From Deinococcales bacterium (lineage in GTDB: Bacteria > Deinococcota > Deinococci > Deinococcales > JAAFIG01), in contig JANNVX010000014.1 in assembly GCA_031414595.1 (NCBI GenBank), positions 1 through 64,000 on the forward strand: a stretch of DNA of 64,000 nucleotides, written 5' to 3'. Under the pieces are notes generated by a model. The model was not told where the DNA came from, ran no database searches, and was given only the letters and a program-made list of their open reading frames with translations. Within the stretch, counting starts at the first letter, position 1, and each line of letters begins with the position of its first letter. The translations under genes were made by a program, and so were the position numbers. Of the stretch, positions 1 to 64,000 are shown piece after piece.

Positions 1-118
1 GACGTGTTGCGGAATACGAAGTGGTATTGCTCTGATTGGTTTATGGAGATTGCTTGTGGTTTGCATAACCTTCGCTGTGCTTTTCGCAAACGGGCTTTGC
101 GGAAATCGAGCTAGTTTC

Positions 119-376
119 TTATTTCCGATAACGTCTATTATAAACTCGAGAACCACGAAGACGAATTCGACGAATTAAAGCCCCAACTTTGTTATTCACC
201 AAACGAGGTTTCAAACGAACGTACTGCACAACATCTTTTAACTCGAGAATGAGTTCTTGGCTATACAAAAGCGTAAATTCTTGATTCCTCCAAGCCCGAA
301 GTATCAAACCACAAACACCATTTCGTTTTAGCAAAGCACTAACAAAAACATTGGTGTCTAATACAACACGAATCAT
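119..376 (-). CDS. PIN-domain (VapC-like) toxin, apparently C-terminally truncated
   Basis: N-terminal RVVLDTNVFVSALL motif. Only 85 aa; the DPDD/TGD C-terminal motifs are missing. Confidence 0.7.
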   Translation of the reverse strand: MIRVVLDTNVFVSALLKRNGVCGLILRAWRNQEFTLLYSQELILELKDVVQYVRLKPRLVNNKVGALIRRIRLRGSRVYNRRYRK

Positions 377-606
377 TTTTTGCGATTTGTCCGTACTGCT
401 CGTTGTGCTTCGAGTGCCAAATCATCGGCTTGGCTTTCGGTCAAATCATCGTTTAACCCATCATCTGAAAAGATTAAATCCCAGTCTTTATCTTCTTGGC
501 TTAAAAGCGCCAGAGCGCGGTCTACGACTTCGGCTCGAGACAACTGGTATTTTTGTTCCAAGTATTTGACATTCTGAATGCCATATTCTGTCAGTTCGAT
601 AGTCAT
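373..606 (-). CDS. Putative antitoxin (RHH-like) of the PIN toxin
   Basis: 77 aa, SRAEVVDRAL motif, acidic tail, 4-nt overlap upstream of the PIN gene. Confidence 0.6.
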   Translation of the reverse strand: MTIELTEYGIQNVKYLEQKYQLSRAEVVDRALALLSQEDKDWDLIFSDDGLNDDLTESQADDLALEAQRAVRTNRKK

Positions 607-893
607 ACCAAAAGTGTAACACCATCAAAACAGTATGGCAATTGTCTCAACAGTGCCGAGACAATCAAATTGTCGCTACAGTGTAGCAACAATCTTTTCA
701 TCTGGATAAAGCTCATAAAAACTTATGGCTCGAGTGAATTCATCAGAAAGACTCCGCGAAACCCCTGCCTGTCTTGACCCTACAGCAGCACCTTCGGGCT
801 TGGGTCGCTTTAGGCATGGGGAGGTAAGGAGTCCAGCCGTAGGCTGCAAACAGTGCCGAAGGTACTGCGAAAAGCCACTTAGCCGAACTCTGC

Positions 894-1280
894 TTATGTT
901 TCATAACGTTTTAAGTAATTTGGGCTTGCCACACGAAGTTTATCCTCAGCAATTTGACGCAACACCTTGACCGAACCATTTGGTACAACTCCACTACGAA
1001 TCTGACTCGAGAGAAGCGTATTTAAGCCCAGCACTTGTGCATCTAAGGCGACTCGAGAAGTTGGCATTTCTATTTCGGTCTCGAGCAAATCTGCCAATGC
1101 TACCGCTTCGGCTTGCAAAAACCCTTCCTCGAGAGTTGAGCGCTCGAGCATCGAAAGCGCATTCATAGCAACCAGAGTACGGAATTTAAGCCGAGCATCC
1201 GCAATCGTTGGCAGGATTTCCGTCTCGAGAAATTCACGCACCGCCGTAGCAAGTTCAGGGTTATTAGGGCGTGACTGCAT
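894..1280 (-). CDS. DUF6285-like protein
   Basis: Start MQSRP..ELATAVREFL and end KLRVASPNYL; lies downstream of an APH-family gene. Confidence 0.65.
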   Translation of the reverse strand: MQSRPNNPELATAVREFLETEILPTIADARLKFRTLVAMNALSMLERSTLEEGFLQAEAVALADLLETEIEMPTSRVALDAQVLGLNTLLSSQIRSGVVPNGSVKVLRQIAEDKLRVASPNYLKRYET

Positions 1281-1282
1281 AC

Positions 1283-2263
1283 TTACTCATCCTCCAATAA
1301 ATACAAAATCTCGAGTTCCATTTCGCTACTTAAACGCCCCAGTACCGCCAATTCAACACTTCGTTCAAGACCGTCCAAATGGCGTTTGGCTTGGGTCAGG
1401 GCGGCAACTGCCCATTTGACGTTGCCCATGATTTCCCAGTAATGCAGGTCAGACAAAGAAATGTTTTGGTTGGTTAAGGTATTGTAATGACTTAAATACG
1501 GCTCGAGTTCGCCAATGCCGCCCAAATGCAAATGGTCTTGCCCAAAGCGCCAAGCCCGAATTAAAGTCCAGGCTAAATCCTCACATGGGTCGCCCAAGTG
1601 GGCAAATTCCCAGTCCAGCACGGCAGTTAGACCATTTGGCGAAAGCATTAAATTGCCAATTCTAAAGTCGCCATGCAGCAGCATTTCGCCATGACATGTT
1701 GGTTCATGGGTTTTAAGCCAGTGCAGCGCCAATTCAATGGTTGGATGTGGTTCGTGTACACCGTCAAGTTCAGCATACAACCTTGCAATACTGGCTTTCG
1801 CGCCTGTACCACTGCCCGAATTGGGCAAAAACTCGAGACCCACAGGGTTAGTGGCATGGATTTTGGAGAGTTCTTCTGCCATCCGCTTTGGCAATTCGGC
1901 TCGAGCAGGCGCAAATTCTGGGCGGCTGACCACCCGCCGTCCAACCGCTTCACCGCGCACCCGTTCGGAAATAAAGGCTTCACGCCCTAGGATATCTGGG
2001 AGGTACAGCACCGGTTTTGGGACAGTCACACCAGCCGCAAACGCTGCTTTGATTACCCTAAATTCTTGTTCTAGGGTCAGCTGCTCGAGGTTCATCGCGC
2101 CGCCACCAGCCCGACGCATAATCAGTTCTAAGATCTGACCGTTTTGCTCGAGGTCAAGTAACCATGCTTCTTTGCTTGCGCCGCCAGCCAGCAGTTGTAA
2201 CCTAAGAATACTCGAGTTAGGAAAGAACGGCTCGAGCCGCACCGCTAGGGTTTCGGGGGTCAT
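1283..2263 (-). CDS. Phosphotransferase (APH / acyl-CoA dehydrogenase-associated) family protein
   Basis: GGASKE, HGDFRIGN and LDWEFAHLGDP motifs. Confidence 0.9.
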   Translation of the reverse strand: MTPETLAVRLEPFFPNSSILRLQLLAGGASKEAWLLDLEQNGQILELIMRRAGGGAMNLEQLTLEQEFRVIKAAFAAGVTVPKPVLYLPDILGREAFISERVRGEAVGRRVVSRPEFAPARAELPKRMAEELSKIHATNPVGLEFLPNSGSGTGAKASIARLYAELDGVHEPHPTIELALHWLKTHEPTCHGEMLLHGDFRIGNLMLSPNGLTAVLDWEFAHLGDPCEDLAWTLIRAWRFGQDHLHLGGIGELEPYLSHYNTLTNQNISLSDLHYWEIMGNVKWAVAALTQAKRHLDGLERSVELAVLGRLSSEMELEILYLLEDE

Positions 2264-2370
2264 GATGGACTTAGTTTAACTCGATTTATGCAAAAGATTC
2301 TGTTGTTTTATTGCTGCTACGGCGTTACGGGGCTGTTTGAAGCTCAAGGTAAATCATTTGCATTCCCGCA

Positions 2371-2613
2371 TCAGAAAGTTTGGCGGTGTCCAAAGTCAAC
2401 CCCGAGCTTAGCAGCAAAAGCAAAATCATTCACGCCTAAACTTTTGGTTGCTTTGATGCCGCTCACACCAAGAAAACCCTCGAGCCGCCCTTGTGGGAGT
2501 ACGCCCGCAGTCCTTGAAACAAGTGGGATGGTATTTGAATTTGCAGGGACAAAACTGATAATGCCAACGATACTCGAGACCAATCCGAGTAAAACAACAG
2601 CTTTAGGGTTCAT
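2371..2613 (-). CDS. Small hypothetical exported/membrane protein
   Basis: AAGGAG RBS before the ATG at 2613; hydrophobic N-terminus. The longer ORF call runs through REP elements. Confidence 0.4.
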   Translation of the reverse strand: MNPKAVVLLGLVSSIVGIISFVPANSNTIPLVSRTAGVLPQGRLEGFLGVSGIKATKSLGVNDFAFAAKLGVDFGHRQTF

Positions 2614-2719
2614 TGCGCTCCTTGAACGGTTTATTTCTAAACCGTATAAAAATTTGGATGCCGCTCTGGGTTTGAAGTTCCCAGTGGAGTCACCCAAATT
2701 CTGAAACAGACCAAAAGCA

Positions 2720-2790
2720 GGGCGACCACAAGGGTCGCGCCCTACAAAAAACCACATCACCAGCGTAGGGGTGGGTCTTGTACCCACCCG
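2720..2790. repeat. Inverted pair of GTAG-type REP-like palindromes
   Basis: Minus strand GTAGGGCGCGACCCTTGTGGTCGCCC (2720-2745) and plus strand GTAGGGGTGGGTCTTGTACCCACCC (2765-2789). Confidence 0.65.
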
Positions 2791-2818
2791 CGTAAGAGAA
2801 GATTAATATGTAAGAAGT

Positions 2819-3430
2819 CTAATCTGTCACAGCCAGCCGAACTCCAAGCGCTGCAAAAATAAGCGCGAACGAACGACGAAGCCAAAAAAGAATTTTAGGC
2901 GATTGCAACACAAAATTTCTGACCGCACTTGCCAGAACACCGTAGACCATAAAAACAACCAAAGTAATCAGCATAAACACAGCACTGAGCAGCAAAAAAA
3001 TACCAATCGGAGAATTAGAATCTCGAGGAATAAAAAGCGGTAAAAAAGCCAAGAAGAAAATCGTTAATTTAGGATTGAGGATGTTCAGTAAAAATGCCCT
3101 AACTGCAATCTGCCAAGCGCTTTTGCTCGAGCCAGCCGAATTAAAGGTTAAGGCGTTCTGGTCGTGCCACATCTGCCAAGCCAGATAGAGCAAATACACC
3201 GCGCCAACAAATTTAAGCCCCTGAAAAACCACCGCACTAATATGCAGCACCAACGTTAGCCCCAGAATACTTGCCAGTAAATGCGGCAAAATACCAGCCG
3301 TACAACCAATGGCGGCAGCAATACTGGCACGCCAACCAAAAAAAATACCAGTCGAAATGGTGTAAATCGCACCCGTACCCGGAATTAGAACCACAATCAA
3401 CGAAGTCAGTAAAAACTCAGCATTCAACAT
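2819..3430 (-). CDS. LysE/RhtB family translocator
   Basis: PGTG, GAVYLLYLAW and NILNPK motifs; hydrophobic. Confidence 0.92.
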   Translation of the reverse strand: MLNAEFLLTSLIVVLIPGTGAIYTISTGIFFGWRASIAAAIGCTAGILPHLLASILGLTLVLHISAVVFQGLKFVGAVYLLYLAWQMWHDQNALTFNSAGSSKSAWQIAVRAFLLNILNPKLTIFFLAFLPLFIPRDSNSPIGIFLLLSAVFMLITLVVFMVYGVLASAVRNFVLQSPKILFWLRRSFALIFAALGVRLAVTD

Positions 3431-3466
3431 AAAAAGCCTCCTGCTCGAGCCTCGAGCCTAGAAAGG

Positions 3467-4318
3467 CTACTGTGATAAGCCGTAAGCGTCTTGTACGCTC
3501 TTGCGGTATTGAGCGGGCGTAACTGCCCAAAGTCGTTTGAACCAGCGCGTTAAATGGCTCTGGTCGCTAAAACCACAAGCCAGCGCAACTTCGGCAATAC
3601 CTTGCCCCTCGAGCAACAATTTCTTGGCGTTTCGTACCCGAACTTGACGTAAAAACGCATGAGGCGCAATGCCAATGGCTTTGGTAAAAACATGAACCAA
3701 ATGAAAACGATTTAAGCCAGTGATGTTAGAAAGCGCACTTAAAGAAATATCCGCCATAAAATTTTCCTCGAGAAACTGCTTTATTTGCGTCACGGCTCGA
3801 GGTTCACGCCCAAATTTCTGGGGTCGCAGCTTTGTATCTGCATAACGCCCAATAAAACGCGTCAGCACAGACTGCAACAAGGTTTCAGACTCGAGCAGCG
3901 AGGTTTCTGGATGCTCGAGCAACCGATGGAGGTGTAAAAAATCTTGGGCAATAAAATCATCTGTAATCACACCCGACTGAAAAAACGGGAGTTCTCGAGA
4001 AACCCCAGCTACGTCTGAGGCGATACTTTTGAGAAAACTTGGCTCGAGATAAAACATTCGGTAGCCCCAGCCCTCGAGTGTGGCTGGCTGCCCTGTGTGC
4101 GGTTCATCGGGAATGCACAAGTTAATCTGTCCTCGAGCCGCCACAATGTTCTCGCCACGGTAAAAGTAGCCAAGAGCGCCCGATTCAATCACACCAATTG
4201 CGTACTGCTCGTGCGTATGCAAAGGGAACGACTGCGTAAAGTCCTGACCACGCAGGAGTTCCAAGTTATGAAGTCTTGGAAAGTGCCAGATTTTAGAGAT
4301 GGGCTGGGCAAGTGGCAT
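3467..4318 (-). CDS. AraC family transcriptional regulator
   Basis: FPLHTHE cupin domain and C-terminal GFSDQSHLTRWFKR. Confidence 0.93.
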   Translation of the reverse strand: MPLAQPISKIWHFPRLHNLELLRGQDFTQSFPLHTHEQYAIGVIESGALGYFYRGENIVAARGQINLCIPDEPHTGQPATLEGWGYRMFYLEPSFLKSIASDVAGVSRELPFFQSGVITDDFIAQDFLHLHRLLEHPETSLLESETLLQSVLTRFIGRYADTKLRPQKFGREPRAVTQIKQFLEENFMADISLSALSNITGLNRFHLVHVFTKAIGIAPHAFLRQVRVRNAKKLLLEGQGIAEVALACGFSDQSHLTRWFKRLWAVTPAQYRKSVQDAYGLSQ

Positions 4319-4354
4319 TGCGGCAATGATACTAAAATTTTCTCGAGAAGAAAA

Positions 4355-4648
4355 TTAGCGCATGGCTGTTTTCAGATTTCCTCTTGAACCATGCACCACA
4401 GCAAGAATTTCCACATAGGCTTCTGAGGAAGAATAAATAATACGATAAGGACGCTCAAAAATTTCCCGACGGTGGTCGCCTAATTCTGGAACTTTATGTC
4501 CCATATCAGGAAAATCCCCTAGGGCATCTGCTGCTAAAACCAACCGATTGATGGTTTGACGTGCATATGTTTCAGATTGAGGCTCAAGGTAAGCGTAAAT
4601 CGTATCCAAATGCCCTAAAGCTGAAGCTGACCAAATAACTCGCATCAT
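4355..4648 (-). CDS. RelE/ParE family toxin
   Basis: VIWSASALGHL...FPDMG..VPE...YRIIY...ILAVVHGSR pattern. Confidence 0.88.
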   Translation of the reverse strand: MMRVIWSASALGHLDTIYAYLEPQSETYARQTINRLVLAADALGDFPDMGHKVPELGDHRREIFERPYRIIYSSSEAYVEILAVVHGSRGNLKTAMR

Positions 4649-4836
4649 TATTGTGGCGGCAACCCAAAACGCTGACGAACTTCTTGGGACGTAAAATGCC
4701 GTCCAGCATCAATATCTGCCTGACCAGCTTCGACGGCTTGATGTACATAAATGGCGTACTGCAAATCTTCCCAAGTTGCATCGTCAGGCAAATGCTCGAG
4801 CAAACGCTGGGCTTGTTCACGAATCAGGGTTTTCAT
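4648..4836 (-). CDS. Antitoxin partner of the RelE/ParE toxin
   Basis: LPDDATWEDLQYAIYV...GQADIDAGR pattern; directly upstream of the toxin. Confidence 0.8.
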   Translation of the reverse strand: MKTLIREQAQRLLEHLPDDATWEDLQYAIYVHQAVEAGQADIDAGRHFTSQEVRQRFGLPPQ

Positions 4837-4907
4837 GGTGAAAGGATACAGCTTGGGCTTAAAAGTAGCAAGAAAATGATGTGGCGCTAACACCATTCAT
4901 TCGTGAG

Positions 4908-5198
4908 TCAAACCCCGACCAACTCGAGCCTAACTTCACGCCCAAGCCGAGCCTCGAGTGTGATCAGCATTTCTAAGCTAAACTTATCGTGCTTACCACG
5001 CATTAAATCGGAAACTCGAGATTGTGCAATGCCAAGCTGTTGCACAGCTTGGGCTTGGGTTAATTGCTTGGCATTAATAAAACCACGTAAATCATTGATC
5101 AGTTTAGAGCGCAATTGCAAAATTGCAGCTTCAGCAGGGTCAAAACCCAAGTCTGTAAAAACATTTCCACTGGATTCTATAATTGGTTCTTGCATCAT
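4908..5198 (-). CDS. HigA-like XRE antitoxin
   Basis: SSGNVFTDLG...LTQAQA...QSRVSDLMRGK..KFSLE. Confidence 0.88.
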   Translation of the reverse strand: MMQEPIIESSGNVFTDLGFDPAEAAILQLRSKLINDLRGFINAKQLTQAQAVQQLGIAQSRVSDLMRGKHDKFSLEMLITLEARLGREVRLELVGV

Positions 5199-5512
5199 TG
5201 CCCTCCTATTTGGCGGTAACGCCGTCTTGCTAATTCAATGTCTTCTCGAGCCGTTTGCTGGGTTCTCTTTTGGAAAGCGTGCAGCACAAAAATAGCCATC
5301 TCGAGTTTTGCCACATAAATAATTCGCCATTCGCCAAAGACATGAATACGAATTTCACGCACACCTGAGCCAATGTCCGACATTGGTTTCCAGTCGCTAG
5401 GGTCAAAGCCCCGTTGTACAGCATCAAGTTCAAAACCAGCTTGTCGCCTTACTTCAGCAGGAAAATCCCGTAAGTCATCAAGGCTCGAGCCTACAAACTG
5501 GAGTGGCTTCAC
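5195..5512 (-). CDS. HigB/RelE-like (Gp49/DUF891) toxin
   Basis: GSSLDDLRDFP...DWKPM...GVREIR...VLHAFQKRTQQT; GTG start inferred. Confidence 0.88.
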   Translation of the reverse strand: MKPLQFVGSSLDDLRDFPAEVRRQAGFELDAVQRGFDPSDWKPMSDIGSGVREIRIHVFGEWRIIYVAKLEMAIFVLHAFQKRTQQTAREDIELARRRYRQIGGQ

Positions 5513-5636
5513 AAGCACCAATATATCAAAAAAAATTGATAAATACTCGGTATCAATTACTCGAGCATTCACGGCTTCTGGCAGATGGGTATTTTAGTGC
5601 CAAGTTACATCATCAGGCAAATGCTCGAGCAAGTAG

Positions 5637-6029
5637 CTAACGCTGTTCCAGGTCACGCAAAGCAACTGTTAAAGCATTGGTGGAAACCCGAATCTCGAGC
5701 AAAGACAAAACCAACGAAATCAGCATCAAGATTAAACTTGAGGCAAATAAAGCAACAGCCACAGTCTCGAGTTTGAAAAGAATACCAAGCATCGCAGCCA
5801 CACATAAAGCAAGACTGGCAACACCACCAGACTGCATCCACAAAATCAGGCGAATACGGTAACGCAAGGCTTTAATCTGCTCGAGAATATCGGTGTCGTG
5901 GTCTTTTTGGTAATCTCCGGATAAGCGCCGAATCAGCGCCGCTAGTGCCAGAAAACGGTTGGTGTACGCCAGCATCAGCAGTGAAATGGCGGGGAATAAA
6001 AGCGCTGGTGTGCCAAGTGATATTTCCAT
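5637..6029 (-). CDS. DUF2721 membrane protein
   Basis: TPALLFPAISLLMLAYTNRFL motif; three hydrophobic segments. Confidence 0.8.
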   Translation of the reverse strand: MEISLGTPALLFPAISLLMLAYTNRFLALAALIRRLSGDYQKDHDTDILEQIKALRYRIRLILWMQSGGVASLALCVAAMLGILFKLETVAVALFASSLILMLISLVLSLLEIRVSTNALTVALRDLEQR

Positions 6030-6050
6030 TTGGGGAGTATATTGGGTTCT

Positions 6051-7532
6051 ATGCGAATTTTCTTGGTCTTGTTGGCTGGGGTTTTGTTGCTTGGTGTGCA
6101 GTCGCTTGGTCAGACAGCTGTGCAGTCATCTCTGCCAGCCTTTATTGGGGCGCAGGGTTTTGGGGCGCTGGCGACTGGCGGACGTGGCGGGCGGGTGATT
6201 GCGGTCACAAATTTACGTGCCAGTGGTGCGGGTTCGCTGCAAGATGCCCTCAATCAAGCTGGGGCGCGGACGATTGTGTTTTGGGTATCTGGGGTCATCG
6301 AAGGTTTGCCAATTGTCAGCAGGGGCGATGTCACGATTGCTGGGCAAACCAGTCCAAATGGGATTATGGTGCGCGGCTTACTGATTCAGGGTGATGAGGT
6401 CTGTGAAGCCGATGATTGTCCACTGCCTAAAATTGCGCCAAGCAATGTCATTGTGCGTTTTTTGCGGTCTCGAGTCGCACTCGATGGTGATGGACTTCGT
6501 TTACACCGAGCCAAAAAAGTCATTGTTGATCATTTTTCGGTCGGCAATGCCAATGATGAAGCGGTACAAATTTCATTCTCGAGTGATGTGACGATTCAAA
6601 ACAGTTTGTTGGCAGAAACCCTTGGCGACCACAATGACCTCGGTGGGATGTTACTCAATTATGCTGACCCGAAACGTAATTTTCCACTGACCAGAATTTC
6701 GCTGCATCATAATGTTTGGACACGGATTGGTGGACGAATTCCAGAGTTATCCAGAGAAAACCCAAGTGCTACTGGCAGCAGCATGGACGTAGAAATTTCT
6801 AATAATATTTTCCATGACCATACTTTTCCGATGTGGTTTGGCAATACCTCTCTGGTCAATGCACCCGAAAATGGTTACAGCCGCGCTCCGATTTATTACC
6901 GTGCCAATCTGATTGGCAATTATTCTTTGCAGAACCCAAATAACAGTACCAGTGTGGGTTTAATCACGCTCGAAGGGGCTGGAAGTCCAGACATAGGTTA
7001 TTTACCCGATAACACCCCAAGCCAGTTTTTTTTACAAGATAACCAAACCAATTTAGGGGAGGCGAGGGATTGGCAACTGGTCTACTGTTGTAATGATTTC
7101 CGCGATGCGATGCGTGACAAGACCATGCCTTTTGCCAGCACCAAACCGTCTTGGGCTGCCGTAAAGCGTCTTGGTTTTCCAAGTATCAGTTACACACCTG
7201 TTGGGCAGTTACTCGAGTACAGCCGTAAAAATGTCGGGATGCGTCCGTGGGATGCTTTTGATACTCGAGTGATGCAATTTGTGGTCAGTAATCGTTTTGA
7301 CACGACCTCGCGCAGCATAAACCCCGCCAATGATGCCTTAAAAACAGTTTCGGCTTTGGCTGCCCCTAAAGACACCGATACTGATGGCATGGCGGACGCT
7401 TGGGAAGTACAAAACGGCTTAAATCCTCGAGTGGCAGACCAAAACGGGATGCAGTTATCACCAAAAATGTTGGGCGTGGCTGGGTACACCAATCTCGAGG
7501 TATATTTAGAGAGTTTGACCAAGAATCGCTAA
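6051..7532 (+). CDS. Secreted pectate lyase-like beta-helix protein
   Basis: Signal peptide, AFIGAQGFGALATGGRGG, TIAGQTSP, C-terminal DTDTDGMADAWE...GYTNLE. Confidence 0.85.
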   Translation: MRIFLVLLAGVLLLGVQSLGQTAVQSSLPAFIGAQGFGALATGGRGGRVIAVTNLRASGAGSLQDALNQAGARTIVFWVSGVIEGLPIVSRGDVTIAGQTSPNGIMVRGLLIQGDEVCEADDCPLPKIAPSNVIVRFLRSRVALDGDGLRLHRAKKVIVDHFSVGNANDEAVQISFSSDVTIQNSLLAETLGDHNDLGGMLLNYADPKRNFPLTRISLHHNVWTRIGGRIPELSRENPSATGSSMDVEISNNIFHDHTFPMWFGNTSLVNAPENGYSRAPIYYRANLIGNYSLQNPNNSTSVGLITLEGAGSPDIGYLPDNTPSQFFLQDNQTNLGEARDWQLVYCCNDFRDAMRDKTMPFASTKPSWAAVKRLGFPSISYTPVGQLLEYSRKNVGMRPWDAFDTRVMQFVVSNRFDTTSRSINPANDALKTVSALAAPKDTDTDGMADAWEVQNGLNPRVADQNGMQLSPKMLGVAGYTNLEVYLESLTKNR

Positions 7533-8353
7533 AGCTCAGTGCGTACCTGCCAGAGTTCCGGAAACAAGACAATCTCGAGGGCGCGACGTAAGTACGGCAC
7601 GCCAGCCGTGCCACCCGAACCAGTCTTAAAGCCAATCACCCGTTCGACGGTAATCAGGTGGTTAAATCGCCAGCGCCTAAAATTATCTTCAACATCAATC
7701 AGTTTTTCGGCTAACGCATAGAGTTCCCAGTGCTTGGTGGTGTTGCGGTAGACCTCGAGCCACGCATCGCGCACAATTTCGGATGGTTCATAAGGCTGGG
7801 CGTAATCGCGCTCGAGAATTTCGGTGGGGATTTTCAGTCCAGCTTGGTGCAGTAAACGCAAACTCAGGTCGTAAATACTTGGGGCGTTTAGAGCATTCTC
7901 GAGCAGTGCAAAATGTTCGGGGTGTTCGGCATGTGGACGCATCATAAAAGCATTTTTATTGCCGAACAAAAATTCGATTAAGCGGTACTGATGACTTTGG
8001 AAACCACTGGCTTGTCCAAAACTGCTTCTAAAAACAAGGTAATCGCTTGGAGTCATGGTTTTTAGCACTTCCCAAGCACTTGCCATCTGTTCTTGCGCTC
8101 TGGAGACTCGAGCCAGCATTTTCATGGCTGGGTCAATACTGCCTTTTTCGAGGTGCTGCATGGCACTGGTTAATTCATGGATTATCAGTTTCATCCAGAG
8201 TTCTTGAACATGGTGAATCAAAATAAAAAGCGGTTCGTCGTGAGCATCGCTCAGGCATTCTTGGGAACTGAGTAACTGCTCGAGTTTGAGGTAACTGGTA
8301 TAAGAAAAACCAGTTTTGAAATCGGTGTGGGCGCTTTTATAGGTATCATTCAT
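7529..8353 (-). CDS. kynA: Tryptophan 2,3-dioxygenase
   Basis: HDEPLFILIHHVQELWMK, ASGFQS and GSGGTAGVPYL motifs. Confidence 0.95.
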   Translation of the reverse strand: MNDTYKSAHTDFKTGFSYTSYLKLEQLLSSQECLSDAHDEPLFILIHHVQELWMKLIIHELTSAMQHLEKGSIDPAMKMLARVSRAQEQMASAWEVLKTMTPSDYLVFRSSFGQASGFQSHQYRLIEFLFGNKNAFMMRPHAEHPEHFALLENALNAPSIYDLSLRLLHQAGLKIPTEILERDYAQPYEPSEIVRDAWLEVYRNTTKHWELYALAEKLIDVEDNFRRWRFNHLITVERVIGFKTGSGGTAGVPYLRRALEIVLFPELWQVRTEL

Positions 8354-8404
8354 TTTTATATCTTAAACCTTCGTAAACGCTTACGGAATCTGTTAGACTA
8401 CGCC

Positions 8405-9334
8405 ATGTCCAAACTTCTTGTTTTTGGTGAAGCCCTGATAGACCTTAAAGCCAAATCTGCCCTCGAGTTTGAAGGGGATGTGCCGCTTCAATTCGAGGGT
8501 TTTGTCGGTGGTTCACCCTTAAATGTTGCCTTAGCCGCCGCTCGGCTTGGCTTGCCAAGTGCGCTTGCAACTCGAGTCAGCACCGACTTTTTTGGACAAG
8601 AAATTATGAATCTACTCGAGCAGAACGCGGTTCAAACCGATTTTCTTGAACGTGGCGATGAACCGAGTACACTGGCATTTGTACGAATCGAGAATGGACA
8701 ACCAAATTATAGTTTTCGCTTTGCTGGCACAAGTTTTCTCGAGTATCAAGCCGAAAAACCACTGCCCGAAAACCTAGAAGCGGTGCATATTGGCAGTATT
8801 TTTGTGTTGTTCCCAGAACTGGCAGCACGTACTTTTGCCGTTATGGGTGGCTTTAGCGGCTTAAAGCATTATGATATTAACGCCCGTCCAGCCATCGAAA
8901 GCAACCCCGATAAGTACCGTGCAACCTTACCTCGAGCCTTAGAACGCAGTGATTGGGTCAAATGCTCACGCGAAGATTTTGAATTCTTATATCCAAACAC
9001 CTCAGAAACCGATTTTGCCGCTTCAATTCTGGGGAATGCTGCTGTGGTGGTGGTCACCGATGGTGGAGAAGGCGCACGGCTATACCGCAAAAACCAATCG
9101 GTACTCGAGGTCAAAACACCTAAAGTACAAGTGGTAGACACAGTTGGTGCGGGGGACACTTTTAGTGGTGCAACGATTCAACAATTGCTCGCTAAACAAC
9201 TCCAAAACCGTGCTGCACTCGAGAATGCCAGTCGTGAAGCCTTGACCAGCGTGCTTGAATTTGCGGCTTTTGCGGCTGCCTTAAATTGCACCAAAGCTGG
9301 TTGCAACCCGCCAAGACTCGAGGAGATGCAGTAA
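8405..9334 (+). CDS. PfkB family carbohydrate kinase (fructokinase-like)
   Basis: GEALID, GGSPLNVA and DTVGAGDTF motifs. Confidence 0.93.
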   Translation: MSKLLVFGEALIDLKAKSALEFEGDVPLQFEGFVGGSPLNVALAAARLGLPSALATRVSTDFFGQEIMNLLEQNAVQTDFLERGDEPSTLAFVRIENGQPNYSFRFAGTSFLEYQAEKPLPENLEAVHIGSIFVLFPELAARTFAVMGGFSGLKHYDINARPAIESNPDKYRATLPRALERSDWVKCSREDFEFLYPNTSETDFAASILGNAAVVVVTDGGEGARLYRKNQSVLEVKTPKVQVVDTVGAGDTFSGATIQQLLAKQLQNRAALENASREALTSVLEFAAFAAALNCTKAGCNPPRLEEMQ

Positions 9335-9336
9335 TT

Positions 9337-10101
9337 CTATTTTTGGTCATGGAATTCAAGAATGACGGGTGCATGGTCAGAATAAAATTGTTCACGGTAA
9401 ATTTGAGCCGATTTAACTCGAGAGGCTAGGTTTTTGCTACACAATTGGTAATCAATCCGCCAACCGACATTATTTTGTCTAGCCCGACCTCGATTAGACC
9501 ACCATGAAAAATGCTCGGTCTGTCCGACATGAGTTCTAAAAACATCCACAAAACCAGTCTCTAAAACTCGGGTCAGCCAAGCCCGTTCATCTGGTAAAAA
9601 ACCACTGCTCTCCAAGTTCGCCCGCCAATTCTTTAAGTCTATTTCCATATGGGCAATGTTGAAGTCGCCTCCAATCAAAACATCACCAGATTGTTTTAAC
9701 TGTTCTAGCCACGGTTCAAATTCTGCCAAGAAACGGTACTTGGCGCTTTGGCGCTCTAAGCTGCTCGAGCCACTTGGAAAGTAAGCACTGACGGCACTAA
9801 ACCCGTCAAATTGAAGGCGTATAACCCGCCCTTCAGCATCAAATTCTTGCGAACCAAAGCCGTACTGCACAGCTTTTGGTTTGAATTTAGAGAGTATACC
9901 CACACCACTGTAGCCCGGTTTTTGGGCTGCGAACCAAAAGGCTTGGTACTGCTCGAGACCAAGCAAGGCTGGAAGTTGATGTTCAAGCGCTCGAACTTCT
10001 TGTAACAGAATAATATCGGCGTTTTCTTGTACCAGCCACTCGAGCAAACCCTTTTGTGTAGCACTGCGAATTCCGTTGACATTTAGGGTAATAACTTTCA
10101 T
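9337..10101 (-). CDS. xth: Exodeoxyribonuclease III
   Basis: NVNGIR, GYSGV, GDFNIAH, GWRIDY and SDHAP motifs. Confidence 0.95.
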   Translation of the reverse strand: MKVITLNVNGIRSATQKGLLEWLVQENADIILLQEVRALEHQLPALLGLEQYQAFWFAAQKPGYSGVGILSKFKPKAVQYGFGSQEFDAEGRVIRLQFDGFSAVSAYFPSGSSSLERQSAKYRFLAEFEPWLEQLKQSGDVLIGGDFNIAHMEIDLKNWRANLESSGFLPDERAWLTRVLETGFVDVFRTHVGQTEHFSWWSNRGRARQNNVGWRIDYQLCSKNLASRVKSAQIYREQFYSDHAPVILEFHDQK

Positions 10102-10214
10102 GGATAAAGCATAACCTTAAGTGCTGATATTGTTCAATTTTAGCGACTCGGTTTTAATGGAAAGTAACCTACTGCACGCAACAATTTGCATTACTGTCGA
10201 GTGGGGTTTATTCT

Positions 10215-10219
10215 CCTAT
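10215..10219 (+). repeat. Target-site duplication, left copy (CCTAT)
   Basis: CCTAT immediately precedes the TGT terminus; an identical copy follows the ACA terminus at 59039-59043. Confidence 0.93.
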
Positions 10220-10371
10220 TGTGAATTGCTCTTCACTTTGTCAGTAAAATGAACCATTTTTAGCTCATTTTGTCGTATTGAATGGCAGTGTTATCGTTTG
10301 CCACGTCATAGTTCAATTTTATTTTCGTTTACCGTGTCACTATTAAAATTGTGCTATCGTTTACCAAGTCA
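10220..10371 (+). repeat. tnsAB-proximal transposon end with TnsB-binding sites
   Basis: Terminus TGTGAATTGCTCTTCACTTTGTCAGTAA. 18-bp repeats TTATCGTTTGCCACGTCA (10291), TTTTCGTTTACCGTGTCA (10322), CTATCGTTTACCAAGTCA (10354), plus a degenerate copy near 10270. Confidence 0.9.
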
Positions 10372-10398
10372 ATACATCTAAATCTAAAAGGAGTAGAT

Positions 10399-12864
10399 AT
10401 GAGTAGTATATATGCAAATCCAAACGGTCTGACAAGTCGCAAGGGAAACGCCCTGCTGACTAGGTTTAAAACCACTTTACCATTTGAGAGTACCATCGAG
10501 GAACGGCTGATTCGCGTATTAGATGCCGACCTCGATATCGTTACGGTTAAACGTGCCGAAACTGTTAAGGTTTTTTCATTCGATGGATCTTCACATGAGT
10601 ACACTGCTGACTTTGAGGTTTCCTTAATCAATCAGCAGACTTATGTTCTCGAGTGTAAACCTCAAAACTTACTACACGATATACTCGTCGAGGATTTATC
10701 AAAATGGACTGCTCGAGCAATGCTTTTAAAGCAACAAGACAAACCTTTACACATCATTACTGATGATGATTTACCCGATTCGTTGATACAAAAATCCATT
10801 TCATATACACCATTTTTCAATACGTTTCCATATCCAGACGTTGAAAAAACAGCGATGGAATTTCTTCAAGAACGGGGCTATTTACCACTTTCAACCTTGC
10901 GCCTACATATTAGAAGTATTACTCAACGTTCTTTTCCAGAAATTGACTCCACGCTTTACGGTTTAATCGCTCGCAACGAGTTAATTGCAAATGAAAGCAA
11001 TTTTTCGCCAAATTGCTTAGTTGACCTACCTAATCGACATCTCGAGCCAACGCGCACGCCACTTGGCAAATTAGTGCAGGCTTTATTAATTGATTTACCA
11101 AAACCTACCCCGCGCCTAGAACCAAAAATGAATCCAGCTCTAATACTCGAGCAAAAGTTTTTAGCGACAGGGCGTGGGCAAAAGGCGTTAGAATTATTTT
11201 CCGTTTACAATAATCCGAATGTGCCAATCACAAAACAATTGGCAAAAGAGTTGACACAGAAAATCGGTGTCAATGCCCGAACTCTTTTTCGATTTCGACT
11301 TTCCCTTATCGAAGCAGGCGCACCAAATATCATTTTTACTGAACTGGTTCCGTTTTTGACAGGTGCCACACCAATACGCCCAAAACGTCAGGTGGAAGAT
11401 AAAGTCGCAACGATTATCGAGGAGTTCTGTTTAAAAAACTACTTTGTGCCAGTTGGTTCACCCACAAACCATCGAGCCAGTACGATGGCAGAATTGCATG
11501 AAATGATCAGAAAAGCCTGCCTTCAAAAAGAGCTATCACCACCTGCCTACACAACAGTCAAACGTTTTGTGGAAAAAATCATCAAACGAGATCCAATCAA
11601 GGCAACAAAGGCTCGTGATGGACAAGAAAAAGCCGATTCACTTGAGGCACGACAAGGCAAATTGATTGTGCTGCGGTACGGAGAAGTAATCGCCGTGGAT
11701 TGCTCTCCGTGCGATGTTTTTTTCCAAAAATCTAAAGCCGAACTGCATTTCAAAATCCATAGTCGAGGCAAAAACCAACGAAAAGAGAATGCAACTCGCG
11801 GCAATTTTGTGACTGTAGCAGATATAGCCACTGGTCAGGTTCTCCGTTCAGTCATTTTTGAAAGTGGCATCGGTGGTGCGGAAATCTTGGAAGTTTTACG
11901 TGATGTTTTTCTGCGTGATCAAAAGCTCTTTTCGCAAAACGATATTGTCAGTATTCCACAAGGATTTGGTCTACCTCAACGAATTCGTTTAGATAGCGGT
12001 TCAGAATTTACCAACAAACAAGTGGCTCGAGTTTTAGCACATTTAGGGATAGAGCGTGTAACACGCAATAGCTACACCAAACACTATGGTGGTAGAGAAG
12101 AACGAATTATTGGAATCCTCAGTCACAGTCATCATGTATTGGTAGGTACAACCATGAACACCATTGAAAAGCGCGGTGTTTATCAGGCACAGGCAAATGC
12201 TGTTTTAGATTTTGCAGACTTAAACCGATTTCACCAAAAAAACGTGGAACGTTATAATAATTTGCACGCACCACTGCACGAATACACCCGTCATCAACAC
12301 GCTCAACATTTGGTAGACAATGGTGTAACTGCATGGCGAATTCTTAGCCAATCACAACTTGACTATGTGACCAACCGAATGCACCCTGAAGAAGATCGCT
12401 TGACCATTCAAAAAGGAATCTCAATGTTTGGGCTTAAATACCAATCAGATGCGCTTAGACCACTCATTATTCGCCGTGCGAAATTGAATATTAGCTACAA
12501 CCCTGATGACATCTGTGTTGTTAATGCCATACATCCCGACACTGGAGAACGAATACCACTCACAGCAGAATTACCCGAAGGTTTTGAGCCACCAATTAGC
12601 AAAAAACTCTGGTATGAATATAGGCATCGGGTTAGAAAAGCGGCGCGTCAAGCTCAGGATGCAGTCGAGACACCTCAAGAAATTGTAGCAGATGTAATGG
12701 CGAAGAAAACGGAGCGAACTATTGAACAAAAAAAGAGTAAGTCAAGACATAGAAGTGTACAAACATCGCCTTCTCAAAGTAGGAAAATCGTTGAGACTGG
12801 CGCACGCACCATCCAATCGGCTGTTATTGAATTTTTAGACAATCCAGTCGAAATTGAAGAATGA
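10399..12864 (+). CDS. tnsAB: TnsA-TnsB fusion transposase
   Basis: N-terminal TnsA-like nuclease (FESTIE, YTADFEV, LECKP). DDE core AVDCS / RLDSGSEF / GREERIIG. Mu-type C-terminus GISMFGLKY...YNPDDI. AGGAG RBS before ATG 10399. Confidence 0.88.
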   Translation: MSSIYANPNGLTSRKGNALLTRFKTTLPFESTIEERLIRVLDADLDIVTVKRAETVKVFSFDGSSHEYTADFEVSLINQQTYVLECKPQNLLHDILVEDLSKWTARAMLLKQQDKPLHIITDDDLPDSLIQKSISYTPFFNTFPYPDVEKTAMEFLQERGYLPLSTLRLHIRSITQRSFPEIDSTLYGLIARNELIANESNFSPNCLVDLPNRHLEPTRTPLGKLVQALLIDLPKPTPRLEPKMNPALILEQKFLATGRGQKALELFSVYNNPNVPITKQLAKELTQKIGVNARTLFRFRLSLIEAGAPNIIFTELVPFLTGATPIRPKRQVEDKVATIIEEFCLKNYFVPVGSPTNHRASTMAELHEMIRKACLQKELSPPAYTTVKRFVEKIIKRDPIKATKARDGQEKADSLEARQGKLIVLRYGEVIAVDCSPCDVFFQKSKAELHFKIHSRGKNQRKENATRGNFVTVADIATGQVLRSVIFESGIGGAEILEVLRDVFLRDQKLFSQNDIVSIPQGFGLPQRIRLDSGSEFTNKQVARVLAHLGIERVTRNSYTKHYGGREERIIGILSHSHHVLVGTTMNTIEKRGVYQAQANAVLDFADLNRFHQKNVERYNNLHAPLHEYTRHQHAQHLVDNGVTAWRILSQSQLDYVTNRMHPEEDRLTIQKGISMFGLKYQSDALRPLIIRRAKLNISYNPDDICVVNAIHPDTGERIPLTAELPEGFEPPISKKLWYEYRHRVRKAARQAQDAVETPQEIVADVMAKKTERTIEQKKSKSRHRSVQTSPSQSRKIVETGARTIQSAVIEFLDNPVEIEE

Positions 12865-12892
12865 TCAAGTGGTCTCTGTAAAGGAGATGATT

Positions 12893-13681
12893 ATGACAAA
12901 CCAACGACATACCTACCTTAACAATCGTGAACGCCTTTGGCATCCAGAGACTTCTCGAGAAAATTTATTGAGTGAACTAGATGCAATGATTAGTGACCCA
13001 CCACGTCACAGAACCGTGAGTATAGCAATTCCAGGTGATGCAAATGATGGCAAAACACAAATCATTTCACAGTTTCTGAAACGACACCCGCCAACCAATG
13101 AAGGAGACTACACAAAAATACCTGCTATTGCAGTTGAAATGTCAGATATTTCTACAGTTCAACAGCTCAGTCGGCGTTTACTCGAGGAGTCAAAAGACCC
13201 CGACCCAACTTCCGGAACACATGACGAACGAATGGCACGTTTCGTAAAACGAGCCAAAAAAATCGGACTCAGAATGGTCTTCCTTGATGAGTTTCACGAT
13301 TGTGCTGACACAAGCGGCAAAGGTAAACCATTCCTGCGTCTCCTTAAAAGCCTGCTGTCAAAGCGTATTTTTGTAGTCCCCGTTGGAATGATCGAAGTAC
13401 GCGAAGTATTGAAAAAGGATCCGCAACTTGCTAATCGATTTAACTTTCATAAAGGGCAATTGGCAAAAGTTACAAATTTGGAAGTTATTAAAACCTTAAC
13501 GGAAAAAATAGCTGGCAATCCCATTGTAATCACTGATGCCGGATTGGAGTATATCCTTGATAAAACAAAGGGTACACTTGGAGATATATTAGATTTTGTC
13601 GAACACACCCTACGAAAATATAACAACCTCGAGCTAACTAGCTTGGAAAATCAGTATTTATTGATGCCATTCTCAAAGTAA
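12893..13681 (+). CDS. tnsC: TnsC/TniB AAA+ ATPase
   Basis: Walker A GDANDGKT and Walker B VFLDEFH; follows the transposase; AAGGAG RBS before ATG 12893. Confidence 0.9.
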   Translation: MTNQRHTYLNNRERLWHPETSRENLLSELDAMISDPPRHRTVSIAIPGDANDGKTQIISQFLKRHPPTNEGDYTKIPAIAVEMSDISTVQQLSRRLLEESKDPDPTSGTHDERMARFVKRAKKIGLRMVFLDEFHDCADTSGKGKPFLRLLKSLLSKRIFVVPVGMIEVREVLKKDPQLANRFNFHKGQLAKVTNLEVIKTLTEKIAGNPIVITDAGLEYILDKTKGTLGDILDFVEHTLRKYNNLELTSLENQYLLMPFSK

Positions 13682-13862
13682 CAAATCGAACATGATACCT
13701 TTCAGCTCATAGTTTGAGAGGATTCAGATTACTCAAATCTTCTCAAACCTGCTCCATGAGTTCTTAAATTTCAAAGCACTTTTTTTCCATTAATAAACAC
13801 CATTCAGCGAAACGGCTAAAGGGCTTTTAGTGTGATTCTTAAAAACGAGTTAAACTTCTGAT

Positions 13863-14474
13863 ATGGCTTGGCTACTTGGAAGCACCATTACGCTTCGTAT
13901 TGGCGAAAACACCCGTATTTACACCGTTGCGGATGTTCCCGAAAGCGCACCAACTGGACACCTCGATTATCAAACACCACTCGGACAGGTGCTACTTGGC
14001 ACAAACATTGGTAAGATTGCAGTCTGGCAAAATGCCGCAGGAAAGTCGCTGCAAGCCACAGTGATCGCTGTGGAATCCTCGAGTTCGTTTGAGGCTGCGC
14101 CTTTGCATTATCACAGTGACGCAATCAAACAAAAATATGCTCTCGAGCAAGCTGAACATTGCCTTGTGGAATTTGGGCAAAGCCAAGATTTATGGAAACT
14201 AAGCCAAGCCAGCAGTTTTTTTCGTGATGCAAAACAACCCAAACGAGCTTTAGAAATCACTGAAGGAGTTGTTGGATCAACCCGCGCTTTACAATCAGCC
14301 TTGCTGACGACTCGAGCGGCGGCATACTTGGATTTGCATCATTCTCGAGAAGCCCAAAAACTTGTGCATCAAGCCGTGAAAATCTCAGGATGGACTTCGC
14401 AGCTTTACTCGGTTCAAGCCAATAAAGAGGAAGCCGCTCATTACGGGCGATTAGCAGAAGGCTTTCGGGGGTAG
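13863..14474 (+). CDS. GreA/GreB C-terminal-like domain fused to TPR-like helices
   Basis: YTVA...LDYQTPLGQVLLG...G resembles the GreA C-domain (ISxxSPLGxALLG); helical C-terminal half. Confidence 0.55.
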   Translation: MAWLLGSTITLRIGENTRIYTVADVPESAPTGHLDYQTPLGQVLLGTNIGKIAVWQNAAGKSLQATVIAVESSSSFEAAPLHYHSDAIKQKYALEQAEHCLVEFGQSQDLWKLSQASSFFRDAKQPKRALEITEGVVGSTRALQSALLTTRAAAYLDLHHSREAQKLVHQAVKISGWTSQLYSVQANKEEAAHYGRLAEGFRG

Positions 14475-14516
14475 GCTTTTACCTACAAAAACCATTTGTG
14501 CCTTAGAATTGCGGGA

Positions 14517-14990
14517 ATGGCACATTCTCCTGATGACTTATTTTCCCTTTTTGCTTCACCAGCACCAGTTTCTTTGGTTCAGACGTACACCGATGGCTCT
14601 TGTCTTGGCAATCCAGGTGTTGGTGGTTGGGCAGCCATTCTTGTTTCAGATGGTCAGGAACGAATACTGACTGGTGCAGATCCAGATACCACCAATAATC
14701 GAATGGAGTTTAAGGCATTACTCGAGGCAATTCGGGCTTTAGAGCAACCAAGTGCTGTGGCGGTTTGCACCGATTCAGAATTGCTGATTGGCTTACTTCA
14801 CAAAGGGTACAAACGGCGCAATCCAGAACTGAAAGCCCTATGTGCTGAAATTGAAATGATGGTGCAACACGGTGGACATCAGCTTGACTTTGATTGGGTA
14901 CGGGGTCATACGGGACACGAATTCAACGAGCGGGTTGATAAACTGGCGAAACAAGCCGCCCTTGAAGCACAAAGAAAGCGAGGCATGTGA
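14517..14990 (+). CDS. rnhA: Ribonuclease HI
   Basis: YTDGSCLGNPGVGGW, TTNNRME, TDS and WVRGHTGHEFNERVD motifs. Confidence 0.92.
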   Translation: MAHSPDDLFSLFASPAPVSLVQTYTDGSCLGNPGVGGWAAILVSDGQERILTGADPDTTNNRMEFKALLEAIRALEQPSAVAVCTDSELLIGLLHKGYKRRNPELKALCAEIEMMVQHGGHQLDFDWVRGHTGHEFNERVDKLAKQAALEAQRKRGM

Positions 14991-15550
14991 TTCCATCAGA
15001 GCAATTTGAACGGAATGCCGTGATGCTCGAGCAATTGCGGCAGTTTGATTGGCGGGAAGAATTTAAAGCCTTCTTGAAAATCACCCGTCAGCCACGTTTG
15101 ACATATTTGGATTTGAACGAACATGACTTTGCGGTTTTTATGGTCTTTGTTATGATTCGCGCTAATTCTGCTAAGCGCATCAAGCTCTGGCTGACTCGAG
15201 TTTGCAAGAGATGCAAGAAACGAGCTTATTCACGTTTTCCAGCTCGAGAATTTAACCTTCGGGCAGAAGAGCCTTGGGGTCATTACGGGTATCGGATTGT
15301 GCCAGATCTAATGGTGTACGATCAGAATGGAACTGTGGCTGTGTGTCTCGAGATTCATCGGACACACCGAATCAGTTTTGGTAAGCGCAGGCGCTTTTTA
15401 GAAATGGGAATGCGGTTTGTTGAACTACACTTTGAAGGTGTGCTGAAAGCTGCTTTGTGGTTTTTGGAAGGTAGGGAGAACATTGCTCTCAGCGTTGAGC
15501 ACGAATTACTGCTTGCTCCTGTTTGGTGCGGCAAATGCCGAAATAGGTAA
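14987..15550 (+). CDS. Hypothetical protein, possible PD-(D/E)xK (CoiA-like) nuclease with Cys pairs
   Basis: IVPDLMV...LEIHRTH motif; CKRC and CGKC pairs. Confidence 0.45.
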   Translation: MIPSEQFERNAVMLEQLRQFDWREEFKAFLKITRQPRLTYLDLNEHDFAVFMVFVMIRANSAKRIKLWLTRVCKRCKKRAYSRFPAREFNLRAEEPWGHYGYRIVPDLMVYDQNGTVAVCLEIHRTHRISFGKRRRFLEMGMRFVELHFEGVLKAALWFLEGRENIALSVEHELLLAPVWCGKCRNR

Positions 15551-15649
15551 AATCGAGAGTCCAAACAATTCGATTTGGTGTAGTGGAACGACAAAACCAG
15601 TCCGTAAAGTTATGCGAAATCATTAGAAATAGAAAATGCTTGAAAGTGA

Positions 15650-18064
15650 CTAATTTAAGTATGGTCGCAGCTTTTTCAGTATTTGGCTCTCCGGATACTC
15701 TCTTAAAGTAATTTCCAACAACTTTTTGTAAGTTACCTTTGATCCAGATCGTATTTCTCGAAACGCCGACCTCCATTGTTCGGCATCAGTGTTGCCATGT
15801 GGCAAATCAGCGACGCGACCACCAGCCCGCTCCCAGAATTCCTTTAAGCGGTCAGGCACACTATCAATACACCACTGTTCAAAAACCTCAGTACGGTCAA
15901 TTTCTTCAACTGCATTGAGTGATCGGCTAAAAAACTGGAAAAATTTTTGGAGCGAAGTCAAAAGTTTAAAAATTGACTCAACAAATGTTGTAACAATGGG
16001 ACGAGAATCAGGTCTAAACTCATCACATAATCTCTGAGCTAAAGCCCATCGATTGCGTCTAACCATAACTCGACCAGTCGCTTTAAGAATACTTTCAGAC
16101 TTGCCTAGATTGCCACTTTGAGATATTGCGGCTTTTACAATTTTTTCGATATGGGCATCTTGGAGTAAGTCTGGCAGTGCCGTGACAACTCGAGTTGCAC
16201 CATCTAAGTTAAATTTTCCATCACTTACAAGTTCCAAAATTGTCTCGGACAGTTCTGTTTCAATGAATTCCCCAGATTCCCCTTGTCTCAGCCAATCATT
16301 GGCTGTGGTCATCAAGAAGCTTTTACGTGCAAGACTAGGCAACTTTTTCCAGACACTTGAACGATTGGGAAATGCCAATAAACTCGCATCAGATGTTGTT
16401 CCTAAACGCTCAAGAAGTTGGAGTGGAACTTGTAAATCATTCAACAATTCAGAAACTAGCAATGGCAATAAGCGCTTTGCTTGTCCACCCCAAGGATCTT
16501 TGGCTTTTAAACCGGCGATTGTCCAGATTTGGATGCCTGCCTCAGTAACCTCAAGAGCTTCCCATCCTGAATGGTCATTATTGAGATATGTTCCTGCGTG
16601 TTCCCAGACATCTCTTCGATCCATATTTTGTGCAGCACAAATCAATTCTCGAGTCCCCGCAATTAGCTGATATGCACGAACAATTCTTTCAGAAGCATCC
16701 AAAGGCGCATTTTGCAATAAATCCTGAAAACATTGTTCTGTTGGTGCTTTTTGCAAATGAATTGATGCAAACAACAGCCACCACTGACGATATTTCAAAT
16801 TCTCAATAAAAACATTGGGGAGTGTCTGATGGGCAATGGATGCAGCCAATTGTGTTTCCCAAGAATCCGCAACCAATTCAAAAAATGTAGTGCTGTTTTT
16901 GCTGCAAAGTCCAGCCCAAATAGCCTCGATAAGTTGAGGATTCCCTGACCGAAGTGCAGATTTTATTGCTGTTTGGATTGCGTAAATCCACCAAGATTGT
17001 GCCGTTCCACAGCGCGTGAACAAGTCAGACATGGATTGTACTTCATCTTGGATCAATTTAGAAGCTCGAGACTGAATGATATTTTGCAATGCAAATTGCT
17101 CAGTTAAGGGTATCAAACCGGCTACCCGTTTTAAGTCATCAATGGAAGCACCTACGAGTTGTTTTTGTAGAAATTCCCATAACTTGTACTGCTGCTCACA
17201 GACAAATTCAGCCTGAATTTCCAAGGTTATCAAATTTTCTAAAGCAGCAGCAGCGACATTAACGCTCCCTCTGCCTTCTTCAAGTTGCTTTAGAAGTAGA
17301 AACAGTATGCTCAGGGTATTCAAGGCATCCCATTTCCAAGCAGTCAAAGACTCGAGCCAAGGCAGAATAACAGGATTGCGATCCCCAGCCAGATGACGTA
17401 GTAATAAATCCTCTGCTTTAGGTACGATAAGTGAGTTTAGATTGTGCCAACGCGACTTTAGGCTATCTGGCACCAAGACTAATTTGGGGGTAAACCCAGA
17501 ATTGTGTAGTGCATCAGGATCAAAAATAGTACGAAATGAAAATTCCTCACGACCTTTTTGGGGTAAGGCATCCCAAAAATTCCAAATCTGAGGGATCAAA
17601 TTCAAATCCACCAAAATCACAGGGTTATTTTGTGATTGCACTATTGTGTATGAAAAAGCATAATCAGGCTCATCAACTTGCTCAGGGTAAGTATTTATAC
17701 CTGTTTTTGAAATGATTGTTGGGGACAGTGGTGTTGTCCAATTTTCATCTTCCAGAATCACCCATAAATCTCGAAGTTGTACTTGTGCTAAGTATTCAAT
17801 TTCTATTAAGACAGCGCGAGTGATGACACTTCCACGACGTGGAGCTTTATCATCTCGAGCCACTCGAAGTATCGAAAAAAAGGAAGTGTTTTTAACTTTG
17901 CTTCCAATGTAAAAAGGATCCCATTCAGGTATTTCAAAGCTGGCCCTCGGATAGTCTGAAATAGTCTCAAGCCACGCGATGGGTTTTGTGGTGGTTGAAC
18001 CAAGAAGAGCATGACCTACAGTGGGATGAATACCAAACAATGCTCGTTCAATTGGGAGGTTCAT
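15650..18064 (-). CDS. GAP1-N1-like protein with C-terminal EAD1 domain (GTPase-based conflict system)
   Basis: N-terminus ERALFG...GHALL...DKAPRRGSVITRAVLI; C-terminus FWERAGG.VADL...EQW...LLEITLREYP; operon context. Confidence 0.72.
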   Translation of the reverse strand: MNLPIERALFGIHPTVGHALLGSTTTKPIAWLETISDYPRASFEIPEWDPFYIGSKVKNTSFFSILRVARDDKAPRRGSVITRAVLIEIEYLAQVQLRDLWVILEDENWTTPLSPTIISKTGINTYPEQVDEPDYAFSYTIVQSQNNPVILVDLNLIPQIWNFWDALPQKGREEFSFRTIFDPDALHNSGFTPKLVLVPDSLKSRWHNLNSLIVPKAEDLLLRHLAGDRNPVILPWLESLTAWKWDALNTLSILFLLLKQLEEGRGSVNVAAAALENLITLEIQAEFVCEQQYKLWEFLQKQLVGASIDDLKRVAGLIPLTEQFALQNIIQSRASKLIQDEVQSMSDLFTRCGTAQSWWIYAIQTAIKSALRSGNPQLIEAIWAGLCSKNSTTFFELVADSWETQLAASIAHQTLPNVFIENLKYRQWWLLFASIHLQKAPTEQCFQDLLQNAPLDASERIVRAYQLIAGTRELICAAQNMDRRDVWEHAGTYLNNDHSGWEALEVTEAGIQIWTIAGLKAKDPWGGQAKRLLPLLVSELLNDLQVPLQLLERLGTTSDASLLAFPNRSSVWKKLPSLARKSFLMTTANDWLRQGESGEFIETELSETILELVSDGKFNLDGATRVVTALPDLLQDAHIEKIVKAAISQSGNLGKSESILKATGRVMVRRNRWALAQRLCDEFRPDSRPIVTTFVESIFKLLTSLQKFFQFFSRSLNAVEEIDRTEVFEQWCIDSVPDRLKEFWERAGGRVADLPHGNTDAEQWRSAFREIRSGSKVTYKKLLEITLREYPESQILKKLRPYLN

Positions 18065-18912
18065 GTCTCTCCAAACAACCAGTCAATTGGCAGTGTCAAA
18101 TCGCTTTTTTGCTCTCCGTTTGGCAGCACAAGAAAACCGGATTTCTCTGCGCCAGCTTCTCGAAAAGTATGTTGGAAATTTGGATCATCAAGTGAACCCC
18201 CTTGCGACGATAAACCATACACACGCATTGCACTATCTGCCCAGACTGTACGGATAAACTGCTCGAGCAATGGGCAGAGTTGCTTGAAATAGAATTCTGG
18301 AGTCAATTCAGTATTGACTTCATCAAAACAGGACAACATAATTGCCAATCGAGGTGAGGTTGTTCCTATTGGAGCAAATCCAGCACGTACCCACCACCAC
18401 ATTTGCAGTAGTTCAATCATTTCAATCTGTGACGATAATCTGCGTAAATTCACATTATCTGGTGCGTTGATTTCCGCTTGAGGCTTTGGGTTTTTCATCT
18501 CTTTTGCCACAGGAGGAGCATCCATTGTGGTCGTGGGTTCATTTATGGCACTTGGACGAATAAAAAGCATCCAAGCCGAGGACTCTTGAAATCCAGAAAT
18601 CCAGTTTCCTTCAATAGCTCGGTCACGAATCATTCGAGTTAATTGCTCACCATCATAATCAGGCAGTACAAGATCTATGGATTGACCATGACGATTCAAC
18701 AAAGGCAGTGTCATAGAATCATATGCACTGGTGGTACGTGGCGGTTTTTCACCGCGTTCATAGGCTTCAAGCGCCATTTGGAATAACTTTAAGCTTTCAG
18801 GCTGTCCCCTGAATTTTAGGCTGCTTTTTTGTGCAAGAATTCGCCCATAGACTTGGGTGCCATAACCTGTTTTCCCTGACTGTGAATATCCCATCAGCAA
18901 TAATTGACTCAT
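18061..18912 (-). CDS. TRAFAC-clade double-GTPase family protein
   Basis: GYSQSGKT, PPRT, DYDGE and LSCFDE motifs. Confidence 0.78.
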   Translation of the reverse strand: MSQLLLMGYSQSGKTGYGTQVYGRILAQKSSLKFRGQPESLKLFQMALEAYERGEKPPRTTSAYDSMTLPLLNRHGQSIDLVLPDYDGEQLTRMIRDRAIEGNWISGFQESSAWMLFIRPSAINEPTTTMDAPPVAKEMKNPKPQAEINAPDNVNLRRLSSQIEMIELLQMWWWVRAGFAPIGTTSPRLAIMLSCFDEVNTELTPEFYFKQLCPLLEQFIRTVWADSAMRVYGLSSQGGSLDDPNFQHTFREAGAEKSGFLVLPNGEQKSDLTLPIDWLFGET

Positions 18913-19887
18913 TTATGTACCTCGAGTGAACCAACGAGATAAGTTCTCTGCTCGGGAATTAGCAGCTTCACTAACATCGTTAAAAGCGGTGACAGCAGGC
19001 TTAACTTGACTGATTAAAACTTCGGAAAACCACTCGAGAACATCTGTGCCTTGTGCCTCGTGACCATTCGTTGCAATTGTGTGGAATGATTTCGCATCTG
19101 GCAATCCCTCTTCAAGTGCCGTTTTTACTGCTTGCAATTTTGGGTTAGAAGTAGTCTCGTCTGCCTTAGTCCAGATAATTTGTGTGGGACGAAGTTTCAA
19201 TTCGGTAAAACGATTGAGTAGAGTCAGGGTTTCACGAGCAGCGGTATTTCGTTCTAACGGATCTGATAATCTTCGCCCATCCACCACAAAACACAAAGAA
19301 TCTGCGTGTCTTAATATCCAAGCAGCCCCTTCAGCAGAAGGTTGATTGGGTTCTATATTCCATGCTCGAAACCATTCGCCAGGTACATCGGTGATAAGAA
19401 CGTCTTGCCAATTTGCTTCTCGAGTTGCAAATCTCAGATGAAGCAGTCCTGGTTCACGACCTTCACCAGTTGTTCTGGGTGGATATGTGGGTTTTTCATC
19501 GCCTTTCCATGCTAAAGAACGACTTATCAAATCCCACCCATACAAGGTAAACGACCCAGCAAATGCCCATTGGGGTATTTCCCTGCCCTTGGTCAAAAGT
19601 AAGTACAAAGAAGCCAGTAAACTGGTTTTTCCTGCATCTGCAAAACCCACTAACCCAAGTAAAATGGGTCGCTGTTGTCCAGCAATGAATTGGGCTGCCA
19701 ATGGTGTGAACGAATTCCCACTCCATGCTGGACGCAATTTCTCTGTATCAATGCTTAGATCACTCGAGTCATGCGAAGATGTGCTCTCTCCTTGGAAATG
19801 CTCGCATGCTTCAGGGGACTCGCCTGTATGAAAGCAACCCGTTTTTGGGGCATTACAAGTCTCAACTGAACAAACAATACGACTCAT
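18913..19887 (-). CDS. TRAFAC-clade double-GTPase family protein with N-terminal Cys cluster
   Basis: GFADAGKTS, PPRT, DVPGEWF and WTKAD motifs; ATGA overlap with the upstream gene. Confidence 0.8.
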   Translation of the reverse strand: MSRIVCSVETCNAPKTGCFHTGESPEACEHFQGESTSSHDSSDLSIDTEKLRPAWSGNSFTPLAAQFIAGQQRPILLGLVGFADAGKTSLLASLYLLLTKGREIPQWAFAGSFTLYGWDLISRSLAWKGDEKPTYPPRTTGEGREPGLLHLRFATREANWQDVLITDVPGEWFRAWNIEPNQPSAEGAAWILRHADSLCFVVDGRRLSDPLERNTAARETLTLLNRFTELKLRPTQIIWTKADETTSNPKLQAVKTALEEGLPDAKSFHTIATNGHEAQGTDVLEWFSEVLISQVKPAVTAFNDVSEAANSRAENLSRWFTRGT

Positions 19888-21107
19888 ACTTGAGTTCCCA
19901 ACGACAAAGTACGCAAGTACCAAACAGCAAATTCCATCGGAGAAAGCGGCAGTTTTCCTGAAAATCCAAAGTGCTGACCAATCACCTTATCCGAAATACT
20001 GTTCTTTACACCCGAGAGTTCTGCTAAATGCCTTGGCAGTACCCTAAGCGGAGTTGAGGCATTAAGTATCACTTGCCCGAGAACTTGCTCGCCCATTATC
20101 TCCTTAATACCTTCTACGAGGGTACTTGATTCTTCGGCTTTTTCACCAAAAGCGGTAAAAATAGCTTCCTCGAGAACAGCAATCGCTTCTGGGGAAACCG
20201 GGTATGAAATCATTTCATGCAAATCAACAGCCATAATCGCTGCTGCTGACCACACTGAGAGCGTCCTATAACGGCGTTTAAGGTTGGGCGAAAATCGAGT
20301 TTGAAGCCACCACAATACATTGAGCTTTTCTTTGATATTTTCGTTTGAAGTCTTGATAAAAGAAGCATCAATCACTGGAATCTTTATGGATTGAAGCTGT
20401 TCATCAAGTTCGGTTGCGATGCTTTGAAAAGAAGATTGGATAGTTTCTGCAATTCCAGATGCAGTTGCTTTTGCCCACTGTGGAAAGATGATATTTTGAC
20501 CGTAACTTTGATTATTTGAAATCGGATTGCCGTTCTGAAATGCCGCAGCAAAACCTGTATCCAACGTATCAGTTTTGTCAGATAAGTCTATTTCGGGCAT
20601 TTTGGAAAATGTAATTTGGCTCGTTGGACTTTCAGAAGTCAATTCACAGGCTTTTTTATAAGCACATTGAAATTCTAGCAATAATTTTTCCAGTACACCA
20701 ATTTCTTTAGGGTTGCCAAGAAATTTAAGTGGATTAATGACTGCCAAATACAAAATTACCTTATTAGAATCTGAAACCCGACGCAAAGCATATAAAAGCA
20801 TATAGCGAAAAAGTGCCACAGGATCGTTTTTATGCTGACTGCTGAGAGACCTCCATTTTGACAATAAACACTCTTTCACCAATCTAATAGGCTCAGCGCT
20901 GGCATTCACTTTAGAATCTATTGCTGCCAATCCACTAGAAACCAGTAAACTCACATCGGACTCGAGTTGCTCGAGAATATCTAAAGCTGCTTGGTTCAGA
21001 TATTCAAGTTTTTCGTCATCTAAAGTGTAGTCTGCGGTAATCACTTGCAACAATTCGTGATCTAAGGTATCCATTTGTGCATCTGTGATTTCTTTTGCTT
21101 TAGACAT
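19884..21107 (-). CDS. GTPase-associated system all-helical protein (GASH-like)
   Basis: All-helical 407 aa with LNVLWWLQTRFSP..RRYR motif; lies upstream of the two GTPases. Confidence 0.65.
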   Translation of the reverse strand: MSKAKEITDAQMDTLDHELLQVITADYTLDDEKLEYLNQAALDILEQLESDVSLLVSSGLAAIDSKVNASAEPIRLVKECLLSKWRSLSSQHKNDPVALFRYMLLYALRRVSDSNKVILYLAVINPLKFLGNPKEIGVLEKLLLEFQCAYKKACELTSESPTSQITFSKMPEIDLSDKTDTLDTGFAAAFQNGNPISNNQSYGQNIIFPQWAKATASGIAETIQSSFQSIATELDEQLQSIKIPVIDASFIKTSNENIKEKLNVLWWLQTRFSPNLKRRYRTLSVWSAAAIMAVDLHEMISYPVSPEAIAVLEEAIFTAFGEKAEESSTLVEGIKEIMGEQVLGQVILNASTPLRVLPRHLAELSGVKNSISDKVIGQHFGFSGKLPLSPMEFAVWYLRTLSLGTQV

Positions 21108-21156
21108 ATTAGCGGATATTTTATAACCAAATCCAAAAAATCACAAATCATCAATT

Positions 21157-22326
21157 TTAGTCGTTTAGAGCAGCAATAATGCGATTTATGGATTCAAAAC
21201 GCTTACGCGGAAACCAGATTGGACGGATGTGATGCTCACTTAGGAAGCGCAGACGTTTGGCATTTTGAGCTTTTTCCACTTCTTCCAATATCGCAAAATG
21301 GATGCTTCCATCATCAATGGACTTTACACTTTCATGTAGTACACGCATGGTACGGTCTTGTGCAAGGCTACAGCCAATGAAAATAAGAGTTCGTGAACGA
21401 AACAAAGTCTGCAATAAGGAAGGTATCTGCAAACCAAAATCAACCTCGTCATGCCCGTAAACTTTTTCGTACTCTTGCTTGGTTAGAACACGAGTATTTC
21501 GTTCATCCCAACTTCCGTGAATTTTGACTAGCCCACGTCCGCCAGATTGAATTAATCTCCCAAGTCTATCAGGCTGTGCGCCTTCAATCACATTCACAAT
21601 AGGCATATTCATCTGATTTGCCGATGTCTCCAAAACCCGATCAAAATTGGTGGTAATTATTGAACGTTTTCCAAGTTTTACAATTTCTCTGGGTAATCCT
21701 TGAATTTCAACTTTTTCAAGATGATGGTCACCATAGGCAGATTCGACGATTTGTCTAAACTGAAAAGGTGTTGCGATTTGCTCGAGATGTTTAGCAGCCC
21801 CTTCATAATCATCGCCACTTAGTAAATTTTCTATTTCGATTAAGCAATCATGCTTTGCTGCTTGTGTCTTGAGAAAATTTGTCCATTGAGGCATTTTGTA
21901 TGGGACTGATATTCCAGCTCCTACAAATGGAGTCAATAAATCCCTGCGTGATGGTTCAAAGAGTTGCCGAATGGTATCTGCATTATCGGCAAAGTCAATC
22001 AGGTCTTGGAGTTCATCGAGACCTTGATTTGTGGGTTTTGAAATTGTATTGGTTTCTTGTTCCATAAATTTGAGAAACCGCGTTTCATGCGGGTAGTCTA
22101 ACAATGCCTCCCGAACGAGATTTGGTGCCGATGATATTTTGCCATTTGCGGCTTCGCGCCACAAAACTCGCCAAACTGTGCGTATATTTCCTGCTTGGGT
22201 TGGCATGTCTGCAGGACTACCACCAGATCGTCGCCATAACTCGATGATGTCGGAAGGTATCGTATAACGTTCTGCGAGTGCTTCAATCATGGCTTCGTCA
22301 CTATTTGCAATAGACATTATGAACAA
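21157..22326 (-). CDS. EAD1-SIR2 effector (putative NADase)
   Basis: N-terminal EAD1-like LWRRSGGSPADM...W..LW...ALLDYP. SIR2 motifs PFVGAGIS, ITTNFD, KIHGS, FIGCSL.D. Confidence 0.85.
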   Translation of the reverse strand: MFIMSIANSDEAMIEALAERYTIPSDIIELWRRSGGSPADMPTQAGNIRTVWRVLWREAANGKISSAPNLVREALLDYPHETRFLKFMEQETNTISKPTNQGLDELQDLIDFADNADTIRQLFEPSRRDLLTPFVGAGISVPYKMPQWTNFLKTQAAKHDCLIEIENLLSGDDYEGAAKHLEQIATPFQFRQIVESAYGDHHLEKVEIQGLPREIVKLGKRSIITTNFDRVLETSANQMNMPIVNVIEGAQPDRLGRLIQSGGRGLVKIHGSWDERNTRVLTKQEYEKVYGHDEVDFGLQIPSLLQTLFRSRTLIFIGCSLAQDRTMRVLHESVKSIDDGSIHFAILEEVEKAQNAKRLRFLSEHHIRPIWFPRKRFESINRIIAALND

Positions 22327-22343
22327 TTATACACGGGGTTGGT

Positions 22344-22371
22344 AATCACCAAGCAAATCTGCTTGGTGATT
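22344..22371. promoter_or_regulatory. Perfect 12-bp-arm inverted repeat upstream of the SIR2 gene (operator or terminator)
   Basis: AATCACCAAGCA-AATC-TGCTTGGTGATT. Confidence 0.5.
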
Positions 22372-22688
22372 GAGAAAAACGCAGAAGCAGCAATGGCACT
22401 ACAAGCCAAGCATAAGAAATAACACTGGCAGTAGTAAAATTTTGATTTCACCACTCAGGTTAAGCTGGCAAACACAGCCGCGAATTGATCCTCTAAATGG
22501 TCATCACGTGTGTGATCATGCCAGACTCGAGCCAAGGTAACGGCGTTGTGGTGGTTTAAGTCTTTATGAGACACTAACCCGATTTTCAAAATTTGTTCTG
22601 CATGAAGGCTGTTTACAGATTTTACCTGACGAAATCCCGAAGTTCGAGGTGAGTCTTGGGACTATGGGAAAGCGGCAGCTTACACGCC

Positions 22689-25511
22689 CTAATTGAGTAC
22701 AGATGTGTGTCCAAGACTCTCTTGAGCAACAAGTGGATAGGCTTGTTCACACGCAGTCAATGCAATTAAAATAAGGTCATCAACATTTTCGTCATCTTGA
22801 TTCATACCAACCACCAAGGCAATTACTTTTTCTTTCAAAACTTGGGGCAATAATGGACACAGTGCCTCAAGCTTTTCCACCAAATTGTACCCATGTGAAA
22901 GGCGTAAAGCATAAATGACAGGGCTAACTGCCTTAACGTATAAACCCATTGATTCATAGTGGGTTGCCAGTCTCAATGCCGCCGTTTCAACACTTGCGAA
23001 AAGACGTTCATTGATCTCATCATTAAAAGAGCCGTTCAAGCCGACTTGAAACGGTCGAACATTTCTTAACATACTTTGAAGTGCATCCAAATCATTTAAG
23101 CTGGAAAACTGTTCAGAAAGGTATTTCTCGATGTCAATGTTGATGCGAATTGGAACGTCTTTTGACAGCCGATACCCATCTGTTGGGTGGTACATCAGCC
23201 ATTTGCCCAATTCATTATCCAGTGAAGTGAGGAGCTTATTTAATTGGTTCAGGGCTGTGCTGGCTCGAGCGCGGCGTTGACCTTCATTATCAGTTGATTG
23301 TCCAAAAAAGACACGTTCGCCCAGTTGTTTGGGAGTGACCCATGAATCGGTCAACGCCAAATACACCAAGGCTTGCAACGGATAGCTGGATTTGGTGGCG
23401 ATGACTTGCCCCTGCACCACCAGTCTCATTGCCCCAAGGGTTGTGATCGTAAACTCGGTGTTTTTCTGCAAATCTACAGTACGAATGGGGGCTTCTAAAA
23501 TTCGCTCAAAGCGGGTTCGAGCCACCTCAAACCGACAACAAGCTGCAAGTACCTTTAAGTAGTGGTCTCGATACATCACTACAGTACAGTCATTTGGGGT
23601 ATTTCGATGTTCGATAATTTCCAACAATTCACTTGCATAAGTTTCGTCAATGGCATTGTGTTGTACAAGGATTTCGCCAATCATCAACTGATTTAGCAAA
23701 ACCGAGTCGTAGGTCATGCTGCCGTTTTTGTTGATTTTTCGCATTTCATTTAAAGCTGCTTGATCGTCGCCGCGACTTAAGCAAACTAAACCATCAACAA
23801 GTGGCTGATAGAACTGATACTCGAGATATTCATCCATTCTGCCGCGAGTCTTTTGAATGACATCTTGTAGTTCTTCGGCGTGGTGCTTGAGCCTGACCCA
23901 GTTTTTTAACCGATAAGCGACGTAAGCGGCATACGTGTGTGGTAACAGTAAACCACTGAGATAATGACTGGCTTTGAATGCAGCGATTGAAACATCAAAG
24001 TTTTCTATCGCCAATTCAAAGTGACCAAGCTCGAGGTAGATCAAACCTCGGGTACAATACAAAAAAGGTCCAGACCCTTGGGTTGAAGCAGTTAAGCAAT
24101 GTAGCCCTTGCTGCACATACTCCAATGCTTCTTCATATTGCCCTGCATCTTTTTGCATGTCTGCTAAGTTGGCACACAATCGTGTCATGCGATGGTAATA
24201 ACGGTGGCTATTATTTTCACAAAAAACCATCGCCTCACGCGAAATTTCAATTGCTCCCAACAAGTTTCCAGCCATCTGCTCGATATACCCCAGCGTACTC
24301 AGGGTTAGGATTTTAAGATAAGTTTCATTCGAGCGCAGGGCGAATTTGTAAGAGCTTTGTGCCGCCGCCCGTGCTTGGTCAAATTGTCCATGTCGTACAA
24401 GAAAAATCGCTTTGAGATTATGTATTTTAGCGAAATCTATGTCATCTCGAGCAATTGCTTCGGCTTGTTTTAAGTATTCTTTAAACGCCACAAAATCATT
24501 ATTTGCGTTGGCAATCCGAACCAAAGTCACAAATGTGAATGCAGTTTCGCAACCCAATGCAAGCTGTAAATTGGCAATGCGCTGAGATGCAACCAAATCG
24601 TTGGTGGCGTATAAATAGTGTATGAAAAAATCCCTTAGATGCGGTGTTAATTCACTCTGCGGGATTGAAGATAGAATCTGAGTTTTTTCTTTTTCATTGA
24701 GGTCATCTTCTATTTTGGTATAAAAAATTTGTTCAATGGCTGCTTTCTTTTCCACCAAATCCATTGTGTCTAACCTGCTGATCAGGGCATTGAGTTCAGC
24801 ACTGGATGTGTTTAAAACTTTAACATCTTGCGCCTTGCTGAGATGGTTGTACATCAAGGGGTGCAGCAAGAACTCGCCTTCCAAAAGAAGCGGGAAACCT
24901 GTCTCTATAATCTCAAAAGCCTGCATCTGGTCAACATCTGGCAGGTTTCTGACGACAAAAAAATCGACAAGAAAGTTATACAGTTCTTTTGGCAGTTCTC
25001 CAATCAGGTCATCCAAATAAGCTTCCAAGCCAATTGGATCATGGAATAGTGTGGCTGGGTAAGTCCAGCCCAAGGTTTTGCCATAAACCTCTTCAACATC
25101 GGTCGTTTTGAGCAATTTTTTCAGCTCTTCTTTAGTGAACGCCAAATCATTGGGCTGCAAAATATCCAAGGTGCGTTTCTGACGACTGAATTGAACTTTT
25201 GGGTAATTGGAATGTCGTAGTGCCAAGATAAAGCGTCTTTCGTTGACTGGTGTCGAAATAAGCTGACCAATACTGGCTCGGCTCAATCTGTCTGCATTGT
25301 CAATAATGATGGTTTTTTGGCTGTCCTGAACCTTTTTTATTAACAGTTTTTCGCTAACTTCGCCAGCATCAAGAAAAACGGCAGCCTCATCATTTTGAGC
25401 ATACTGCTCGAGCAGGATGCTTTTGCCAAAACCATTGGGAGCGCAAACCAAAAAATGTTTTTTCTCCGCCAATCGAGACAGCAAATGGGTTCGCATAATG
25501 TTGAAGTTCAC
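22689..25511 (-). CDS. MalT-like ATPase + TPR + C-terminal DNA-binding/BTAD-like regulator
   Basis: APNGFGKS P-loop, DLAFTKEE, TLGW, central TPRs, C-terminal ITTLG...LVYLAL...GYRL. Confidence 0.7.
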   Translation of the reverse strand: MNFNIMRTHLLSRLAEKKHFLVCAPNGFGKSILLEQYAQNDEAAVFLDAGEVSEKLLIKKVQDSQKTIIIDNADRLSRASIGQLISTPVNERRFILALRHSNYPKVQFSRQKRTLDILQPNDLAFTKEELKKLLKTTDVEEVYGKTLGWTYPATLFHDPIGLEAYLDDLIGELPKELYNFLVDFFVVRNLPDVDQMQAFEIIETGFPLLLEGEFLLHPLMYNHLSKAQDVKVLNTSSAELNALISRLDTMDLVEKKAAIEQIFYTKIEDDLNEKEKTQILSSIPQSELTPHLRDFFIHYLYATNDLVASQRIANLQLALGCETAFTFVTLVRIANANNDFVAFKEYLKQAEAIARDDIDFAKIHNLKAIFLVRHGQFDQARAAAQSSYKFALRSNETYLKILTLSTLGYIEQMAGNLLGAIEISREAMVFCENNSHRYYHRMTRLCANLADMQKDAGQYEEALEYVQQGLHCLTASTQGSGPFLYCTRGLIYLELGHFELAIENFDVSIAAFKASHYLSGLLLPHTYAAYVAYRLKNWVRLKHHAEELQDVIQKTRGRMDEYLEYQFYQPLVDGLVCLSRGDDQAALNEMRKINKNGSMTYDSVLLNQLMIGEILVQHNAIDETYASELLEIIEHRNTPNDCTVVMYRDHYLKVLAACCRFEVARTRFERILEAPIRTVDLQKNTEFTITTLGAMRLVVQGQVIATKSSYPLQALVYLALTDSWVTPKQLGERVFFGQSTDNEGQRRARASTALNQLNKLLTSLDNELGKWLMYHPTDGYRLSKDVPIRINIDIEKYLSEQFSSLNDLDALQSMLRNVRPFQVGLNGSFNDEINERLFASVETAALRLATHYESMGLYVKAVSPVIYALRLSHGYNLVEKLEALCPLLPQVLKEKVIALVVGMNQDDENVDDLILIALTACEQAYPLVAQESLGHTSVLN

Positions 25512-26593
25512 TTTATGTCCGCAATTTTTGCTAAGTTCAGGTCAATCCATTGGTTGACCACACGAATTTGCTTATCCATGGCGTTTGAGTCTTTGGTGTC
25601 TGATTGATCATTCATGTAGGTGTAAGCGATTTTGTCGCCGTTTTTCAGTTCGGTGTAGCCACTCAAGGTGAGCATCCTCCAGCCAGAACCAATTTTGGCA
25701 GCACGGTAAGTGACGGGCAGCGGACCACCGATTTGATAACAGCACCCCAACTTCATCAAGTCACGAAATATGGTTTGTGATTTGGGGCTAAGGGTGGAAT
25801 TTGCAAACAGTCCGTAGAACAGGCGGGTGTAGGCTTGCGGGGTGGTGATGTTTTGCAACCAAAACTCGATTTTGGCGGTGTAATTCGGTCCGTGAAAATA
25901 CCTGTCCAACGAAAGTTCTACCTGCTTACCAGTGACCTTCATCGAGGCGGTGACCAGCTTGCCCGCCGTTTCGACTCGAGCCTCAAAAGGCAAGTCGTAA
26001 TAGTTTTTGAGTCCCTTTGCCAAGTCTTTGCCTATGACCTGTGGAAAGAGTCCGCCTTGTGTTCCCCACCAGGCTTTGCTGGTGATCAAAACATTGGTGC
26101 ATGGACTGCTGCTTTTAACGCTGTAGGCAAGGGCTTTAGGACCAACGGCTAAATGAACAATATCGCTGGCGGTGTTGTCGCTGCGTTGGATGGCTCTTTG
26201 CAACAAATACGACAATGAATTGCTACCTGATGGGAATTTCTCGATACTCTGATTTTGTGGTGTGGTAATAAATTTTTGATTGAGTGCAAGGCGTTTTTGG
26301 TCAACTTTCTGGAGCGCATCAAAAACCACCAATGATTTGTACATGCTGATGGTTGGGAAAAAGGTATTGACTGATCCGTAAGCAATGCTCTGGCTCGGGG
26401 ACGATTCACCTTTTTTGTAGTAATCAGCAAAGAAACCAATCCGCCCAGTGACAGTCTTGGGTAAGGGGAGTGTGGAGGTTTGGGCTGGCAATAATTCGCC
26501 GCAAACATCTGAGGAAACAATGTTTTGTGCAGCGCTGCCATGAAAAGAAAAAGCTGTCACAGAAATACCTAAGCCTAAAACCCACCACTTCAT
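25508..26593 (-). CDS. Secreted class A beta-lactamase-like serine hydrolase
   Basis: Signal peptide; SMYK (SxxK), SDN and KIG motifs. Confidence 0.8.
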   Translation of the reverse strand: MKWWVLGLGISVTAFSFHGSAAQNIVSSDVCGELLPAQTSTLPLPKTVTGRIGFFADYYKKGESSPSQSIAYGSVNTFFPTISMYKSLVVFDALQKVDQKRLALNQKFITTPQNQSIEKFPSGSNSLSYLLQRAIQRSDNTASDIVHLAVGPKALAYSVKSSSPCTNVLITSKAWWGTQGGLFPQVIGKDLAKGLKNYYDLPFEARVETAGKLVTASMKVTGKQVELSLDRYFHGPNYTAKIEFWLQNITTPQAYTRLFYGLFANSTLSPKSQTIFRDLMKLGCCYQIGGPLPVTYRAAKIGSGWRMLTLSGYTELKNGDKIAYTYMNDQSDTKDSNAMDKQIRVVNQWIDLNLAKIADIK

Positions 26594-27186
26594 AAATTCA
26601 CCATATGTTGCACCCATAAATTGAGATCGCCCCCAAGACACTGACATTTTAGCACTTGCGGCAAGAGTAGGCTGGCTCGAGTCGTCTTGATTGGTCTAGG
26701 TCTGCCACAAGATTGTGCATATGGCTTGGCTTGGAAGAACCCCAACGCAAACACGGATAATGAATCAACGCAAATGATGAAAAGCCTCAAAAACACATTT
26801 GCCTTTTTTTACATAAACTCAAAAGAATATTTGTGTACTCCAGTAAAAACCACACTGCAATTTAACTAAGATGATAGAGATTTACCACTTTTTTTTGGAA
26901 TCGGAATCTTATCGTTTTTGACGTACATTTATGGGCATTTACGACCCTTATGATAAGGTTATTTGAAATTGATGATACACATCAATAAATTAGTATACGA
27001 AACTTATCAACAATAACAGTCAGAAGTTCAAGTCAAAAGAACGGGAGAAGTCAAATGATACCAATGTTCAAAATAGCCTTAATAAATTTTCCCCCCTAAT
27101 ACATTACAACGCAGCATAAGCACAGTTCTAAATGTAGGAATGAAAAGCCTGTTGGAAACTAAAACCTTGTAAAAATTGGGGATAAC

Positions 27187-30100
27187 ATGATTAAGAACGA
27201 ACAAAAGAAACTACTGGCAAAACGACGTTTAGCATGGGCATTAGCATTGACTTTTATTTTTTCTAATCAAGGTCCTTTAATTGTGGGTCTCGCAGCCCCT
27301 AGTGTGTTCGTTCGTCCGCAACTTGGCGTGTCACGCTCACCCTTAAATGTCATGTCGTTTGGAGATGCTGGTTTTGGAGAAGTAGCCGATGCGATTAACG
27401 TTGCCAATGGAAATTTGTTTGTTAGTGGTGCAAATGTGGCAAAAAATAACACTCCAAGTGGTGAGGCACAAAATGCCAATACCATTGGTGGTTCTGGCTG
27501 GTCAACCAAAAGTCGAATGCGGTTAAATGGTTTTCAAGCAAATTTAGTTACAGCCCCAACAAGCCTCAGTCTCGAGTTGGGCGACCAATCAACCATTGGA
27601 TTTAAGAAAGTTTCTAGTGTTAATTTTGAACAAAGCCCTACTTGGATTCAACGGTATCAAAATGTTGCTGCTGGCGCATGGACTTTTTATGCCTTACAGA
27701 GCCAACCAGGTGTTTCATACCAAGCCGAATGGATTGCCTTGCGAACAGGTTCGAGTGCCATAGCTCATTACTATGATGCTTCAGGTGTTCGTTATAGTTT
27801 TTTTCAAGATGGTGAATATGCAGATTATTGGCAAACACCAGATCAACAATTCCGAAACGCACAACAAGGACTAACCGAAGGTAAACCCTATAATGGTCAA
27901 ACTAACCCGTTTGCTTCTGGAAGCGGTGCGTTAAACGAAATCTCGTATGACAGCACAACTGGACGGATTTCTAAAATAAGTGATGAATATGGGCGGGTCA
28001 CAAAATATGAATGGAACACAAACCAAACACTACGCCAAATAAATGAACTTTTGAGCGATGAAAATAATGCAGACACATATGCTCGTCGAACTGATTTTCA
28101 ATACATAACTGCTCAAAATCTTATTTCTTCAATTACTTACACTGCTCGAGATGGGCAAGGCGCAACAATAGCTCGTACCACTGGTTTTGAATACGATGGT
28201 GTTGGTCGCATCACACGAATCAAGCGCGGCGCTGTTAGCGGTCAAAAAATTACTACATACACCTATGATCCATCCCCCGATTTGGCGCATTTGATTCGTA
28301 GCGTTGCTATTCGTGATTCTTCTGGTGTGTTACTAGAGCCAGAAACTTTTTACCAATACTCGAGCAATAACACCACACTGTTAGCAACAATGCCAACTAC
28401 TTCTATTCAAGTAGAAAGTTTGCAGCAAGTATGTAAAGAAAAGAGCCGTGTCGTCAATAATGATGGGCAAAATGACAAACACGCAACAGTATTGGGCTGT
28501 ACGCAAGATGCAGCTCTTTTTCGAGTACCAAATAACGTCATAAGTGGTCAGTACCAGATTAAACTTCGTGCCAACGCAAAAATGGCAACCGTGGTTTTGA
28601 AACGCAATAATCAACGAATTGCTAAACGCGAATGGGCAACAGAAGCATATCAAACAGGCAATCTGGCAAAGACAACCTTAAAGGCTGGAGACCGTATTAG
28701 CATAAGTGTCCTAGATACTTGTGCTAATAAAGTGAATTGTCAACAAAGTACAATTCGAGTAGATCAACTCGAATTACAACAAGTAAGCCTGCGTTTAGAA
28801 CCACAACAGGGACAAGAAATTGTTGATGCAAAAGCCAGTCAAGGTAAATCACATTTGGTGAATCATCGTTTTTCCGTATCTGTCCCCAATAATATCCCGA
28901 ATGGTTACTATCGTATACGAGTAAAAGCGAAAGCTGATGAAGTTACAGGTACACCTAGCTTAGACCTTGTACAAAATAATTCAGTTGTGAATAGTGTAAC
29001 CTTACAAGGTAAAAAGTGGAACACCCTAGATTTAGGTGCAGTAAATCTCGAGTCAGGTCAGCCAATTGATTTGCAATTTGCATCAGCACGTACCCAGAGT
29101 CTAGGATCAGGCAAGAACCTAAAAGTTGATTTTATAGAGCTTAGCCGCATTACAACCAGTGCGGCTGGTTCAAAAGTATTGACCATCACACAAGGCGACC
29201 AAGTTCAAACATATGAACTTGATTTGTTCAATCGTTTGCGTAAACGAATTCTAAAAGATACTAATCCTGTCTCTGGTGCGACTCGAGATTTGGTTTGGAC
29301 ATACCAGTATTATAAGAATGGCAATGTTGCGCTCGAGGTTGAACCCTCTGGTCGTTCTACGCACTATGCTTATGATGCTGACGGCTTGCTACTCAGGCGG
29401 ACAACATACCGAAGCAATCCATTTGCCGAAGGGTACACGCCTCAAATCTCGGCAGGTTTAACCTTCCGAGATTTACAAGACCTGAATAATGATGCACAGC
29501 CTGACCGTGTTTTTTATAAAGGGCAAACGGTCAAAGTTGCTGCTGCTGTGCGATACGACTATGCCCGTCAAGGTGTGGAGTGGAAATTACAAGATGAAAA
29601 CGGAATCGTCTTATACAACTCTGTTACACCTGTTCCAAGTCAAAATAACTATCAATTTACTGTTGAACCAGTCAGCGATATTGACAGTGGTGGGGTCTAT
29701 ACTGTTCGTGCAGAATTTAAAGCCCCAAACTTTGCTATGCCTTCTAATCCAACATCAAGTAGCGCATTTACAAAAACCTTCAAGCTCATCGCCATTACCC
29801 GAAATAACAACATAGAATCAGAGGCAACATTTACGGTAGCCAGCCAAATTAAAGGAATTCGATTTGATAACTTCCCAACTGAACTGGTTATTGCCCCTGA
29901 TTGCGTCCAAACATCAGTTCAGTATGTTGCTGGTAATGGCTGTGGTGTTGCAAATGCACCAATGTCTATCAGTCTCAATGGTCAAGCCATTGTCAATGAA
30001 TACTTCCCCAGTTCCAATACGGGCTTGGTTTGGACAATTCAACAAGCCCCGGGTTCAGGATTTTCAATCCTCAATAATGTCTTTTCGGTACCTTATGACA

Positions 30101-33100
30101 GCACTTTGCTTAGTCTGAGTAACCCCACTGTAAATCTACAGGCTTGCAGTGTTGCTGAGCCATCGCTCTGCGCCCAAATACCGATCAAATTGCGTCTGTT
30201 TAAGTTACAAGGAACCAACGAATTTACCAATCCAATCTATCGTTGGGACAATGATTCAACCATTACAAGTGCATTCACAAGTGGCGTACCAAGTGCCACT
30301 CAAGCTGGACCAAAATTCGAGGGTAGCAATCACAATAAACTGTTCTCCCAAGATAACAAACAACTCGCTGTCCAAGCGGTCAATGTTCCCCAAGGCTATG
30401 CACCACCAATTCAGTGGTCTGTGAGTGATTGGTATCATTACATGAACAACGACTACTACCACCGTTTTGACGCACCAAATAACCAGCCATTGCATCTGGG
30501 ATTTCCGTATTCATACACGAATCCTGATCTCCCCCCAGCATTTGGAGGCTTAGGAAGACCATATTCTGAATATAGCGGCTCAATTAACGACAATGGCTGT
30601 TTTCGAGCGCCATTAGTCGGCTGGGATGGTGCATTTTTTAATGTGCGGCGAGAAAGCCGTTTTATCAAAGTCAGGGCAAGTGTTGCTGCCACAAATCAAA
30701 GCATCGAAAATTGGATTCGAGTCGATTTTAGAGATATTAATTATAATCCAAGTTCTATTCCTGGATGTGCAGGTGGTCTAACAAATGGATTATTGACTGG
30801 AGCAGGAATTACCTATGCTCAGCCAGGTGCTGGTGGCGGTGGTGTCCGTCCCCAAGAAGTAAGCAACGATGCTGCTGCTTGGTCATACAGCTATGGAGAC
30901 ATCAGTGCAAATACACCCTCGGGCAATGAAAACCCGTTAGCCGCAGATAATCAGCCTGATTTTGATAATACAGTCAAGCCCGGATTTGCAACGCTCGAGC
31001 TTATGGCATATGACCAGCATCGCCGTGTGACCTCTGCGTTCTCAGCCAACGACACCAGTGGTCTTTCTGGTTCTTATACTGGAACAGAACAACGCAATAC
31101 TTTTGGAACGACTCTACACACCGATACAACTTCGGTACAGAAATTTGAAGTTTTGATTAGTAGCACCGCAGAAGTTCGTGTAGATGGCACAGTTACAGAA
31201 AGCCCGTCTGAACCACGCGGATTTACAGCCGTTTCTGGCTCGAGTAATGTTAAACGCAGCACAACAACAAACTTGAATACCCGTGGTTTACCAACAAGTA
31301 CAGCAATAAACTGGAAAAATCCAAGTGGAGTACAACAAACCAGTACCTCTACCATGACCTATGCGAGTACAGATACTTTGGGAAATCCCACCACACTAGA
31401 ATCAAAAACACTTCCAACCCCACCATCCGTTACTGCTGTCACCGCACTTCAATACCCAGACCAAATCAAACAAAGTCTAAGCAGCACCACCGAAGTTGGG
31501 CAACTGCCTGGCAGTGTGACCCAAAAAGTTCAAAAGTTTGTTTATGATGCACTAGGAAATGTCGTCAAAGAAACCCTCGAGGGAATCGCAGCCGATGTGA
31601 CAGTGACCACTTCCGCCGAGATTGCTGCAACCAACACAAACCCAAAAATACCAACTGCCACAATTGGAGTCACACCAACCCTTCAAAACAAAGTCATTGA
31701 ACGTGCATTTAATGGTTTCAATCAAACTGTCTGGCAAAAAACAACTTTGCAAGACAGCACTGATGCAATAAAGAACATCGGAAGTGAGTCAGGTTCGGTC
31801 TATGCAGCAACTGGCGAACTTTTGCGGGAATGGAATGGCAACTTTAAGAATTCAGTGATTTATAAATACAACTCGAGTAATCGTATCGAACAGATTCAAC
31901 GTGGTATTGGTAATGGAACTTGGAATGCTTCAAGTACCCTGACCACAATACGTCAAGAGTTGAATATGGCTTACGATTCGTTTGGACGGGTGACAACCAC
32001 TAATGAAACCAATCAACCTGTGCAAAAGACAGAATATGATTCGCTAAATCGTGTAGTTCGAGTCACAAAACCAGATGCTTCAAAAGTAGAAACGCAGTAC
32101 GACATCCACGGACAAGCAAATAACGAGAAAATCTATAAAAAAGATGGTGCAGTTCGTCGAACAACCACAACAGAACGCGATTCATTAGGCTATACAACAT
32201 CAATGTCTGTGACTGGCGACAGTAGCCCTTCATATACCCTTACCTATACCAATGATAGCCTTGGGCGAATTCGCAGCATCACCCACAGTGACATCAGCAT
32301 TAACCCGAATGTCTCTGACCGTACTATCAGTATGCGGTATGACATTGAAGGAAATCAAATTTACCAAAATGGTATGACCATGCGTGGTGAAAGTTCATTC
32401 ATGCAGGATCAACGCCGACCAGCCAGTGCTTACGAATTTGATGCTCTTAATCGCAAAACAAAAACTCATGTTCGGCTGTACCCAAGTTCTGATGTCGAAA
32501 CAGTTACACCAGGAACAGATACTGCTACTACCACAGCCGTCTACGATGGTTTTGGCAATGCAATTCAAACCATAGACCCTAATGGCTACAGTACCGAAAA
32601 TGCTTATGATGCAGCAGGCAAGGTTTTCCGTACTCAGCGTCAAATGTGGTTAGGTACAGAACCATCGGATGTACCAGGTAAGGGTACAAGTCTTGACCGA
32701 AGCATCAGTGCAGCAGCCTATGACGCTTCAGCCCGTACCATCAAAACAGTAGATGCGGCTGGAAACACCCGTCAAATGAAATATGATCCACTTGGCAATG
32801 TGTTGGTTGAGGTAGATGAACGAAACTTTGTGGTCAAAGGGTATACCTACACCGATGATGGATTACCACTAGGGTTTTGGGAGCCAAAATCTGATGCCAA
32901 TAACCTCGCAAAACTACCGAGTTATAATTTCGGCAATCCAAATGTTAGGGTCGGTAACACAGCTAACCCACGTCCTGGTGGACATGACCTAGTGAAGTTT
33001 AACGTGTACTCCACCAGTAATAAACGTCCACTTCCGGAAAGAGTATTAACCGCTACCGGAACCACCACTACTCAACCAACCACCAGTGGTTCAGGTGGCG

Positions 33101-36100
33101 CAGAAACAAACTTTGAATACGACTTTGCTGGACGAGTCATGAAAACAACTTTGCCTGCCGATGAACAAGGTGTCCGTCACATCATCACTCAGGAATACAA
33201 CGAAGATGGTGAAGTCACCAGTATTACAGATGCCGATGGTTTTACCACCACCATGAAGTACGACCATAACAACAAAATACTTGAACAAAAACAATTAGCT
33301 CGAGCAGGTTCAACAGACAGCAATGCTGGATTGGGAAGTGGTTTAACCAGCACATTTGAATATGATGTTTTTGGCAATCTAATCGAGAAAAACGAACGTG
33401 GGCTTATTACTAAATATGCTTATAACAGTATCGGAAAAGCAGTTGCGGAAAGCCAACCAACCAAACCAAGTGCAACCAGTAGCATAAACTGGGCGCGACG
33501 TGGCTACCGCTTAGATGGTGAGTTATTGATCAAAACAACCACTGATTTCCAAAATTATTACAATCCAATACCAACCGCTCCAGACCAACCAATTGAAATG
33601 GACACATTAAGTGGTGTGGTCAATGGTGGGAATGTCACTGGCTACCAACTAGACACCAATGGTCGGATCATTGGTGAGGCTAGTTTTGGGCGTAAACGCA
33701 CTAATGGTGCAATCAACGATAATAACCAAGATTATGATACGTCATTCGCAGCCCAAGAGAAACAAGAACAGCTTTTCTACAACGGTTTGAATCTTCGTGT
33801 AAAACGAATCTTCAATGGTGACCGAGCAATTTATGCGCCTCAACGAGATGCCTCTGGACGTTTTATCCTTGGTAATGGCACTGCCAGTACAAACCCGACA
33901 GACCCAAATATCAGTACCGCTTACCAAACGTATAATCGTTACGACAACCGAGGCAAGTTGCTCGAGCAGTACGATCAAAATGCTGCCTTTACAGGAACCA
34001 GCCGCTTTAATTTATTCCGCTATGAATACTCAGATACAGGTAAAGAAATTCGTAACAACCGCAATGTGCGAGTAGAAGCTCCCGTATTACTCTGGTCAAA
34101 CAATGGGAACAGACCAGCCGATCCAATCCTCGGAAAAACCGTACTCATGGCAGCCAGTGTTGGTGTTGTGGTCAGCCAATACAATGAACGCGATACACTC
34201 GAGAAAACAGTGGTCAAAGACCGAGCGCCTAGTGGAATTCAAGATTTAGCCCCAGAAACCAACCGAGTGACAACTTATGGCTATTATCCAAATGGTTTGA
34301 AAAAACAAACTTCGGTTGCTCCAGATAATAATGCAACGCCATTGGGGACAGTAAAATACACCTACGACCAAAGAGGACGCGAAATTAAAGTTGAAGATGA
34401 CAACGGAGCAATAGATACACGACGAGACGATAAGGGAATACCACGTGGTCTCCAAAACAACATCAGTGGTACAGCAACCACTACCACCACCTACAAACCT
34501 GGCGAGCTTACCCGTATTGTTAAAGATGGCTCGAACAAGTGTTATCTCCAACAAACGACAATCAACACCCTAGCAAACCAGCCATATGAAATATCAGAAT
34601 GGATTTACGACCCACAAGATGTTTCTCCAGTAGCCTTTTCTTGTGGTGTCAGCCAACCAACCCGTAAAACCATCACAACCTACAATGAACAAACGCTGCC
34701 TGTAGAAACCAACATTGTTAATGCACAGACCCGTACAGTAGCTGATTCATATACAGATTTTACAACAGACTCAACTGCTAAACAAACATATCAATACAAC
34801 GATTACAGTTATGAAACGAAAGTCAACTTTGAGTCAACCTTAAAGTCCCAAGGCTTTCGTAAAGGATATTCCTGTCAGAAAGTTGCAATACGACCAAGCA
34901 TAGAAGTGCCACTCACCATGCCTGATCCAAATAACCCTGGTGGACCATACATTGCTGGTATTCCATATCCAGACGCATGGTTAGATTCTACCTGTACAGC
35001 CCAAACACAAATTTATCAACCTGGTTCAACGGTTCCAGCAAAAGACATGTACGACTATGTAGCCCAACGTGAAGGTTTTACCAGCGAATCGTCAAAGAAA
35101 GACGAATCCATCAGTGAATATACAATCACAGGTGCAAAAACACTCTTGAAAGAAACCAAGAATATTGGTCTAATTGTCCAAGCTGCAAACCCAGATACAG
35201 ACTTTAGGGGTGCAATATCTGCTCCACCACTGGGCGAAACCACGACGACACAAAAGTACATTCTTGATTCGAGTGGAAATAGACTTTATGTTGCAGGTGG
35301 CGACTATGACGGTTTTGTTAAACGTTACAATGCCATTGATAAACCAGCCATGTACTTCAAGTGGAGTGGCGGTGCAACTGATCCTTATGCTGCTTACAGT
35401 GATTTTGTATACGACCCAAGTAACACCCAAATTATCTCGAGTACCAGTGGAATTAGGCAAAAACGCATTGCTGGTAATTTAGGTTATGAAATTATTCGTG
35501 ATACCAGTAACTTGTTGTATTCGGATGATGACTTACAAATTAGCAATAAGCGCATTGGGCGACTCTGGCGACTCTGGGATCCAGGCGGACTTTTTGGTAT
35601 TGGAATGGGCTGGAAAACCGAACAAGTTACAGATGCTAATTCGTATACAAACCCCAATAATTTTGTGCAACGCAACGCAACCTATAGCATGGCAGATGGT
35701 ATTGTTGATAATACTTCATGGACAGGCATTGTACCATTTAGTGTTATTCCAGACATAGGAACGCAATTCCAACTTGAAGCGCCACAAACAGCACTCAGCA
35801 CTCAGGTAGGCATTTCCCCGTCAAGCATTACAGCACCTACAAGTGTAGTTACACCACCAAGTACAGGCACTCCAAGCAGCACTGTTACCACACCAATTGC
35901 TCCAGCCCCTGTACCAGTAGTTCCACCAGCAAATACTCCGCCAGCCTCGAGTCCAGCCCCCGCAAATCCAGCATCAGTTCCACAATCTGCAAATACCAAT
36001 AATGCACCAGCAAATACCACCAACGTTACAACCCCAACAATAGGTGTTACCGTCACCCAGCCAGTCCCCGCTCCAGCGACACAACCAGCCCAAGCCCCTG

Positions 36101-38127
36101 CTACGCAACCCAATGTTCCAGCAGCAACCAACCAACCAAGTAACCCAACTTCAAACACCACCCCGCTCGCCCCAAATAATGCCATTCTTAACCCACCAAC
36201 TTCTGTTGTACCTCAAACCTTGGGCAATACGAACTCGAGCAGCGTAACTTCCCCTCAAAGCAGTAGCGTCGTTCCGAATATTGGTTTGACCCCATCGAAC
36301 GTTCAAGCGCCTTCGACCAGTGTCACACCAAACATTGGTACTTCACCGAACTCGAGTAACAGCAACATTACAGCCCCGCAAAGCACTGCTAAACCCGTAA
36401 CTGGAGTACCAACTGCAAGTACAATTCGTCCTCCAACTTCGGTAACTGCGATACGTGCAGAATCACCTGATGGTGGCGAGTTCATTTCTTTACTCGAGAC
36501 CACATCGCAGCAGGCTTGGGATAATTATCAGACGTGGTTAAAGAGCTATTTTAGTTATTCTCGAACAGCCATTAAACAAATAATGGATAAAAACAACTCT
36601 GGGGACAAAGCCATCGGTGAATTTAAGGACTTACTGATTCAATGGCTAGGCTCGAGTTTAGTCCGATGGGCAGATAAAAACTTGAGTGAGTATTACTCAA
36701 GTAAAGTTGCATCAACTATTTATAACTTACGTCATGGTTTAAGTGACCAAAACGAAGTCATTGAAATGTTTGTGGTTTACGCTTCGATTGTTTTCTTAGC
36801 GGATGCAAGCGGCGCTCATGGTGAAGATGCCAGAACTAAACTTGTCAATATCTATGGCTTCTCTATTTTCCTAATGCAATCCAAAGGAAAAGTCGCGTCA
36901 GGCAAACCACTAGACTACGCTGGGTTTGTTACCAGAGACATTAAAACAAACGGTGCTTGGGATGCCAAAAAGATAAAAGCACATATTCTAGGTTGGATTG
37001 GCACAATTGATTATTGGGATCCTAATGCTAGAGATGCAAAAGCGCAATTGTTCGCTTTGGATATGTTTATTGGTGGGTTAAGAATCCTAATGGGTATTGG
37101 GGCAGCCGCTCTTGTGCCTACTGCCCCTGCTGTGGCTGGAGCATTGGCTTTCTGGGGTGCGGTGGATAGTTTATACACAGCACTTGCTGGTAAAGACGCG
37201 TTGACAGGACAATCAGTGGGCGATCTTGGGCGAATACTGGCAGCAGGTGGTGTCGCGCTGTTCGTTTTCCAGGCTGCCAATGGTATCCGTTCAGCAATGG
37301 CAATTGGTTGCAATAGTTTTTCTGCTGAAACGCCTGTCAGTACCATTGATGGACAAAAACGAATTGATTCTCTGCAAAAAACAGATAATGTCACGGGTTT
37401 CCATGAATACTCACGAAAGACTAATGAATATCAAGTTACTAATACAATTTCACACACCGACACAACCGTTGCCAAACTGGAACTGGAGACAGATAGTGGT
37501 CAAGCAGAAACGCTGACCACAACACCAGAACACCCATTTTATGCTTTAGTTGAGCCAAATCAAAACTCGAGTGGTGTGTGGGTCAACGCGGAGAAACTCA
37601 AAACTGGGAACTGGGTTAAGCGACTAAATGGGTACGGAGTTGTTAAACGTTCATGGAATGAAACAGCCAATCAGAAGATGTATAACTTAACTGTAGAGAA
37701 TGCTCATACATTCTTTGTGGGAAAAAACGATTGGCTGGTGCATAATACAAATCAAGGTTGTGCAAATTTATTCGCAGTGGCAAATCTTGATCCGGGTGAT
37801 TTTGGACGAAGTGATAAAGTTCACTTTAATAGAGCAAATGCCCAGCTGGAAGCTCAATTATTGGCTAACCCAGGGCTTGCGGCGCGTTTAGACGCGACAT
37901 CACGATTAATCGACCCGACAGCAGCAACTGCACTTTCTAGGGTTTCATCAACTGGAACTCGACAAACTCCTATAGGTTTTACGTGGCATCACAGCCTAAC
38001 CCCGGGGAGACTTGAGTTAATAACTCTTGGTGACCATTACTATTTGTGGACACTTAATCATCCAGGTAACATGGGTGGATATGCTATTTGGGCAGTTCCA
38101 GCTGGTGCGCCACTTCGTAGACCGTAA
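27187..38127 (+). CDS. Giant YD/RHS-repeat polymorphic toxin with pre-toxin Hint domain and WHH (HNH) nuclease tip
   Basis: Signal peptide; many YDxxGR repeats; Pro/Thr-rich linker; hydrophobic helices; Hint CNSFSAETPV...YNLTVENAHTFFVG...VHN (37309-37746); GFTWHH...H..HPG..GG..IW. Confidence 0.88.
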   Translation: MIKNEQKKLLAKRRLAWALALTFIFSNQGPLIVGLAAPSVFVRPQLGVSRSPLNVMSFGDAGFGEVADAINVANGNLFVSGANVAKNNTPSGEAQNANTIGGSGWSTKSRMRLNGFQANLVTAPTSLSLELGDQSTIGFKKVSSVNFEQSPTWIQRYQNVAAGAWTFYALQSQPGVSYQAEWIALRTGSSAIAHYYDASGVRYSFFQDGEYADYWQTPDQQFRNAQQGLTEGKPYNGQTNPFASGSGALNEISYDSTTGRISKISDEYGRVTKYEWNTNQTLRQINELLSDENNADTYARRTDFQYITAQNLISSITYTARDGQGATIARTTGFEYDGVGRITRIKRGAVSGQKITTYTYDPSPDLAHLIRSVAIRDSSGVLLEPETFYQYSSNNTTLLATMPTTSIQVESLQQVCKEKSRVVNNDGQNDKHATVLGCTQDAALFRVPNNVISGQYQIKLRANAKMATVVLKRNNQRIAKREWATEAYQTGNLAKTTLKAGDRISISVLDTCANKVNCQQSTIRVDQLELQQVSLRLEPQQGQEIVDAKASQGKSHLVNHRFSVSVPNNIPNGYYRIRVKAKADEVTGTPSLDLVQNNSVVNSVTLQGKKWNTLDLGAVNLESGQPIDLQFASARTQSLGSGKNLKVDFIELSRITTSAAGSKVLTITQGDQVQTYELDLFNRLRKRILKDTNPVSGATRDLVWTYQYYKNGNVALEVEPSGRSTHYAYDADGLLLRRTTYRSNPFAEGYTPQISAGLTFRDLQDLNNDAQPDRVFYKGQTVKVAAAVRYDYARQGVEWKLQDENGIVLYNSVTPVPSQNNYQFTVEPVSDIDSGGVYTVRAEFKAPNFAMPSNPTSSSAFTKTFKLIAITRNNNIESEATFTVASQIKGIRFDNFPTELVIAPDCVQTSVQYVAGNGCGVANAPMSISLNGQAIVNEYFPSSNTGLVWTIQQAPGSGFSILNNVFSVPYDSTLLSLSNPTVNLQACSVAEPSLCAQIPIKLRLFKLQGTNEFTNPIYRWDNDSTITSAFTSGVPSATQAGPKFEGSNHNKLFSQDNKQLAVQAVNVPQGYAPPIQWSVSDWYHYMNNDYYHRFDAPNNQPLHLGFPYSYTNPDLPPAFGGLGRPYSEYSGSINDNGCFRAPLVGWDGAFFNVRRESRFIKVRASVAATNQSIENWIRVDFRDINYNPSSIPGCAGGLTNGLLTGAGITYAQPGAGGGGVRPQEVSNDAAAWSYSYGDISANTPSGNENPLAADNQPDFDNTVKPGFATLELMAYDQHRRVTSAFSANDTSGLSGSYTGTEQRNTFGTTLHTDTTSVQKFEVLISSTAEVRVDGTVTESPSEPRGFTAVSGSSNVKRSTTTNLNTRGLPTSTAINWKNPSGVQQTSTSTMTYASTDTLGNPTTLESKTLPTPPSVTAVTALQYPDQIKQSLSSTTEVGQLPGSVTQKVQKFVYDALGNVVKETLEGIAADVTVTTSAEIAATNTNPKIPTATIGVTPTLQNKVIERAFNGFNQTVWQKTTLQDSTDAIKNIGSESGSVYAATGELLREWNGNFKNSVIYKYNSSNRIEQIQRGIGNGTWNASSTLTTIRQELNMAYDSFGRVTTTNETNQPVQKTEYDSLNRVVRVTKPDASKVETQYDIHGQANNEKIYKKDGAVRRTTTTERDSLGYTTSMSVTGDSSPSYTLTYTNDSLGRIRSITHSDISINPNVSDRTISMRYDIEGNQIYQNGMTMRGESSFMQDQRRPASAYEFDALNRKTKTHVRLYPSSDVETVTPGTDTATTTAVYDGFGNAIQTIDPNGYSTENAYDAAGKVFRTQRQMWLGTEPSDVPGKGTSLDRSISAAAYDASARTIKTVDAAGNTRQMKYDPLGNVLVEVDERNFVVKGYTYTDDGLPLGFWEPKSDANNLAKLPSYNFGNPNVRVGNTANPRPGGHDLVKFNVYSTSNKRPLPERVLTATGTTTTQPTTSGSGGAETNFEYDFAGRVMKTTLPADEQGVRHIITQEYNEDGEVTSITDADGFTTTMKYDHNNKILEQKQLARAGSTDSNAGLGSGLTSTFEYDVFGNLIEKNERGLITKYAYNSIGKAVAESQPTKPSATSSINWARRGYRLDGELLIKTTTDFQNYYNPIPTAPDQPIEMDTLSGVVNGGNVTGYQLDTNGRIIGEASFGRKRTNGAINDNNQDYDTSFAAQEKQEQLFYNGLNLRVKRIFNGDRAIYAPQRDASGRFILGNGTASTNPTDPNISTAYQTYNRYDNRGKLLEQYDQNAAFTGTSRFNLFRYEYSDTGKEIRNNRNVRVEAPVLLWSNNGNRPADPILGKTVLMAASVGVVVSQYNERDTLEKTVVKDRAPSGIQDLAPETNRVTTYGYYPNGLKKQTSVAPDNNATPLGTVKYTYDQRGREIKVEDDNGAIDTRRDDKGIPRGLQNNISGTATTTTTYKPGELTRIVKDGSNKCYLQQTTINTLANQPYEISEWIYDPQDVSPVAFSCGVSQPTRKTITTYNEQTLPVETNIVNAQTRTVADSYTDFTTDSTAKQTYQYNDYSYETKVNFESTLKSQGFRKGYSCQKVAIRPSIEVPLTMPDPNNPGGPYIAGIPYPDAWLDSTCTAQTQIYQPGSTVPAKDMYDYVAQREGFTSESSKKDESISEYTITGAKTLLKETKNIGLIVQAANPDTDFRGAISAPPLGETTTTQKYILDSSGNRLYVAGGDYDGFVKRYNAIDKPAMYFKWSGGATDPYAAYSDFVYDPSNTQIISSTSGIRQKRIAGNLGYEIIRDTSNLLYSDDDLQISNKRIGRLWRLWDPGGLFGIGMGWKTEQVTDANSYTNPNNFVQRNATYSMADGIVDNTSWTGIVPFSVIPDIGTQFQLEAPQTALSTQVGISPSSITAPTSVVTPPSTGTPSSTVTTPIAPAPVPVVPPANTPPASSPAPANPASVPQSANTNNAPANTTNVTTPTIGVTVTQPVPAPATQPAQAPATQPNVPAATNQPSNPTSNTTPLAPNNAILNPPTSVVPQTLGNTNSSSVTSPQSSSVVPNIGLTPSNVQAPSTSVTPNIGTSPNSSNSNITAPQSTAKPVTGVPTASTIRPPTSVTAIRAESPDGGEFISLLETTSQQAWDNYQTWLKSYFSYSRTAIKQIMDKNNSGDKAIGEFKDLLIQWLGSSLVRWADKNLSEYYSSKVASTIYNLRHGLSDQNEVIEMFVVYASIVFLADASGAHGEDARTKLVNIYGFSIFLMQSKGKVASGKPLDYAGFVTRDIKTNGAWDAKKIKAHILGWIGTIDYWDPNARDAKAQLFALDMFIGGLRILMGIGAAALVPTAPAVAGALAFWGAVDSLYTALAGKDALTGQSVGDLGRILAAGGVALFVFQAANGIRSAMAIGCNSFSAETPVSTIDGQKRIDSLQKTDNVTGFHEYSRKTNEYQVTNTISHTDTTVAKLELETDSGQAETLTTTPEHPFYALVEPNQNSSGVWVNAEKLKTGNWVKRLNGYGVVKRSWNETANQKMYNLTVENAHTFFVGKNDWLVHNTNQGCANLFAVANLDPGDFGRSDKVHFNRANAQLEAQLLANPGLAARLDATSRLIDPTAATALSRVSSTGTRQTPIGFTWHHSLTPGRLELITLGDHYYLWTLNHPGNMGGYAIWAVPAGAPLRRP

Positions 38128-38327
38128 ATTAGAAATACTGGAGATGTGAATGCACGTGAAAAAGTGTTCAAATATCAGAATTCTGTACAACCAAGAACAC
38201 ACATCATTACATTGAGAATTTGCAATCAATGTATCAGCTAGATGAGCCTTCGGTGTATTCAATGTGAATTAAAATCTACTTCATAGTATGTACACCGACA
38301 GAGTTTCACTTCAAGAAAGAGGAATTT

Positions 38328-38786
38328 ATGCGCGATTTTAGAAAACTCAACCTAATTAGTGGTAATTCAAAAAAGCCTCTAAATAAAACACTTATGCACG
38401 ATATATCTATGGAGTATGGTTTTGTATTCCCAGAAAGTTACATTCAGTTTTTAGAATTCGATAACTCTGCTCCACATCCTGAGAGAGATACGTTTTTTCT
38501 TAGCCCAGAAGATGGTTACGGCATTGACTACTTTTTTTCTTTTACTGATGAACTGTATCCAACGGGTTTTTTGATGTTTTTGGATGAATTGAAAACAGTC
38601 AATAATAAAGTTTTCCCGTTTGCGAAAGATGGAGGTGTTAGTTTGTTCTGCTTTAGATTTTTTCAAGATGGAACTTATGATGTAGGGTACTTATCAAGTC
38701 ACTATAGGTATGAAAGCTATCTCTATTTAGCAGCATCTTTTGAGAGTTTCATTGATCAACTTCAAATTGATCCAGATATGATATAA
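38328..38786 (+). CDS. SMI1/KNR4 (SUKH) immunity protein
   Basis: FPESYIQFL, FPFAKDGG..LFC and LAASFESFIDQL motifs; directly downstream of the toxin. Confidence 0.88.
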   Translation: MRDFRKLNLISGNSKKPLNKTLMHDISMEYGFVFPESYIQFLEFDNSAPHPERDTFFLSPEDGYGIDYFFSFTDELYPTGFLMFLDELKTVNNKVFPFAKDGGVSLFCFRFFQDGTYDVGYLSSHYRYESYLYLAASFESFIDQLQIDPDMI

Positions 38787-38949
38787 AGCCGAAGCATAGT
38801 GAGTATCTCTGTATTGAAAAGCACCATAATGCAATTTTTAGAAAAAAATCGAAGGGTGAGTGAAGAACATATTTTAGTTCACTCATAAGTCTCCAATCAT
38901 AAAAAGATCGTTGTAGTGAACTACACTTGAACAATATTTAGGAGTTTTT

Positions 38950-39414
38950 ATGTTTACAGTTCGGTTTAATACTTTACTTCCAATCAGCTTTGTTTCGCTT
39001 TGTGGTTTAACAATGCTTGGCTTGTTGATTCGTGGTGTGGATTTCACTCGGTTGCTCGTACCAGTAATTCTTATTTTTGCAAGTTTCCGTGCGTTTTCCG
39101 CAATCTACTTTTCGGTGTACATGCAAACACTTACCTTTAGGATTTCTTTCACGGCAGTTAAGCCATTTGAATTTCACAGTGCAGAAGTTCGCTCAGGGCG
39201 GTTGCACTTTTTGGATGCAACAGGTAAAACCCTCCTGAGTGTGGCAACTTGGTTGTGTCGTACCGAGGATGTGAGTGCTTTGGTTAAGCAGTTTCCAGCA
39301 TCTGGTATCCAAGTTACTGGTGGGCATCATAGGCTTGCAGAAATTCTAAGGCGTGTTGAAAATGGCACTTTTGACCCAAACACAATCATAGTATTTACCA
39401 TTCAAGGGAAGTAG
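38950..39414 (+). CDS. Small membrane protein, copy 1, with a 36-aa extra tail containing GGHHR
   Basis: Two hydrophobic segments; matches copy 2 up to KQFPAS, then diverges. Confidence 0.65.
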   Translation: MFTVRFNTLLPISFVSLCGLTMLGLLIRGVDFTRLLVPVILIFASFRAFSAIYFSVYMQTLTFRISFTAVKPFEFHSAEVRSGRLHFLDATGKTLLSVATWLCRTEDVSALVKQFPASGIQVTGGHHRLAEILRRVENGTFDPNTIIVFTIQGK

Positions 39415-39419
39415 GAGCT

Positions 39420-39800
39420 ATGAATCGTGTAATGTACAAAATTCTATACCTTGAAGATCAAGAAGTAGGGCGGTTTTACGATTTTATTTTTAACGAAAAG
39501 TCTTGGCTTGTATTCATTTCTATTTCTGGAAATGAATACATAAACACTTTTCACCTTGAACATTTACCGTTCTCGGCTAATGTTAGAAAAATATGTGTAT
39601 GGTCATGTAAGGATGTTAGTTCAAAAAGTTCCATGAAAATCATTGAAGAATTGGAACTCAACTTGAAAAAATTCTCAAATAATCAGATGGGCTTTGGTGA
39701 TGTATTTGAAATTTACCAGCCAAATTGGGAAACTTGGGGTGCTGGAATTCCAGTGGAAATTTCTTCAAAAATTAGCGAACTTATGTCTGACTTGCCTTAA
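39420..39800 (+). CDS. Hypothetical protein, possible orphan immunity protein
   Basis: AT-rich 126-aa ORF with AGGAG RBS, located between the duplicated genes after the toxin. Confidence 0.5.
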   Translation: MNRVMYKILYLEDQEVGRFYDFIFNEKSWLVFISISGNEYINTFHLEHLPFSANVRKICVWSCKDVSSKSSMKIIEELELNLKKFSNNQMGFGDVFEIYQPNWETWGAGIPVEISSKISELMSDLP

Positions 39801-39890
39801 AAGTTTAGAATAAAAATCTAAACCAGCTATACTAAAGATTAGTAAGTCATGAGAGGTAATTTTCAACAAGGTCTTGCGAATAGGAGTTTT

Positions 39891-40256
39891 ATGTTTACAG
39901 TTCGGTTTAATACTTTACTTCCAATCAGCTTTATCTCGCTTTGCGTTTTAACAATGCTTGGCTTGTTGGTGCGTGGTGTGGATTTCACTCGGTTGCTTGT
40001 GCCAGTGGTTCTTATTTTTGCAAGTTTCCGTGCTTTTTCCGCAGTTTACTTTTCGGTATATATGCAAACAGTTACCTTTAGGATTTCTTTCACGGCAGTT
40101 AAGCCGTTTGAGTTTCACAGTGCAGAAGTGCGTTCAGGGCGCTTGCATTTCTTGGATGCAACAGGTAAAACCCTCCTGAGTGTGGCAACTTGGCTATGTC
40201 GTACTGAGGATGTGAGTGCTTTGGTTAAGCAGTTTCCAGCATCCTCTAAGGAGTAG
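39891..40256 (+). CDS. Small membrane protein, copy 2
   Basis: Paralogue of 38950..39414; AGGAG RBS before ATG 39891. Confidence 0.7.
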   Translation: MFTVRFNTLLPISFISLCVLTMLGLLVRGVDFTRLLVPVVLIFASFRAFSAVYFSVYMQTVTFRISFTAVKPFEFHSAEVRSGRLHFLDATGKTLLSVATWLCRTEDVSALVKQFPASSKE

Positions 40257-40262
40257 GTCTTT

Positions 40263-41453
40263 ATGAATTTACGTTGGTGTGGTTTGACAGTGGTTATGGC
40301 GTTACTGACCGCTTGTCCAGACCCTAATGATCCAAATAAGCCAACTGTGGCTATCACAACCCCTGCTTCGGATGCCACTGTTAGCAATACCATTCCAATT
40401 CAATTGGATGCTGTGGATAATGTTGGTTTGGCTCGAGTCGAAGTTTTTGTGCGTGGTCGTGGTTCAACTCAAATTGGTTTGAATGTGGGTAGTGCCGTCA
40501 GTGCGCCTTTTGTGGTGCAGTGGGATACCACAGGTGTTCCCAACAATACCGAACTCGAATTGGTGGCTCGAGCTTATGATACGGCTGGAAATGAAGGGGT
40601 CAGCACCCCTATCCGCATCAAAACCCAAAATGCAAATCTGCCCAGCCTGACCTTGCTCTCTGGCTATTCGCTTCCCCCAAAACCCGTGCAGTTTGCCAGC
40701 AGCAAGCTCCAAACCCAAAACGTTGCACTTGACTCGGTTTTACCAGCCCATACAACCCGTGTACTCGAGGCTTTAGAAGCCCCCAAGAACCTCTCAGAAC
40801 TTCGCGCTCGAGTTGCCAGCACCTCGGCAGTTATTCGCCCATTGGCATTGACTCGAGACTTGGCGCTGGAATGGGAATGGAGTCCTTTTCAAAGCGTTGG
40901 CAGTATTGCAGGTGCGGATGGTTACGGGATTTTCTTGTCTAAACTGGACATTGCTGGGTCTTATCAGCGCCTGCTGAACCAACAAGCAACAGCTTCTGGC
41001 GCTCAGAAGTTCTCGAAAACATTTTCTGAAGCTCGCACAGGAGATGTCTATTTTGGTTGTGTAACTGCCATTGTGGATAATCGTTCTCGAGAAACACCTT
41101 GTAGTAACGCAGATGCAGCCAAATTCCCACCAGACCAAGATGTGGCAGCACCCGCCGATGGTGCGGTTGTCTCGGATGGTCGCCCAACCCTGACTTGGAC
41201 AGCCACCCCAAATGCAATTGGTTATTTGTATTTGCTCTATGACCGTAACCCTTGGGATGCCAATGCCAAAATTATTTGGCGCAACACCCCAGCTACCCAA
41301 ACCACCGATAAGTTATTGGCAGCTTATCCAAGTGCTTTAGCCCCACTTGCCAAGGGAACTTACTATTGGTGGGTTGCGGGGGTTAGTTTTGATTCGTTTG
41401 GTAAAGCGGATGGTTTTTCGTTTTCTGATCCGCGTACCATCGTTGTGCCTTGA
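40263..41453 (+). CDS. Lipoprotein with bacterial Ig-like domain(s)
   Basis: Lipobox LTAC; PTVAITTP...DNVG..RVE...WDTT...ARAYDTAGN. Confidence 0.8.
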   Translation: MNLRWCGLTVVMALLTACPDPNDPNKPTVAITTPASDATVSNTIPIQLDAVDNVGLARVEVFVRGRGSTQIGLNVGSAVSAPFVVQWDTTGVPNNTELELVARAYDTAGNEGVSTPIRIKTQNANLPSLTLLSGYSLPPKPVQFASSKLQTQNVALDSVLPAHTTRVLEALEAPKNLSELRARVASTSAVIRPLALTRDLALEWEWSPFQSVGSIAGADGYGIFLSKLDIAGSYQRLLNQQATASGAQKFSKTFSEARTGDVYFGCVTAIVDNRSRETPCSNADAAKFPPDQDVAAPADGAVVSDGRPTLTWTATPNAIGYLYLLYDRNPWDANAKIIWRNTPATQTTDKLLAAYPSALAPLAKGTYYWWVAGVSFDSFGKADGFSFSDPRTIVVP

Positions 41454-41466
41454 GTTGGAGTGAATT

Positions 41467-43557
41467 GTGTTGAAACCTTTAACAACTCGAGTCTGGTGCT
41501 TGGTAATGGCGCTTATGGCGGTTTTGGTTGCTTGCCCTGATCCAATTCCACGGGTGGAGTATAAATTGCTGAGCATTTTGCCTACACCAGTCACCCCGGG
41601 CGACACAGTGACCGCCTTTGGGGTATTTCCAAAAACCGCCCAAGTCTTTGTGGGTGGTGAACTGATCACAAGTAGCGCAGTCAAGGACGGCTTGCGCTTT
41701 ACTCTTCCAAGCACAGCCTCAGCACAGGATACCAATGTCCGAATTTCAGGTGTTGCCCCTTGGGGAGAAAACATCAGCTTGGCTGGGTCTTTGGCAGTAA
41801 ACCCAAGGATTGATGCGGTTGCGGTTCAAGGGCAGTATGTGCGAGTTCTTGGGGCTGGCTGGACGGCTTCCTCGAGTGTGGTGCTTAAAGTCAATGGTCG
41901 GGCTGTACCAGTTTCTCAAGATGGTGCTGCTTTGCTGGGTGAACTGCCGAGGTCAGCAACTTTTGGCTTGTTGACTGTTACTGTCGAAGTTGCTAAAAGA
42001 GTTTCTAACCCCAAAGGTGTCTTATTTGAAGCTGGAGCAGTTCAAGGTCGGGTGAACATCCCAGTTGCGGTGGCTGAAATTCAGGCTCGAGTTTCAACCG
42101 TAAAAGCCACTCAAGTAAAGGCATTCTTAGTCAAAGGCACACAAGCTGCACAACGCGCAGTTCGGCTTTTGCCATACGCAGCCACAAAAGCTATCCGAGC
42201 TTTAGACTTAACCCAATTTACCTTCTCGAGTGTCGCCCTAGCCCAACAAGCCTTTAGGATACTTCGAGATGCAGCTATTTTTGCCGCATGGGATCAGTGG
42301 GTTGGGGTTACAGATGCAGGACTCAGCACCATAAGTCAAGCCCCCAAAAGTATTCGGACAACCTTGGCAGGTTCAGTCCCAACACCGAGTTCTGAGCAGT
42401 GGTTTCTTGGTTTACAAAGTATTCCAATGGCATGGCAAGTTACTCAAGGCAAAAACGTAACTGTTGCGGTGATTGATACCGGAGTTGACCTCAAGCATCC
42501 AGACCTCAAAGCCAATGTTTTGCCTGGATATGACTTTGTGGATAACGACCCAATTGCCCAAGATATTTCCGGACACGGCACACATGTGGCTGGGCTGGTG
42601 GCTGCCAATGGAAAAGCTTATGGCGTTGCACCACAAGCAAATATTTTGCCAATTCGGGTACTACGAGACCTCTCTGGCGGCAGCACCAGTACAGTTGCCC
42701 AAGGGATTCTCTGGGCAGCCAACTTATTGCCAGATTTACCAAATCTAAACCCAGCCCAAATTATTAACTTGTCGCTTGGCTCAAATGACTATAGTCCAAT
42801 CCTTGATGCGGCTATTCAGCAAGTCCAAACTCGAGGTGTGATTGTTGTTGCCGCAGCAGGAAATAGTGGTGGTGCAGTAGCGTTTCCTGCGGCACTCAAA
42901 GATGTTATTGCGGTAACTGCTTTGGCTGGGGTCAGAGGTGGAGACTTGCTTTACCAACCGTCTTATGCGTCCCGAGGTCCCGGTGTTTGGGTCACGGCTT
43001 TTGGTGGCGATATGTCTCAAGACCAAAATAAGGATGGTTTCCCCGACGGTATTCTCAGTACCGATGTGACCGACACAGGTTATGGTTTACGAATGGGGAC
43101 TAGCATGGCTTCACCCCAAGTTGCTGGACTTGCAGCACTTGCACTGGCGAGTGGCTCAAAACCAGCAATGGTACGTGAACTCTTAGCTCAAACAGCAACA
43201 GACTTAGGTGTTCGAGGCATAGATTTACAATTTGGCTATGGTCTAATTTCGTCTCGAGCCATCACAGGCAGCCAACCTCGAATGTATGCCATTGCACTGG
43301 ACACCACAAGTAAAGTGGTCAGTTGGAGTCTTGTACAGCAAGATGGTACGTTTCTGGTTCAAAACCTGACCCCAAGTCAAAATTTGCAAATCATTATTGC
43401 TAGTGACGAAAACGCCAATGGTATCGTTGGAGAGATAATGGAATGGCGTTCAGATACCTTGGAAATTCAAGCGGTAGCCGCACAAATTAAAGACGTTGAA
43501 ACCCTATCTTTGCATCCATCGAATCAAAGTGGTGTGCAGTTGATTGTTAAACCATAA
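41467..43557 (+). CDS. Subtilisin-like S8 peptidase lipoprotein
   Basis: Lipobox LVAC; catalytic VIDTG, HGTHVAG, GTSMASP; AAAGN. Confidence 0.92.
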   Translation: MLKPLTTRVWCLVMALMAVLVACPDPIPRVEYKLLSILPTPVTPGDTVTAFGVFPKTAQVFVGGELITSSAVKDGLRFTLPSTASAQDTNVRISGVAPWGENISLAGSLAVNPRIDAVAVQGQYVRVLGAGWTASSSVVLKVNGRAVPVSQDGAALLGELPRSATFGLLTVTVEVAKRVSNPKGVLFEAGAVQGRVNIPVAVAEIQARVSTVKATQVKAFLVKGTQAAQRAVRLLPYAATKAIRALDLTQFTFSSVALAQQAFRILRDAAIFAAWDQWVGVTDAGLSTISQAPKSIRTTLAGSVPTPSSEQWFLGLQSIPMAWQVTQGKNVTVAVIDTGVDLKHPDLKANVLPGYDFVDNDPIAQDISGHGTHVAGLVAANGKAYGVAPQANILPIRVLRDLSGGSTSTVAQGILWAANLLPDLPNLNPAQIINLSLGSNDYSPILDAAIQQVQTRGVIVVAAAGNSGGAVAFPAALKDVIAVTALAGVRGGDLLYQPSYASRGPGVWVTAFGGDMSQDQNKDGFPDGILSTDVTDTGYGLRMGTSMASPQVAGLAALALASGSKPAMVRELLAQTATDLGVRGIDLQFGYGLISSRAITGSQPRMYAIALDTTSKVVSWSLVQQDGTFLVQNLTPSQNLQIIIASDENANGIVGEIMEWRSDTLEIQAVAAQIKDVETLSLHPSNQSGVQLIVKP

Positions 43558-43576
43558 GTGCAACCACGGAGGTTAT

Positions 43577-44821
43577 GTGAAGAAATTTTTTGGAATACTC
43601 TTAGTGATGGTCGCAGTTGCTGTAGGCATTGTCAGTCTTGCCGCAGCTTATCCAGCAAAACTCGAAAGTTTCCCTAGTGGATTTAGAATTCGAGCTGAAC
43701 AAAATATTCGTTTTTTTGTGGATTATCAGCAAAAGCAAATCATCGTTCCCGAAGCTCAATTGCCAGAGGGTACAAGTGTGCCATCAGATGCAAAGCTCGA
43801 GTTGCGAGCAGATGGTTTTATCCTAACCCTTTCCTATCCTTTTTCGGTAACGCTCAATCCATCAGGAAAATTGCTGACTATTCTCAAAGACGAACCAAAT
43901 GCTGTGCCTTCTGACGTTCGCATCCCCGTTTTTTACGAGATGCACAATGCCCAAGCATCCCAAGTCGCAGCTATTTTGACCCGTTTGTATCCTGGTTTGA
44001 AAGTTGAAGTTGATGAGCGTCAACGTTCAATCATAGTGCTACTCAGTCCTGCTGACCGTGAAGTAGTTGACCAAGTAATTAAACGCTTAGATGCACCACG
44101 ATTACAAGTCATGTTTGAAGCTGAAATTGTTGAAATAAACCGTAAAATATCACAGCAACTAGGCATAGATTACTCGAGACTTTTTAACCTTAACTTCAAA
44201 TTCAATGAAGGAACTCCACCCAATGGAGTGCTTGGCTTTGCGCCATTTCAACGCAGCCCTCTGTCACTTGAAGTGGGCATTAACCTGCTCAAATCAAACG
44301 GTGTGGCTAGAACACTCACTCGCCCTCGCATTGCCGTTTTGGATGGTCTCGAGGCGCGTATAAATGCTACTCAGACCCAGCCTATTCGCACAGTTGGCTC
44401 TGGTGGACAAGTTACTGTCTCCAATATCACCACAGGTATCAGTCTTCGTTTAGTTCCTAAAGTCGCTCCAGACAAGACCATTGAATCACAACTGAGTATT
44501 GCTGTTTCGTCACCTACAGGTATCTCGAGTGAAGGTTTACCAACCTACAGTACCCGTGAAGCGAGCACAACGGTACGAGTAAAAAATGCTGAGAGTATTG
44601 TTATCGGTGGATTGATCGAATCAAGGCGTAGTACCTCAAGTTCAGGAATTCCGGGGCTTATGGATATTCCAATTCTCGGAGAATTATTCAGAACAACCTT
44701 TACCGAGGAGTCTGACACCGATCTTTTGATTGTTGTTACCCCCTATGTAGTCAATAATGTCTTGCTCCCAGAAACTCCTCCTGCTCCAGAAACTCCTCAA
44801 GAACCACCAAGTCAACCATGA
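43577..44821 (+). CDS. Short secretin (GspD/PilQ-like outer-membrane pore)
   Basis: N3-like VDERQRSIIV, QVMFEAEIVE, RPRIAVLDG, GISLRLVPKV, IVIGGLI, GIPGLMDIPILGELF, LLIVVTP. Confidence 0.9.
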   Translation: MKKFFGILLVMVAVAVGIVSLAAAYPAKLESFPSGFRIRAEQNIRFFVDYQQKQIIVPEAQLPEGTSVPSDAKLELRADGFILTLSYPFSVTLNPSGKLLTILKDEPNAVPSDVRIPVFYEMHNAQASQVAAILTRLYPGLKVEVDERQRSIIVLLSPADREVVDQVIKRLDAPRLQVMFEAEIVEINRKISQQLGIDYSRLFNLNFKFNEGTPPNGVLGFAPFQRSPLSLEVGINLLKSNGVARTLTRPRIAVLDGLEARINATQTQPIRTVGSGGQVTVSNITTGISLRLVPKVAPDKTIESQLSIAVSSPTGISSEGLPTYSTREASTTVRVKNAESIVIGGLIESRRSTSSSGIPGLMDIPILGELFRTTFTEESDTDLLIVVTPYVVNNVLLPETPPAPETPQEPPSQP

Positions 44822-45249
44822 AAAGATTGAATTTGCTTTGGGTTTGTATTGTCTGTCTAATGGCGTGTGCGCCTGCGGTCAGTATTACATTTCAACCTCA
44901 AGTAAATAATCCTCTGACTCAAAAAATGATTGTGGCTTTTAAGGCTGTCTTTACTTATTATCAACTACAAGTTAAAGAACAGGCTTCATATCAATACGAC
45001 GGAACAGATGAACGAGCGTTTCTACTGGCAATTGATCAGTTTTACCTTGCAAATCCAGGTTTTTGTCCAATGAATGATGGATTCCATGTCAATGCAGATG
45101 GCACATTGCAAATGACCTTGGCAGCAAAAAAAGAACAGGTTATTGCTTTCATATATGACCTTCGGAATAAGCCCAAATTTGTTTATGTAATCGTCTCTGG
45201 AATTAGCCAAATTGAACCCCCTACTCGCCCTTGTCGTAACGGAAACTAA
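44818..45249 (+). CDS. Lipoprotein of unknown function
   Basis: Lipobox LMAC; ATGA overlap with the secretin gene. Confidence 0.65.
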   Translation: MKRLNLLWVCIVCLMACAPAVSITFQPQVNNPLTQKMIVAFKAVFTYYQLQVKEQASYQYDGTDERAFLLAIDQFYLANPGFCPMNDGFHVNADGTLQMTLAAKKEQVIAFIYDLRNKPKFVYVIVSGISQIEPPTRPCRNGN

Positions 45250-45257
45250 GGAATAAT

Positions 45258-45959
45258 ATGAAAAAATGGATTGTAATTACCGCTTTAATTGTAGGAACAG
45301 CTTTTGCCTTAGCTCAAAGTAATGGTTTAGCTTTATTCAACAAAGTTCGAGCTATACATGGGGATGCAGCTCTGACTGGACTCAAAACACTCCGAATTAC
45401 AAGTAATGTAGAAAATATTGACTCGGTAGGAAAGGTATCAATCCTTGCAACCCAAGTCGCAATTTACGATTTTGAAAATATGCGTTACAAATTGTTGGTC
45501 AGCACAGGAAATCAAGCTATAGACGGGTATCGAATAACTTCAAATGACTCAACTCAATGGACTCCGAAGGGCATCAAAGCAATCCCAGAAAGTCAAGCAA
45601 ACATCCTGCGGTATACATTTGTTCAAGGTATCCTACCTTTACGCCTCAATCCACAAACATGGACTTCAATCAATCAGACTTCTGGTACTATCGCAGGTTT
45701 GAACGGGGACATATTAACGTTGCAAAGTGCATCACAACGTACTTCATTACTTGTAAATAATGATGGTGAAATTCAGGCACAACGTTTTACCGTAGGCGAT
45801 CAATTTGAGACTGTCTTTGGGGAGTATCAAGTTATTTCAGGAATTCGCTTTGCAACTCGAGAACGATTACTGAGAAACGGGAATTTTGCCATTAGATTAT
45901 CGCATACCAAAATTAATGTTAATCCTTCACTCAATGCTACAGATTTTATTTTGCCGTAA
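45258..45959 (+). CDS. Exported protein, possibly LolA-like/lipoprotein-sorting fold
   Basis: Signal peptide; HGDAAL..LKTL...YQVISGIRF...INVNPSL..TDF pattern. Confidence 0.5.
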   Translation: MKKWIVITALIVGTAFALAQSNGLALFNKVRAIHGDAALTGLKTLRITSNVENIDSVGKVSILATQVAIYDFENMRYKLLVSTGNQAIDGYRITSNDSTQWTPKGIKAIPESQANILRYTFVQGILPLRLNPQTWTSINQTSGTIAGLNGDILTLQSASQRTSLLVNNDGEIQAQRFTVGDQFETVFGEYQVISGIRFATRERLLRNGNFAIRLSHTKINVNPSLNATDFILP

Positions 45960-46590
45960 GAGTTTACTGCTCTAATTGACGGTCTGACTCAGCTTTTCCG
46001 ACTGGTCATTCCAAACACAAAGGGTGGGGCTAGTTTACCCATTTCCTTAAGGTCTGCTTCGATTTCTTCGCGCTGATTGGTTTAGCGTTTAATGCCACTG
46101 GCTTGTAGCACCAATTTGGCATTTAAGTAAGACATAAATTCTCTTTAATCTAATCCCACCGCACAACTGCTTGACCCGTTCCAAATCACTTGTGAAATCA
46201 AGCAACCAATTGTCCATAATAGCTTTCTTCTTTGCCTAGCTTGAATTGGATGTGATGGATTTACGTTATTTATCATAGGTTAGTTGCGAGATTGAGTTCA
46301 CTACAGAGGAATTTATATTGCATTTATAGCCAAATTATATCTTTTTTATGATTTGGCTAATTTCAGTATATTCACTTGAAGCATAGTAAAGTTTACCGCA
46401 CAGTCACATTGAAATCAGCAATTTACTCATGTTCTTGAATCTAATTTCCTCCGCGCCGTTCCCTGTGTACTCACAAGGCAGCAGATTTGATTGGTTTTGG
46501 ACAAATTCTCAAAAGTGAGCGCACCGTAATATGACCCTCGAGATAATCATACATATCTCGAGTCCAAAAAACGCTTCCCGCCTTGCTTTA

Positions 46591-46911
46591 TCACTTCGTT
46601 GTACTCTTTTGACGTTTAGGTGGTAAATGATTTGAAGAAGGTTGTGCCAATAAATCAGATGGCTCAAGACCCATCTTTCGAGCTACTGTGAACAATCGAA
46701 GCAAAGTAGGATTAAACCGCCAGACCTGTTTACTCTCGAGTTGCTGATACCAATTCAGTCCAATGCCCAGTTGCTCGGCTGCCTTTTCTTGTGTCCAACC
46801 CAATTCCAATCTGCGTTGCCGAATGCGACTTTGAATCAATCGCAAGTATTCTGCATCTCGAGAATCTAATTCTCGTAGGAATTCTGTCAGTGCAGTTGAG
46901 CGTTGCGGCAC
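46591..46911 (-). CDS. XRE-family HTH regulator
   Basis: IRQRRLELGWTQEKAAEQLGI...YQQLE...FNPTL. Confidence 0.85.
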   Translation of the reverse strand: MPQRSTALTEFLRELDSRDAEYLRLIQSRIRQRRLELGWTQEKAAEQLGIGLNWYQQLESKQVWRFNPTLLRLFTVARKMGLEPSDLLAQPSSNHLPPKRQKSTTK

Positions 46912-46945
46912 ATTGTTACAATTCGCTTTGCCATCCTCTTAGACA

Positions 46946-46963
46946 ACCCTGTTCAAACAGGGT
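46946..46963. promoter_or_regulatory. Inverted repeat, candidate XRE operator
   Basis: ACCCTGTT-CA-AACAGGGT between the divergent XRE and CSLREA genes. Confidence 0.5.
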
Positions 46964-47045
46964 ATACTAACTTAACCATGACCAGCCAAAGCGTATGTAA
47001 CAGTAATTGGCTTGGGTCAATGAATCGCTAACAAGGTGAAGGGGT

Positions 47046-49043
47046 ATGTTCATGACAAAGCAGAAAAAATGGTTTCTGGCACTCGGTATTGGAATCTTGG
47101 CAATCGCAGTGGCGCAAAGTCCTTCATACACCTTTAGCATTGCTGGTCGTAATGTCAAGTTAAGCACCCTCGAACAAAAGAATCAAGTCTTTGTGAACAT
47201 CACCGAACTTGGCAAAGCAATGGGTTTTGGCGTGACCATTGACCAAAAGAAACGCACCGTTGTCCTCAGCAATACCTCGAGTGCCGTTGCCAGACTCACC
47301 CCACCTGTCAATCCCAATGCTCCAATCCAAGTCAATACCCTCACTGATACCCCAGATGCCAAACCAGGTGATGCCATTTGTGCCGATAGCCTAGGACAAT
47401 GCAGCTTAAGAGCCGCGATTCAAGAAGTGGTGGCACAAAAACGAACTCGAGATATTCGAGTACCCAATGGAACCTATACCCTCGAGCGAGGCGCGTTCAA
47501 TATCCCAGCCCAAAATGCTGCTTTCCAAGTCCGTATTCGCGGTGAGAACAAAGACAGCACCATCATCAATGCTGATGGACGAGACCGTGCTTTTGTGCTG
47601 AATGCAGGGCAGAAGTTGCTTCTCGAGAACTTGACCATTCGTAATGGGTCAACCACGGAGTCAGGTGGGGTGATCGCCATTCTTGGATATGGCAGTGGTA
47701 CAAACTCGGCTTTAACCCTCAAATCAACCAAATTCTTTGCCAACAAAGCCGGTGGGAGCGGCGCAGTGATCGCTGTTCTACAAGAGTATGGCAGTGTTTC
47801 AATTGACATCAGTCAATCTGAGTTTAGTGGTAACAGTGCCAGTAAAAATGGAGGGGCAATATCCGCAGTCATCGGTCAAGAGCCTACCAGCTTAACCATT
47901 GACAACTCAGTCTTTATTGAGAACTCGAGCCTTGGCAGTGGCGGAGCAATTCAAACCAATGGAAATCTGAAAATCACCAAATCGCAGTTTCTAAAAAATG
48001 AATCCAGTGGTGGTGACGGCGGGGCAATCTCGAGTCGCGGTTCAACCAACTTCAGTGATGTCACAATGGATGGCAATTCAGCTTCAAATGGTGGTGCGGT
48101 CTTTATTGGTAGAGATCAGAAAAACGTTTCATTTGAAAATACACGCTTTTTGAACAATACAGCCACCAGCAATGGTGGGGCGTTATTTATTGATATGCAA
48201 AGTGCCTTTAATATGACTAAATCAGCATTTACTGGCAATACCAGTAAAAACTCAGGTGGAGCAATCTTTGTTTCCAACAGCAATAACATCAGCATCGCTG
48301 AAACGAATATCTCCGCCAATCAAGCTCAGACCCAAAGTGGTGGTGGTATTTTTGTTGCCAGTACCAGTCAAATGGCTGTACGCAAGAGTCAGATTTTTGG
48401 CAATACTGCTACTGAAATGGGTGGTGGAATTTACATTCAACCTCAAGTATTCCAAGGATTATCACCGATTGTCACGATTGACAGCATAAGTCTGTACCAG
48501 AATCGAGCCAAGAACGGGGCGGGAATATACTCGGCTGGAAACCTAACCATTCAAAACAGTACCGTTTCACAAAACATAGCGTCCAATCAAGGTGGTGCAG
48601 TTTTCAGTGGAGAATCTCCTGAATCTCCACTAGCGCCAATTCTCGTTCTAACCAGTTCAACCTTTTACGATAACCAAGCAGGGGATACGAATGCTAACCA
48701 AGTTTACTCAAAGCAAAAATTCACAACTCGCTCGAGTCTGTTCTACAACAGCCAAGGCAAGAACTGCAATGCGCCAGAAGTGATTAGCCTTGGCTACAAC
48801 ATCGCTTCGGATGACAGTTGCAAATTGACTGGAAAAGCTGACCAGAACAATACTGACCCCAAACTCGGACTCCTAGCTGACAATGGTGGTGGTCTCTTGA
48901 CCCATCTGCCAGTGGTTGGTTCACCAGCCATTGATGTCGTGCCACTGAACACCTGTGAAGCTCGAGACAATCGTGGGGTGGTTCGGCCTCAAGGTGCAGC
49001 TTGTGATGTTGGGGCAGTTGAGCGCAGTCCAACGGATAAATAA
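47046..49043 (+). CDS. Secreted CSLREA-domain beta-helix protein (Pmp-like GGAI repeats, choice-of-anchor Q-like end)
   Basis: Signal peptide; CSLRAAIQE; repeated FxxN...GGAI; DPKLGLLADNGG...GSPAID...CDVGAVE. Confidence 0.85.
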   Translation: MFMTKQKKWFLALGIGILAIAVAQSPSYTFSIAGRNVKLSTLEQKNQVFVNITELGKAMGFGVTIDQKKRTVVLSNTSSAVARLTPPVNPNAPIQVNTLTDTPDAKPGDAICADSLGQCSLRAAIQEVVAQKRTRDIRVPNGTYTLERGAFNIPAQNAAFQVRIRGENKDSTIINADGRDRAFVLNAGQKLLLENLTIRNGSTTESGGVIAILGYGSGTNSALTLKSTKFFANKAGGSGAVIAVLQEYGSVSIDISQSEFSGNSASKNGGAISAVIGQEPTSLTIDNSVFIENSSLGSGGAIQTNGNLKITKSQFLKNESSGGDGGAISSRGSTNFSDVTMDGNSASNGGAVFIGRDQKNVSFENTRFLNNTATSNGGALFIDMQSAFNMTKSAFTGNTSKNSGGAIFVSNSNNISIAETNISANQAQTQSGGGIFVASTSQMAVRKSQIFGNTATEMGGGIYIQPQVFQGLSPIVTIDSISLYQNRAKNGAGIYSAGNLTIQNSTVSQNIASNQGGAVFSGESPESPLAPILVLTSSTFYDNQAGDTNANQVYSKQKFTTRSSLFYNSQGKNCNAPEVISLGYNIASDDSCKLTGKADQNNTDPKLGLLADNGGGLLTHLPVVGSPAIDVVPLNTCEARDNRGVVRPQGAACDVGAVERSPTDK

Positions 49044-49140
49044 CTTTACTTTTGCAGTTAAAAGGCGGAAAATGACTCGAGACTCCTCGAGATTTTGTCG
49101 CTACGGCAATGCGTTCTTAACACAACTGGATGGTTAAACC

Positions 49141-49584
49141 ATGCAAGCATTTATTCCCACAAGACCAGCACCCGCTCCACCAAGAGTATCACTGCTTGGA
49201 CTAAAAGCCACAACCATTTTAGAGGTTGGTGAAGCAGTCGAAAACGGTTTTGCCACAAGCCTTGTCAAGCGGTTTGCTTCGCATATCAATGCTTCGTTGC
49301 AAGATACACTCAAACTGCTGGATATAAGCAAACGCACTTTTCACCAATACCAACGCCATAAAAAGCCTCTGAGCCGAAGTGTAAGTATCAATGTGCTTCT
49401 CTTAGCCCAAATCACAGAGGCAGCCGAGCAGTATTTTGAAGATAAAACCAATGCCCATGCTTGGCTTGCCACACCTCGAACTACTTTTGGAGGCACGACA
49501 CCTCTTCAGTTCAGTCTGCTGCCCAATGGGGCTGAATACGTTAGAGCCGTGTTGAACAAACTCGAGCATGGGGTTGTTACGTGA
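49141..49584 (+). CDS. Xre/MbcA/ParS-type antitoxin (no RES toxin seen)
   Basis: ISKRTF...LS...FED...AWLATP...FGGTTPL...LEHGV. Confidence 0.82.
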   Translation: MQAFIPTRPAPAPPRVSLLGLKATTILEVGEAVENGFATSLVKRFASHINASLQDTLKLLDISKRTFHQYQRHKKPLSRSVSINVLLLAQITEAAEQYFEDKTNAHAWLATPRTTFGGTTPLQFSLLPNGAEYVRAVLNKLEHGVVT

Positions 49585-49724
49585 AATTTGTTTCTGCAAC
49601 GCGTTTTCAAATAGAAGTAAGCTCAACAATGGCAACTCGGGAAGCATGGATGTCCGAGCAACCCTTTTGGAGTGTCACAGTATAGCCCTAACGAAAAGTT
49701 GGGCTTTACCTGTTGAATCATTGC

Positions 49725-50132
49725 CTAAGCGTCTTCCTCATCTCTAAGCTCTCGAGTGAATATGTTGGATTCGCAATCAATTGGATGAAGACCTATGAAT
49801 TCTGCATAATCAATGTCGTTCTTTTCAAGGTTTTGGTGTTCGTTTTTATGGACTCCATTTAATCCTTCATCCAACATCCGAGCCAAATCCTCGACTTTCC
49901 CGCCCCGCTCCTTGAGAAGACGACAAAATTCTTGCCTGCCGATTGATTTTACCAAATCATCCCTATCAAAGAGCATCGCTGCGTATAATCTTGGTTCTGG
50001 CATAAAGGTTTTGTCGTGACTTGAGAATGCAATCAGGTCATAGTTAAGGTCACTTCTTTCACGAATCGCCACAAGACGCTTCCCGTACAGGTAAAAATGT
50101 GTGTTTTTCGGTAACATTGTTGCCATCCTCAT
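49725..50132 (-). CDS. Hypothetical protein
   Basis: Open frame; no motif recognised. Confidence 0.45.
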   Translation of the reverse strand: MRMATMLPKNTHFYLYGKRLVAIRERSDLNYDLIAFSSHDKTFMPEPRLYAAMLFDRDDLVKSIGRQEFCRLLKERGGKVEDLARMLDEGLNGVHKNEHQNLEKNDIDYAEFIGLHPIDCESNIFTRELRDEEDA

Positions 50133-50298
50133 GCACTTGTAGAAAAGAACCTTGCAGCACCACCACAACCAAATCCCAACGACCACCAATGCTCAAAAAT
50201 CACGATTATGACTACTCAAGTAGGAAACGATACTATTGAGGTCATGCTGTGATGATTGATTTCAAACCAAAAGTAAATCATGAAACCACAAATAATCA

Positions 50299-50688
50299 CT
50301 ACCTACCACGGTATCCAAAAACAAAAGCTGGAACTGGCTTGCTCATCGTCTCAAAGTCGGCTTTGACCTGTTGCCTATGATTGGTCTGACGGGTGCTACC
50401 AGTGGGTTGCAATTGGTCTATCCAAAGTTCCAAAGCATCTTCTGGTGAGTCTTCGTAAACCTCGAGTATTTTAGGTTCGGTCGGTTTGATGCTATCCCAA
50501 TGGATGTACCGATGTAAGCGTTGTAAATGCTGTTCTGGACTTTGACTCGAGGCAATCAGTCCAAGCATGTGTGATTCCTCGAGCATGATTGAACCTGCTT
50601 CTTCGCTTCTTAGAAGTTGCAGTAATTTACTGGTGTAGTCACGCCAGACTGTGTTGACTTCACGTTTTTGACGGTTTCTTTGGCTCAT
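50299..50688 (-). CDS. Hypothetical protein
   Basis: AGGAG RBS before MSQRNRQ; last gene of a minus-strand operon. Confidence 0.55.
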   Translation of the reverse strand: MSQRNRQKREVNTVWRDYTSKLLQLLRSEEAGSIMLEESHMLGLIASSQSPEQHLQRLHRYIHWDSIKPTEPKILEVYEDSPEDALELWIDQLQPTGSTRQTNHRQQVKADFETMSKPVPAFVFGYRGR

Positions 50689-50741
50689 ATGATTTACTCC
50701 TTTTACACATCTTTTGCTTGTAGTTGCTTTTATTTGAGAAA

Positions 50742-51086
50742 TTATCCAAACTTCCTTTGAACCAAACGCCAGCACAAAGTGACCATCAGACCAGCGAATA
50801 GAATCACTGCCCAACTTGGTAATTGCAGAATCACCGCCAAGCTGTATGAGTAAACCCCAGCACAAAAGGTTAAAGACCAGACCAATGGAATTTTGGCAAA
50901 TAATTGTAGAAACGCATCAAGATTATGCCCATAGTGCTTCTCGAGCAAGAATAGGATGATGGCAAAGACCATCAGGCTCGAGACAAGACAAAGCCCAATT
51001 GAGGCATTGACAGTCACGAGTAATCTTGTTGTCAAACCTCCAGCCAGAACTGCAAAAACAAGCAACTCGAGGTGAACCCTTTTCAT
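50742..51086 (-). CDS. Small membrane protein
   Basis: About four hydrophobic segments; ATGA overlap. Confidence 0.55.
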   Translation of the reverse strand: MKRVHLELLVFAVLAGGLTTRLLVTVNASIGLCLVSSLMVFAIILFLLEKHYGHNLDAFLQLFAKIPLVWSLTFCAGVYSYSLAVILQLPSWAVILFAGLMVTLCWRLVQRKFG

Positions 51087-51436
51087 GGTGTCTCCAAGTT
51101 CGCCTTGCCAAAAAACCGAGTATTCATTTGTTCTCGTAACCGATGATTCTCAAGGGTGAGTTTACCAAGTAAGCGCTCGAGTAGGATTTCTTGGGCTTTT
51201 GATCGCTCGAGTTGTTTTTGTAGATTCAAATTCTCGGTCTCGAGTAAACCAGATTGTTGTTCTGAACTAATAAAAGCATCATTACCAAAGCGTTCATATA
51301 AAGCTCGCCAAGAAAATAAGGTTGAAGCTAGGATTTTATGTTCTCGAGCCACAGCACTAGGTCGTTTGTGTTGTTCAATGACTTCCTTGACCATTCGCAA
51401 CTTAAATTCGGGGGTGTATAACTTTCGGTTTTTCAT
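51083..51436 (-). CDS. HTH_Tnp_1 (IS3 OrfA-like) DNA-binding protein
   Basis: RKLYTPEFKLRMV...VAREHKI..STLFSW...LERLLGKLTLEN. Confidence 0.75.
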   Translation of the reverse strand: MKNRKLYTPEFKLRMVKEVIEQHKRPSAVAREHKILASTLFSWRALYERFGNDAFISSEQQSGLLETENLNLQKQLERSKAQEILLERLLGKLTLENHRLREQMNTRFFGKANLETP

Positions 51437-51903
51437 GGTCTAGTCCTTACATTAAATGTAATCGTGTGAATCACGGTATCTTTTGTATCTCGAGGAAGTT
51501 CAGTAAGCTCTAATTGATGCTCGTTATTTAGGGTAAAAGCTATGGTGATTCGGCTTTTGGTTAAAGTCCATCCATCACTATTTACAGCACTTGATTCAAG
51601 AACTTGTAAAAAAGTGGTTAGAGCTTTCTCAAAGGTCGTCATAAATTGGGGGATTGGTGTTCCAAAATCATTAACAGTAAAACTTTGGCTATCCACTGAA
51701 AATTCAATGTGTACAAGTTCTTCCTTGGTGGTTACGCTGGTTGCAAGGTTTAGTTCGCTTGCTTTTCGGGTTTTGCTTGCTTTATCGAGATAGAACGCCC
51801 ATGTCACTTGGGTGATCTGAATTCTTGTGCCTAAAAGGTTATAGGTGTGCGCTATATTGAAGGTGCTTTGTACCGCACCAAGATAATCAATGGGCTGGTT
51901 CAT
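51433..51903 (-). CDS. Hypothetical protein
   Basis: ATGA-coupled within the operon. Confidence 0.55.
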   Translation of the reverse strand: MNQPIDYLGAVQSTFNIAHTYNLLGTRIQITQVTWAFYLDKASKTRKASELNLATSVTTKEELVHIEFSVDSQSFTVNDFGTPIPQFMTTFEKALTTFLQVLESSAVNSDGWTLTKSRITIAFTLNNEHQLELTELPRDTKDTVIHTITFNVRTRP

Positions 51904-52619
51904 TCTCGTGTCCCTAAGCCTAACTCGAGACCATCATCCAAAAGATGGTTTTCATGCTCGTTAGTTAAATTTTCCTCGAGAATAACTTTGCGTTTCATGG
52001 GTGGAATCCATTTCTTCCAATGCTCTGGGATTTCTAATCGCATTGGCTTGAGATTTTGAGCAATTAAGAAACCATGCTCGAGAACCCCAGTCATGTGTAG
52101 ATACCGAGCATCTTCGACCAAATTCAGTAAATCGAGGGTGGTTTTAGCACTGACCACAAATGGTTCTATTTTTTTGTTGTCTGGTGGGTAAACTCGCAGC
52201 AATACTAATTTCTCAGCTCGGTCTAAACGGAGGACTTTGCCAGCCGCACTCCAGAAGGTATCAGCACCATTCAAATCAACGGCATTCTCGAGGGGCATGA
52301 CTCGAGCCAAGGTGAGGTTGGCTAAGCGTTGGTCTTTGAAGGTCTTGCCGTACAACGTGGCTCTCCAAGTACCAGAGAGTTGGATTGAAGACTGTTCAGG
52401 GTGGGTGTTGCGCCACCTCGAGAAAACCCTTGGGTGAACTCGAGCGATGTAAGTACCATTTTTTGGATTGCCAAGTTGAATGGTGACTCGAGTGTTTTGC
52501 TGGTCATCTTGGATGGTGGCATTGGCTTGGATGAAGAAATGGTGGTTATAGTCGGTGTGAATACCTTTTGGCATTGGCTGTGGTGTGGTTACAAGAGTTT
52601 CAAAAACGTCATTTGACAT
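51900..52619 (-). CDS. Hypothetical protein, paralogue of 52652..53272
   Basis: Shared WSA.G...D...LV..RVYP...PF..SA...H..G.L...LEIP..W..W; GGAG RBS. Confidence 0.65.
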   Translation of the reverse strand: MSNDVFETLVTTPQPMPKGIHTDYNHHFFIQANATIQDDQQNTRVTIQLGNPKNGTYIARVHPRVFSRWRNTHPEQSSIQLSGTWRATLYGKTFKDQRLANLTLARVMPLENAVDLNGADTFWSAAGKVLRLDRAEKLVLLRVYPPDNKKIEPFVVSAKTTLDLLNLVEDARYLHMTGVLEHGFLIAQNLKPMRLEIPEHWKKWIPPMKRKVILEENLTNEHENHLLDDGLELGLGTRE

Positions 52620-52651
52620 GCTATCTCCTATTCACGGGTTTCTTATCGTCT

Positions 52652-53272
52652 TTAGTTGGCTTTCCAGTTGCGCCAACGATCAGGAATTTCTAAATCTTGA
52701 TTGGTTAATACTTCTGCAACAAGCTTTTTGCCACTTAAGTTCCCTATCAAATGGACAAACTCATTTTTTCTTGGCAACTCTTGTTCTACTTTCAAACTGG
52801 CTGAAATCAAAAATGGCGTGGCTCGAGCTTGCTCAGGGTAAACCCGAATCGTGACCAATCGGTGTATTGGGTCACTTTTGGTGATTTGTCCAATAGCACT
52901 CCATCGCGGCTGGTGGGAATCTTCTCGTTCTAACTCGAGGGGTTCAATACGATGTAGGTGAAGTGGTTCAAACAGCACACTATCGTTCAAAGTGCGGAAA
53001 TGAAGCGTACATAACCACCAACGATGACTTGCTGGGTTGAGCCTTAACACATCTGCACTGGCTTTAACCCGAAGCATGGTGCTATCGGAGAGTTGGATGT
53101 CCATATTGTTACCGCTCCCTGAATCGTAAATACAAGCCGCCACTCGCATAAAAGCATGGCATCCATCAGGAATAGGAAAATCAAAAGTGAGTTTTCGTGG
53201 GGTAGTGGTCAATGGTCTGCCTCGAGCTTGGATTTTGTGACTGGTCATAAGAAATGCCACCTCTGTACACAT
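52652..53272 (-). CDS. Hypothetical protein, paralogue of 51900..52619
   Basis: Same shared C-terminal motif set. Confidence 0.65.
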   Translation of the reverse strand: MCTEVAFLMTSHKIQARGRPLTTTPRKLTFDFPIPDGCHAFMRVAACIYDSGSGNNMDIQLSDSTMLRVKASADVLRLNPASHRWWLCTLHFRTLNDSVLFEPLHLHRIEPLELEREDSHQPRWSAIGQITKSDPIHRLVTIRVYPEQARATPFLISASLKVEQELPRKNEFVHLIGNLSGKKLVAEVLTNQDLEIPDRWRNWKAN

Positions 53273-53390
53273 CGGATCGTGTTTGTTACAAAAGGTGGTG
53301 GTGTTAAACGAGATTGATTGTCTTGAACTGCCAACATGAGTTGTAAGCTCAAGTGCTGACCCTAATTGCTTGGGGCATTTACATTATAAC

Positions 53391-53406
53391 ACCGTATATA
53401 TACGGT
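53391..53406. promoter_or_regulatory. Perfect 16-bp palindrome, candidate operator
   Basis: ACCGTATATATACGGT, 37 bp upstream of the XRE start codon. Confidence 0.55.
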
Positions 53407-53443
53407 TCTGCTAGTCAAAGTCAACCTGTAGCCTTCGCAAACG

Positions 53444-53671
53444 ATGCCTCGCTTTGCGGTAGACCCAGAGATAATACGTGTTCGCATTCGTCAATTACGA
53501 CTCGAACAGGGTTTAACCCAAGATGAAGTAGCAGCCCGAAGTGGAATCAACGAAAAGCACTATCAAGACCTCGAGACGGGAAGGAAAGCCTTTAATCCTA
53601 CTCTCGAGACCCTCAATGCTTTTGCTTTGACCTTTGAAGTGGAACTGGCTGTCCTTCTAAAATCGGAGTAA
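53444..53671 (+). CDS. XRE-family HTH regulator upstream of the tniQ-cas operon
   Basis: IRQLRLEQGLTQDEVAARSGI..KHYQDLETG..FNPTL. Confidence 0.88.
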   Translation: MPRFAVDPEIIRVRIRQLRLEQGLTQDEVAARSGINEKHYQDLETGRKAFNPTLETLNAFALTFEVELAVLLKSE

Positions 53672-53838
53672 AACCGTAGATTCCTGACACGTTATTCGGA
53701 AATTTAACGTGAAATACACGGGAGTTTGAAAATCAGAGTTGGTCATTGTAGACCAAACAAAAACAGTATGCTAAGTTATCCGTCAGTGACAGACTATTAT
53801 AAATGTCAACGAAACCTGAATCTTGAGGTAATTAGGAT

Positions 53839-54798
53839 GTGTTTCATATGATTGAAACTGCCAAAAACCCACACTGGGCAATCCACCCTCAAATCCAAAA
53901 TGGTGAGTTGTTTGAATCTTGGATTGTGCGGTTGAGTGCCGAAAATGGCTTTCGCCTGCGCGAAGTGATACAGCAATTAGAACTCAAAAATGTCTTTTGT
54001 TCTAAAAACAATGTTGAGATCAAAGCCGTAAGAAAATTGTCGGATGCAACTGGGATACTTCAATATCGAATCCTCGAATCCCATCTTGGGTGGCTTCAAA
54101 ATCACTCTGATCTTGCCTATGCAAAAACATTTACCCTTTGGGGGCGTAGCCCATCGGACACGATACAGCATTTTAAGTTTTGCCCAGACTGTTTTGCTAA
54201 TCAAGACAAGCCACACATACTGCTTGACTGGGCATTTGAAATCACTCAGTTCTGCACGGTACATCAACGACCTTTACTCGAGCGTTGTCCAAAATGCCGC
54301 GAGCCACTTCAGTTTAGTTTGCTTTTCAACAAAACAATACAACCCGAAATCTGCTCTAATTGCAGCACAAAAATGAAAATCCATGCTCGGAAACACAGCA
54401 TTGATTTCAAATTTGGTCTCGAGCTACAAAGACAAATCTTGAGCCTCCGAAAACATGACCAAGTATCACCAAAACAATCACGAATTATCCCAGCAAAAAC
54501 GTTTTTATCAATTGTTGAGCGGATATTTTATCGCTTTACCAATTTACCCAACCAGCAAACCTTCTCTAAATTGACTGATCTCTCAGTTATGTTGCTGGAT
54601 GATCGTTTTTCGCAAGCGTACCGAAGAATAAACGCCCTGACCATTTGTGGCTGGCTTTTAGCCGACCCAATAGTACGAATTATTACTCTGCGCCAATTCA
54701 CGCAAAAGTATGTTGAATACTCGACGGCTATTCAAATTATTTCTGTTCTGAATTATGCACAAGCGACATTGCAACCACGTAATGGAACTTACCAATGA
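53839..54798 (+). CDS. tniQ: TniQ target selector
   Basis: HPQIQNGELFESWIVRLSAENG; zinc motifs FCPDC, W...CTVH..PLLERCPKC, CSNC; ATGA overlap with cas5. Confidence 0.92.
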   Translation: MFHMIETAKNPHWAIHPQIQNGELFESWIVRLSAENGFRLREVIQQLELKNVFCSKNNVEIKAVRKLSDATGILQYRILESHLGWLQNHSDLAYAKTFTLWGRSPSDTIQHFKFCPDCFANQDKPHILLDWAFEITQFCTVHQRPLLERCPKCREPLQFSLLFNKTIQPEICSNCSTKMKIHARKHSIDFKFGLELQRQILSLRKHDQVSPKQSRIIPAKTFLSIVERIFYRFTNLPNQQTFSKLTDLSVMLLDDRFSQAYRRINALTICGWLLADPIVRIITLRQFTQKYVEYSTAIQIISVLNYAQATLQPRNGTYQ

Positions 54799-55529
54799 GC
54801 TTATTTGCACTCGAGGTTTGGGGCGATTACGCCTGTTTCACACGTCCTGAAACAAAAGTTGAAAGACTTAGTTACCCTGTGATGACTCCAAAAATTGCTC
54901 GAGCAATTTTTGGAGCGATCTACACCCAGTTTTCTGGGGGTGAAACACCTCACACAACTTTTTTCTGGCAAGTCAGGCGAATCGAAATCCTCAATCCAAT
55001 TGTGTTTATTTCGTTCTCACACAATGAAGTCAAAGGGAGAGCAAGCACTTACAACATTTTGCGCTCAGTTCATCAGCCCGACGCACTTCAACCGCTCATG
55101 GCAGATGGCAATGATGATTCCAGCAAAGAGACTGGGCGCACCCAACGCCAATCAATGATTTTGCGCGAGGTGCGTTATCGGATATTCGCTGAACCAGTGC
55201 TGTACAATCCAAACCAAAGCAATCTGAAGCAAATCACCCACGAATTTGCTCGACGTGCAGCCAAAGGCAAGTGTTTCCATCAGCCTTTTTTGGGATGCCG
55301 TGAATACATAGCATTTTTCCAGCCAGTTCCGCCCACATTTGGCGTTGGCGCACCGATTTTTGAAGATATTGGTTGGATGATCTACGATACGTTTGATCTA
55401 TCACAGCCAAGCTCAATCACCATTACACCAAGCATTAGTATCTTCAGGGCGACGATTCAAAACGGTGTTCTCGAGATACCGCCGTATGATAGCAACGAGG
55501 TACGCAAACTAGGACTGGGAGTGATTTGA
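54795..55529 (+). CDS. cas5c: Type I-C Cas5 (Cas5c/Cas5d)
   Basis: WGDYACFTRPETKVERLSYPVMTP, RTQR..ILREVRY and GKCFHQPFLGCRE motifs. Confidence 0.95.
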   Translation: MSLFALEVWGDYACFTRPETKVERLSYPVMTPKIARAIFGAIYTQFSGGETPHTTFFWQVRRIEILNPIVFISFSHNEVKGRASTYNILRSVHQPDALQPLMADGNDDSSKETGRTQRQSMILREVRYRIFAEPVLYNPNQSNLKQITHEFARRAAKGKCFHQPFLGCREYIAFFQPVPPTFGVGAPIFEDIGWMIYDTFDLSQPSSITITPSISIFRATIQNGVLEIPPYDSNEVRKLGLGVI

Positions 55530-57343
55530 TGCTCGAGGCTCTGATCGAATATGCTCACCGAAAACAATTGGTTCTCGAGCCTGGTTTTGCTGGCAGGCGT
55601 ATTCATTGGTTAATAAATCTTGACTCTAAAGGACAGGTTCAATCCGTTTCTTTTGCAGATGAATCCAAGCGACGAGCGAAGTTGTTTCCATGCTGTCCAG
55701 ACCTGCAACAGCCCCAACTGATCAGGCTGCCACATGTACTTAAACAGCTTGGAATACTATCAACACGAGCAGCCCACTTTTTAATGGATTCATGTTGTCG
55801 TGTGGTGCTTTATCCAGATAACGATCAGTTGGAACAACATAAGACTTTTCTAAACCTAATCCAACTAGCAAGCCAAGAAGTTAGGATATTACGACCAGTT
55901 GCAAAAATGCTTTCAAAGCAAAAGGAAATTGGTCGAGTACATCAAGCCCTCATTCAATTGAAAGCCACAAAAACCGACAAAGTATCGTTTTCGGTGGATG
56001 GAGTGGTCATACTTGAGGATACAACGTGGCATGATTGGTGGCGAAGATTTTATATAACCACAAGCTCAAAGCAAAATTCAGATCGTATGATCAGTCTGGT
56101 TTCAGGAGAAGTTATTTCGCCTGCCAGAACACATCCAGCGCTTAAATCCTTGGTCGAAAAAAAAGTAACTTTTGGAGCGGCAGTAGTGGCTGTGCATAAA
56201 ACTGCCTTTACCTCATATGGGCTAAAACAAGCCGAACACGCCGCCATGTCAGGAGCATCTGCCGCTGCCTATCATGCAGCTCTGGAAGATTTATTGAGAC
56301 AAACTAGGATGGTTCATGGTACGAAAGCGGTGTATTGGTACAACCAAGAAATTCCACTACAATCCGACCCACTGGCGCTGATGTTGCGCGATGAACGCAT
56401 AGATAACATCAACTACCGAAAACAGCTTGAGGATATTCTTTCACAAGCTCGAAAAGATGATTCTCGAGATGTTGCTTGCCATATTGCTGTGTTGCGTGAA
56501 AATGAAAATCGGGTCAGGATTTCATTGTACAAAACGCTGCGATTGAGTGAAGTGGCGGCTGGACTTATTAAATGGCTCGAGGATACTTCAATTGATGGTT
56601 TGGCAGGTACTGGTTTCGTAGTTGATCTACCCAGCGAATTTGCTGGTATGTTTCGTCAACGAGTTGGGGGAAAAAGCGATAAGGCACTTGACTTTCAACC
56701 ACTACTGATTGTGTTGTACCAGCAGATGCTCAACCCCACTCTACCCATTGCGATGGCTCTGGTTGATTATTCACTTAAATCGGTCATTACCAGCTTTGTA
56801 AAAGGCAAATTTCAGGCAGCATTTGCAACCAAGGCAGATTTACCATTGCGACAAAATTTGGTGATTTACATGGGTATTTTGAAAGCATTTTGCCGTCACT
56901 CAGGTGATCGAGACCTATTGCAACAACTGAATCCTAATCATCCTAATTCACACTATCAAACAGGTCGGCTCACTGCGATGCTCGAGCGTATTGATGGGTT
57001 GAATAATCCTCCACATGTTGAACTCAAAAACCAAAGGTTGTTTTTGCAAATTATGACGACACCGAACAATATCCTGCAAGAAAAAATGGCTTCCAGTCAA
57101 CGAAAGCTCAAGCGACTTGAAAGAACTCGACGATGGTTCAGCCTATACTTACAAAAAGAAATGAATACGATTTGGGAGAATCTTGATGCTAAGGTTCGGA
57201 GTAATAGCTCAGTAAAACGCCAATGCTTATTCCTATTGGGTTACTTTCAACAAACCATTTCTCAATTGATTGAACCTGTGCAAAACGATGATTTTTACAA
57301 TTTGGAGTCGAGAACCTTTAAGGAGCAACATGAAACCGATTGA
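55526..57343 (+). CDS. cas8c: Type I-C large subunit Cas8c (Csd1), divergent
   Basis: MLEALIEYA...EPGF...W.I.LD..G, LVSGE...ARTHP, AFTSYGLKQ, YQTGRL.A.LE, Q..FLLGYFQQ. Confidence 0.88.
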   Translation: MMLEALIEYAHRKQLVLEPGFAGRRIHWLINLDSKGQVQSVSFADESKRRAKLFPCCPDLQQPQLIRLPHVLKQLGILSTRAAHFLMDSCCRVVLYPDNDQLEQHKTFLNLIQLASQEVRILRPVAKMLSKQKEIGRVHQALIQLKATKTDKVSFSVDGVVILEDTTWHDWWRRFYITTSSKQNSDRMISLVSGEVISPARTHPALKSLVEKKVTFGAAVVAVHKTAFTSYGLKQAEHAAMSGASAAAYHAALEDLLRQTRMVHGTKAVYWYNQEIPLQSDPLALMLRDERIDNINYRKQLEDILSQARKDDSRDVACHIAVLRENENRVRISLYKTLRLSEVAAGLIKWLEDTSIDGLAGTGFVVDLPSEFAGMFRQRVGGKSDKALDFQPLLIVLYQQMLNPTLPIAMALVDYSLKSVITSFVKGKFQAAFATKADLPLRQNLVIYMGILKAFCRHSGDRDLLQQLNPNHPNSHYQTGRLTAMLERIDGLNNPPHVELKNQRLFLQIMTTPNNILQEKMASSQRKLKRLERTRRWFSLYLQKEMNTIWENLDAKVRSNSSVKRQCLFLLGYFQQTISQLIEPVQNDDFYNLESRTFKEQHETD

Positions 57344-58295
57344 AAATCGCTACGAATTTCTACTCATTTTTGATTGCGAAAATGGCAATCCCAATGGTGA
57401 TCCCGACGCAGAAAACCTTCCAAGAATAGACTCCCAAGACGGTCATGGATTGGTCTCTCCAGAATCAATCAAACGAAAGATTCGTGACCGTATTGCCCTG
57501 AATGGTATAGAAATCTTTATCCAACACCAAACCAATCTCAATCGTGCGATTTTTGCGGCGCGTGAACAGAGTAATACCTTAAAAGACAAATCCACCAAGA
57601 TAACATTACAAAACGCCGCTGCAATTATGTGTAAACGATTTTATGATGTTCGGACTTTCGGTGGGGTAATGACTACAGGTGTCAATTCAGGTCAATTGAC
57701 TGGACCTGTGCAGATTACATTAGCTCGCAGTGTTGACCCAGTTCATATCATGGATTGGGGAATTACTAGAGTGGCTGTTGCCGAAACTGTCCAAGGAGCA
57801 AAAACCCTGGCTGACTACGAACAATGGGAATCCGAACAAAATGCTTCAGATTTAAGAACTATGGGACGGAAAAGCCTGATTCCATATGGATTATTCGTAG
57901 CCAAAGGCTGCATCAGTGCGTTTGATGCGGAAAGAACAGGGTTTTCAGAAGCTGACCTCGAATTGCTCTGCGAAAGCATGTTAGACATGTTTGAACACAG
58001 TCGCAGTGCCAGTCGTGGTTTGATGACCACAAGGCGCTTGGTAATTTTTAAGCATATAGGATCATCCAAAGACCCCAAAGTGCGCCTCAAACAAGCTAAA
58101 CTAGGGCGTATTCCAGCACAAAATTTGCTCGAGTTAGGCAGAATTGTTCGCATTTCTCGCGTCAATAAAGATGCTTTTCCTCGAGCCTATCACGATTACG
58201 ACGTGGTTGTGGATACCAGTGCATTACCAGAAACCATTGAAGTGCTGGATTTAGATTTGTGGGATGAAGAAAAGTTTCGCTCGGCTTGGGTTTAA
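57330..58295 (+). CDS. cas7c: Type I-C Cas7 (Csd2)
   Basis: NRYEF..FDCENGNPNGDPDAENLPRID, KRKIRD, FYDVRTFG.VM, GPVQ, TMGRK..IPYGL, TGFSE.DL; AAGGAG RBS. Confidence 0.96.
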   Translation: MKPIENRYEFLLIFDCENGNPNGDPDAENLPRIDSQDGHGLVSPESIKRKIRDRIALNGIEIFIQHQTNLNRAIFAAREQSNTLKDKSTKITLQNAAAIMCKRFYDVRTFGGVMTTGVNSGQLTGPVQITLARSVDPVHIMDWGITRVAVAETVQGAKTLADYEQWESEQNASDLRTMGRKSLIPYGLFVAKGCISAFDAERTGFSEADLELLCESMLDMFEHSRSASRGLMTTRRLVIFKHIGSSKDPKVRLKQAKLGRIPAQNLLELGRIVRISRVNKDAFPRAYHDYDVVVDTSALPETIEVLDLDLWDEEKFRSAWV

Positions 58296-58467
58296 GCGAA
58301 CCCTTAGTGGCACTAAAATCACCTATAGTTCGCGGAAACCAAATTTCGTCTATGACGTGATTCTTCTGTGCGATATTGAGTAGTGATCAAAAAATTAATG
58401 TTGAATTATTGGGTTCGCAGAATGTATTCCTTTTTGACTTTGTACTATGAAAAGATATACATTTACA
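58296..58467 (+). promoter_or_regulatory. Type I-C CRISPR leader
   Basis: GCGAACC (58296)...GTTCGC (58328) inverted motif, a second GGTTCGC (~58412), AT-rich; TTGACT-N18-TACATT just before repeat 1. Confidence 0.7.
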
Positions 58468-58645
58468 GTCTCAATGGCATCTAGCCGTCGAGACGCTTGA
58501 AACCAAACCCGACGAAAGGATGCACATTACGATAATCCGTCTCATGGGCATCTAGCCGTCGAGACACTTGAAACATTGCCATCTAAAGTCCAATCACATA
58601 CATTGGCATGTCTCTATAGCTTTTAGACATTGCGATGCTCGAGAT
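58468..58645 (+). CRISPR. Mini CRISPR array: 2 intact plus 1 degenerate 36-bp repeats, two 35-bp spacers
   Basis: R1 58468-58503 GTCTCAATGGCATCTAGCCGTCGAGACGCTTGAAAC; R2 58539-58574; R3 58610-58645 (24/36 identical to R1). Hairpin GTCTC..GAGAC and TTGAAAC 3' end. Confidence 0.9.
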
Positions 58646-58717
58646 TTGGAACTTTACAAAAAAAGTCTTTGCAGTAGCGACAATAAACCGTTAGCACCAC
58701 TACATTCTCTTAAAACC

Positions 58718-58746
58718 TTGAATAAACATAGGACATGAGCTAGGAT
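58718..58746 (+). promoter_or_regulatory. Candidate sigma70 promoter for the homing crRNA
   Basis: TTGAAT-N17-TAGGAT, followed by TACA and the isolated repeat. Confidence 0.5.
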
Positions 58747-58750
58747 TACA

Positions 58751-58808
58751 GCCTCAACGGTACTTAGCCATCGAGACGCTTGAAACTAACCAATTGACCT
58801 ATATGCCC
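58751..58808 (+). CRISPR. Delocalised atypical repeat plus tRNA-targeting homing spacer
   Basis: Repeat GCCTCAACGGTACTTAGCCATCGAGACGCTTGAAAC (58751-58786). Spacer TAACCAATTGACCTATATGCCC matches the minus strand of 59086-59107 at 18/22. Confidence 0.88.
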
Positions 58809-58892
58809 GAATTTATTTTTTCCAAAGCCTCTTGTTCCAGATATGCGGAGGTCAAAGCCAAAAGGTTTGCTTGAAAGGAGTATTGGGATCAC

Positions 58893-59038
58893 TGACACGG
58901 TAAACGATAAGAAATGATATAGAATTTAACTCGAGTTCGTTAAACACAATGTTTATTTAGGAAAGTTCAATCAGTGCCACGGTAAACGATATTGACATTC
59001 ATAAAAATAATTACTGACAAAGTAAACGATAATTCACA
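58893..59038 (-). repeat. tRNA-proximal transposon end with TnsB-binding sites
   Basis: TGACACGGTAAACGATAA (58893), TGCCACGGTAAACGATAT (58975), degenerate copy (58993), TGACAAAGTAAACGATAA (59015), ending AATTCACA. Inverted relative to the sites at the other end. Confidence 0.92.
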
Positions 59039-59043
59039 CCTAT
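59039..59043 (+). repeat. Target-site duplication, right copy (CCTAT)
   Basis: Identical to 10215-10219. Confidence 0.93.
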
Positions 59044-59072
59044 TTGCCAAATGTGCATTTTACGGTTAATCT
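59044..59072 (+). promoter_or_regulatory. Candidate tRNA promoter
   Basis: TTGCCA-N17-TAATCT, 13 bp upstream of the tRNA. Confidence 0.6.
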
Positions 59073-59085
59073 AGGGGTCGTGCGA

Positions 59086-59162
59086 GGGTCTATAGCTCAA
59101 TCGGTTAGAGCGGAGGTCTCATAAACCTTAGGTTCGGGGTTCAAGTCCCCGTGGACCCACCA
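59086..59162 (+). tRNA. tRNA with CAT anticodon (Ile2 or elongator Met)
   Basis: Acceptor stem GGGTCTA/TGGACCC, anticodon arm GAGGT-CTCATAA-ACCTT, GGTTCAAGTCC T-arm, encoded CCA. G1-C72 pairing argues against initiator fMet. Confidence 0.95.
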
Positions 59163-59185
59163 AATTATGAAGTTTGGATTTAATA

Positions 59186-59677
59186 ATGCCTTACACTCCA
59201 ATTCTTGCCACGCTGGGTTATTTAATCTCTGAAGATAATCAAAAGGTTTTACTGGTGCATCGGCATAAACGCAACGCCGATGCACATCTTGGCAAATACA
59301 ACGGACTGGGCGGGAAACTCGAGCCGTTCGAGGATGTGGTCTCCGGTTTGCGCCGTGAATTCTTAGAAGAAGCCGGAATTGCCCTAGATAATGTAAGACT
59401 GCGCGGCACAATCAACTGGTCTGGTTTTGGTAAGACGGGCGAGGATTGGTTTGGCTTTATTTTTGTAGCGCGTGGTTTTTCTGGGCAAATCACCTATGAA
59501 AATCTCGAGGGAACGCTTGAATGGGTCGAAATTTCTAAGTTACTGGCTGGGGATTATCCGCTTTGGGAGGGCGATAAGCATTTTTTACCACTGGTTTTTG
59601 ATGATAACACAAGCCCGTTTTCTGGGGTGATGCCGTATAAGAATGGCAAACTGGTCTCTTGGGCATTCTCGAGATAA
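59186..59677 (+). CDS. NUDIX hydrolase (8-oxo-dGTP diphosphatase-like)
   Basis: GKYNGLGGKLEPFE...RREFLEEAG Nudix box; LWEGD..FLP. Confidence 0.9.
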   Translation: MPYTPILATLGYLISEDNQKVLLVHRHKRNADAHLGKYNGLGGKLEPFEDVVSGLRREFLEEAGIALDNVRLRGTINWSGFGKTGEDWFGFIFVARGFSGQITYENLEGTLEWVEISKLLAGDYPLWEGDKHFLPLVFDDNTSPFSGVMPYKNGKLVSWAFSR

Positions 59678-59678
59678 T

Positions 59679-62600
59679 TTACATATCCCAATGCACACGG
59701 CTGGTATCTTGGGCTTTTTCAATCACTAAACGGATTGGTAAGCGGTCTGCGAGGGCTGGGACGTGAGTTATTACGCCAACCATGCGCCCTTGGGTTTGCA
59801 GGTTCTCTAAGGTGTTGGCGACCATTTCCAAGGCATCTGCGTCGAGTGTGCCAAAGCCCTCATCTAAAAAAAGTGCGCCTAGGGCTTGGCTTCCAGCTAG
59901 ATAATCGGACAGGGATAAAGCCAGTGCAAGCGAAGCAATAAAACTTTCGCCACCCGAAAGGGTTTTTACGCCTCGAGATTCTAAGCCGTTCCAAGCATCC
60001 CGAACATGAAACTCTGCATCTATCAGTTCGAGCGTATAGCGTTCTCGAGTGATACCCTGCAAGGTTTTGGTGGCACGTTGCAGCAGTTGTTGTTGGACTC
60101 CTGCCAGTAAATAGTCTTGGAATTCATTGCCTTTCATATCTAGGGCTAGGGCAGCGTAAGTGTCAAAGCGTTTTTCTAGCCCGTTTTGCTCACGGCGTAG
60201 GTCTTTAGCTTGTTTAATCTGTTGTTCTAACTGGGTTTTTTCGGCTTCGAGTTGCCCAAGTGTGCGGCGCAAGGTTTGGTTTTGTTGTTCTAAATTTTGC
60301 TGTTGCTGCTCGAGTTCTTCGGGTGGTGTCTCGGGTTTTCTGCCGCCCAATTCTTCAGCAATTTGGTTTTGGCGTTGTTGCACCAACAATTGATTTTGCA
60401 GGTGTTTTTGGATGCTTTCCTCGAGTGCCAAAATTTCGGCTTCGGGTAGGCTTTGGCTTAGCGCGGTTTGGCTGTCTAAAAAACCCAATTCTGCGAGTTT
60501 GGCTTGGGTGGTTTCTTGGGCTTGCATAGCTTCTTGCTGGGCGGTATTTAAGTTGTTGCGTGTGGCTTCTAAGGCACTTTTTAGGCTGGCGGTCTGGGTT
60601 TTAGCGTTTGTGTACGTTTCTCTGGCTTGGCGCTCATTCTGCTCGAGTTGCGAGCGCTTGGTTTTGAGGTTTTCAATCTCGGTTTTGAGGTTTTCATTTG
60701 CGCCAGCTTGCCGTAATTCATAAGCAAAAGCCCCAAGCAGTTTTTGTTTAGCGGCTTGTAAGGCAGCATTGGCGTTGCTGTGTACGCCCAGCCGAGCCTC
60801 GAGTTTAAGCACCAAGGTTTTGCGTTCGCTTTCGATTTCTAGGCGTTGCTGCTCGAGCCGAAGGCTTTCTTGCAAGGCATTTTTTTGTTCTGCCTGACGG
60901 CTTTCTAAAAGCGAAACGGCTGCCTCGAGACGGCTTTGTTGGCTGGCAAGTTGCGCTTTTGTTTTACTCAGTTGCTCAGATGCACTTTTTTCGGCTTGCT
61001 GCAATTGTGTTTTGTTTTGCTGCAACTGCCTAACACGGTTTTCAAAATCGGTGGCTTGGCTTAATTCATTGGCTAAACCAGAAAGTAATTCGGCTCGAGC
61101 CGTTTGTAAGGCACTTTTGGGGTCGGTGGAATCTGAAAGCACATCTTGCCAGCCTTGCAATAGTTGCTCGAGTTCTTCGCTTGTCTCACGCAAGGTTTTT
61201 TCAACTCGAGCCACTTCTTTAGCTGCACTCATTTTATTTTGTTCATGGTTTTTAGCAGCTTCTTTTAAGCGAGTGAATTCATCACGTAAACGGCTGACCT
61301 CGAGCAATCCAACTTGCAGGGCTTTTTCGGACGTTGGCACATTGGCATTAAAATCTGGCAGGGTTTTAAGTGGTTCGCCACACACAGGGCAAGGGTCGCC
61401 GATATTTAAGTCGCGTACCAATTCAGCCGCGATATTCTCACGTTTTGCGGCTTCGAGTTTTGCCTCGAGTTCTTTTTGAGTGGCTGCCGCGATTTTCCCA
61501 TCGCTCAGAACCGTGTTTTGCATGGTTTTTGTTTCTTCAAGTTGGGCTTCCCATTGTAGCAGTTCATCCCTTGCCGTCTCGAGTTCGGTTTTGGTGTTGC
61601 CAATTTGTTTGACAATTCGGACATGGGTTTTTAATTCGTTCTGGACAGTCATTATTCTCGTCCAAGCCTGTTCACTAAAACTTGGTGCGAGCGGACTGGC
61701 ATCTTCAAGCTGCCCACCAAGTTCGCTTAAACGTTTTAATTTGGGTTTTAACGCCTCGAGTCCACGCAGTTCTTCTTCTAAAACGGGGATTTGCAGGGCG
61801 GCTTCTCGAGCCGTTTCTAGTGCGTGCATGTCCTCGATTTGTCTTTGCTGCACATCTTCAAGAACTTTTTGTTGCTCGAGTAGCGCGGTCTGGGCTTCTT
61901 TAAGACGAAGACCAACCGTTCCAAGTTCGGCGCGGCGGCGTTCAAGTTCTTTGAGTTGTTTTTGACTTCGTTCCAAAAGTGGTAATTGGGCGCTTAGTCG
62001 CTCGAGTTCACTCCAAGCAGTTTCAGTGAACGGTTCGCCCTCGGCAGTATCGCTCAGGCTTCCACCCAAGGCTTCCAATCGTTCTAAACGCGGCACAAGC
62101 GCCGTTAAAGCCACCACCTTATCCTCGAGATGTTTCGTGCCAAGGGCGGCTTCTCGAGCCGTTTCTAAAGCCTCTAAATGCTGTTGCTCGAGCCTGTGCG
62201 CCGACTCAAAACGCTGCTGGGCGGTTTCAGCTTCCCGTTTAATTTGACCAAGCCGCGCTTCAAGTTTTATGTTTTGTTCAATCAATGGCAAAATACTCGC
62301 CACGCGCCGTGCAGCTTTAGCTTGGGTTTGTAGTGCTTCAATTTTTGCTTGGGCAGCCTCTAAACCCTGCCACTCGAGTTTTACATTTTGCAGCGCGGTT
62401 TCTAAACGCCAGATGTCCCTTGCCTCAATCAGTGCCGTCTTTAACCGCTCGAGTTGCTGACCTGTCTGCTCGAGTTCCCTTTGTTTTTGCAGTTGTGTGG
62501 TTTCTAGCGTCTCGAGCGCTTCTGGTGTGGCAGTGGAGAGCGATTCTAACTGAATTTGCAATGCCTCAGATTTAGTTTTGGCTTCTCGAGCCAGTTCACC

Positions 62601-63134
62601 ACTGCGTTTTTGGATGTTTTCGATTCGCTCTAAACCAATCAAATTCTTGAGTAAATCACGGCGTTGCTTGGGTTCACCGCGCAAAAAACGATCAAATTCA
62701 CCCTGCGGTAACAGTACCGCTCGAGTAAAACCTTCAAAATCCAAACCGACGGTGCGTTCAATCGCTTCAGCAACTTCTTTTTTCTTGATTTGCTCAACCG
62801 CCGTAACCCATTTATCATTTTCCAAGCGCTCAAACCGAACTTCCGAACTTTTACTCGAATAAGTGCGAGCCACACGATATTTGCGTCCATCAGAGGCTTC
62901 AAATTCAAGACTTAAACTCATGCCGCTACTGCCTTGGGCAATCAGTTCCTTGGCGGGTTTAGAACCTAAACGCGGGGTTTGTTCAAACAGTGCAAAGGTC
63001 AGGGCATCTAAAATACTCGATTTTCCCGCGCCAGTCTGCCCAACAATTGCAAATAACTCGAGATTCGAGAAGTCAATCACCGTCAAATCCCTAAAACACG
63101 TAAAACCCTGCAATTCTAAGCGAAGCGGACGCAT
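59679..63134 (-). CDS. sbcC: SbcC/Rad50 SMC-family ATPase
   Basis: GQTGAGKSS, LPQGEF, CPVCG zinc hook, LSGGE, LFLDEGFGTLD; long coiled coils. Confidence 0.94.
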   Translation of the reverse strand: MRPLRLELQGFTCFRDLTVIDFSNLELFAIVGQTGAGKSSILDALTFALFEQTPRLGSKPAKELIAQGSSGMSLSLEFEASDGRKYRVARTYSSKSSEVRFERLENDKWVTAVEQIKKKEVAEAIERTVGLDFEGFTRAVLLPQGEFDRFLRGEPKQRRDLLKNLIGLERIENIQKRSGELAREAKTKSEALQIQLESLSTATPEALETLETTQLQKQRELEQTGQQLERLKTALIEARDIWRLETALQNVKLEWQGLEAAQAKIEALQTQAKAARRVASILPLIEQNIKLEARLGQIKREAETAQQRFESAHRLEQQHLEALETAREAALGTKHLEDKVVALTALVPRLERLEALGGSLSDTAEGEPFTETAWSELERLSAQLPLLERSQKQLKELERRRAELGTVGLRLKEAQTALLEQQKVLEDVQQRQIEDMHALETAREAALQIPVLEEELRGLEALKPKLKRLSELGGQLEDASPLAPSFSEQAWTRIMTVQNELKTHVRIVKQIGNTKTELETARDELLQWEAQLEETKTMQNTVLSDGKIAAATQKELEAKLEAAKRENIAAELVRDLNIGDPCPVCGEPLKTLPDFNANVPTSEKALQVGLLEVSRLRDEFTRLKEAAKNHEQNKMSAAKEVARVEKTLRETSEELEQLLQGWQDVLSDSTDPKSALQTARAELLSGLANELSQATDFENRVRQLQQNKTQLQQAEKSASEQLSKTKAQLASQQSRLEAAVSLLESRQAEQKNALQESLRLEQQRLEIESERKTLVLKLEARLGVHSNANAALQAAKQKLLGAFAYELRQAGANENLKTEIENLKTKRSQLEQNERQARETYTNAKTQTASLKSALEATRNNLNTAQQEAMQAQETTQAKLAELGFLDSQTALSQSLPEAEILALEESIQKHLQNQLLVQQRQNQIAEELGGRKPETPPEELEQQQQNLEQQNQTLRRTLGQLEAEKTQLEQQIKQAKDLRREQNGLEKRFDTYAALALDMKGNEFQDYLLAGVQQQLLQRATKTLQGITRERYTLELIDAEFHVRDAWNGLESRGVKTLSGGESFIASLALALSLSDYLAGSQALGALFLDEGFGTLDADALEMVANTLENLQTQGRMVGVITHVPALADRLPIRLVIEKAQDTSRVHWDM

Positions 63135-63826
63135 TAGCTAATCTGCTCGAGCGGAAGGTGGGTCAGGCGATTGGCATAAATGAGTTCGGTGCTTTGGTGG
63201 GTGCTTTCGTGGACATCAATCCGCGTGATACCGGTGTTATTGAGTTGAAACCAGTGCTTACCCGAACCTACCGCTACGCCAAGCGCTTGCCCCATAATAT
63301 GAGCGTAAAAATGCCCATGCGAAACAATCGCAACTCGGTCTTTTGTGCCACCATGACGCTTGAGTAATTCTGCCCACATCTGAACGGCTCGAGGGTTACA
63401 GTCTAGTTCTACGGCTCGAGACCACCAGCCTTGTGTGCCGTAAATCGAAAAATCTATGCTCGGAAAACGCGCCCCCAGTTCGGCTCGGTTCTTGCCAGAT
63501 TGCCCAAGGCGTTGCCCATCCTGCTCGAGCCAAATACCACCAGTTTCATGCCATTCTTCCCAGATTATAGGGGTTAAACCTGTGCCACGGCTAATCTCGA
63601 GCGCGGTGTGAATCGCCCTTGTCATGGTACTACAATACAAATGTGTAAAACGCTGACCACTTTCAAGCGGGTCGGTATTGCGAGTCAAAAAATCACCTAG
63701 GGTAGTCGCTTGTTTGACCCCAAGACTTGATAGTTCAGGGTCATCAGAACGCCCCAATTCTGCGCCAGTGGCATCAAAAAGAGCATTGTTAAGACTTTGG
63801 GCATGGCGAATAAAGTAAAACCGCAT
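63134..63826 (-). CDS. Histidine phosphatase (phosphoglycerate mutase) family
   Basis: FIRHAQS.NN, LS.LG..QA, S.M.RA..TA, VSHG and NTGIT motifs. Confidence 0.9.
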   Translation of the reverse strand: MRFYFIRHAQSLNNALFDATGAELGRSDDPELSSLGVKQATTLGDFLTRNTDPLESGQRFTHLYCSTMTRAIHTALEISRGTGLTPIIWEEWHETGGIWLEQDGQRLGQSGKNRAELGARFPSIDFSIYGTQGWWSRAVELDCNPRAVQMWAELLKRHGGTKDRVAIVSHGHFYAHIMGQALGVAVGSGKHWFQLNNTGITRIDVHESTHQSTELIYANRLTHLPLEQIS

Positions 63827-64000
63827 GGGTTATTTATACCAGACAAGCGATGAGTTATCGGGGTTTTTCGGTGCATTACATTACTTTTAGGTGTGGTAAT
63901 ACGAGTTTCAGGAAGCCCATGTTTTACCAATGCCTGAACCTCTTTGGCTCTCGAGAAGTAGGTCTTGATGCAACGAAGTACCTTGTTCCCTAGCGGCTGT

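Follow-up and report, generated by a model that had tools for sequence, protein, structure and literature searches.

Whether a Cas3-less type I-C Cascade can serve as the RNA-guided targeting module of a Tn7-like transposon is the question raised by a 64,000-nt stretch of a Deinococcales genome (contig JANNVX010000014.1, positions 1 to 64,000; here called the window). Such systems have been recognized computationally: Rybarski et al. 2021 (bioRxiv 10.1101/2021.08.16.456562) describes nine metagenomic putative I-C CASTs, for which that account reports that array and attachment site were not found, and a 2024 paper still terms I-C CASTs putative. Both sources agree with the statement, in an earlier sequence-only reading of this DNA, that I-C CASTs come from computational surveys only, and the literature that we searched held no experimental study of a type I-C CAST or of Cas8c with TniQ. 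The element described here would be a complete example of this barely described kind of RNA-guided transposon, known here from sequence alone.

The element occupies window positions 10220-59038 (48,819 bp), between xth and a tRNA-Met gene and just 5′ of the latter. Its 10220 side opens TGTGAATT and its 59038 side closes ...AATTCACA. The inverted terminal repeats agree at 23 of 28 nt (10220-10247 against the reverse complement of 59011-59038); the repeat at the tnsAB-side end (plus strand), which begins TGTG, is at the same time a degenerate terminal TnsB site. Seven TnsB-type sites, each about 22 nt long, TATCGTTTACCGTGTCA-like and oriented inward, are divided between the ends. The tnsAB end has four, the terminal site being followed by three internal ones (10284-10375, plus strand; cores 10292-10304, 10323-10335 and 10355-10367, spacing 31-32 bp), and the CRISPR-side end (58889-59038, minus strand), which includes the other terminal repeat, has three (cores 59019-59031, 58979-58991 and 58897-58909). 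Five of the eight window matches to the 13-nt site core, with at most two mismatches, fall within 150 bp of the element ends.

Copies of CCTAT at 10215-10219 on the left and at 59039-59043 on the right, next to the CRISPR-side end, form a target-site duplication. A locus in a related genome (L001, contig JANNEE010000610.1) retains the empty site, an uninterrupted xth-CCTAT-tRNA-Met arrangement with one CCTAT at the junction; L001 positions 1-819 align to window 59857-59039 and positions 814-1861 to window 10220-9161, and its xth is 96% identical to that of the window. This uninterrupted site fixes both element boundaries to the base. Together, the inverted repeats, the seven TnsB-type sites, the CCTAT duplication and the empty site evidently record a true transposition event. 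The sequence-only reading had described a complete Tn7-like transposon with matching 28-bp inverted repeats, TnsB-site arrays and a CCTAT duplication, all of which were reproduced, and the empty xth-CCTAT-tRNA site that it proposed to look for in relatives is the one found in L001.

The transposition genes tnsAB and tnsC lie together at one end, as had been claimed and as Pfam, a family profile and a structural model confirm. Translation of tnsAB (10399-12864, plus strand, 821 aa) is assigned to an ATG behind AAGGAG, the listed ORF start being GTG 10351. The protein itself gives weak Pfam matches to TnsA_N, rve and Mu-transpos_C; within its family, Mu-transpos_C is found in nine of nine members and TnsA_N in seven of nine. 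A single-sequence search of the PDB with TnsAB returned zero matches, and the family profile matched PseTnsAB (8e-14) and Tn6677 TnsB (3.5e-8); the TnsB profile gave no sequence match to E. coli Tn7 TnsB. The best fold match of the TnsAB model was a TnsABCD transpososome chain (9bw1_M, 5.6e-20), and ShCAST TnsB, Tn7 TnsB and Tn7 TnsA (1t0f/1f1z) were matched as well. Residues E30, D71, E85-x-K87 and D434/D532/E568 are kept across nine family members, and the protein is a predicted TnsA-TnsB fusion with intact PD-ExK nuclease and DDE motifs. The adjoining tnsC (12854-13681, plus strand; Pfam TniB 2.5e-31) encodes a minimal AAA+ regulator, 275 aa long when read from TTG 12854 (ATG 12887 is an alternative start), in which the Walker A and B motifs read GDANDGKT and FLDEF; its top PDB matches are VchTnsC (3e-7) and ShTnsC (6e-4). 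The transposon backbone is of a rare type, with named relatives that are Deinococcota. In the cargo of about 39 kb (13863-53272), Pfam and PADLOC identified genes for conflict and defence and for secretion, a polymorphic toxin and an IS fragment.

Beyond the cargo, all genes are on the plus strand. A small Xre/CapH-like HTH regulator (53444-53671; Pfam HTH_3 3.1e-11; PADLOC HTH_VI, capH) lies directly 5′ of tniQ (53848-54798; Pfam TniQ 4.5e-16), which encodes a core-only protein of 316 aa with two zinc-binding clusters of invariant residues (C115, C118, C139, H142 and C150, C153, C172, C175). The TnsD-type C-terminal extension is absent; the core-only form is described for CAST TniQs and long C-terminal extensions for TnsDs in PMC10293859. 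The TniQ model (pLDDT 88.4) has as its best fold match the Cascade-bound TniQ of a type I-B CAST (8fcu_P, 327 columns), followed by further CAST TniQ or TnsD proteins. At 54795-54798 the tniQ stop overlaps the ATG of cas5c in an ATGA, confirming the claimed coupling of tniQ to cas5c-cas8c-cas7c, with a CRISPR array, at this end. The pre-crRNA endonuclease family gene cas5c (54795-55529; TIGR01876 114 bits, cutoff 85) matches PDB I-C Cas5 proteins at 1e-32 to 7e-26, and cas7c (Csd2; 57330-58295), with its ATG behind AAGGAG, scores 277 bits against TIGR02589 (cutoff 182) and matches 7kha_B at 2e-68. Between them, cas8c (Csd1; 55529-57343; Pfam Cas_Csd1 1.8e-57) is divergent, since its NCBIfam score of 152 bits is under the curated cutoff of 218.65; in the PDB it matches I-C Cas8 (6e-13) and, through a Cas11-like C-terminal region (residues 469-578) with candidate internal starts at 56918 and 56978, Cas11 (8g9s_H, 0.0048). 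The I-C small subunit is reported to be identical to the C-terminus of Cas8c (PMC7684278). Each of the three cas ORFs spans its family profile in full, and Pfam, NCBIfam and PDB sequence matches assign the predicted Cascade to type I-C.

Pfam found no Cas1, Cas2, Cas3, Cas4, Cas6, second TniQ/TnsD or TnsE in any of the 52 element ORFs of at least 100 aa, in agreement with the claim that cas3, cas1, cas2 and cas4 are missing and that TniQ is single, nor in 7 of the 90 ORFs of 60-99 aa, the scan of this size class having covered those that do not lie for the most part within larger ORFs. The missing cas1, cas2, cas3, cas4 and cas6, the tniQ/cas5c overlap and the 316-aa core TniQ with its I-B-like fold are signs of domestication. 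The closest relatives of Cas8c are 50% and 41% identical to it, as against at most 30% for canonical I-C Cas8c; the longest contigs of these relatives equal in size those of a TniQ relative (10,633) and a TnsAB relative (23,129), which suggests a transposon-linked Cas8c clade, the linkage resting on equal contig sizes only.

Downstream of cas7c lies a mini CRISPR array (58468-58652, plus strand) of two 36-nt repeats (58468-58503 and 58539-58574), two 35-nt spacers (58504-58538 and 58575-58609) and a degenerate third repeat (58610-58652). Both full repeats fold as a hairpin that leaves 9 nt single-stranded as a tail (z = -3.8 and -3.0), and the spacer length agrees with that reported for I-C arrays (bioRxiv 10.1101/137067). 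A promoter-like site directly 5′ of repeat 1 (58434-58463, plus strand), a consensus match only, is weak because the region gave 3 such sites against 2.5 expected. Further along the same strand, 98 nt past the degenerate third repeat, an atypical repeat (58751-58786) identical to repeat 1 at 30 of 36 positions and with its 3′ handle part kept precedes a spacer of about 40 nt (58787-58826), which reaches the next hairpin; this belongs to a terminal degenerate repeat of about 50 nt (58827-58876; hairpin GCCUC...GAGGU), the end of which resembles the repeat tail.

This last spacer pairs with the attachment site. The tRNA-Met that marks the site (59086-59162, plus strand, anticodon CAT; ARAGORN; Rfam tRNA 72.3 bits) begins 42 bp downstream of the CCTAT duplication, and spacer positions 1-22 match its nucleotides 1-22 at 18 of 22 positions, with mismatches at spacer positions 6, 12, 18 and 19. 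None of 2,000 shuffled spacers reached 18/22 within 200 bp of either end. The chance that 6, 12 and 18 are all among four mismatches is 19/7315 = 0.0026, and these mismatches fall at positions that Cascade does not read; in an I-D CAST, a mismatch at every sixth position is reported to have left transposition undiminished (PMC9881144). The protospacer region (59086-59110, minus strand) runs from 59107 down to 59086, that is, tRNA nucleotides 22 to 1, with CTC at 59110-59108 on the non-target strand at the PAM side. In two organisms CTC is reported to work as a PAM for I-C interference (bioRxiv 10.1101/137067), although that it is CTC here and not the optimal TTC counts against our preferred reading. 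Spacer positions 23-40 match at 2 of 18, so complementarity stops exactly at the tRNA 5′ end, and the insertion point is 65-69 nt from spacer position 1. Integration by I-F3 systems needs PAM-distal pairing; here the PAM-distal part of the guide is unpaired, so a full R-loop cannot form, a point that likewise speaks against the preferred reading. The homing guide that the sequence-only reading called visible is thus borne out in its match to the adjacent tRNA-Met, but over 22 nt and not over the full guide.

We consider the element to be probably an intact CAST with a Cas3-less type I-C Cascade and with homing by crRNA. The overall reading as a candidate type I-C CAST is supported, its anatomical claims having been reproduced, and RNA-guided transposition is what we infer. 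It is unlikely that TniQ instead acts as a TnsD-like protein that recognizes the tRNA-Met region and brings TnsC and TnsAB there, with Cascade kept for occasional plasmid targeting or no longer homing. Many fused-TnsAB Tn7-like elements do sit at tRNA sites recognized by TnsD-like proteins, but the I-D and I-B2 TnsD insertions described in the same source (PMC9881144) lie about 29 bp after tRNA-Leu, against 42 bp before tRNA-Met here. Although the top PDB sequence match of TniQ is a TnsD (8v32_J, 2.5e-4), this single 316-aa TniQ lacks the long DNA-binding extension that TnsDs are described as having at the C-terminus (PMC10293859). Pairing over just 22 of about 40 nt would also suit homing by protein, which would however leave the match of the guide and its 6-12-18 pattern to chance (P ~0.003; 0/2000 shuffles).

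The cas genes could also be decayed cargo, an I-C defence locus minus cas3 and the adaptation genes that is carried passively with tniQ merely adjoining, but we regard this as very improbable. Defence systems are common as Tn7-like cargo, some cas genes near tnsC have been judged cargo (PMC10293859) and the remaining cargo of this element is defence- and conflict-related; against this, loss of exactly cas3, cas1, cas2 and cas4 is a known CAST pattern (Rybarski et al. 2021). The three cas ORFs are moreover full length, the ATGA overlap argues for co-translation and the array has a guide that matches the attachment site of the element itself. Equally, there is very little chance that Cascade works apart from the transposase, as a programmable repressor or in competition between mobile elements. 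Type IV systems have been proposed to act in such ways, binding is all that a Cascade without a nuclease can do, and the 5′ part of the tRNA that the guide covers lies beside a likely promoter (read by eye; the promoter scan did not list it), but the tniQ coupling, the place inside the transposon end and the fixed target-to-insertion geometry would all go unexplained.

In the RNA-guided mechanism that we favour, Cas5c would cut the repeat transcripts, and Cas5c, about seven Cas7c, Cas8c and Cas11c made within cas8c would assemble on crRNA. Cascade would bind DNA beside a TTC-like PAM and leave the target undegraded because Cas3 is absent. TniQ, translated with the Cascade genes, would dock at the PAM-distal (Cas7 head) end and nucleate TnsC, which would recruit TnsAB to cut both strands at each end and paste the element about 65-69 bp from the target's PAM side, CRISPR-side end nearest the target. 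The atypical-repeat guide would direct homing to the conserved 5′ portion of tRNA-Met and so land the element between genes, upstream of the tRNA, and the two ordinary spacers, which had no convincing targets in phage or plasmid collections, may direct spread to mobile DNA.

Like the I-C CASTs of Rybarski et al. 2021, the element is Tn7-like, combines TnsB, TnsC and TniQ with Cas5, Cas7 and Cas8c, lacks Cas3, Cas1 and Cas2, and is characterized by sequence only. Compared by description, what is new relative to those nine in print is tniQ with the cas genes, the array, the homing guide and the attachment site: their tniQ is beside tnsABC whereas here it overlaps cas5c, and theirs were reported without an array, self-targeting spacer, tRNA or attachment site, whereas this element has an array, a guide and a proven site. 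For their TnsB and TnsC a close phylogenetic relationship to Tn7 is stated, whereas the present element has a TnsA-TnsB fusion and a TnsB profile that by sequence finds I-F3 transposases and not E. coli Tn7 TnsB.

With I-F3 CASTs (Tn6677/VchCAST, PseCAST) the element shares tnsABC at one end and cargo between it and tniQ-cas and the array (Rybarski et al. 2021), an atypical repeat before the homing guide (PMC11300857) and a single core TniQ. It differs in having Cas5c, Cas8c and Cas7c without Cas6, in place of Cas8/5, Cas7 and Cas6, in its naturally fused TnsAB and in having the CRISPR side nearest the target, whereas tnsABC is on the attachment-site side in Vibrio I-F3 (PMC6360697). I-F3 CASTs are nonetheless the closest PDB sequence relatives of its TnsC (VchTnsC, 3e-7) and TnsB core (PseTnsAB, 8e-14). 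Insertion is about 25-34 bp past the guide end here and about 43-49 bp in I-F3 systems.

The I-B2 and I-D CASTs (PmcCAST, McCAST, CyCAST) likewise have fused TnsAB and supply the best fold matches (transposase chain 9bw1_M; type I-B CAST TniQ), and they are described with a tRNA attachment region, a 5-bp duplication and a small subunit that is encoded inside the gene for the large subunit (PMC9881144). They have both TniQ and TnsD, with protein homing reported about 29-33 bp after tRNA-Leu, in contrast to the single TniQ, RNA guide to tRNA-Met, insertion upstream of the gene and other Cascade subtype here, and sequence similarity is very low (the single-sequence PDB search with TnsAB was empty). 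V-K CASTs have a similarly minimal TnsC (276 aa in ShCAST, 275 aa here), a tRNA-linked homing reportedly by short guide, and insertion about 60-66 bp from the PAM (65-69 here). Unlike the present element, they have a single Cas12k effector, a TniQ of about 160 aa and no TnsA, and cointegrates form because TnsA is absent.

Canonical I-C Cascades (D. vulgaris, N. lactamica) share the Cas5c, Cas8c and Cas7c families (Cas7c against 7kha_B, 2e-68), the Cas11-like Cas8c C-terminus, 35-nt spacers and a hairpin repeat. The present Cascade is set apart from them by the missing Cas3, Cas4, Cas1 and Cas2, a Cas8c at most 30% identical to theirs, and its place inside a transposon, coupled to tniQ. Its repeat is 36 nt long, whereas the I-C repeat reported for Vibrionaceae has 32 bp.

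The mobile element spans positions 10220 to 59038 of the window (48,819 bp), opening with TGTGAATT and closing with AATTCACA, and its two terminal 28-nt stretches are identical at 23/28 positions in inverted orientation. A repeat of about 22 nt, of the type TATCGTTTACCGTGTCA, recurs at both ends with all copies facing inward: four on the tnsAB side (a degenerate terminal one and three at 31–32 bp spacing) and three on the CRISPR side, spaced by 40 and 82 bp. Its 13-nt core, with at most 2 mismatches allowed, matches eight times in the window, 5 of these within 150 bp of the element ends. CCTAT stands on both sides of the element (10215–10219 and 59039–59043), and G+C is about 0.40–0.45 inside against 0.46–0.49 in the flanks. 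A 5-bp duplication is a signature of the Tn7 family.

An unoccupied version of this site exists in a related genome. Scanning the exonuclease III (xth) protein of the flank against 185,579 species genomes returned 73 loci, of which the closest, L001 (JANNEE010000610.1, 1,861 bp, titled as a Deinococcales MAG), encodes an xth 96% identical to that of the window. Positions 1–819 of this contig align to window 59857–59039 at 95.6% and positions 814–1861 to window 10220–9161 at 91.8%, and the junction reads ...TTATTCTCCTATTTGCC..., with a single CCTAT. An empty xth-CCTAT-tRNA site, which the sequence-only reading had proposed to look for in relatives, is thereby in hand, and transposition with a 5-bp duplication is proven. 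The unoccupied site is seen in L001; the second-closest xth locus extends too little on the side in question to be informative. Further xth relatives (≤54%) are from Burkholderiales. The host lineage is poorly represented: its nearest flank relative is titled as a Deinococcales MAG and the named relatives of its TnsAB are Deinococcota, yet window G+C is about 0.40–0.49.

Within these ends, the Tn7-like core of a DDE transposase (TnsB) and an AAA+ protein (TnsC) is present, and the inverted repeats, TnsB-type sites, paired CCTAT and tnsAB and tnsC genes first read from the sequence all stood. TnsA and TnsB are joined in one 821-aa polypeptide, TnsAB (10399–12864). Taken as a single sequence, it has only sub-threshold Pfam matches (TnsA_N, rve and Mu-transpos_C), no NCBIfam match and no match in a PDB search, so that a family profile and a fold search were needed. 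The family is very small, with 9 clusters among 5.8 billion at 40–61% identity, and its named members come from a Deinococcota MAG, Deinococcus budaensis and D. marmoris; Mu-transpos_C is found in 9/9 and TnsA_N in 7/9. In a search with the family profile, the I-F3 transposases PseTnsAB (8e-14) and Tn6677 TnsB (3.5e-8) match over their catalytic part, with no match to E. coli Tn7 TnsB at E ≤ 1. The AlphaFold model has a mean pLDDT of 66.5, about 90 over the N-terminal 230 residues, with the DDE core poorly modelled; its fold matches chain 9bw1_M of the TnsABCD transpososome (5.6e-20), ShCAST TnsB and E. coli TnsB, as well as Tn7 TnsA (1t0f and 1f1z). Both catalytic sites occur in the window protein and are kept across the family: E30, D71 and E85-C-K87 in a PD-ExK arrangement, and the DDE triad D434, D532 and E568 with its 36-residue spacing. 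In a tblastn search of plasmids, all 1706 records matched at below 60% identity, giving no close relative on known plasmids; the 15 matches listed reach at most 28.3% identity over 58–66% of the query.

TnsC (12854–13681) is a TniB-family AAA+ protein (Pfam 2.5e-31) with the Walker motifs GDANDGKT (A) and FLDEF (B). In length (275 aa) it equals the V-K TnsC of 276 aa, and VchTnsC (3e-7) and ShTnsC (6e-4) lead its PDB matches. Directly after tnsC, at 13863–15550 (+), come genes for a GreA/GreB C-terminal-like protein and an RNase H, and a 187-aa ORF with a 4-nt overlap; these may be either transposition accessories or cargo.

At the far end of the element, tniQ (53848–54798), cas5c (54795–55529), cas8c (55529–57343) and cas7c (57330–58295) follow one another. 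The stop of tniQ and the start of cas5c have an ATGA in common, the coupling already read in the sequence, and the cas7c start, preceded by AAGGAG, lies 14 nt ahead of the cas8c stop. Type I-C has the smallest Cascade, with three genes and no Cas6, and the effector here consists of Cas5c, Cas8c (Csd1) and Cas7c (Csd2), without Cas6. Cas5c and Cas7c score above the NCBIfam type I-C cutoffs; Cas8c is above its Pfam cutoff (1.8e-57) and below its NCBIfam cutoff (152 versus 218.65 bits). In the PDB, all these cas products match subunits of type I-C Cascades, those from D. vulgaris and N. lactamica, with E-values of 2e-68 for Cas7, down to 1e-32 for Cas5 and 6e-13 for Cas8. Residues 469–578 of Cas8c match a separate Cas11 chain (8g9s_H, E = 0.0048), and cas8c contains candidate internal starts for a predicted Cas11c. 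This Cas11-like match would fit the I-C small subunit described, in the accessible text of its report, as identical to the Cas8c C-terminus (PMC7684278).

Cas1, Cas2, Cas3, Cas4, Cas6, TnsE and a second TniQ/TnsD are all absent by Pfam from the element ORFs, of which the scan covered all 52 of at least 100 aa and, among the 90 of 60–99 aa, the 7 that do not lie mostly inside longer ones. Twelve ORFs of the flanks (1 + 11) likewise gave no cas match, the scan outside the element not extending to 13 others, nested or flanking. Pfam, NCBIfam, PDB and the ORF scan thus bear out a type I-C Cascade devoid of Cas3 and of adaptation genes, as first proposed. Since the scan covers the window and not the rest of the host genome, a defence-type I-C system may still act in trans, encoded beyond the window.

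That tniQ is encoded with the effector genes is seen from the Pfam TniQ match, the fold match and the ATGA overlap with cas5c. The protein is rare, with 3 clusters in a word-indexed database; an exhaustive HMMER pass over 1.84 billion representatives gave 500 matches at E ≤ 0.001 and only 14 at ≤1e-10, the latter including about a dozen full-length relatives (297–334 aa, 28–36% identity) with two zinc clusters and a C-terminal LLDDRFS...N-A-L motif in common. Its confident model (pLDDT 88.4) best matches, over the whole length, the Cascade-bound TniQ of a type I-B CAST, and the first 17 matches listed in the fold search are all TniQ or TnsD chains of CASTs. Immediately upstream of tniQ, at 53444–53671 (+), lies a gene for a 75-aa HTH regulator, Xre/CapH-like; since Xre-type elements beside CAST arrays are mentioned in the accessible text of Rybarski et al. 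2021 (bioRxiv 10.1101/2021.08.16.456562), this regulator may control the tniQ-cas operon.

Downstream of the operon is a mini array (58468–58652) of two 36-nt repeats, 33/36 identical, each with a hairpin and a 9-nt single-stranded tail (z = −3.8 and −3.0). Spacers 1 and 2 are each 35 nt, the commonest I-C spacer length according to the part available of a preprint (bioRxiv 10.1101/137067), and a degenerate third repeat comes next. An atypical repeat (58751–58786), 30/36 identical to repeat 1 and conserved in its 3′ part, starts 98 nt further on, followed by the homing spacer (58787–58826) and a 50-nt degenerate terminal repeat. Spacer 1 has no match among phages and neither spacer 1 nor spacer 2 has one among plasmids; spacer 2 against phages gives 4 records at E = 0.4, which is chance level. 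In an Rfam search of 58200–59300, the tRNA alone is credible.

Positions 1–22 of the homing spacer correspond to nucleotides 22 to 1 of tRNA-Met (59086–59162) on the bottom strand, with 18/22 matches. None of 2000 shuffles of the spacer reached this score within 200 bp of either end, and in the window only the tRNA-Met target and the spacer itself do so. The mismatches fall at spacer positions 6, 12, 18 and 19, and the chance of 6, 12 and 18 all being among four mismatches is 19/7315. Type I complexes flip out every sixth base, and mismatches there left I-D CAST transposition without loss, according to the accessible part of PMC9881144. The PAM-side trinucleotide of the target is CTC, although this is a single visible target and one site cannot define a PAM. 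CTC is one step away from the canonical I-C PAM, TTC, and is described in the accessible text of bioRxiv 10.1101/137067 as a functional interference PAM in the I-C systems of B. halodurans and L. pneumophila. The CCTAT duplication is on the PAM-distal side, 65–69 nt away from position 1 of the spacer, and precedes tRNA-Met by 42 bp; the part seen of PMC9881144 places I-D CAST insertion at 75 ± 6 bp from the PAM. Qualitatively, this geometry of target and insertion is as expected for a CAST.

Beyond position 22, the remaining 18 nt of the spacer have 2/18 identities to the target, and complementarity stops exactly at the end of the tRNA gene. The homing guide that the sequence-only reading had proposed therefore stands for positions 1–22 and fails for the positions beyond. 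Among the 73 fetched xth loci there was no better or full-length target, the best 22-nt match being the same tRNA in L001, again at 18/22. A partial R-loop may suffice, or the mature homing crRNA may be short, given the T-run at 58812–58821; or the guide may have been shaped in a host with another tRNA upstream region.

A promoter scan gave 3 sites versus 2.5 expected. Adjoining the duplication, at 59044–59072, are TTGCCA, 17 nt and TAATCT, which we read as a putative tRNA-Met promoter; the scan did not list it because its second hexamer has only 3/6 matches. If it is the tRNA-Met promoter, insertion keeps it intact.

Taken together, the element is probably a type I-C CAST, active at present or in the recent past, with tRNA-Met as its crRNA-directed homing target, and the overall proposal of the sequence-only reading is supported as a real finding. 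The main rival is that TniQ itself guides homing as a protein. I-B2 and I-D CASTs, whose backbone likewise has a fused TnsAB, carry out protein-guided homing to tRNA genes with TniQ and TnsD, whereas a single TniQ-domain ORF is found here. That ORF encodes 316 aa and lacks the C-terminal extension that the accessible text of PMC10293859 gives as a feature of site-specific TnsDs, in keeping with the earlier claim of one TniQ without a long TnsD. With the matched guide and target in place, we regard homing by TniQ alone as unlikely and keep the crRNA-guided reading.

Given the array, guide and target and a comparison with the literature, the element is a CAST of an already named subtype that lacks two descriptive features of the published I-C group. 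Rybarski et al. 2021 report nine metagenomic type I-C CASTs; in the accessible text, tniQ lies beside tnsABC, TnsB and TnsC are phylogenetically close to Tn7, and no CRISPR array, self-targeting spacer, tRNA or attachment site is described. In the element, by contrast, tniQ is ~40 kb from tnsC and overlaps cas5c, and array, homing guide and tRNA-Met are all present. Its TnsB family profile matches I-F3 TnsB, and E. coli Tn7 TnsB is not matched at E ≤ 1. Its backbone is unlike that of the published group, with a fused TnsAB and a minimal TnsC. It also differs from I-F3 elements, which have a Cas8/5 fusion, Cas7f and Cas6f where this one has I-C cas genes. In Vibrio I-F3 elements, tnsABC is on the attachment-site side in the accessible text of PMC6360697, whereas here the CRISPR side is nearest the target, 48 kb from tnsAB. 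We dropped a claim of reversed end polarity relative to Tn7; because the naming of ends varies between papers, only the side on which the genes lie is given.

Later sources, as far as their accessible text goes, still treat I-C CASTs as putative and array-less (Hu et al. 2024) or count I-C among the captured subtypes (a 2024 review), and I-C is unmentioned in the main text of Faure et al. 2023. The complete I-C defence system that McDonald et al. 2019, in the part available, report as cargo of an I-F3 element is a different thing. The statement of the sequence-only reading that I-C CASTs were known only from computational surveys agrees with Rybarski et al. and Hu et al., and full-text searches, with subscription-only papers and supplements outside them, gave no experimental work on an I-C CAST, on Cas8c with TniQ or on a CAST in Deinococcus. 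As far as we found, this is the first I-C CAST with ends, array, guide, target and empty site together. To our knowledge, the characterised CAST types are I-F3, I-B, I-D and V-K only.

For Cas8c, the word-indexed database yields no more than 17 relatives. The longest contigs of the two closest (50% and 41% identity) are 10,633 and 23,129 bp, figures that recur among the relatives of the transposition proteins, for one of TniQ (47%) and one of TnsAB (53%); canonical I-C Cas8c proteins come next, at ≤30% identity. This suggests a small transposon-linked I-C clade, the linkage resting on the equal longest-contig figures. In the 185,579 species genomes, two Cas8c peptide patterns matched 26 stretches with 0 confirmed; at this two-pattern sensitivity, neither the element nor close relatives are among them.

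A further proposal is tentative, and we hold it with somewhat less than even confidence: that a rare fused-TnsAB Tn7-like lineage, with named relatives in Deinococcota, captured an I-C Cascade independently and distinctly from the nine published I-C CASTs. The element might then be the most compact type I CAST known (six genes, ~7.8 kb coding), its homing guide pairing only with the conserved 22 nt of the tRNA gene through a partial R-loop or short crRNA, and its insertion, CRISPR-side end proximal, falling closer to the target than is usual for type I CASTs of other kinds. TniQ and TnsC would then be shown to be licensed by the Cas7 head of a Cascade that has no Cas6, even when PAM-distal pairing is incomplete.

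Among natural systems, CASTs offer the foremost way to insert large DNA programmably while avoiding double-strand breaks. The I-C CASTs in print amount to gene lists alone, lacking array, ends and target. All that a direct test requires is present in this element: exact ends, established by the empty site; a complete six-gene machinery with conserved catalytic motifs; and a native guide, target, candidate PAM, insertion distance and orientation. It also raises a mechanistic question, that of integration licensed by a guide matching only 22 nt.

The cargo includes, at 15650–22326 (−), a five-gene GTPase-associated conflict system of a GAP1-N1/EAD1 protein, DO-GTPase1, DO-GTPase2, GASH and an EAD1-SIR2 effector, whose SIR2 part matches the LmuA and ThsA defence models of PADLOC; the other four genes have no PADLOC model. 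A 940-aa TPR protein and, with a 4-nt overlap, a 379-aa protein with a partial beta-lactamase2-family match are encoded at 22689–26647 (−). A protein of 3,646 aa, whose RHS repeats and PT-HINT domain are the architecture of a polymorphic toxin, is encoded at 27187–38786 (+), with no Pfam match to its C-terminal toxin domain and a SUKH-1 (SMI1/KNR4) immunity-type gene after it. An Xre-MbcA/ParS-type antitoxin is found at 49141–49584 (+); next to it, Pfam shows no toxin partner, whether RES or another. The IS3-type HTH_Tnp_1 ORF at 51083–51436, with further, unassigned ORFs downstream (50299–51436, −), looks like an insertion sequence fragment within the cargo. Genes for a Big_7 Ig-domain protein, an S8 subtilase and a secretin stand in a row at 40263–44821 (+), and with a Chlam_PMP-repeat protein at 47046–49043 (+) they possibly form a secretion or surface module.

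Follow-up and report, generated by a model that had tools for sequence, protein, structure and literature searches.

A candidate type I-C CRISPR-associated Tn7-like transposon with short homing guides in Deinococcales

The window analysed here, a stretch of 64,000 nucleotides from an uncultured Deinococcus-group bacterium (Deinococcales), contains a complete Tn7-like element of ~49 kb (positions 10220-59038). Judged from its sequence, this element is very probably a type I-C CRISPR-associated transposon (CAST) that homes by RNA guidance. Four elements in which tniQ is joined to cas genes were found among 364 genomes of the phylum, the element of the window (genome G000) being one of them, and they very likely constitute one family of type I-C CASTs, guided by RNA and homing with a short guide. 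The guide of each relative matches that relative's own landing spot; the elements are therefore very likely to represent a programmable DNA-insertion system. An intact I-C CAST had been proposed in an initial annotation of the window, and this reading is supported by the four tniQ-cas elements together with a set of clpP-linked ends, each with a spacer matching its own flank.

The terminal features of the element were as first described: TGT begins at 10220, ACA finishes at 59038, and a 5-bp duplication, CCTAT, flanks them at 10215-10219 and 59039-59043. In the tnsAB-side end (10220-10375), TnsB-site-like motifs lie at 26, 70, 91, 122 and 154 bp; the cas-side, target-proximal end (58891-59038) has TnsB sites at 148, 66 and 26 bp. 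Arrays of this kind had been claimed for both ends, and their spacing is near-identical in three relatives, two of which have an extra site at 48. The element thus has the ends typical of a Tn7-like transposon. The 28-nt terminal arms (10220-10247 and 59011-59038) are only 82% complementary and therefore similar rather than perfectly matching, so that the inverted repeats originally reported are present but not as an exact pair. Matching duplications bracket both ends in all four tniQ-cas elements, and an independent run likewise shows a loose end at the 59038 boundary. The anticipated empty site was found in a sister species genome (G005), where xth, 96% identical, and the tRNA gene are joined across a single CCTAT.

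At one end of the element, as had been stated, are a tnsAB fusion (10399-12864, 821 aa) and tnsC (12854-13681, 275 aa), both on the plus strand like the regulator, tniQ and cas genes described below. The tnsAB product has weak matches to the TnsA-N, rve and Mu-transposase-C profiles, all under curated cut-offs; residues E34, E35, D71, K87, D434, D532, E567 and E568 are the same in all 9 homologues aligned. We take E34/E35, D71 and E85-x-K87 to be a TnsA-like nuclease motif and D434, D532 and E567/E568 to be the DDE-like residues of TnsB, their catalytic roles being presumed from the motifs. TnsC is an AAA+ ATPase with Walker A (GKT at 66) and Walker B (DEFH at 145) motifs and matches the TniB profile (E=2.5e-31). 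The third member of the Tn7-like gene set, tniQ (53839-54798, 316-319 aa), lies downstream of an Xre/HTH_3 regulator gene (53444-53671). Its product matches the TniQ profile (E=4.5e-16), has two zinc-binding motifs (C4/C3H) and belongs to a discrete clade, in which 12 representatives score at least 182 bits and the next ones at most 130. The nearest folds are those of CAST and TnsD TniQs, with 8fcu (Z 14.2), 9bw1 (13.8) and 8rdu (13.4) tied. Only one TniQ had been noticed previously, and one was again obtained both with a TniQ-clade HMM run over element ORFs of at least 60 aa and with a Pfam TniQ search of the genome, which gave a single TniQ on the element's contig. The stop codon of tniQ and the start of cas5c overlap at 54795-54798, in agreement with the ATGA-type coupling described before, as seen at the level of the genes.

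The operon continues with cas5c (54795-55529; TIGR01876, 114 bits against a cut-off of 85), a divergent cas8c (55529-57343) and cas7c (57330-58295; TIGR02589, 277 bits against 182), the composition of a type I-C effector without cas6. The three proteins pass the Pfam cut-offs for Cas5d, Csd1 and Cas7. Cas5c and Cas7c are also above the NCBIfam I-C cut-offs, whereas Cas8c scores 152 bits where 218.65 is required; in the PDB, the Cas8c profile hits chains of I-C Cas8 and Cas11. When the host's own cas3, cas4, cas1 and cas2 were used as tblastn queries, none was found in the element, as the initial annotation had it, and the interference and adaptation genes have thus been lost from the window element; the relatives are split over contigs, and the parts fetched were checked. 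The tniQ-cas5-cas8-cas7 unit is kept in three genera without cas3, and its Cas7 proteins group in a separate, fast-evolving clade (SH-aLRT 99). Among the changes listed for cas5c and cas8c (40 of 285 differences), 27 of 40 fall at third positions and 22 of 36 codons are synonymous. The canonical ATG for Cas11 is missing in all four tniQ-cas elements, whereas all five related defence loci have it. A predicted internal cas11c (56918-57343) would instead start in the window at a TTG codon that lies in frame and shows a strong Shine-Dalgarno-like match; two relatives have a weak ATC. Loss of Cas11 from this copy was considered and not adopted. The six ORFs of the proposed six-gene system are indeed full length, but Cas11c is probably a seventh product, made from inside cas8c.

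The CRISPR expected at the cas end is a mini-array on the plus strand (58468-58645) with two good 36-nt repeats (from 58468 and 58539), two 35-nt spacers (from 58504 and 58575) and a degenerate third repeat (from 58610). Beyond it lies a detached, atypical repeat (58751-58786, plus strand), identical to repeat 1 at 30 of 36 positions, followed by a short spacer of 22 nt (58787-58808, plus strand) without a downstream repeat. This homing spacer matches the first 22 nt of the intact host tRNA gene next to the element (59086-59162, plus strand; CAT anticodon, called Met by ARAGORN, Ile2 also being possible), with mismatches at positions 6, 12, 18 and 19. The protospacer (59086-59107, minus strand) reads toward the element, its first position lies 64 bp away from the duplication, and it is flanked by the PAM 5'-CTC-3' (59108-59110, minus strand). 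The tRNA gene is the spacer's sole match in the 4.49-Mb genome, with a score reached by 0 of 2000 shuffles; the target site and homing guide are thus as visible as had been claimed. The repeats are of I-C type, with a hairpin and a GAAAC ending. Folding z values are -3.0 to -3.8 for the array repeats, about -2.8 for the homing repeats of relatives G010 and G014, and -0.28 (-4.9 kcal/mol) for the homing repeat of the window. None of 59 host spacers matched the element, a scan for promoters and terminators gave chance level, and an Rfam search returned only the tRNA.

In each of the four tniQ-cas elements, a detached repeat-spacer unit matches the flank of that element, at a different site in every case. 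Leaving out every sixth position, the window's guide matches tRNA-CAT at 18 of 19 positions (PAM CTC, 64 bp), that of G014 a tRNA-Leu gene at 16 of 19 (TTC, 61 bp) and that of G004 a tRNA-Arg gene at 16 of 19 (CTC, 60 bp); the G010 guide matches the 3' end of an ABC permease gene (15/19, TTC, 62 bp), with mismatches at seed positions 3-5. No shuffle in 2000 equalled any of these four matches, and non-cognate guide-flank pairs score 9-13. For the clpP-linked ends, seen in two genomes, the match is 14-15 of 19 at 65 bp (3-4 of 2000 shuffles); this guide is mismatched at positions 1-4 and out of register, the in-register PAMs being non-YTC. All targets are oriented toward the element at 60-65 bp, and the four main PAMs are YTC, so that the spacers share an attachment-site match at fixed distance and orientation. 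Distances clustered as tightly in 9 of 2,000,000 random draws of four matches. The G004 guide was forecast from this geometry and later found upstream of tniQ. Mismatches occur at 12 of 15 sixth positions and at 15 of 95 elsewhere, a pattern that, on comparison of the sequences, is the signature of a Cascade R-loop; in McCAST, mismatches at sixth positions cost nothing (PMC9881144).

Some copies are damaged: tnsC of G004 is frameshifted, and the copy C17 in G000 and the one in G003 look like relics. In an independent study, relatives have additional spacers on the leader side and, ahead of the same tRNA, a flank at 59038 that differs. Scans of viral, metagenome and genome sequences with single proteins or a TniQ alignment gave no loci beyond the three known relatives. 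In a Cas8 metagenome scan, none of the best 80 of 109 loci had a TniQ, TnsAB or TnsC match, and most of the 14 checked for cas3 and cas1 were defence loci. What looked like a tRNA-Arg gene next to a sister element in G047 was dismissed, since the ARAGORN call is doubtful and no end of an element lies near it; end-motif matches in G008 and G018 were attributed to chance, the end-motif pattern search being at control level overall.

The cargo (~39 kb, 13863-53272) includes RNase H, a GTPase/EAD1 conflict system, SIR2-EAD1, a TPR protein, a serine hydrolase of beta-lactamase fold, a subtilase, a secretin, an Xre antitoxin, an IS fragment and a 3646-aa RHS-HINT polymorphic-toxin-like ORF with an SMI1/KNR4 gene. 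The cargo is rich in conflict systems.

We propose the following mechanism. By analogy with known I-C biology, Cas5c would cleave the detached repeat to give a short crRNA with a guide of ~22 nt. The Cas3-less Cascade of Cas5c, Cas8c and Cas7c, possibly with Cas11c, would then bind a YTC PAM at a conserved host gene and form a short R-loop there, as the sequences strongly suggest; the I-C PAM is TTC, and some I-C Cascades tolerate a pyrimidine at -3 (10.1101/2022.06.15.496202). The single TniQ is predicted to bridge Cascade and TnsC, which would bring in TnsAB for cut-and-paste insertion 60-65 bp from the PAM, with a 5-bp duplication and the cas end beside the target, the geometry seen in the products. 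A short, mismatched homing guide probably avoids triggering host Cas3. Full-length array spacers probably serve a second pathway directed at mobile elements, with renewal in trans by the host Cas1-Cas2-Cas4. Array spacers 1 and 2 matched nothing in phages, plasmids or the host genome, and in viral contigs there was one 17-nt match to an array spacer, which does not extend, and none for spacer 2; the second pathway is therefore unsupported here.

Three other explanations were weighed. TniQ alone might pick the site in the manner of TnsD, leaving Cascade and the self-matching spacers to other tasks such as repression of the target gene or exclusion of rivals. Sister Cas-less elements do use a long TniQ/TnsD (435-542 aa), homing through a protein is the rule in I-B and I-D CASTs (PMC10293859), and the TniQ of the window retains a 120-aa C-terminal helical domain. 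However, one TniQ clade would then have to recognise five unrelated sequences, and every spacer matches its own flank only, at one distance and on one strand; we regard this explanation as very unlikely. The view that the cas genes amount to defence cargo, passive or decayed, and that the self-matching spacer is an accident of acquisition, seems extremely improbable, even though Tn7-like elements carry many defence genes (PMC8649781) and conflict genes abound here. The conservation of the Cas3-less unit across genera and the separate Cas7 clade speak against it, and accidental spacers would not give identical geometry five times. Different own-flank spacers at fixed distance and orientation are not explained by passive cas cargo, a reading that the flank-matching guides largely refute.

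A further possibility, compatible with an RNA-guided I-C CAST, is that the lineage is genuine but this copy inactive through decay of the homing repeat or loss of Cas11. The weakly folding homing repeat, the degenerate third repeat, the Cas8c score under the NCBIfam cut-off and the broken relatives would fit, but the six ORFs are full length with conserved catalytic motifs and intact ends, the strain-level relative G005 is without the element, and among close relatives new spacers and other flanking sequences occur. We consider inactivity of this copy a real but doubtful prospect.

In line with the initial annotation, I-C Cascades near Tn7 genes had been noted in computational surveys: putative I-C CASTs were named in a metagenomic survey (bioRxiv 10.1101/2021.08.16.456562), and I-C is listed as a CAST variety in a 2025 classification (PMC12669027). 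The category itself is therefore already known, but the lineage described here and the way it homes appear to be new, set apart from the survey's I-C CASTs by layout and description rather than by a direct tree. The family appears to go back to TnsAB elements of Deinococcota and a local subfamily of type I-C. We think it likely that a Deinococcota TnsAB transposon captured an I-C Cascade independently, that this is the first I-C CAST whose guides and targets can be seen, and that a shortened Cascade on a ~22-nt crRNA lacking a 3' repeat has been naturally reprogrammed to at least five host sites. If so, guide length would set the distance from PAM to insertion, ~62 bp in homing and longer for 35-nt array guides, and six genes would suffice without Cas6 or TnsD. 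The survey, the only one found to report such elements, left open whether I-C Cascades guide transposition and how a site is chosen without a visible array; with complete parts lists and natural guide-target pairs, the question of I-C guidance is now directly testable. The family would be one more case in which Tn7-like elements co-opted CRISPR, apparently independently, and would bring truncated homing guides of the V-K style into a class 1 system. It is also a compact candidate tool, with six genes, crRNA processing built into Cas5c, a 49-kb natural payload and a natural TnsAB fusion predicted to yield simple cut-and-paste inserts.

The survey's I-C CASTs likewise combine Tn7-like genes with Cas5, Cas7 and Cas8c and lack Cas3, Cas1 and Cas2, but their TniQ lies beside TnsABC, the survey found neither an array nor a self-targeting spacer or attachment site for them, and their TnsB and TnsC are described as close to Tn7 (bioRxiv 10.1101/2021.08.16.456562). 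Here the layout differs: TnsA and TnsB are fused, the cas operon headed by TniQ lies at a distance of 40 kb, and the array, the homing guide, both ends and the targets can all be seen. Type V-K CASTs (ShCAST) share a truncated, detached homing crRNA, a single TniQ, a short TniB-like TnsC and tRNA attachment sites that switch between close relatives (PMC11406308); in place of Cas12k, however, the present elements have a multi-subunit I-C Cascade, with a TnsA-like nuclease domain and no tracrRNA expected. The resemblance to type I-F3 lies in tns and tniQ-cas operons at opposite ends, one TniQ, an atypical repeat with a homing spacer, and VchTnsC as the top PDB match of TnsC; in I-F3c, moreover, a spacer of 20 nt finds its match ~64 bp from the end. 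The differences are the I-C effector, processing by Cas5c without cas6, a trinucleotide YTC PAM and the absence of a repeat after the homing spacer. The target adjoins the cas end here, whereas the I-F3c match was found upstream of tnsA; the idea that this reversed orientation is unprecedented was rejected, as either side occurs according to a review.

I-B2 (PmcCAST) and I-D (McCAST, CyCAST) systems also have a natural TnsAB fusion, tRNA sites, Cas11 inside the large subunit and a TniQ fold among the closest (8fcu). They home by protein only, through a second, long TnsD, and McCAST inserts ~75 bp from the PAM (PMC9881144), in contrast to one TniQ and RNA homing at 60-65 bp here; the TnsAB of the window has no PDB sequence match at E<=1. 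The Cas-less TnsAB-TnsC-long-TniQ elements of Deinococcales have a TnsAB 33-47% identical to that of the window and the same tnsAB-tnsC layout, but with a long TniQ right after tnsC, often a second one, and no cas5, cas7 or cas8 in the stretches fetched. These elements are likely to be the ancestral stock.

The window (contig C14, 1-64000) contains an element of 48,819 bp, with xth (9337-10101) on one side and a tRNA(CAT) gene (59086-59162) on the other, in a host genome of 4.49 Mb that is 94% complete; its GC content is 0.433, versus 0.473 in the flanks. The termini proposed in the initial annotation were recovered, with TGT at 10220, ACA at 59038 and CCTAT flanking each side. The 28-nt arms also proposed there are present at both termini, but they are only 82% complementary and do not match fully. 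The empty xth-CCTAT-tRNA site anticipated in relatives was located by blastn in a genome of the same genus (G005), where on one contig a single CCTAT joins the counterpart of window 9900-10220 to that of 59039-59700. This was the one empty site among 17 xth loci examined; at the other 16, no tRNA was found within the 1.5-kb flanks of xth. In G004, one of these 16 and a genome of the phylum set, a second tnsAB-type end lies just 5' of xth (contig C411, L193:1-59), which suggests a further insertion at the homologous site.

All Pfam matches of the 821-aa TnsAB were sub-threshold, and a PDB sequence search with it gave no match at E<=1. All 9/9 aligned homologues keep its acidic residues, both TnsA-like and DDE-like, and by motif these would be catalytic. 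TnsC is TniB-like, with VchTnsC as the top PDB match. The reading frames of tniQ, cas5c, cas8c and cas7c mutually overlap; Cas5c and Cas7c pass the I-C cut-offs, while Cas8c is above cut-off in Pfam and below it in NCBIfam. As first annotated, the element yielded a single TniQ and no cas3, cas4, cas1 or cas2. The AlphaFold model of TniQ (pLDDT 88.5) resembles TniQ/TnsD chains of I-B, V-K, I-F and Tn7 systems (Z scores of 9-14, with a tie among the top three). The canonical Cas11 ATG, kept in 5/5 related defence loci, is missing in 4/4 elements; in the window's copy, cas8c retains a TTG in the right frame that has a strong SD-like match. A complete I-C defence locus (cas3-5-8-7-4-1-2) is found separately in the host, and its Cas7 shares only 39% identity with that of the element; a basal stem and 3' tail are common to the host array repeats and the element repeat. 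Elsewhere in the host (contig C101, L009:1-5153), a CRISPR array precedes cas6, an HTH gene, tnsC and a tniQ of 410 aa, and no tnsB appears within the 9 kb listed; this may be a TnsC-TniQ module that lacks a transposase, or a remnant.

The window array has two good repeats and one degenerate repeat, followed by a detached atypical repeat at 58751. The 22 nt after this repeat match the start of the tRNA(CAT) gene (its first 22 nt), on the strand pointing toward the element, with PAM CTC, mismatches at 6, 12, 18 and 19, and 64 bp from protospacer position 1 to the duplication. The tRNA match is unique in the genome, and its score was reached by 0/2000 shuffles. The homing repeat of this copy folds weakly, which counts against the RNA-guided reading, as does the result for the array spacers: no target was found in phages, plasmids, viral contigs or the host genome.

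A TniQ profile placed the clade in 4/364 genomes of the phylum, in one family and three genera, with only distant TniQs in 22 further genomes. A search of 1.84 billion representatives gave 12 TniQ clusters that scored at least 182 bits, and the next fell to 130. In the three relatives, one contig carries tniQ-cas5-cas8-cas7, an array of four repeats and one end, and a different contig carries tnsAB with the opposite end; the 5-bp duplications match across the two contigs in 3/3. Each also has a detached repeat and spacer, and the spacer matches the flank of that element. In G014 this unit is inverted and targets a tRNA-Leu T-arm (PAM TTC, 61 bp); in G010 the target is the 3' end of an ABC permease gene (PAM TTC, 62 bp); in G004 the unit is inverted, upstream of tniQ, and targets a tRNA-Arg D-arm (PAM CTC, 60 bp). 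The G004 target was predicted from geometry ahead of the spacer's discovery, and in G003 this spacer also fits another tRNA-Arg end (61 bp). A related element has left a 1,119-bp relic in the window's host (contig C17:43424-44542, L012), which has TGG/CCA ends, a CAGTT duplication, a truncated tnsA and two repeats; its detached spacer matches the clpP start, and an identical spacer stands at the clpP end in G004 (contig C259), the distance being 65 bp at both.

Over the 19 non-sixth guide positions, cognate pairs scored 14-18 and non-cognate pairs 9-13. Mismatches fell at 12/15 sixth positions versus 15/95 elsewhere (one clpP pair counted); sixth positions thus mismatch as unconstrained bases would. 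When four best hits were drawn independently in a simulation, they came within 5 nt of one another on the correct strand in 9/2,000,000 draws. The four element-bearing genomes are kin, but their targets are unrelated sequences. Against the CAST reading count the frameshifted tnsC of G004, seed mismatches in the G010 and clpP guides, and a 5' part and PAM of the clpP spacer that are out of register. The candidate type I-C CAST of the initial annotation is borne out, and it is well supported by sequence that the element is a real, complete RNA-guided type I-C CAST, one of a small predicted family whose homing guides have been reprogrammed in nature.

Close relatives, mostly 90-99% alike, occur on contigs from three runs of another study; run X1, perhaps the source of this DNA, is left out of the count. 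These relatives have extra spacers on the leader side, a loose end at precisely 59038 and other sequence beyond the same tRNA, a pattern that fits ongoing spacer gain and movement between hosts. At the tRNA-Arg(CCT) CCA-end insertions in G004 (contig C136, L061:19-443) and G003 (contig C79, L241:8149-8530), a second, slightly different tRNA-Arg gene lies ~300-350 bp inside the end, perhaps compensating for the disturbed host gene. In G014 (contig C421, L030:2400-2560) an older end of the cas type lies directly against the tnsAB end and shares its last bases with the newer duplication, a tandem insertion at one site. A 262-aa IS-like transposase gene, presumably IS5-like, lies between cas7 and the array in G004 (L061:848-1700). 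The CAST-clade Cas7 P0003 and TnsAB P0275 both have a longest contig of 23,129 bp, a hint that a compact element may be complete on a single contig.

Cargo includes a GTPase-centred conflict system (15650-22326; GAP1-N1, DO-GTPase1/2, GASH, EAD1) with an adjacent SIR2-EAD1 gene. At 27187-45959, a 3646-aa RHS-HINT polymorphic-toxin-like gene with SMI1/KNR4 is followed by subtilase and secretin genes; immunity-like ORFs are duplicated here, with a 300-nt repeat at 38946/39887. Two paralogous ORFs of no known family (51900-53671), divergent from an HTH gene, form a module that also occurs in the G014 element and in Cas-less Tn7-like loci.

Most named Cas7 homologues belong to Deinococcus, Meiothermus, Truepera and Deinococcota MAGs. 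In a quick Cas7 tree (72 rows, from 62 of 120 listed hits; tree search unfinished), the four elements fall inside a long-branch clade of 14 rows (SH-aLRT 99), next to defence Cas7s of Deinococcota; cas3 adjoins 5/5 loci labelled defence. In a quick TnsAB tree (19 rows; pieces <500 aa excluded, including that of G010), three elements join three context-less proteins in one group (98), placed among Cas-less TnsAB-TnsC-long-TniQ elements. With neither tree formally rooted or put to a one-clade test, the simplest reading, though not a result, is that a local TnsAB element captured a local I-C Cascade.

The anatomy of the element, the geometry of its products and the covariation of guide and target are directly visible. 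Beyond these, Cas5c would process the crRNA, Cascade would act through TniQ and TnsC on TnsAB, the element would move by cut-and-paste, and new spacers would be supplied in trans.

In the open full-text literature (PMC, bioRxiv; most subscription papers lie outside), neither an experimental I-C CAST nor a CAST from Deinococcota was found; the excerpts covered also included PMC11656645, PMC8649781 and 10.1101/2022.06.15.496202. The I-C CAST category was named earlier (10.1101/2021.08.16.456562). Putative I-C CASTs are stated to be without arrays in an excerpt of PMC11300857, and I-C does not occur in the excerpts of PMC10293859 or PMC11406308. An I-C CAST is drawn in PMC12669027, a drawing that lies outside the comparison made here. 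Within that scope, the architecture and homing mode of the element were not found in print, nor, probably, was its origin.

The family insertion distance of 60-65 bp lies ~40 bp past a 22-nt match. With spacers of 35 nt, insertions of the type I-D McCAST lie 75 +/- 6 bp from the PAM (PMC9881144, excerpt), and a 20-nt I-F3c spacer lies ~64 bp from the end (10.1101/2021.08.16.456562, excerpt); by this comparison, a shortened Cascade or R-loop therefore fits, although McCAST activity is greatly reduced by 12-nt spacer shortening (PMC9881144, excerpt). The target adjoins the cas end, where TnsB sites are more tightly spaced, and a target beside the more closely spaced end is the trend stated in an excerpt of PMC11406308.

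Follow-up and report, generated by a model that had tools for sequence, protein, structure and literature searches.

Natural single-polypeptide TnsA-TnsB transposases are known from the CRISPR-associated transposons (CASTs) PmcCAST (type I-B2) and McCAST (type I-D) (PMC9881144; PDB 9BW1), in which tnsAB and tnsC are located at one end and tniQ, the cas genes and a small CRISPR at the other. The entry 9BW1 is described as the PmcCAST TnsAB structure, and at least 383 residues are given for PmcTnsC in the same preprint (bioRxiv 10.64898/2026.05.29.728539), while insertion of the cyanobacterial elements is reported to be guided by TnsD to a site about 29 bp downstream of tRNA-Leu (PMC9881144). 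The I-F3 CASTs (Tn6677/VchCAST and PseCAST) have tnsA, tnsB and tnsC at the left and tniQ, cas genes and CRISPR at the right beside the att site, with TnsA and TnsB as separate proteins ('PseTnsAB' in the PDB is an artificial fusion) and a type I-F Cascade that includes Cas6 and a Cas8/5 fusion. The right end of these elements is proximal to the target. Homing via an atypical repeat-spacer is described for them in the papers cited for these systems. A short TniB-type ATPase is found in the tniA-tniB-tniQ elements Tn5053 and Tn402 and in V-K CASTs, which lack TnsA and move by a replicative route that involves a resolvase. Finally, type I-C CASTs, nine non-redundant Tn7-like elements that encode Cas5, Cas7 and Cas8c but neither Cas3 nor Cas1/2, were described by Rybarski et al. 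2021 (bioRxiv 10.1101/2021.08.16.456562).

The locus analysed here shares the fusion and the gene order with the first group, the order and the atypical repeat with its guide with the second, the short ATPase with the third and the Cascade composition with the fourth. Its TnsAB and TnsC seem to form the core of a 49-kb element for which a type I-C complex and a short guide RNA would provide landing beside a tRNA gene. The interval 10399-13681 of the window (the whole 64,000-nucleotide stretch of DNA that was analysed) probably encodes the central machinery of a Tn7-like CAST of 48.8 kb (10220-59038), and from its sequence we judge this element to be a new CAST variant, with a type I-C Cascade on a backbone of independently fused TnsAB and short TnsC. 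No description in print was found that combines a fused TnsAB, type I-C and tRNA-adjacent homing.

The TnsAB fusion protein

The ORF at 10351-12864 (+) encodes 837 aa from a GTG codon and 821 aa from the ATG at 10399, which is preceded by AAAGGAG, and protein database entry P0001 is identical to the 821-aa form (tnsAB, 10399-12864, +). Because this ATG and the stop at 13681 bound the database forms P0001 and P0157 (TnsC), the interval 10399-13681 runs exactly from the start of tnsAB to the stop of tnsC. Three collinear Pfam matches were obtained, Tn7_TnsA-like_N (residues 76-138 of the 837-aa form, E 0.003), rve (E 0.0011) and Mu-transpos_C (E 0.0018); all were below the gathering score, and the assignment as TnsAB therefore rests on fold, family profile and motifs. 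The fused architecture was present in 6 of 6 relatives from a word search (799-905 aa) and at 3 of 3 genome loci.

The TnsA-like part (about residues 1-215; 10399-11043, +) was assigned by model and Foldseek as a PD-(D/E)xK nuclease and a helical/winged-helix-like domain, and the predicted TnsA fold extended over the N-terminal 215-230 residues. A structure model of residues 1-250 (pLDDT 90.4) gave exactly four PDB matches at E<=0.001: three Tn7 TnsA chains (1t0f_B, 1t0f_A and 1f1z_A; E 1e-8 to 4e-8 over 227 columns) and the PmcCAST TnsAB chain 9bw1_M (E 8e-8, TMq 0.58), with the next-ranked match at E 4e-3. TM-scores against Tn7 TnsA were moderate (0.44, rmsd ~8 Å), which we ascribe to the two subdomains being oriented differently. 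The catalytic candidates of this part are E30, D71, E85 and K87.

The TnsB-like part (about residues 255-821; 11161-12864, +), assigned by rve, Mu-transpos_C and profile alignment to PseTnsB, comprises the C-terminal ~570 residues, with a DNA-binding region, a DDE RNase-H-fold core (D434, D532, E567/E568) and a Mu-type C-terminal domain. In size it corresponds to an entire TniA, and in the library search unfused transposases of 540-650 aa aligned to TnsAB residues ~270 to 800. Its best solved relative was PseCAST TnsB, to which the family profile aligned in the C-terminal half (E 1.4e-11), the catalytic D and E being matched by D532 and the EER motif. Residues E30, E34, D71, E85, K87, D434, D439, D532, E567 and E568 were invariant in the 7-sequence alignment A1, as were F812 and P816 in the conserved C-terminal tail, which may be a TnsC-binding hook. 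One polypeptide thus carries a TnsA-type PD-(D/E)xK nuclease with intact catalytic residues and a complete DDE TnsB-type transposase; the original prediction of TnsA nuclease motifs and a DDE triad in one ~821-aa ORF agreed with the ORF, Foldseek, family alignment and profile.

These motifs suggest that the element is transposed by cut-and-paste. The main alternative, which we consider unlikely but the most serious of those weighed here, is that the TnsA portion of the fusion has little or no catalytic activity and that movement would therefore be replicative, yielding cointegrates as in V-K CASTs and as reported for PmcCAST, whose TnsAB gives cointegrates in spite of its retained nuclease domain (PMC9881144). 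In favour of it, catalytic residues are lost in 4 of the 21 rows of alignment A2 (P0009, P0011, P0016 and P0019), so that nuclease activity is not retained throughout the family and selection may be relaxed in some of its members. The nearest tree neighbours are unfused, and the best plasmid relative is a tniA-tniB-tniQ module (28% identity) in which no TnsA is annotated. However, D71 and (E/D)85-x-K87 are kept in the other 17 rows (the window protein and 16 more), E30, D71, E85 and K87 do not vary in the closer set A1, and the related architecture of McCAST is a working nuclease, with cointegrates reported in 0/150 cases for the wild type and 149/150 for D106A (PMC9881144). No resolvase was found among the scanned ORFs.

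The small ATPase TnsC

The tnsC ORF extends from a TTG at 12854 to 13681 (275 aa), and the database form P0157 (12893-13681, +) has 262 aa and starts with MTNQRH. It was assigned as a TniB-type AAA+ ATPase by Pfam TniB (109 bits, E 2.5e-31, cut-off 22.4), as had been expected from its length and N-terminal pattern, and both Walker A (GDANDGKT) and Walker B (FLDEFHD) are intact. The motifs originally quoted for the two proteins (EYTADFEV...LECKP, DPPRHRTVSIAIPGDANDGKT, FLKRHPP and KIPAIAV) were all located in the translation. Relatives of TnsC had 262-296 aa, save two shorter rows (192 and 216 aa). In a profile search against the PDB the best solved relative was the short VchTnsC (9e-18), followed by ShTnsC (7e-15) and Tn7 TnsC (5e-4); the top Foldseek matches of the structure model (pLDDT 81) were ShTnsC, VchTnsC, Tn7 TnsC, I-B TnsC and PmcTnsC, the first being 7plh. 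The resemblance to the ATPases of Tn5053-like and V-K elements therefore held, but the accompanying view that short TniB ATPases occur only with TnsA-less elements was incomplete, since VchTnsC is from an I-F3 CAST and PseCAST PDB entries list TnsA together with TnsC.

Element ends and Cascade genes

The Tn7-like element spans 48,819 bp (10220-59038) and is flanked, directly outside its termini, by a 5-bp target-site duplication, CCTAT (10215-10219 and 59039-59043). The left end (10220-10372, +), next to tnsAB-tnsC, consists of a terminal TGTGAATT site and three internal repeated sites with core matches at 10292-10304, 10323-10335 and 10355-10367 (spacing 31-32 bp), and relatives L001 and L002 have the same layout of a terminal site, a gap and three sites 31-33 bp apart. 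The right end (58888-59038, -) carries sites at 58888-58909, 58970-58991 and 59010-59031 and the terminus ...AATTCACA, which mirrors the left one. These 4+3 repeated end sites are presumed TnsB-binding sites.

At the right end tniQ, cas5c, cas8c, cas7c, a CRISPR of two repeats and a further, atypical repeat were found. The tniQ gene (53839-54798, +) encodes a short form of 319 aa (Pfam TniQ E 4.5e-16; PADLOC TniQ (CAS-I-F associated) E 3.9e-17; weak PDB matches to TnsD/TniQ chains), and its stop overlaps the start of cas5c (54795-55529, +; Pfam Cas_Cas5d; NCBIfam Cas5c 114 bits, cut-off 85). The cas8c (Csd1) gene (55526-57343, +) was identified by Pfam Cas_Csd1 (195.7 bits) and PADLOC Cas8c (E 4.9e-56), with an NCBIfam Cas8c score of 152 bits, below the cut-off of 218.65. 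The cas7c (Csd2) gene (57270-58295, +; Pfam Cas_Cas7 269.9 bits; NCBIfam Csd2 277 bits, cut-off 182) may really start later, since a start at the TTG gives an overlap of 74 nt with cas8c and residue 24-27 is the first covered by the family match. No Cas3, Cas1, Cas2, Cas4 or Cas6 family was matched in the ORFs scanned inside the element, nor was a large TnsD-type TniQ found among the scanned ORFs. The mini CRISPR array (58467-58574, +) has 37-nt repeats (58467-58503 and 58538-58574), folding into a stem-loop with an unpaired ...GCUUGAAAC tail, and a 34-nt spacer (58504-58537) that had no match in phage or plasmid collections.

This gene content is that of the elements of Rybarski et al. 2021, and the element could in principle belong to the type I-C CASTs known from earlier metagenome work and be nothing new; we regard this as improbable. 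By the description in that paper, its elements differ on five points: tniQ lies beside TnsABC, whereas here it is 40 kb off and part of the cas operon; there is neither a CRISPR array nor a self-targeting spacer, both of which are present here; no tRNA or att site is nearby, whereas here the right end is separated from a tRNA-Met gene by 47 bp; and in phylogeny TnsB and TnsC fall near Tn7, whereas the TnsAB profile matched no Tn7 TnsB chain in the PDB at E<=10 and TnsC is far closer to VchTnsC than to Tn7 TnsC. A TnsA-TnsB fusion in I-C systems is not mentioned in the available text of the preprint (bioRxiv 10.1101/2021.08.16.456562).

Homing guide and target site

The atypical repeat (58750-58786) is followed by a putative homing guide from 58787 (together 58750-58820, +), of which 22 nt are complementary to the tRNA-Met gene (59086-59162, +). 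The predicted protospacer (59086-59107, -) lies in the 5' part of this gene next to a 5'-CTC-3' PAM (59108-59110), and the sequence matching it begins exactly at the 3' end of the repeat copy. Of the 22 positions 18 matched, with mismatches at 6, 12, 18 and 19, and pairing diverged beyond them; such a match is expected about 0.004 times in 128 kb of random sequence by our own arithmetic. Apart from the guide itself, this was the sole match of at least 18 positions to the first 24 guide bases on both strands of the 64 kb. Positions 6, 12 and 18 are flipped out by type I Cascades, and the chance that three of the four mismatches fall on them is 19/7315 placements (0.0026). According to PMC5602111, CTC functions as a PAM in type I-C interference. 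The PAM-distal side of the protospacer faces the right end of the element, the PAM-proximal protospacer base is at a distance of 64 bp from the closer edge of the 5-bp duplication, and insertion is upstream of the tRNA-Met 5' end, at a site unlike the att sites of I-F3 CASTs. No downstream repeat for a 3' hairpin was convincingly identified, and the fold of 58821-58880 was no better than shuffles.

Defence cargo and partial CRISPR-Cas sets are reported to be frequent in Tn7-like elements (PMC8649781) and the guide match is short, so the Cascade genes might be defence cargo that is only carried along or has decayed, with a site selected by TniQ on its own or hit by chance and a match that is a remnant of a tRNA. 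This is rendered quite implausible by the tniQ-cas5c overlap, the lack of Cas3 and adaptation genes among the scanned ORFs, the start of the match at the repeat end, its mismatch pattern, the functional PAM and the short TniQ, in which no long DNA-binding extension follows at the C-terminus (319 aa vs >450 aa in TnsD-like proteins; PMC9881144). Homing by the element appears to be crRNA-guided.

By analogy with characterised CASTs, Cas5c would process the transcript and the Cas3-less type I-C Cascade would bind the CTC-flanked protospacer in tRNA-Met, after which TniQ at the PAM-distal end would recruit an oligomer of the short TnsC. End-bound TnsAB would be recruited and activated by TnsC, and its TnsB part would make the 3' cuts and join them to the target, with the right end oriented toward the target. 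TnsA, being covalently linked to TnsB, would be carried into the complex by its partner, which would explain how the element can manage with a TnsC that lacks the long C-terminal TnsA-binding extension seen in Tn7 TnsC.

Family and phylogeny

The fused family is small, with ~14 representative clusters and three genome loci, all in Deinococcota. In the library search 14 representatives scored at least 409 bits, fragments 155-309 bits and unfused proteins at most 152 bits, the last value being that of the nearest unfused transposase. Trees were constructed with FastTree (132 rows) and IQ-TREE (quick, 57 rows) from sets that did not include PmcCAST-type sequences. The fused family grouped with P0020 (643 aa), an unfused family representative (support 99/98), was joined with the unfused P0024, P0028 and P0029 at 100, and this whole group was separated from the remaining rows with support 100. 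The neighbours in both trees were therefore unfused transposases, and Tn402/Tn5053 TniA was placed apart from the family, which is on its own long branch. In an AU test of 28 rows a single clade of all TnsA-fused rows was rejected (p 5e-6), the group having been named after the tree was seen.

The family stands apart from the cyanobacterial TnsAB clade, its closest relatives being unfused. That the proteins are ordinary members of that clade, with the I-B2 and I-D CASTs, is very hard to maintain in spite of the same domain order, the structural match to 9bw1_M and the tRNA gene association common to both, since phmmer of TnsAB against the PDB library including 9bw1_M gave no match at E<=1, the family profile scored 9bw1_M at 20 bits (PseTnsB, 46 bits) although clade members are reported to share >50% identity (PMC9881144), PmcTnsC was absent among the 33 sequences matched by the TnsC profile at E<=1, no large TnsD-type TniQ was found among the scanned ORFs, insertion is upstream of the tRNA 5' end rather than ~29 bp past its 3' end (PMC9881144), and the Cascade is I-C without Cas6 instead of I-B or I-D. 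The distinct transposase lineage originally proposed is thus supported by phmmer, the profile scores and the placement beside unfused neighbours in the two trees.

The independent acquisition of Cascade proposed with it also gained support, the published I-C CASTs being compared by their description: a separate capture by the TnsAB lineage would fit the findings because the Cascade is of type I-C, not I-B or I-D, and because no Cascade lies within 10 kb of the tnsAB-tnsC-tniQ genes of a relative in Deinococcus marmoris.

TnsAB fusion protein

Two co-directional ORFs occupy region 10399-13681 on the forward strand. The first, counted from the ATG at 10399, which is preceded by an AAAGGAG motif, ends at 12864 and encodes a protein of 821 aa (TnsAB), of which the identical 821-aa form is present in the protein database (P0001). 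Pfam detected a TnsA-like N-terminal domain, an rve domain and a Mu-transposase C-terminal domain in collinear order, all three below threshold, and the top matches listed in the profile library search were Mu-transpos_C/rve proteins. Six relatives obtained by word search (799-905 aa, 45-61% identical) share the whole architecture. In the alignment of the window protein with these six, E30, E34, D71, E85 and K87, which form a PD-(D/E)xK pattern (YTADF ... ECKP), were invariant, as were D434, D439, D532, E567 and E568. A single ORF carrying TnsA nuclease motifs and a DDE triad had been described in the original prediction, and every motif quoted there was found in the translation.

The N-terminal part (residues 1-250) was modelled with a wider, 21-row family alignment (pLDDT 90.4, pTM 0.83) and compared with the PDB by Foldseek. 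Exactly four matches were obtained at E ≤ 0.001, the next having an E value of 4e-3: three chains of Tn7 TnsA (1t0f_B, 1t0f_A and 1f1z_A; E 1e-8 to 4e-8, 227 columns, TM 0.44) and, from the PmcCAST transpososome, TnsAB chain 9bw1_M (E 8e-8, TM 0.58). Because nothing other than Tn7 TnsA and PmcCAST TnsAB was matched at this threshold, the predicted TnsA fold was upheld, and together with the conservation of E30, D71, E85 and K87 it identifies the domain as a TnsA-type endonuclease of the kind found in Tn7-like transposons. D71 and (E/D)85-x-K87 were retained in 17 of the 21 rows of the wider alignment. The remaining four (P0009, P0011, P0016 and P0019) have lost at least one TnsA catalytic residue and kept the fused architecture; they are possible natural switches to replicative transposition, and would offer a natural series from cut-and-paste to replicative designs.

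A single-sequence search of the PDB with TnsAB returned nothing at E ≤ 1, and solved TnsB proteins were reached via the family profile only. Over positions 523-808 this profile aligned with PseCAST TnsAB, an artificial fusion (E 1.4e-11), with the catalytic D and E falling on D532 and the EER motif; the TnsA part was aligned collinearly but non-significantly. The C-terminal part is thus a TnsB/TniA-type DDE transposase (RNase H fold) with a Mu-type C-terminal domain.

TnsC

The second ORF ends at 13681 and encodes 262 aa from 12893, corresponding to database protein P0157, or 275 aa from a TTG at 12854. Pfam TniB matched the protein at 109 bits (E 2.5e-31) against a cut-off of 22.4, and Walker A (GDANDGKT) and Walker B (FLDEFHD) were both intact, as in the AAA+ regulators TnsC and TniB of Tn7-like transposons. 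The family is small, with five relatives (23-64% identical); since its full-length members measure 262-296 aa, the window tnsC is not truncated. The TnsC profile matched VchTnsC of an I-F3 CAST best among PDB sequences (9e-18, nearly full length), followed by ShTnsC of a V-K CAST (7e-15), PseTnsC (2e-5) and, over the core only, Tn7 TnsC (5e-4); PmcTnsC was absent from the 33 PDB sequences matched at E ≤ 1. The predicted structure (pLDDT 81) had TnsC of all CAST types and of Tn7 as its first structural matches. The description as a minimal TniB-type TnsC was therefore correct. The accompanying view that short ATPases of this type are confined to elements without TnsA was not: among PDB chains, I-F systems pair TnsA with TnsC of about 310-330 aa.

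In the closest relative, a Deinococcota MAG (L001), tnsC (11389-12191) is split into overlapping ORFs of 194 and 126 aa, the database protein having 192 aa; this is likely a frameshift or an assembly error.

Distribution and phylogeny of the transposase

In a scan of reference genomes, three of 31 pattern matches were loci encoding a relative: two Deinococcota/Deinococcales MAGs and Deinococcus marmoris DSM 12784 (61, 47 and 41% identity, respectively). The D. marmoris locus carries a 435-aa TniQ, 21% identical to that of the window, directly after tnsAB-tnsC, and no cas genes were found in the 10 kb downstream. An exhaustive profile search of a representative library yielded 2482 proteins at E ≤ 1e-3, of which just 29 reached E ≤ 1e-30. 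A score of at least 409 bits was attained by fourteen representatives, all of them fused except P0020 (643 aa); fragments scored 155-309 bits, and unfused transposases of 480-650 aa scored at most 152 bits and covered the query from about 270 to 800 only. The plasmid collection held no fused relative, since none of the 3478 records matched by tblastn covered at least 80% of TnsAB.

Trees were built on the TnsB part. Coverage filters reduced the 159 sub-profile matches to 132, removing P0109 among other partial rows; FastTree was run on all 132 rows and IQ-TREE, in quick mode with a mixture model, on 57 rows, and neither set included PmcCAST-type sequences. The two trees agreed. Eighteen fused rows and P0020 grouped together (support 99/98) and were joined by the unfused P0024, P0028 and P0029 (100). 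The remainder of the tree was split from this group at 100; it comprised Tn402/Tn5053 TniA, an Acinetobacter TniA and the natural TnsA-TnsB fusions P0055 and P0070, which grouped with each other. A single clade for all fused rows was rejected by an AU test on 28 rows under LG+G4 (p 5e-6), the group having been named after the tree was seen.

P0055 (951 aa), P0109 (900 aa) and P0070 (706 aa) are other natural TnsA-TnsB fusions, with Pfam TnsA_N above cut-off. P0055 and P0109 were considered as cyanobacterial fusions of the I-B2/I-D type and rejected, being nearer to I-F3 TnsB (139-152 bits) than to PmcCAST TnsAB (46-55 bits). Fusion of TnsA to TnsB seems to have arisen at least three times.

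Boundaries and ends of the element

The element extends from 10220 (TGTGAATT...) to 59038 (...AATTCACA), a length of 48,819 bp, and is flanked on both sides by CCTAT. The TGT...ACA termini (TGTGAATT/AATTCACA), the repeated end sites (four left, three right) and the 5-bp duplication are those of a Tn7-like transposon. These sites are copies of a 22-bp motif with the core ACGGTAAACGATA; the left end includes a divergent terminal copy, and three of its copies lie 31-32 bp apart. No copy with fewer than two mismatches occurred elsewhere in the window, and the left-end layout was the same in two relatives' loci, L001 and L002. The G+C content was 0.433 in the element against 0.47-0.48 in the flanks, and 0.446 in the contig of the closest relative.

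TniQ and type I-C cas genes

At the right end lie tniQ (319 aa), cas5c, cas8c and cas7c, whose reading frames overlap. TniQ, a target selector of the TniQ/TnsD family, scored 60.2 bits with Pfam against a cut-off of 27. With NCBIfam, Cas5c and Cas7/Csd2 were above cut-off and Cas8c was below (152 vs 218.65); Cas8c was matched by Pfam Cas_Csd1 at 195.7 bits and by PADLOC Cas8c at E 4.9e-56, and PADLOC concurred on TniQ as well. No match to Cas3, Cas1, Cas2, Cas4 or Cas6 families was found in the scanned ORFs of the element, a systematic set at 100 aa and above. Within these ORFs the set is accordingly that of a type I-C Cascade (Cas5c, Cas8c, Cas7c/Csd2, without Cas6), linked to tniQ and devoid of interference nuclease and adaptation genes, as in CASTs.

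CRISPR array and homing guide

Downstream of the cas genes, two 37-nt repeats enclose one 34-nt spacer, and a third, atypical copy is located 175 bp further on (75% identical over an extended 61-nt unit). Each typical repeat folds as a stem-loop, with GCUUGAAAC left as an unpaired tail after it. Spacer 1 had no match in phages or plasmids. The 22 nt immediately after the atypical repeat matched the minus strand of a tRNA-Met gene (59086-59107) at 18 of 22 positions; beyond these 22 nt, guide and target did not match. Apart from the guide itself, no other site on either strand of the 64-kb window agreed with guide bases 1-24 at 18 positions or more.

Guide and target disagree at positions 6, 12, 18 and 19 of the guide. 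In type I Cascades every sixth base of the guide is flipped out, and by our own arithmetic three of four mismatches would land on precisely positions 6, 12 and 18 with a chance of 19/7315. Immediately 5' of the protospacer stands CTC, a trinucleotide reported for two systems to be functional as a PAM in type I-C interference (PMC5602111). The protospacer begins 47 bp beyond the right terminus at 59038 and faces the right end with its PAM-distal side. The duplicated CCTAT occupies the bases 64-68 bp away from the PAM-proximal one and is 30 bp past the end of a 34-nt protospacer, and the insertion is 47 bp upstream of the 5' end of tRNA-Met. The element thus has the short array, atypical repeat and self-targeting guide matching its own flank that are typical of CASTs; Rybarski et al. 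2021 (bioRxiv 10.1101/2021.08.16.456562) describe homing guides that are short and atypical in I-F3c and I-B4 CASTs.

A degenerate repeat after the homing guide (~58826) folded no better than shuffled sequences, and no claim is made for it. Shortly before the first CRISPR repeat, TTGACT-18-TACATT (58434-58463) resembles a promoter; such sites were no commoner in the region than in shuffles (3 vs 2.3). Between the insertion site and the tRNA gene, TTGCCA-N17-TAATCT was spotted by eye as a candidate tRNA promoter and discarded, as it was not called by the promoter scan.

Comparison with known systems

The cyanobacterial TnsAB clade comprises type I-B2 (PmcCAST) and type I-D (McCAST) systems, and its members are more than 50% identical according to the portion of Hsieh and Peters 2022 (PMC9881144) available to us. 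The window TnsAB profile scored 20 bits against PmcCAST TnsAB 9bw1_M (E 1.1e-3), with no phmmer match at E ≤ 1. Because of the missing phmmer match, the low profile score and the identity within that clade, the window protein does not appear to nest there, in line with the distinct lineage of the original prediction; clustering with PmcCAST/McCAST was judged by phmmer and profile scores. The clade also has a second, large TnsD-type TniQ and inserts downstream of a tRNA gene, whereas the scanned ORFs of the window element included one TniQ-family ORF (319 aa), and the element sits on the upstream side of the tRNA gene, 47 bp from its 5' end.

In the literature searched, to which supplementary tables and subscription papers did not belong, type I-C CASTs were reported only by Rybarski et al. 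2021. Their text describes nine metagenomic systems having TniQ beside TnsABC, TnsB and TnsC close to Tn7, no array, no homing spacer and no tRNA nearby, and Hu et al. 2024 likewise give putative I-C CASTs as having no arrays. By these descriptions the window element, with its array, its TniQ apart from TnsABC and its TnsB part and TnsC not close to those of Tn7, is set apart from the published I-C architecture. Tn5053/Tn402 elements (tniA-tniB-tniQ and the resolvase gene tniR, without TnsA) differ from the window element in that it has a TnsA domain; no resolvase family was found in its scanned ORFs, and its transposase family was apart from Tn402/Tn5053 TniA in both trees. The available part of Benler et al. 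2021 (PMC8649781) places some Deinococcus-Thermus elements in the Tn5053/V-K clade and lists no I-C system.

Predicted mode of transposition

CASTs are studied as cases of repeated CRISPR co-option by transposons and as tools for large DNA insertion without double-strand breaks. We rate the element as probably built on a backbone of independently fused TnsAB and short TnsC, which carries a type I-C Cascade and a homing guide of its own. Cas5c would process the transcript, Cascade-TniQ would recruit a TnsC oligomer, and this oligomer would activate TnsAB, whose fused nuclease would allow cut-and-paste transposition. The fusion of TnsA to TnsB would make a long TnsA-binding extension on TnsC unnecessary. 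A TniB-sized TnsC could serve a TnsA-containing transposase. Complex prediction of TnsC with the conserved C-terminal tail of TnsAB (residues 765-821) gave a score of 0.00 without controls, which counts neither for nor against binding.

The main alternative is that the TnsA part of the window protein may be silent, as is reported for PmcCAST in the part of PMC9881144 that was available; the same source reports the McCAST fusion as active. The machinery is small: six genes, a 262-aa ATPase and, as predicted, one polypeptide for both strand cleavages.

We give about even odds to a broader proposal, in which the element is the intact founding example of a new CAST family: a type I-C Cascade without Cas6 and Cas3 was captured by a small Tn7-like lineage whose known genome carriers are Deinococcota. 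In this lineage, independently of both the I-B2/I-D clade and a third fusion group nearer to I-F3-type TnsB, TnsA was joined to a transposase resembling TniA. The element would work with just six proteins, TnsAB, the 262-aa TnsC, TniQ, Cas5c, Cas8c and Cas7c, and a 22-nt guide would direct it to tRNA-Met with mismatches at flipped-out positions. If this holds, the element would represent a so far uncharacterised kind of integrase, compact, RNA-guided and working by cut-and-paste. The window contains the intact ends and the target duplication together with a homing guide that can be read and the site it targets; because published I-C CASTs are described without arrays and attachment sites, type I-C-guided transposition is directly testable with this element.

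Cargo and flanking genes

Three small genes come directly after tnsC (13863-15550, +): the product of one has a sub-threshold GreA/GreB C-terminal-like domain, another product is homologous to RNase HI, and the third, of 187 aa, has no family match. A five-gene GTPase-centred conflict system follows at 15650-22326 (-), consisting of a GAP1-N1/EAD1 protein, DO-GTPase1, DO-GTPase2, GASH and a SIR2-EAD1 effector; the SIR2 protein also matched PADLOC LmuA and ThsA, and the other four genes had no PADLOC model. At 22689-26647 (-), a 379-aa beta-lactamase-family/penicillin-binding-like protein is encoded by a gene whose end is overlapped by that of a STAND-like NTPase of 940 aa containing TPR repeats. 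At 27187-38786 (+), the gene for an RHS-repeat protein of 3646 aa, in which a pretoxin-HINT domain lies close to the C-terminus, precedes a gene of the SUKH/SMI1 family; this is the layout of a putative polymorphic toxin and immunity protein. The block at 40263-49043 (+) encodes an Ig-domain protein, an S8 subtilase, a secretin and a Chlamydia-PMP-type repeat protein, and looks like a secretion/adhesin module carried as cargo.

Just upstream of tniQ, block 49141-53272 contains an Xre/MbcA-type antitoxin gene (49141-49584) with no recognised toxin adjoining, an IS3-type HTH_Tnp_1 ORF (51083-51436) and five ORFs (49725-50189, 50299-50865, 51433-51903, 51900-52619 and 52652-53272) without match in Pfam, NCBIfam or PADLOC. 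In L001 the cargo starts with a TnsA-like/RE endonuclease ORF, a PLD-SNF2 helicase, a methyltransferase and an AAA_21/DUF4276 pair.

Outside the element, the left flank (119-5572) carries several genes of toxin-antitoxin type, including a PIN-domain ORF, a ParE toxin gene (4355-4648) with a small upstream partner and a Gp49/HigB-like gene (5195-5572). A flanking exonuclease III had relatives at 74-88% identity, and others, from beta- and gammaproteobacteria, at only about 54%.
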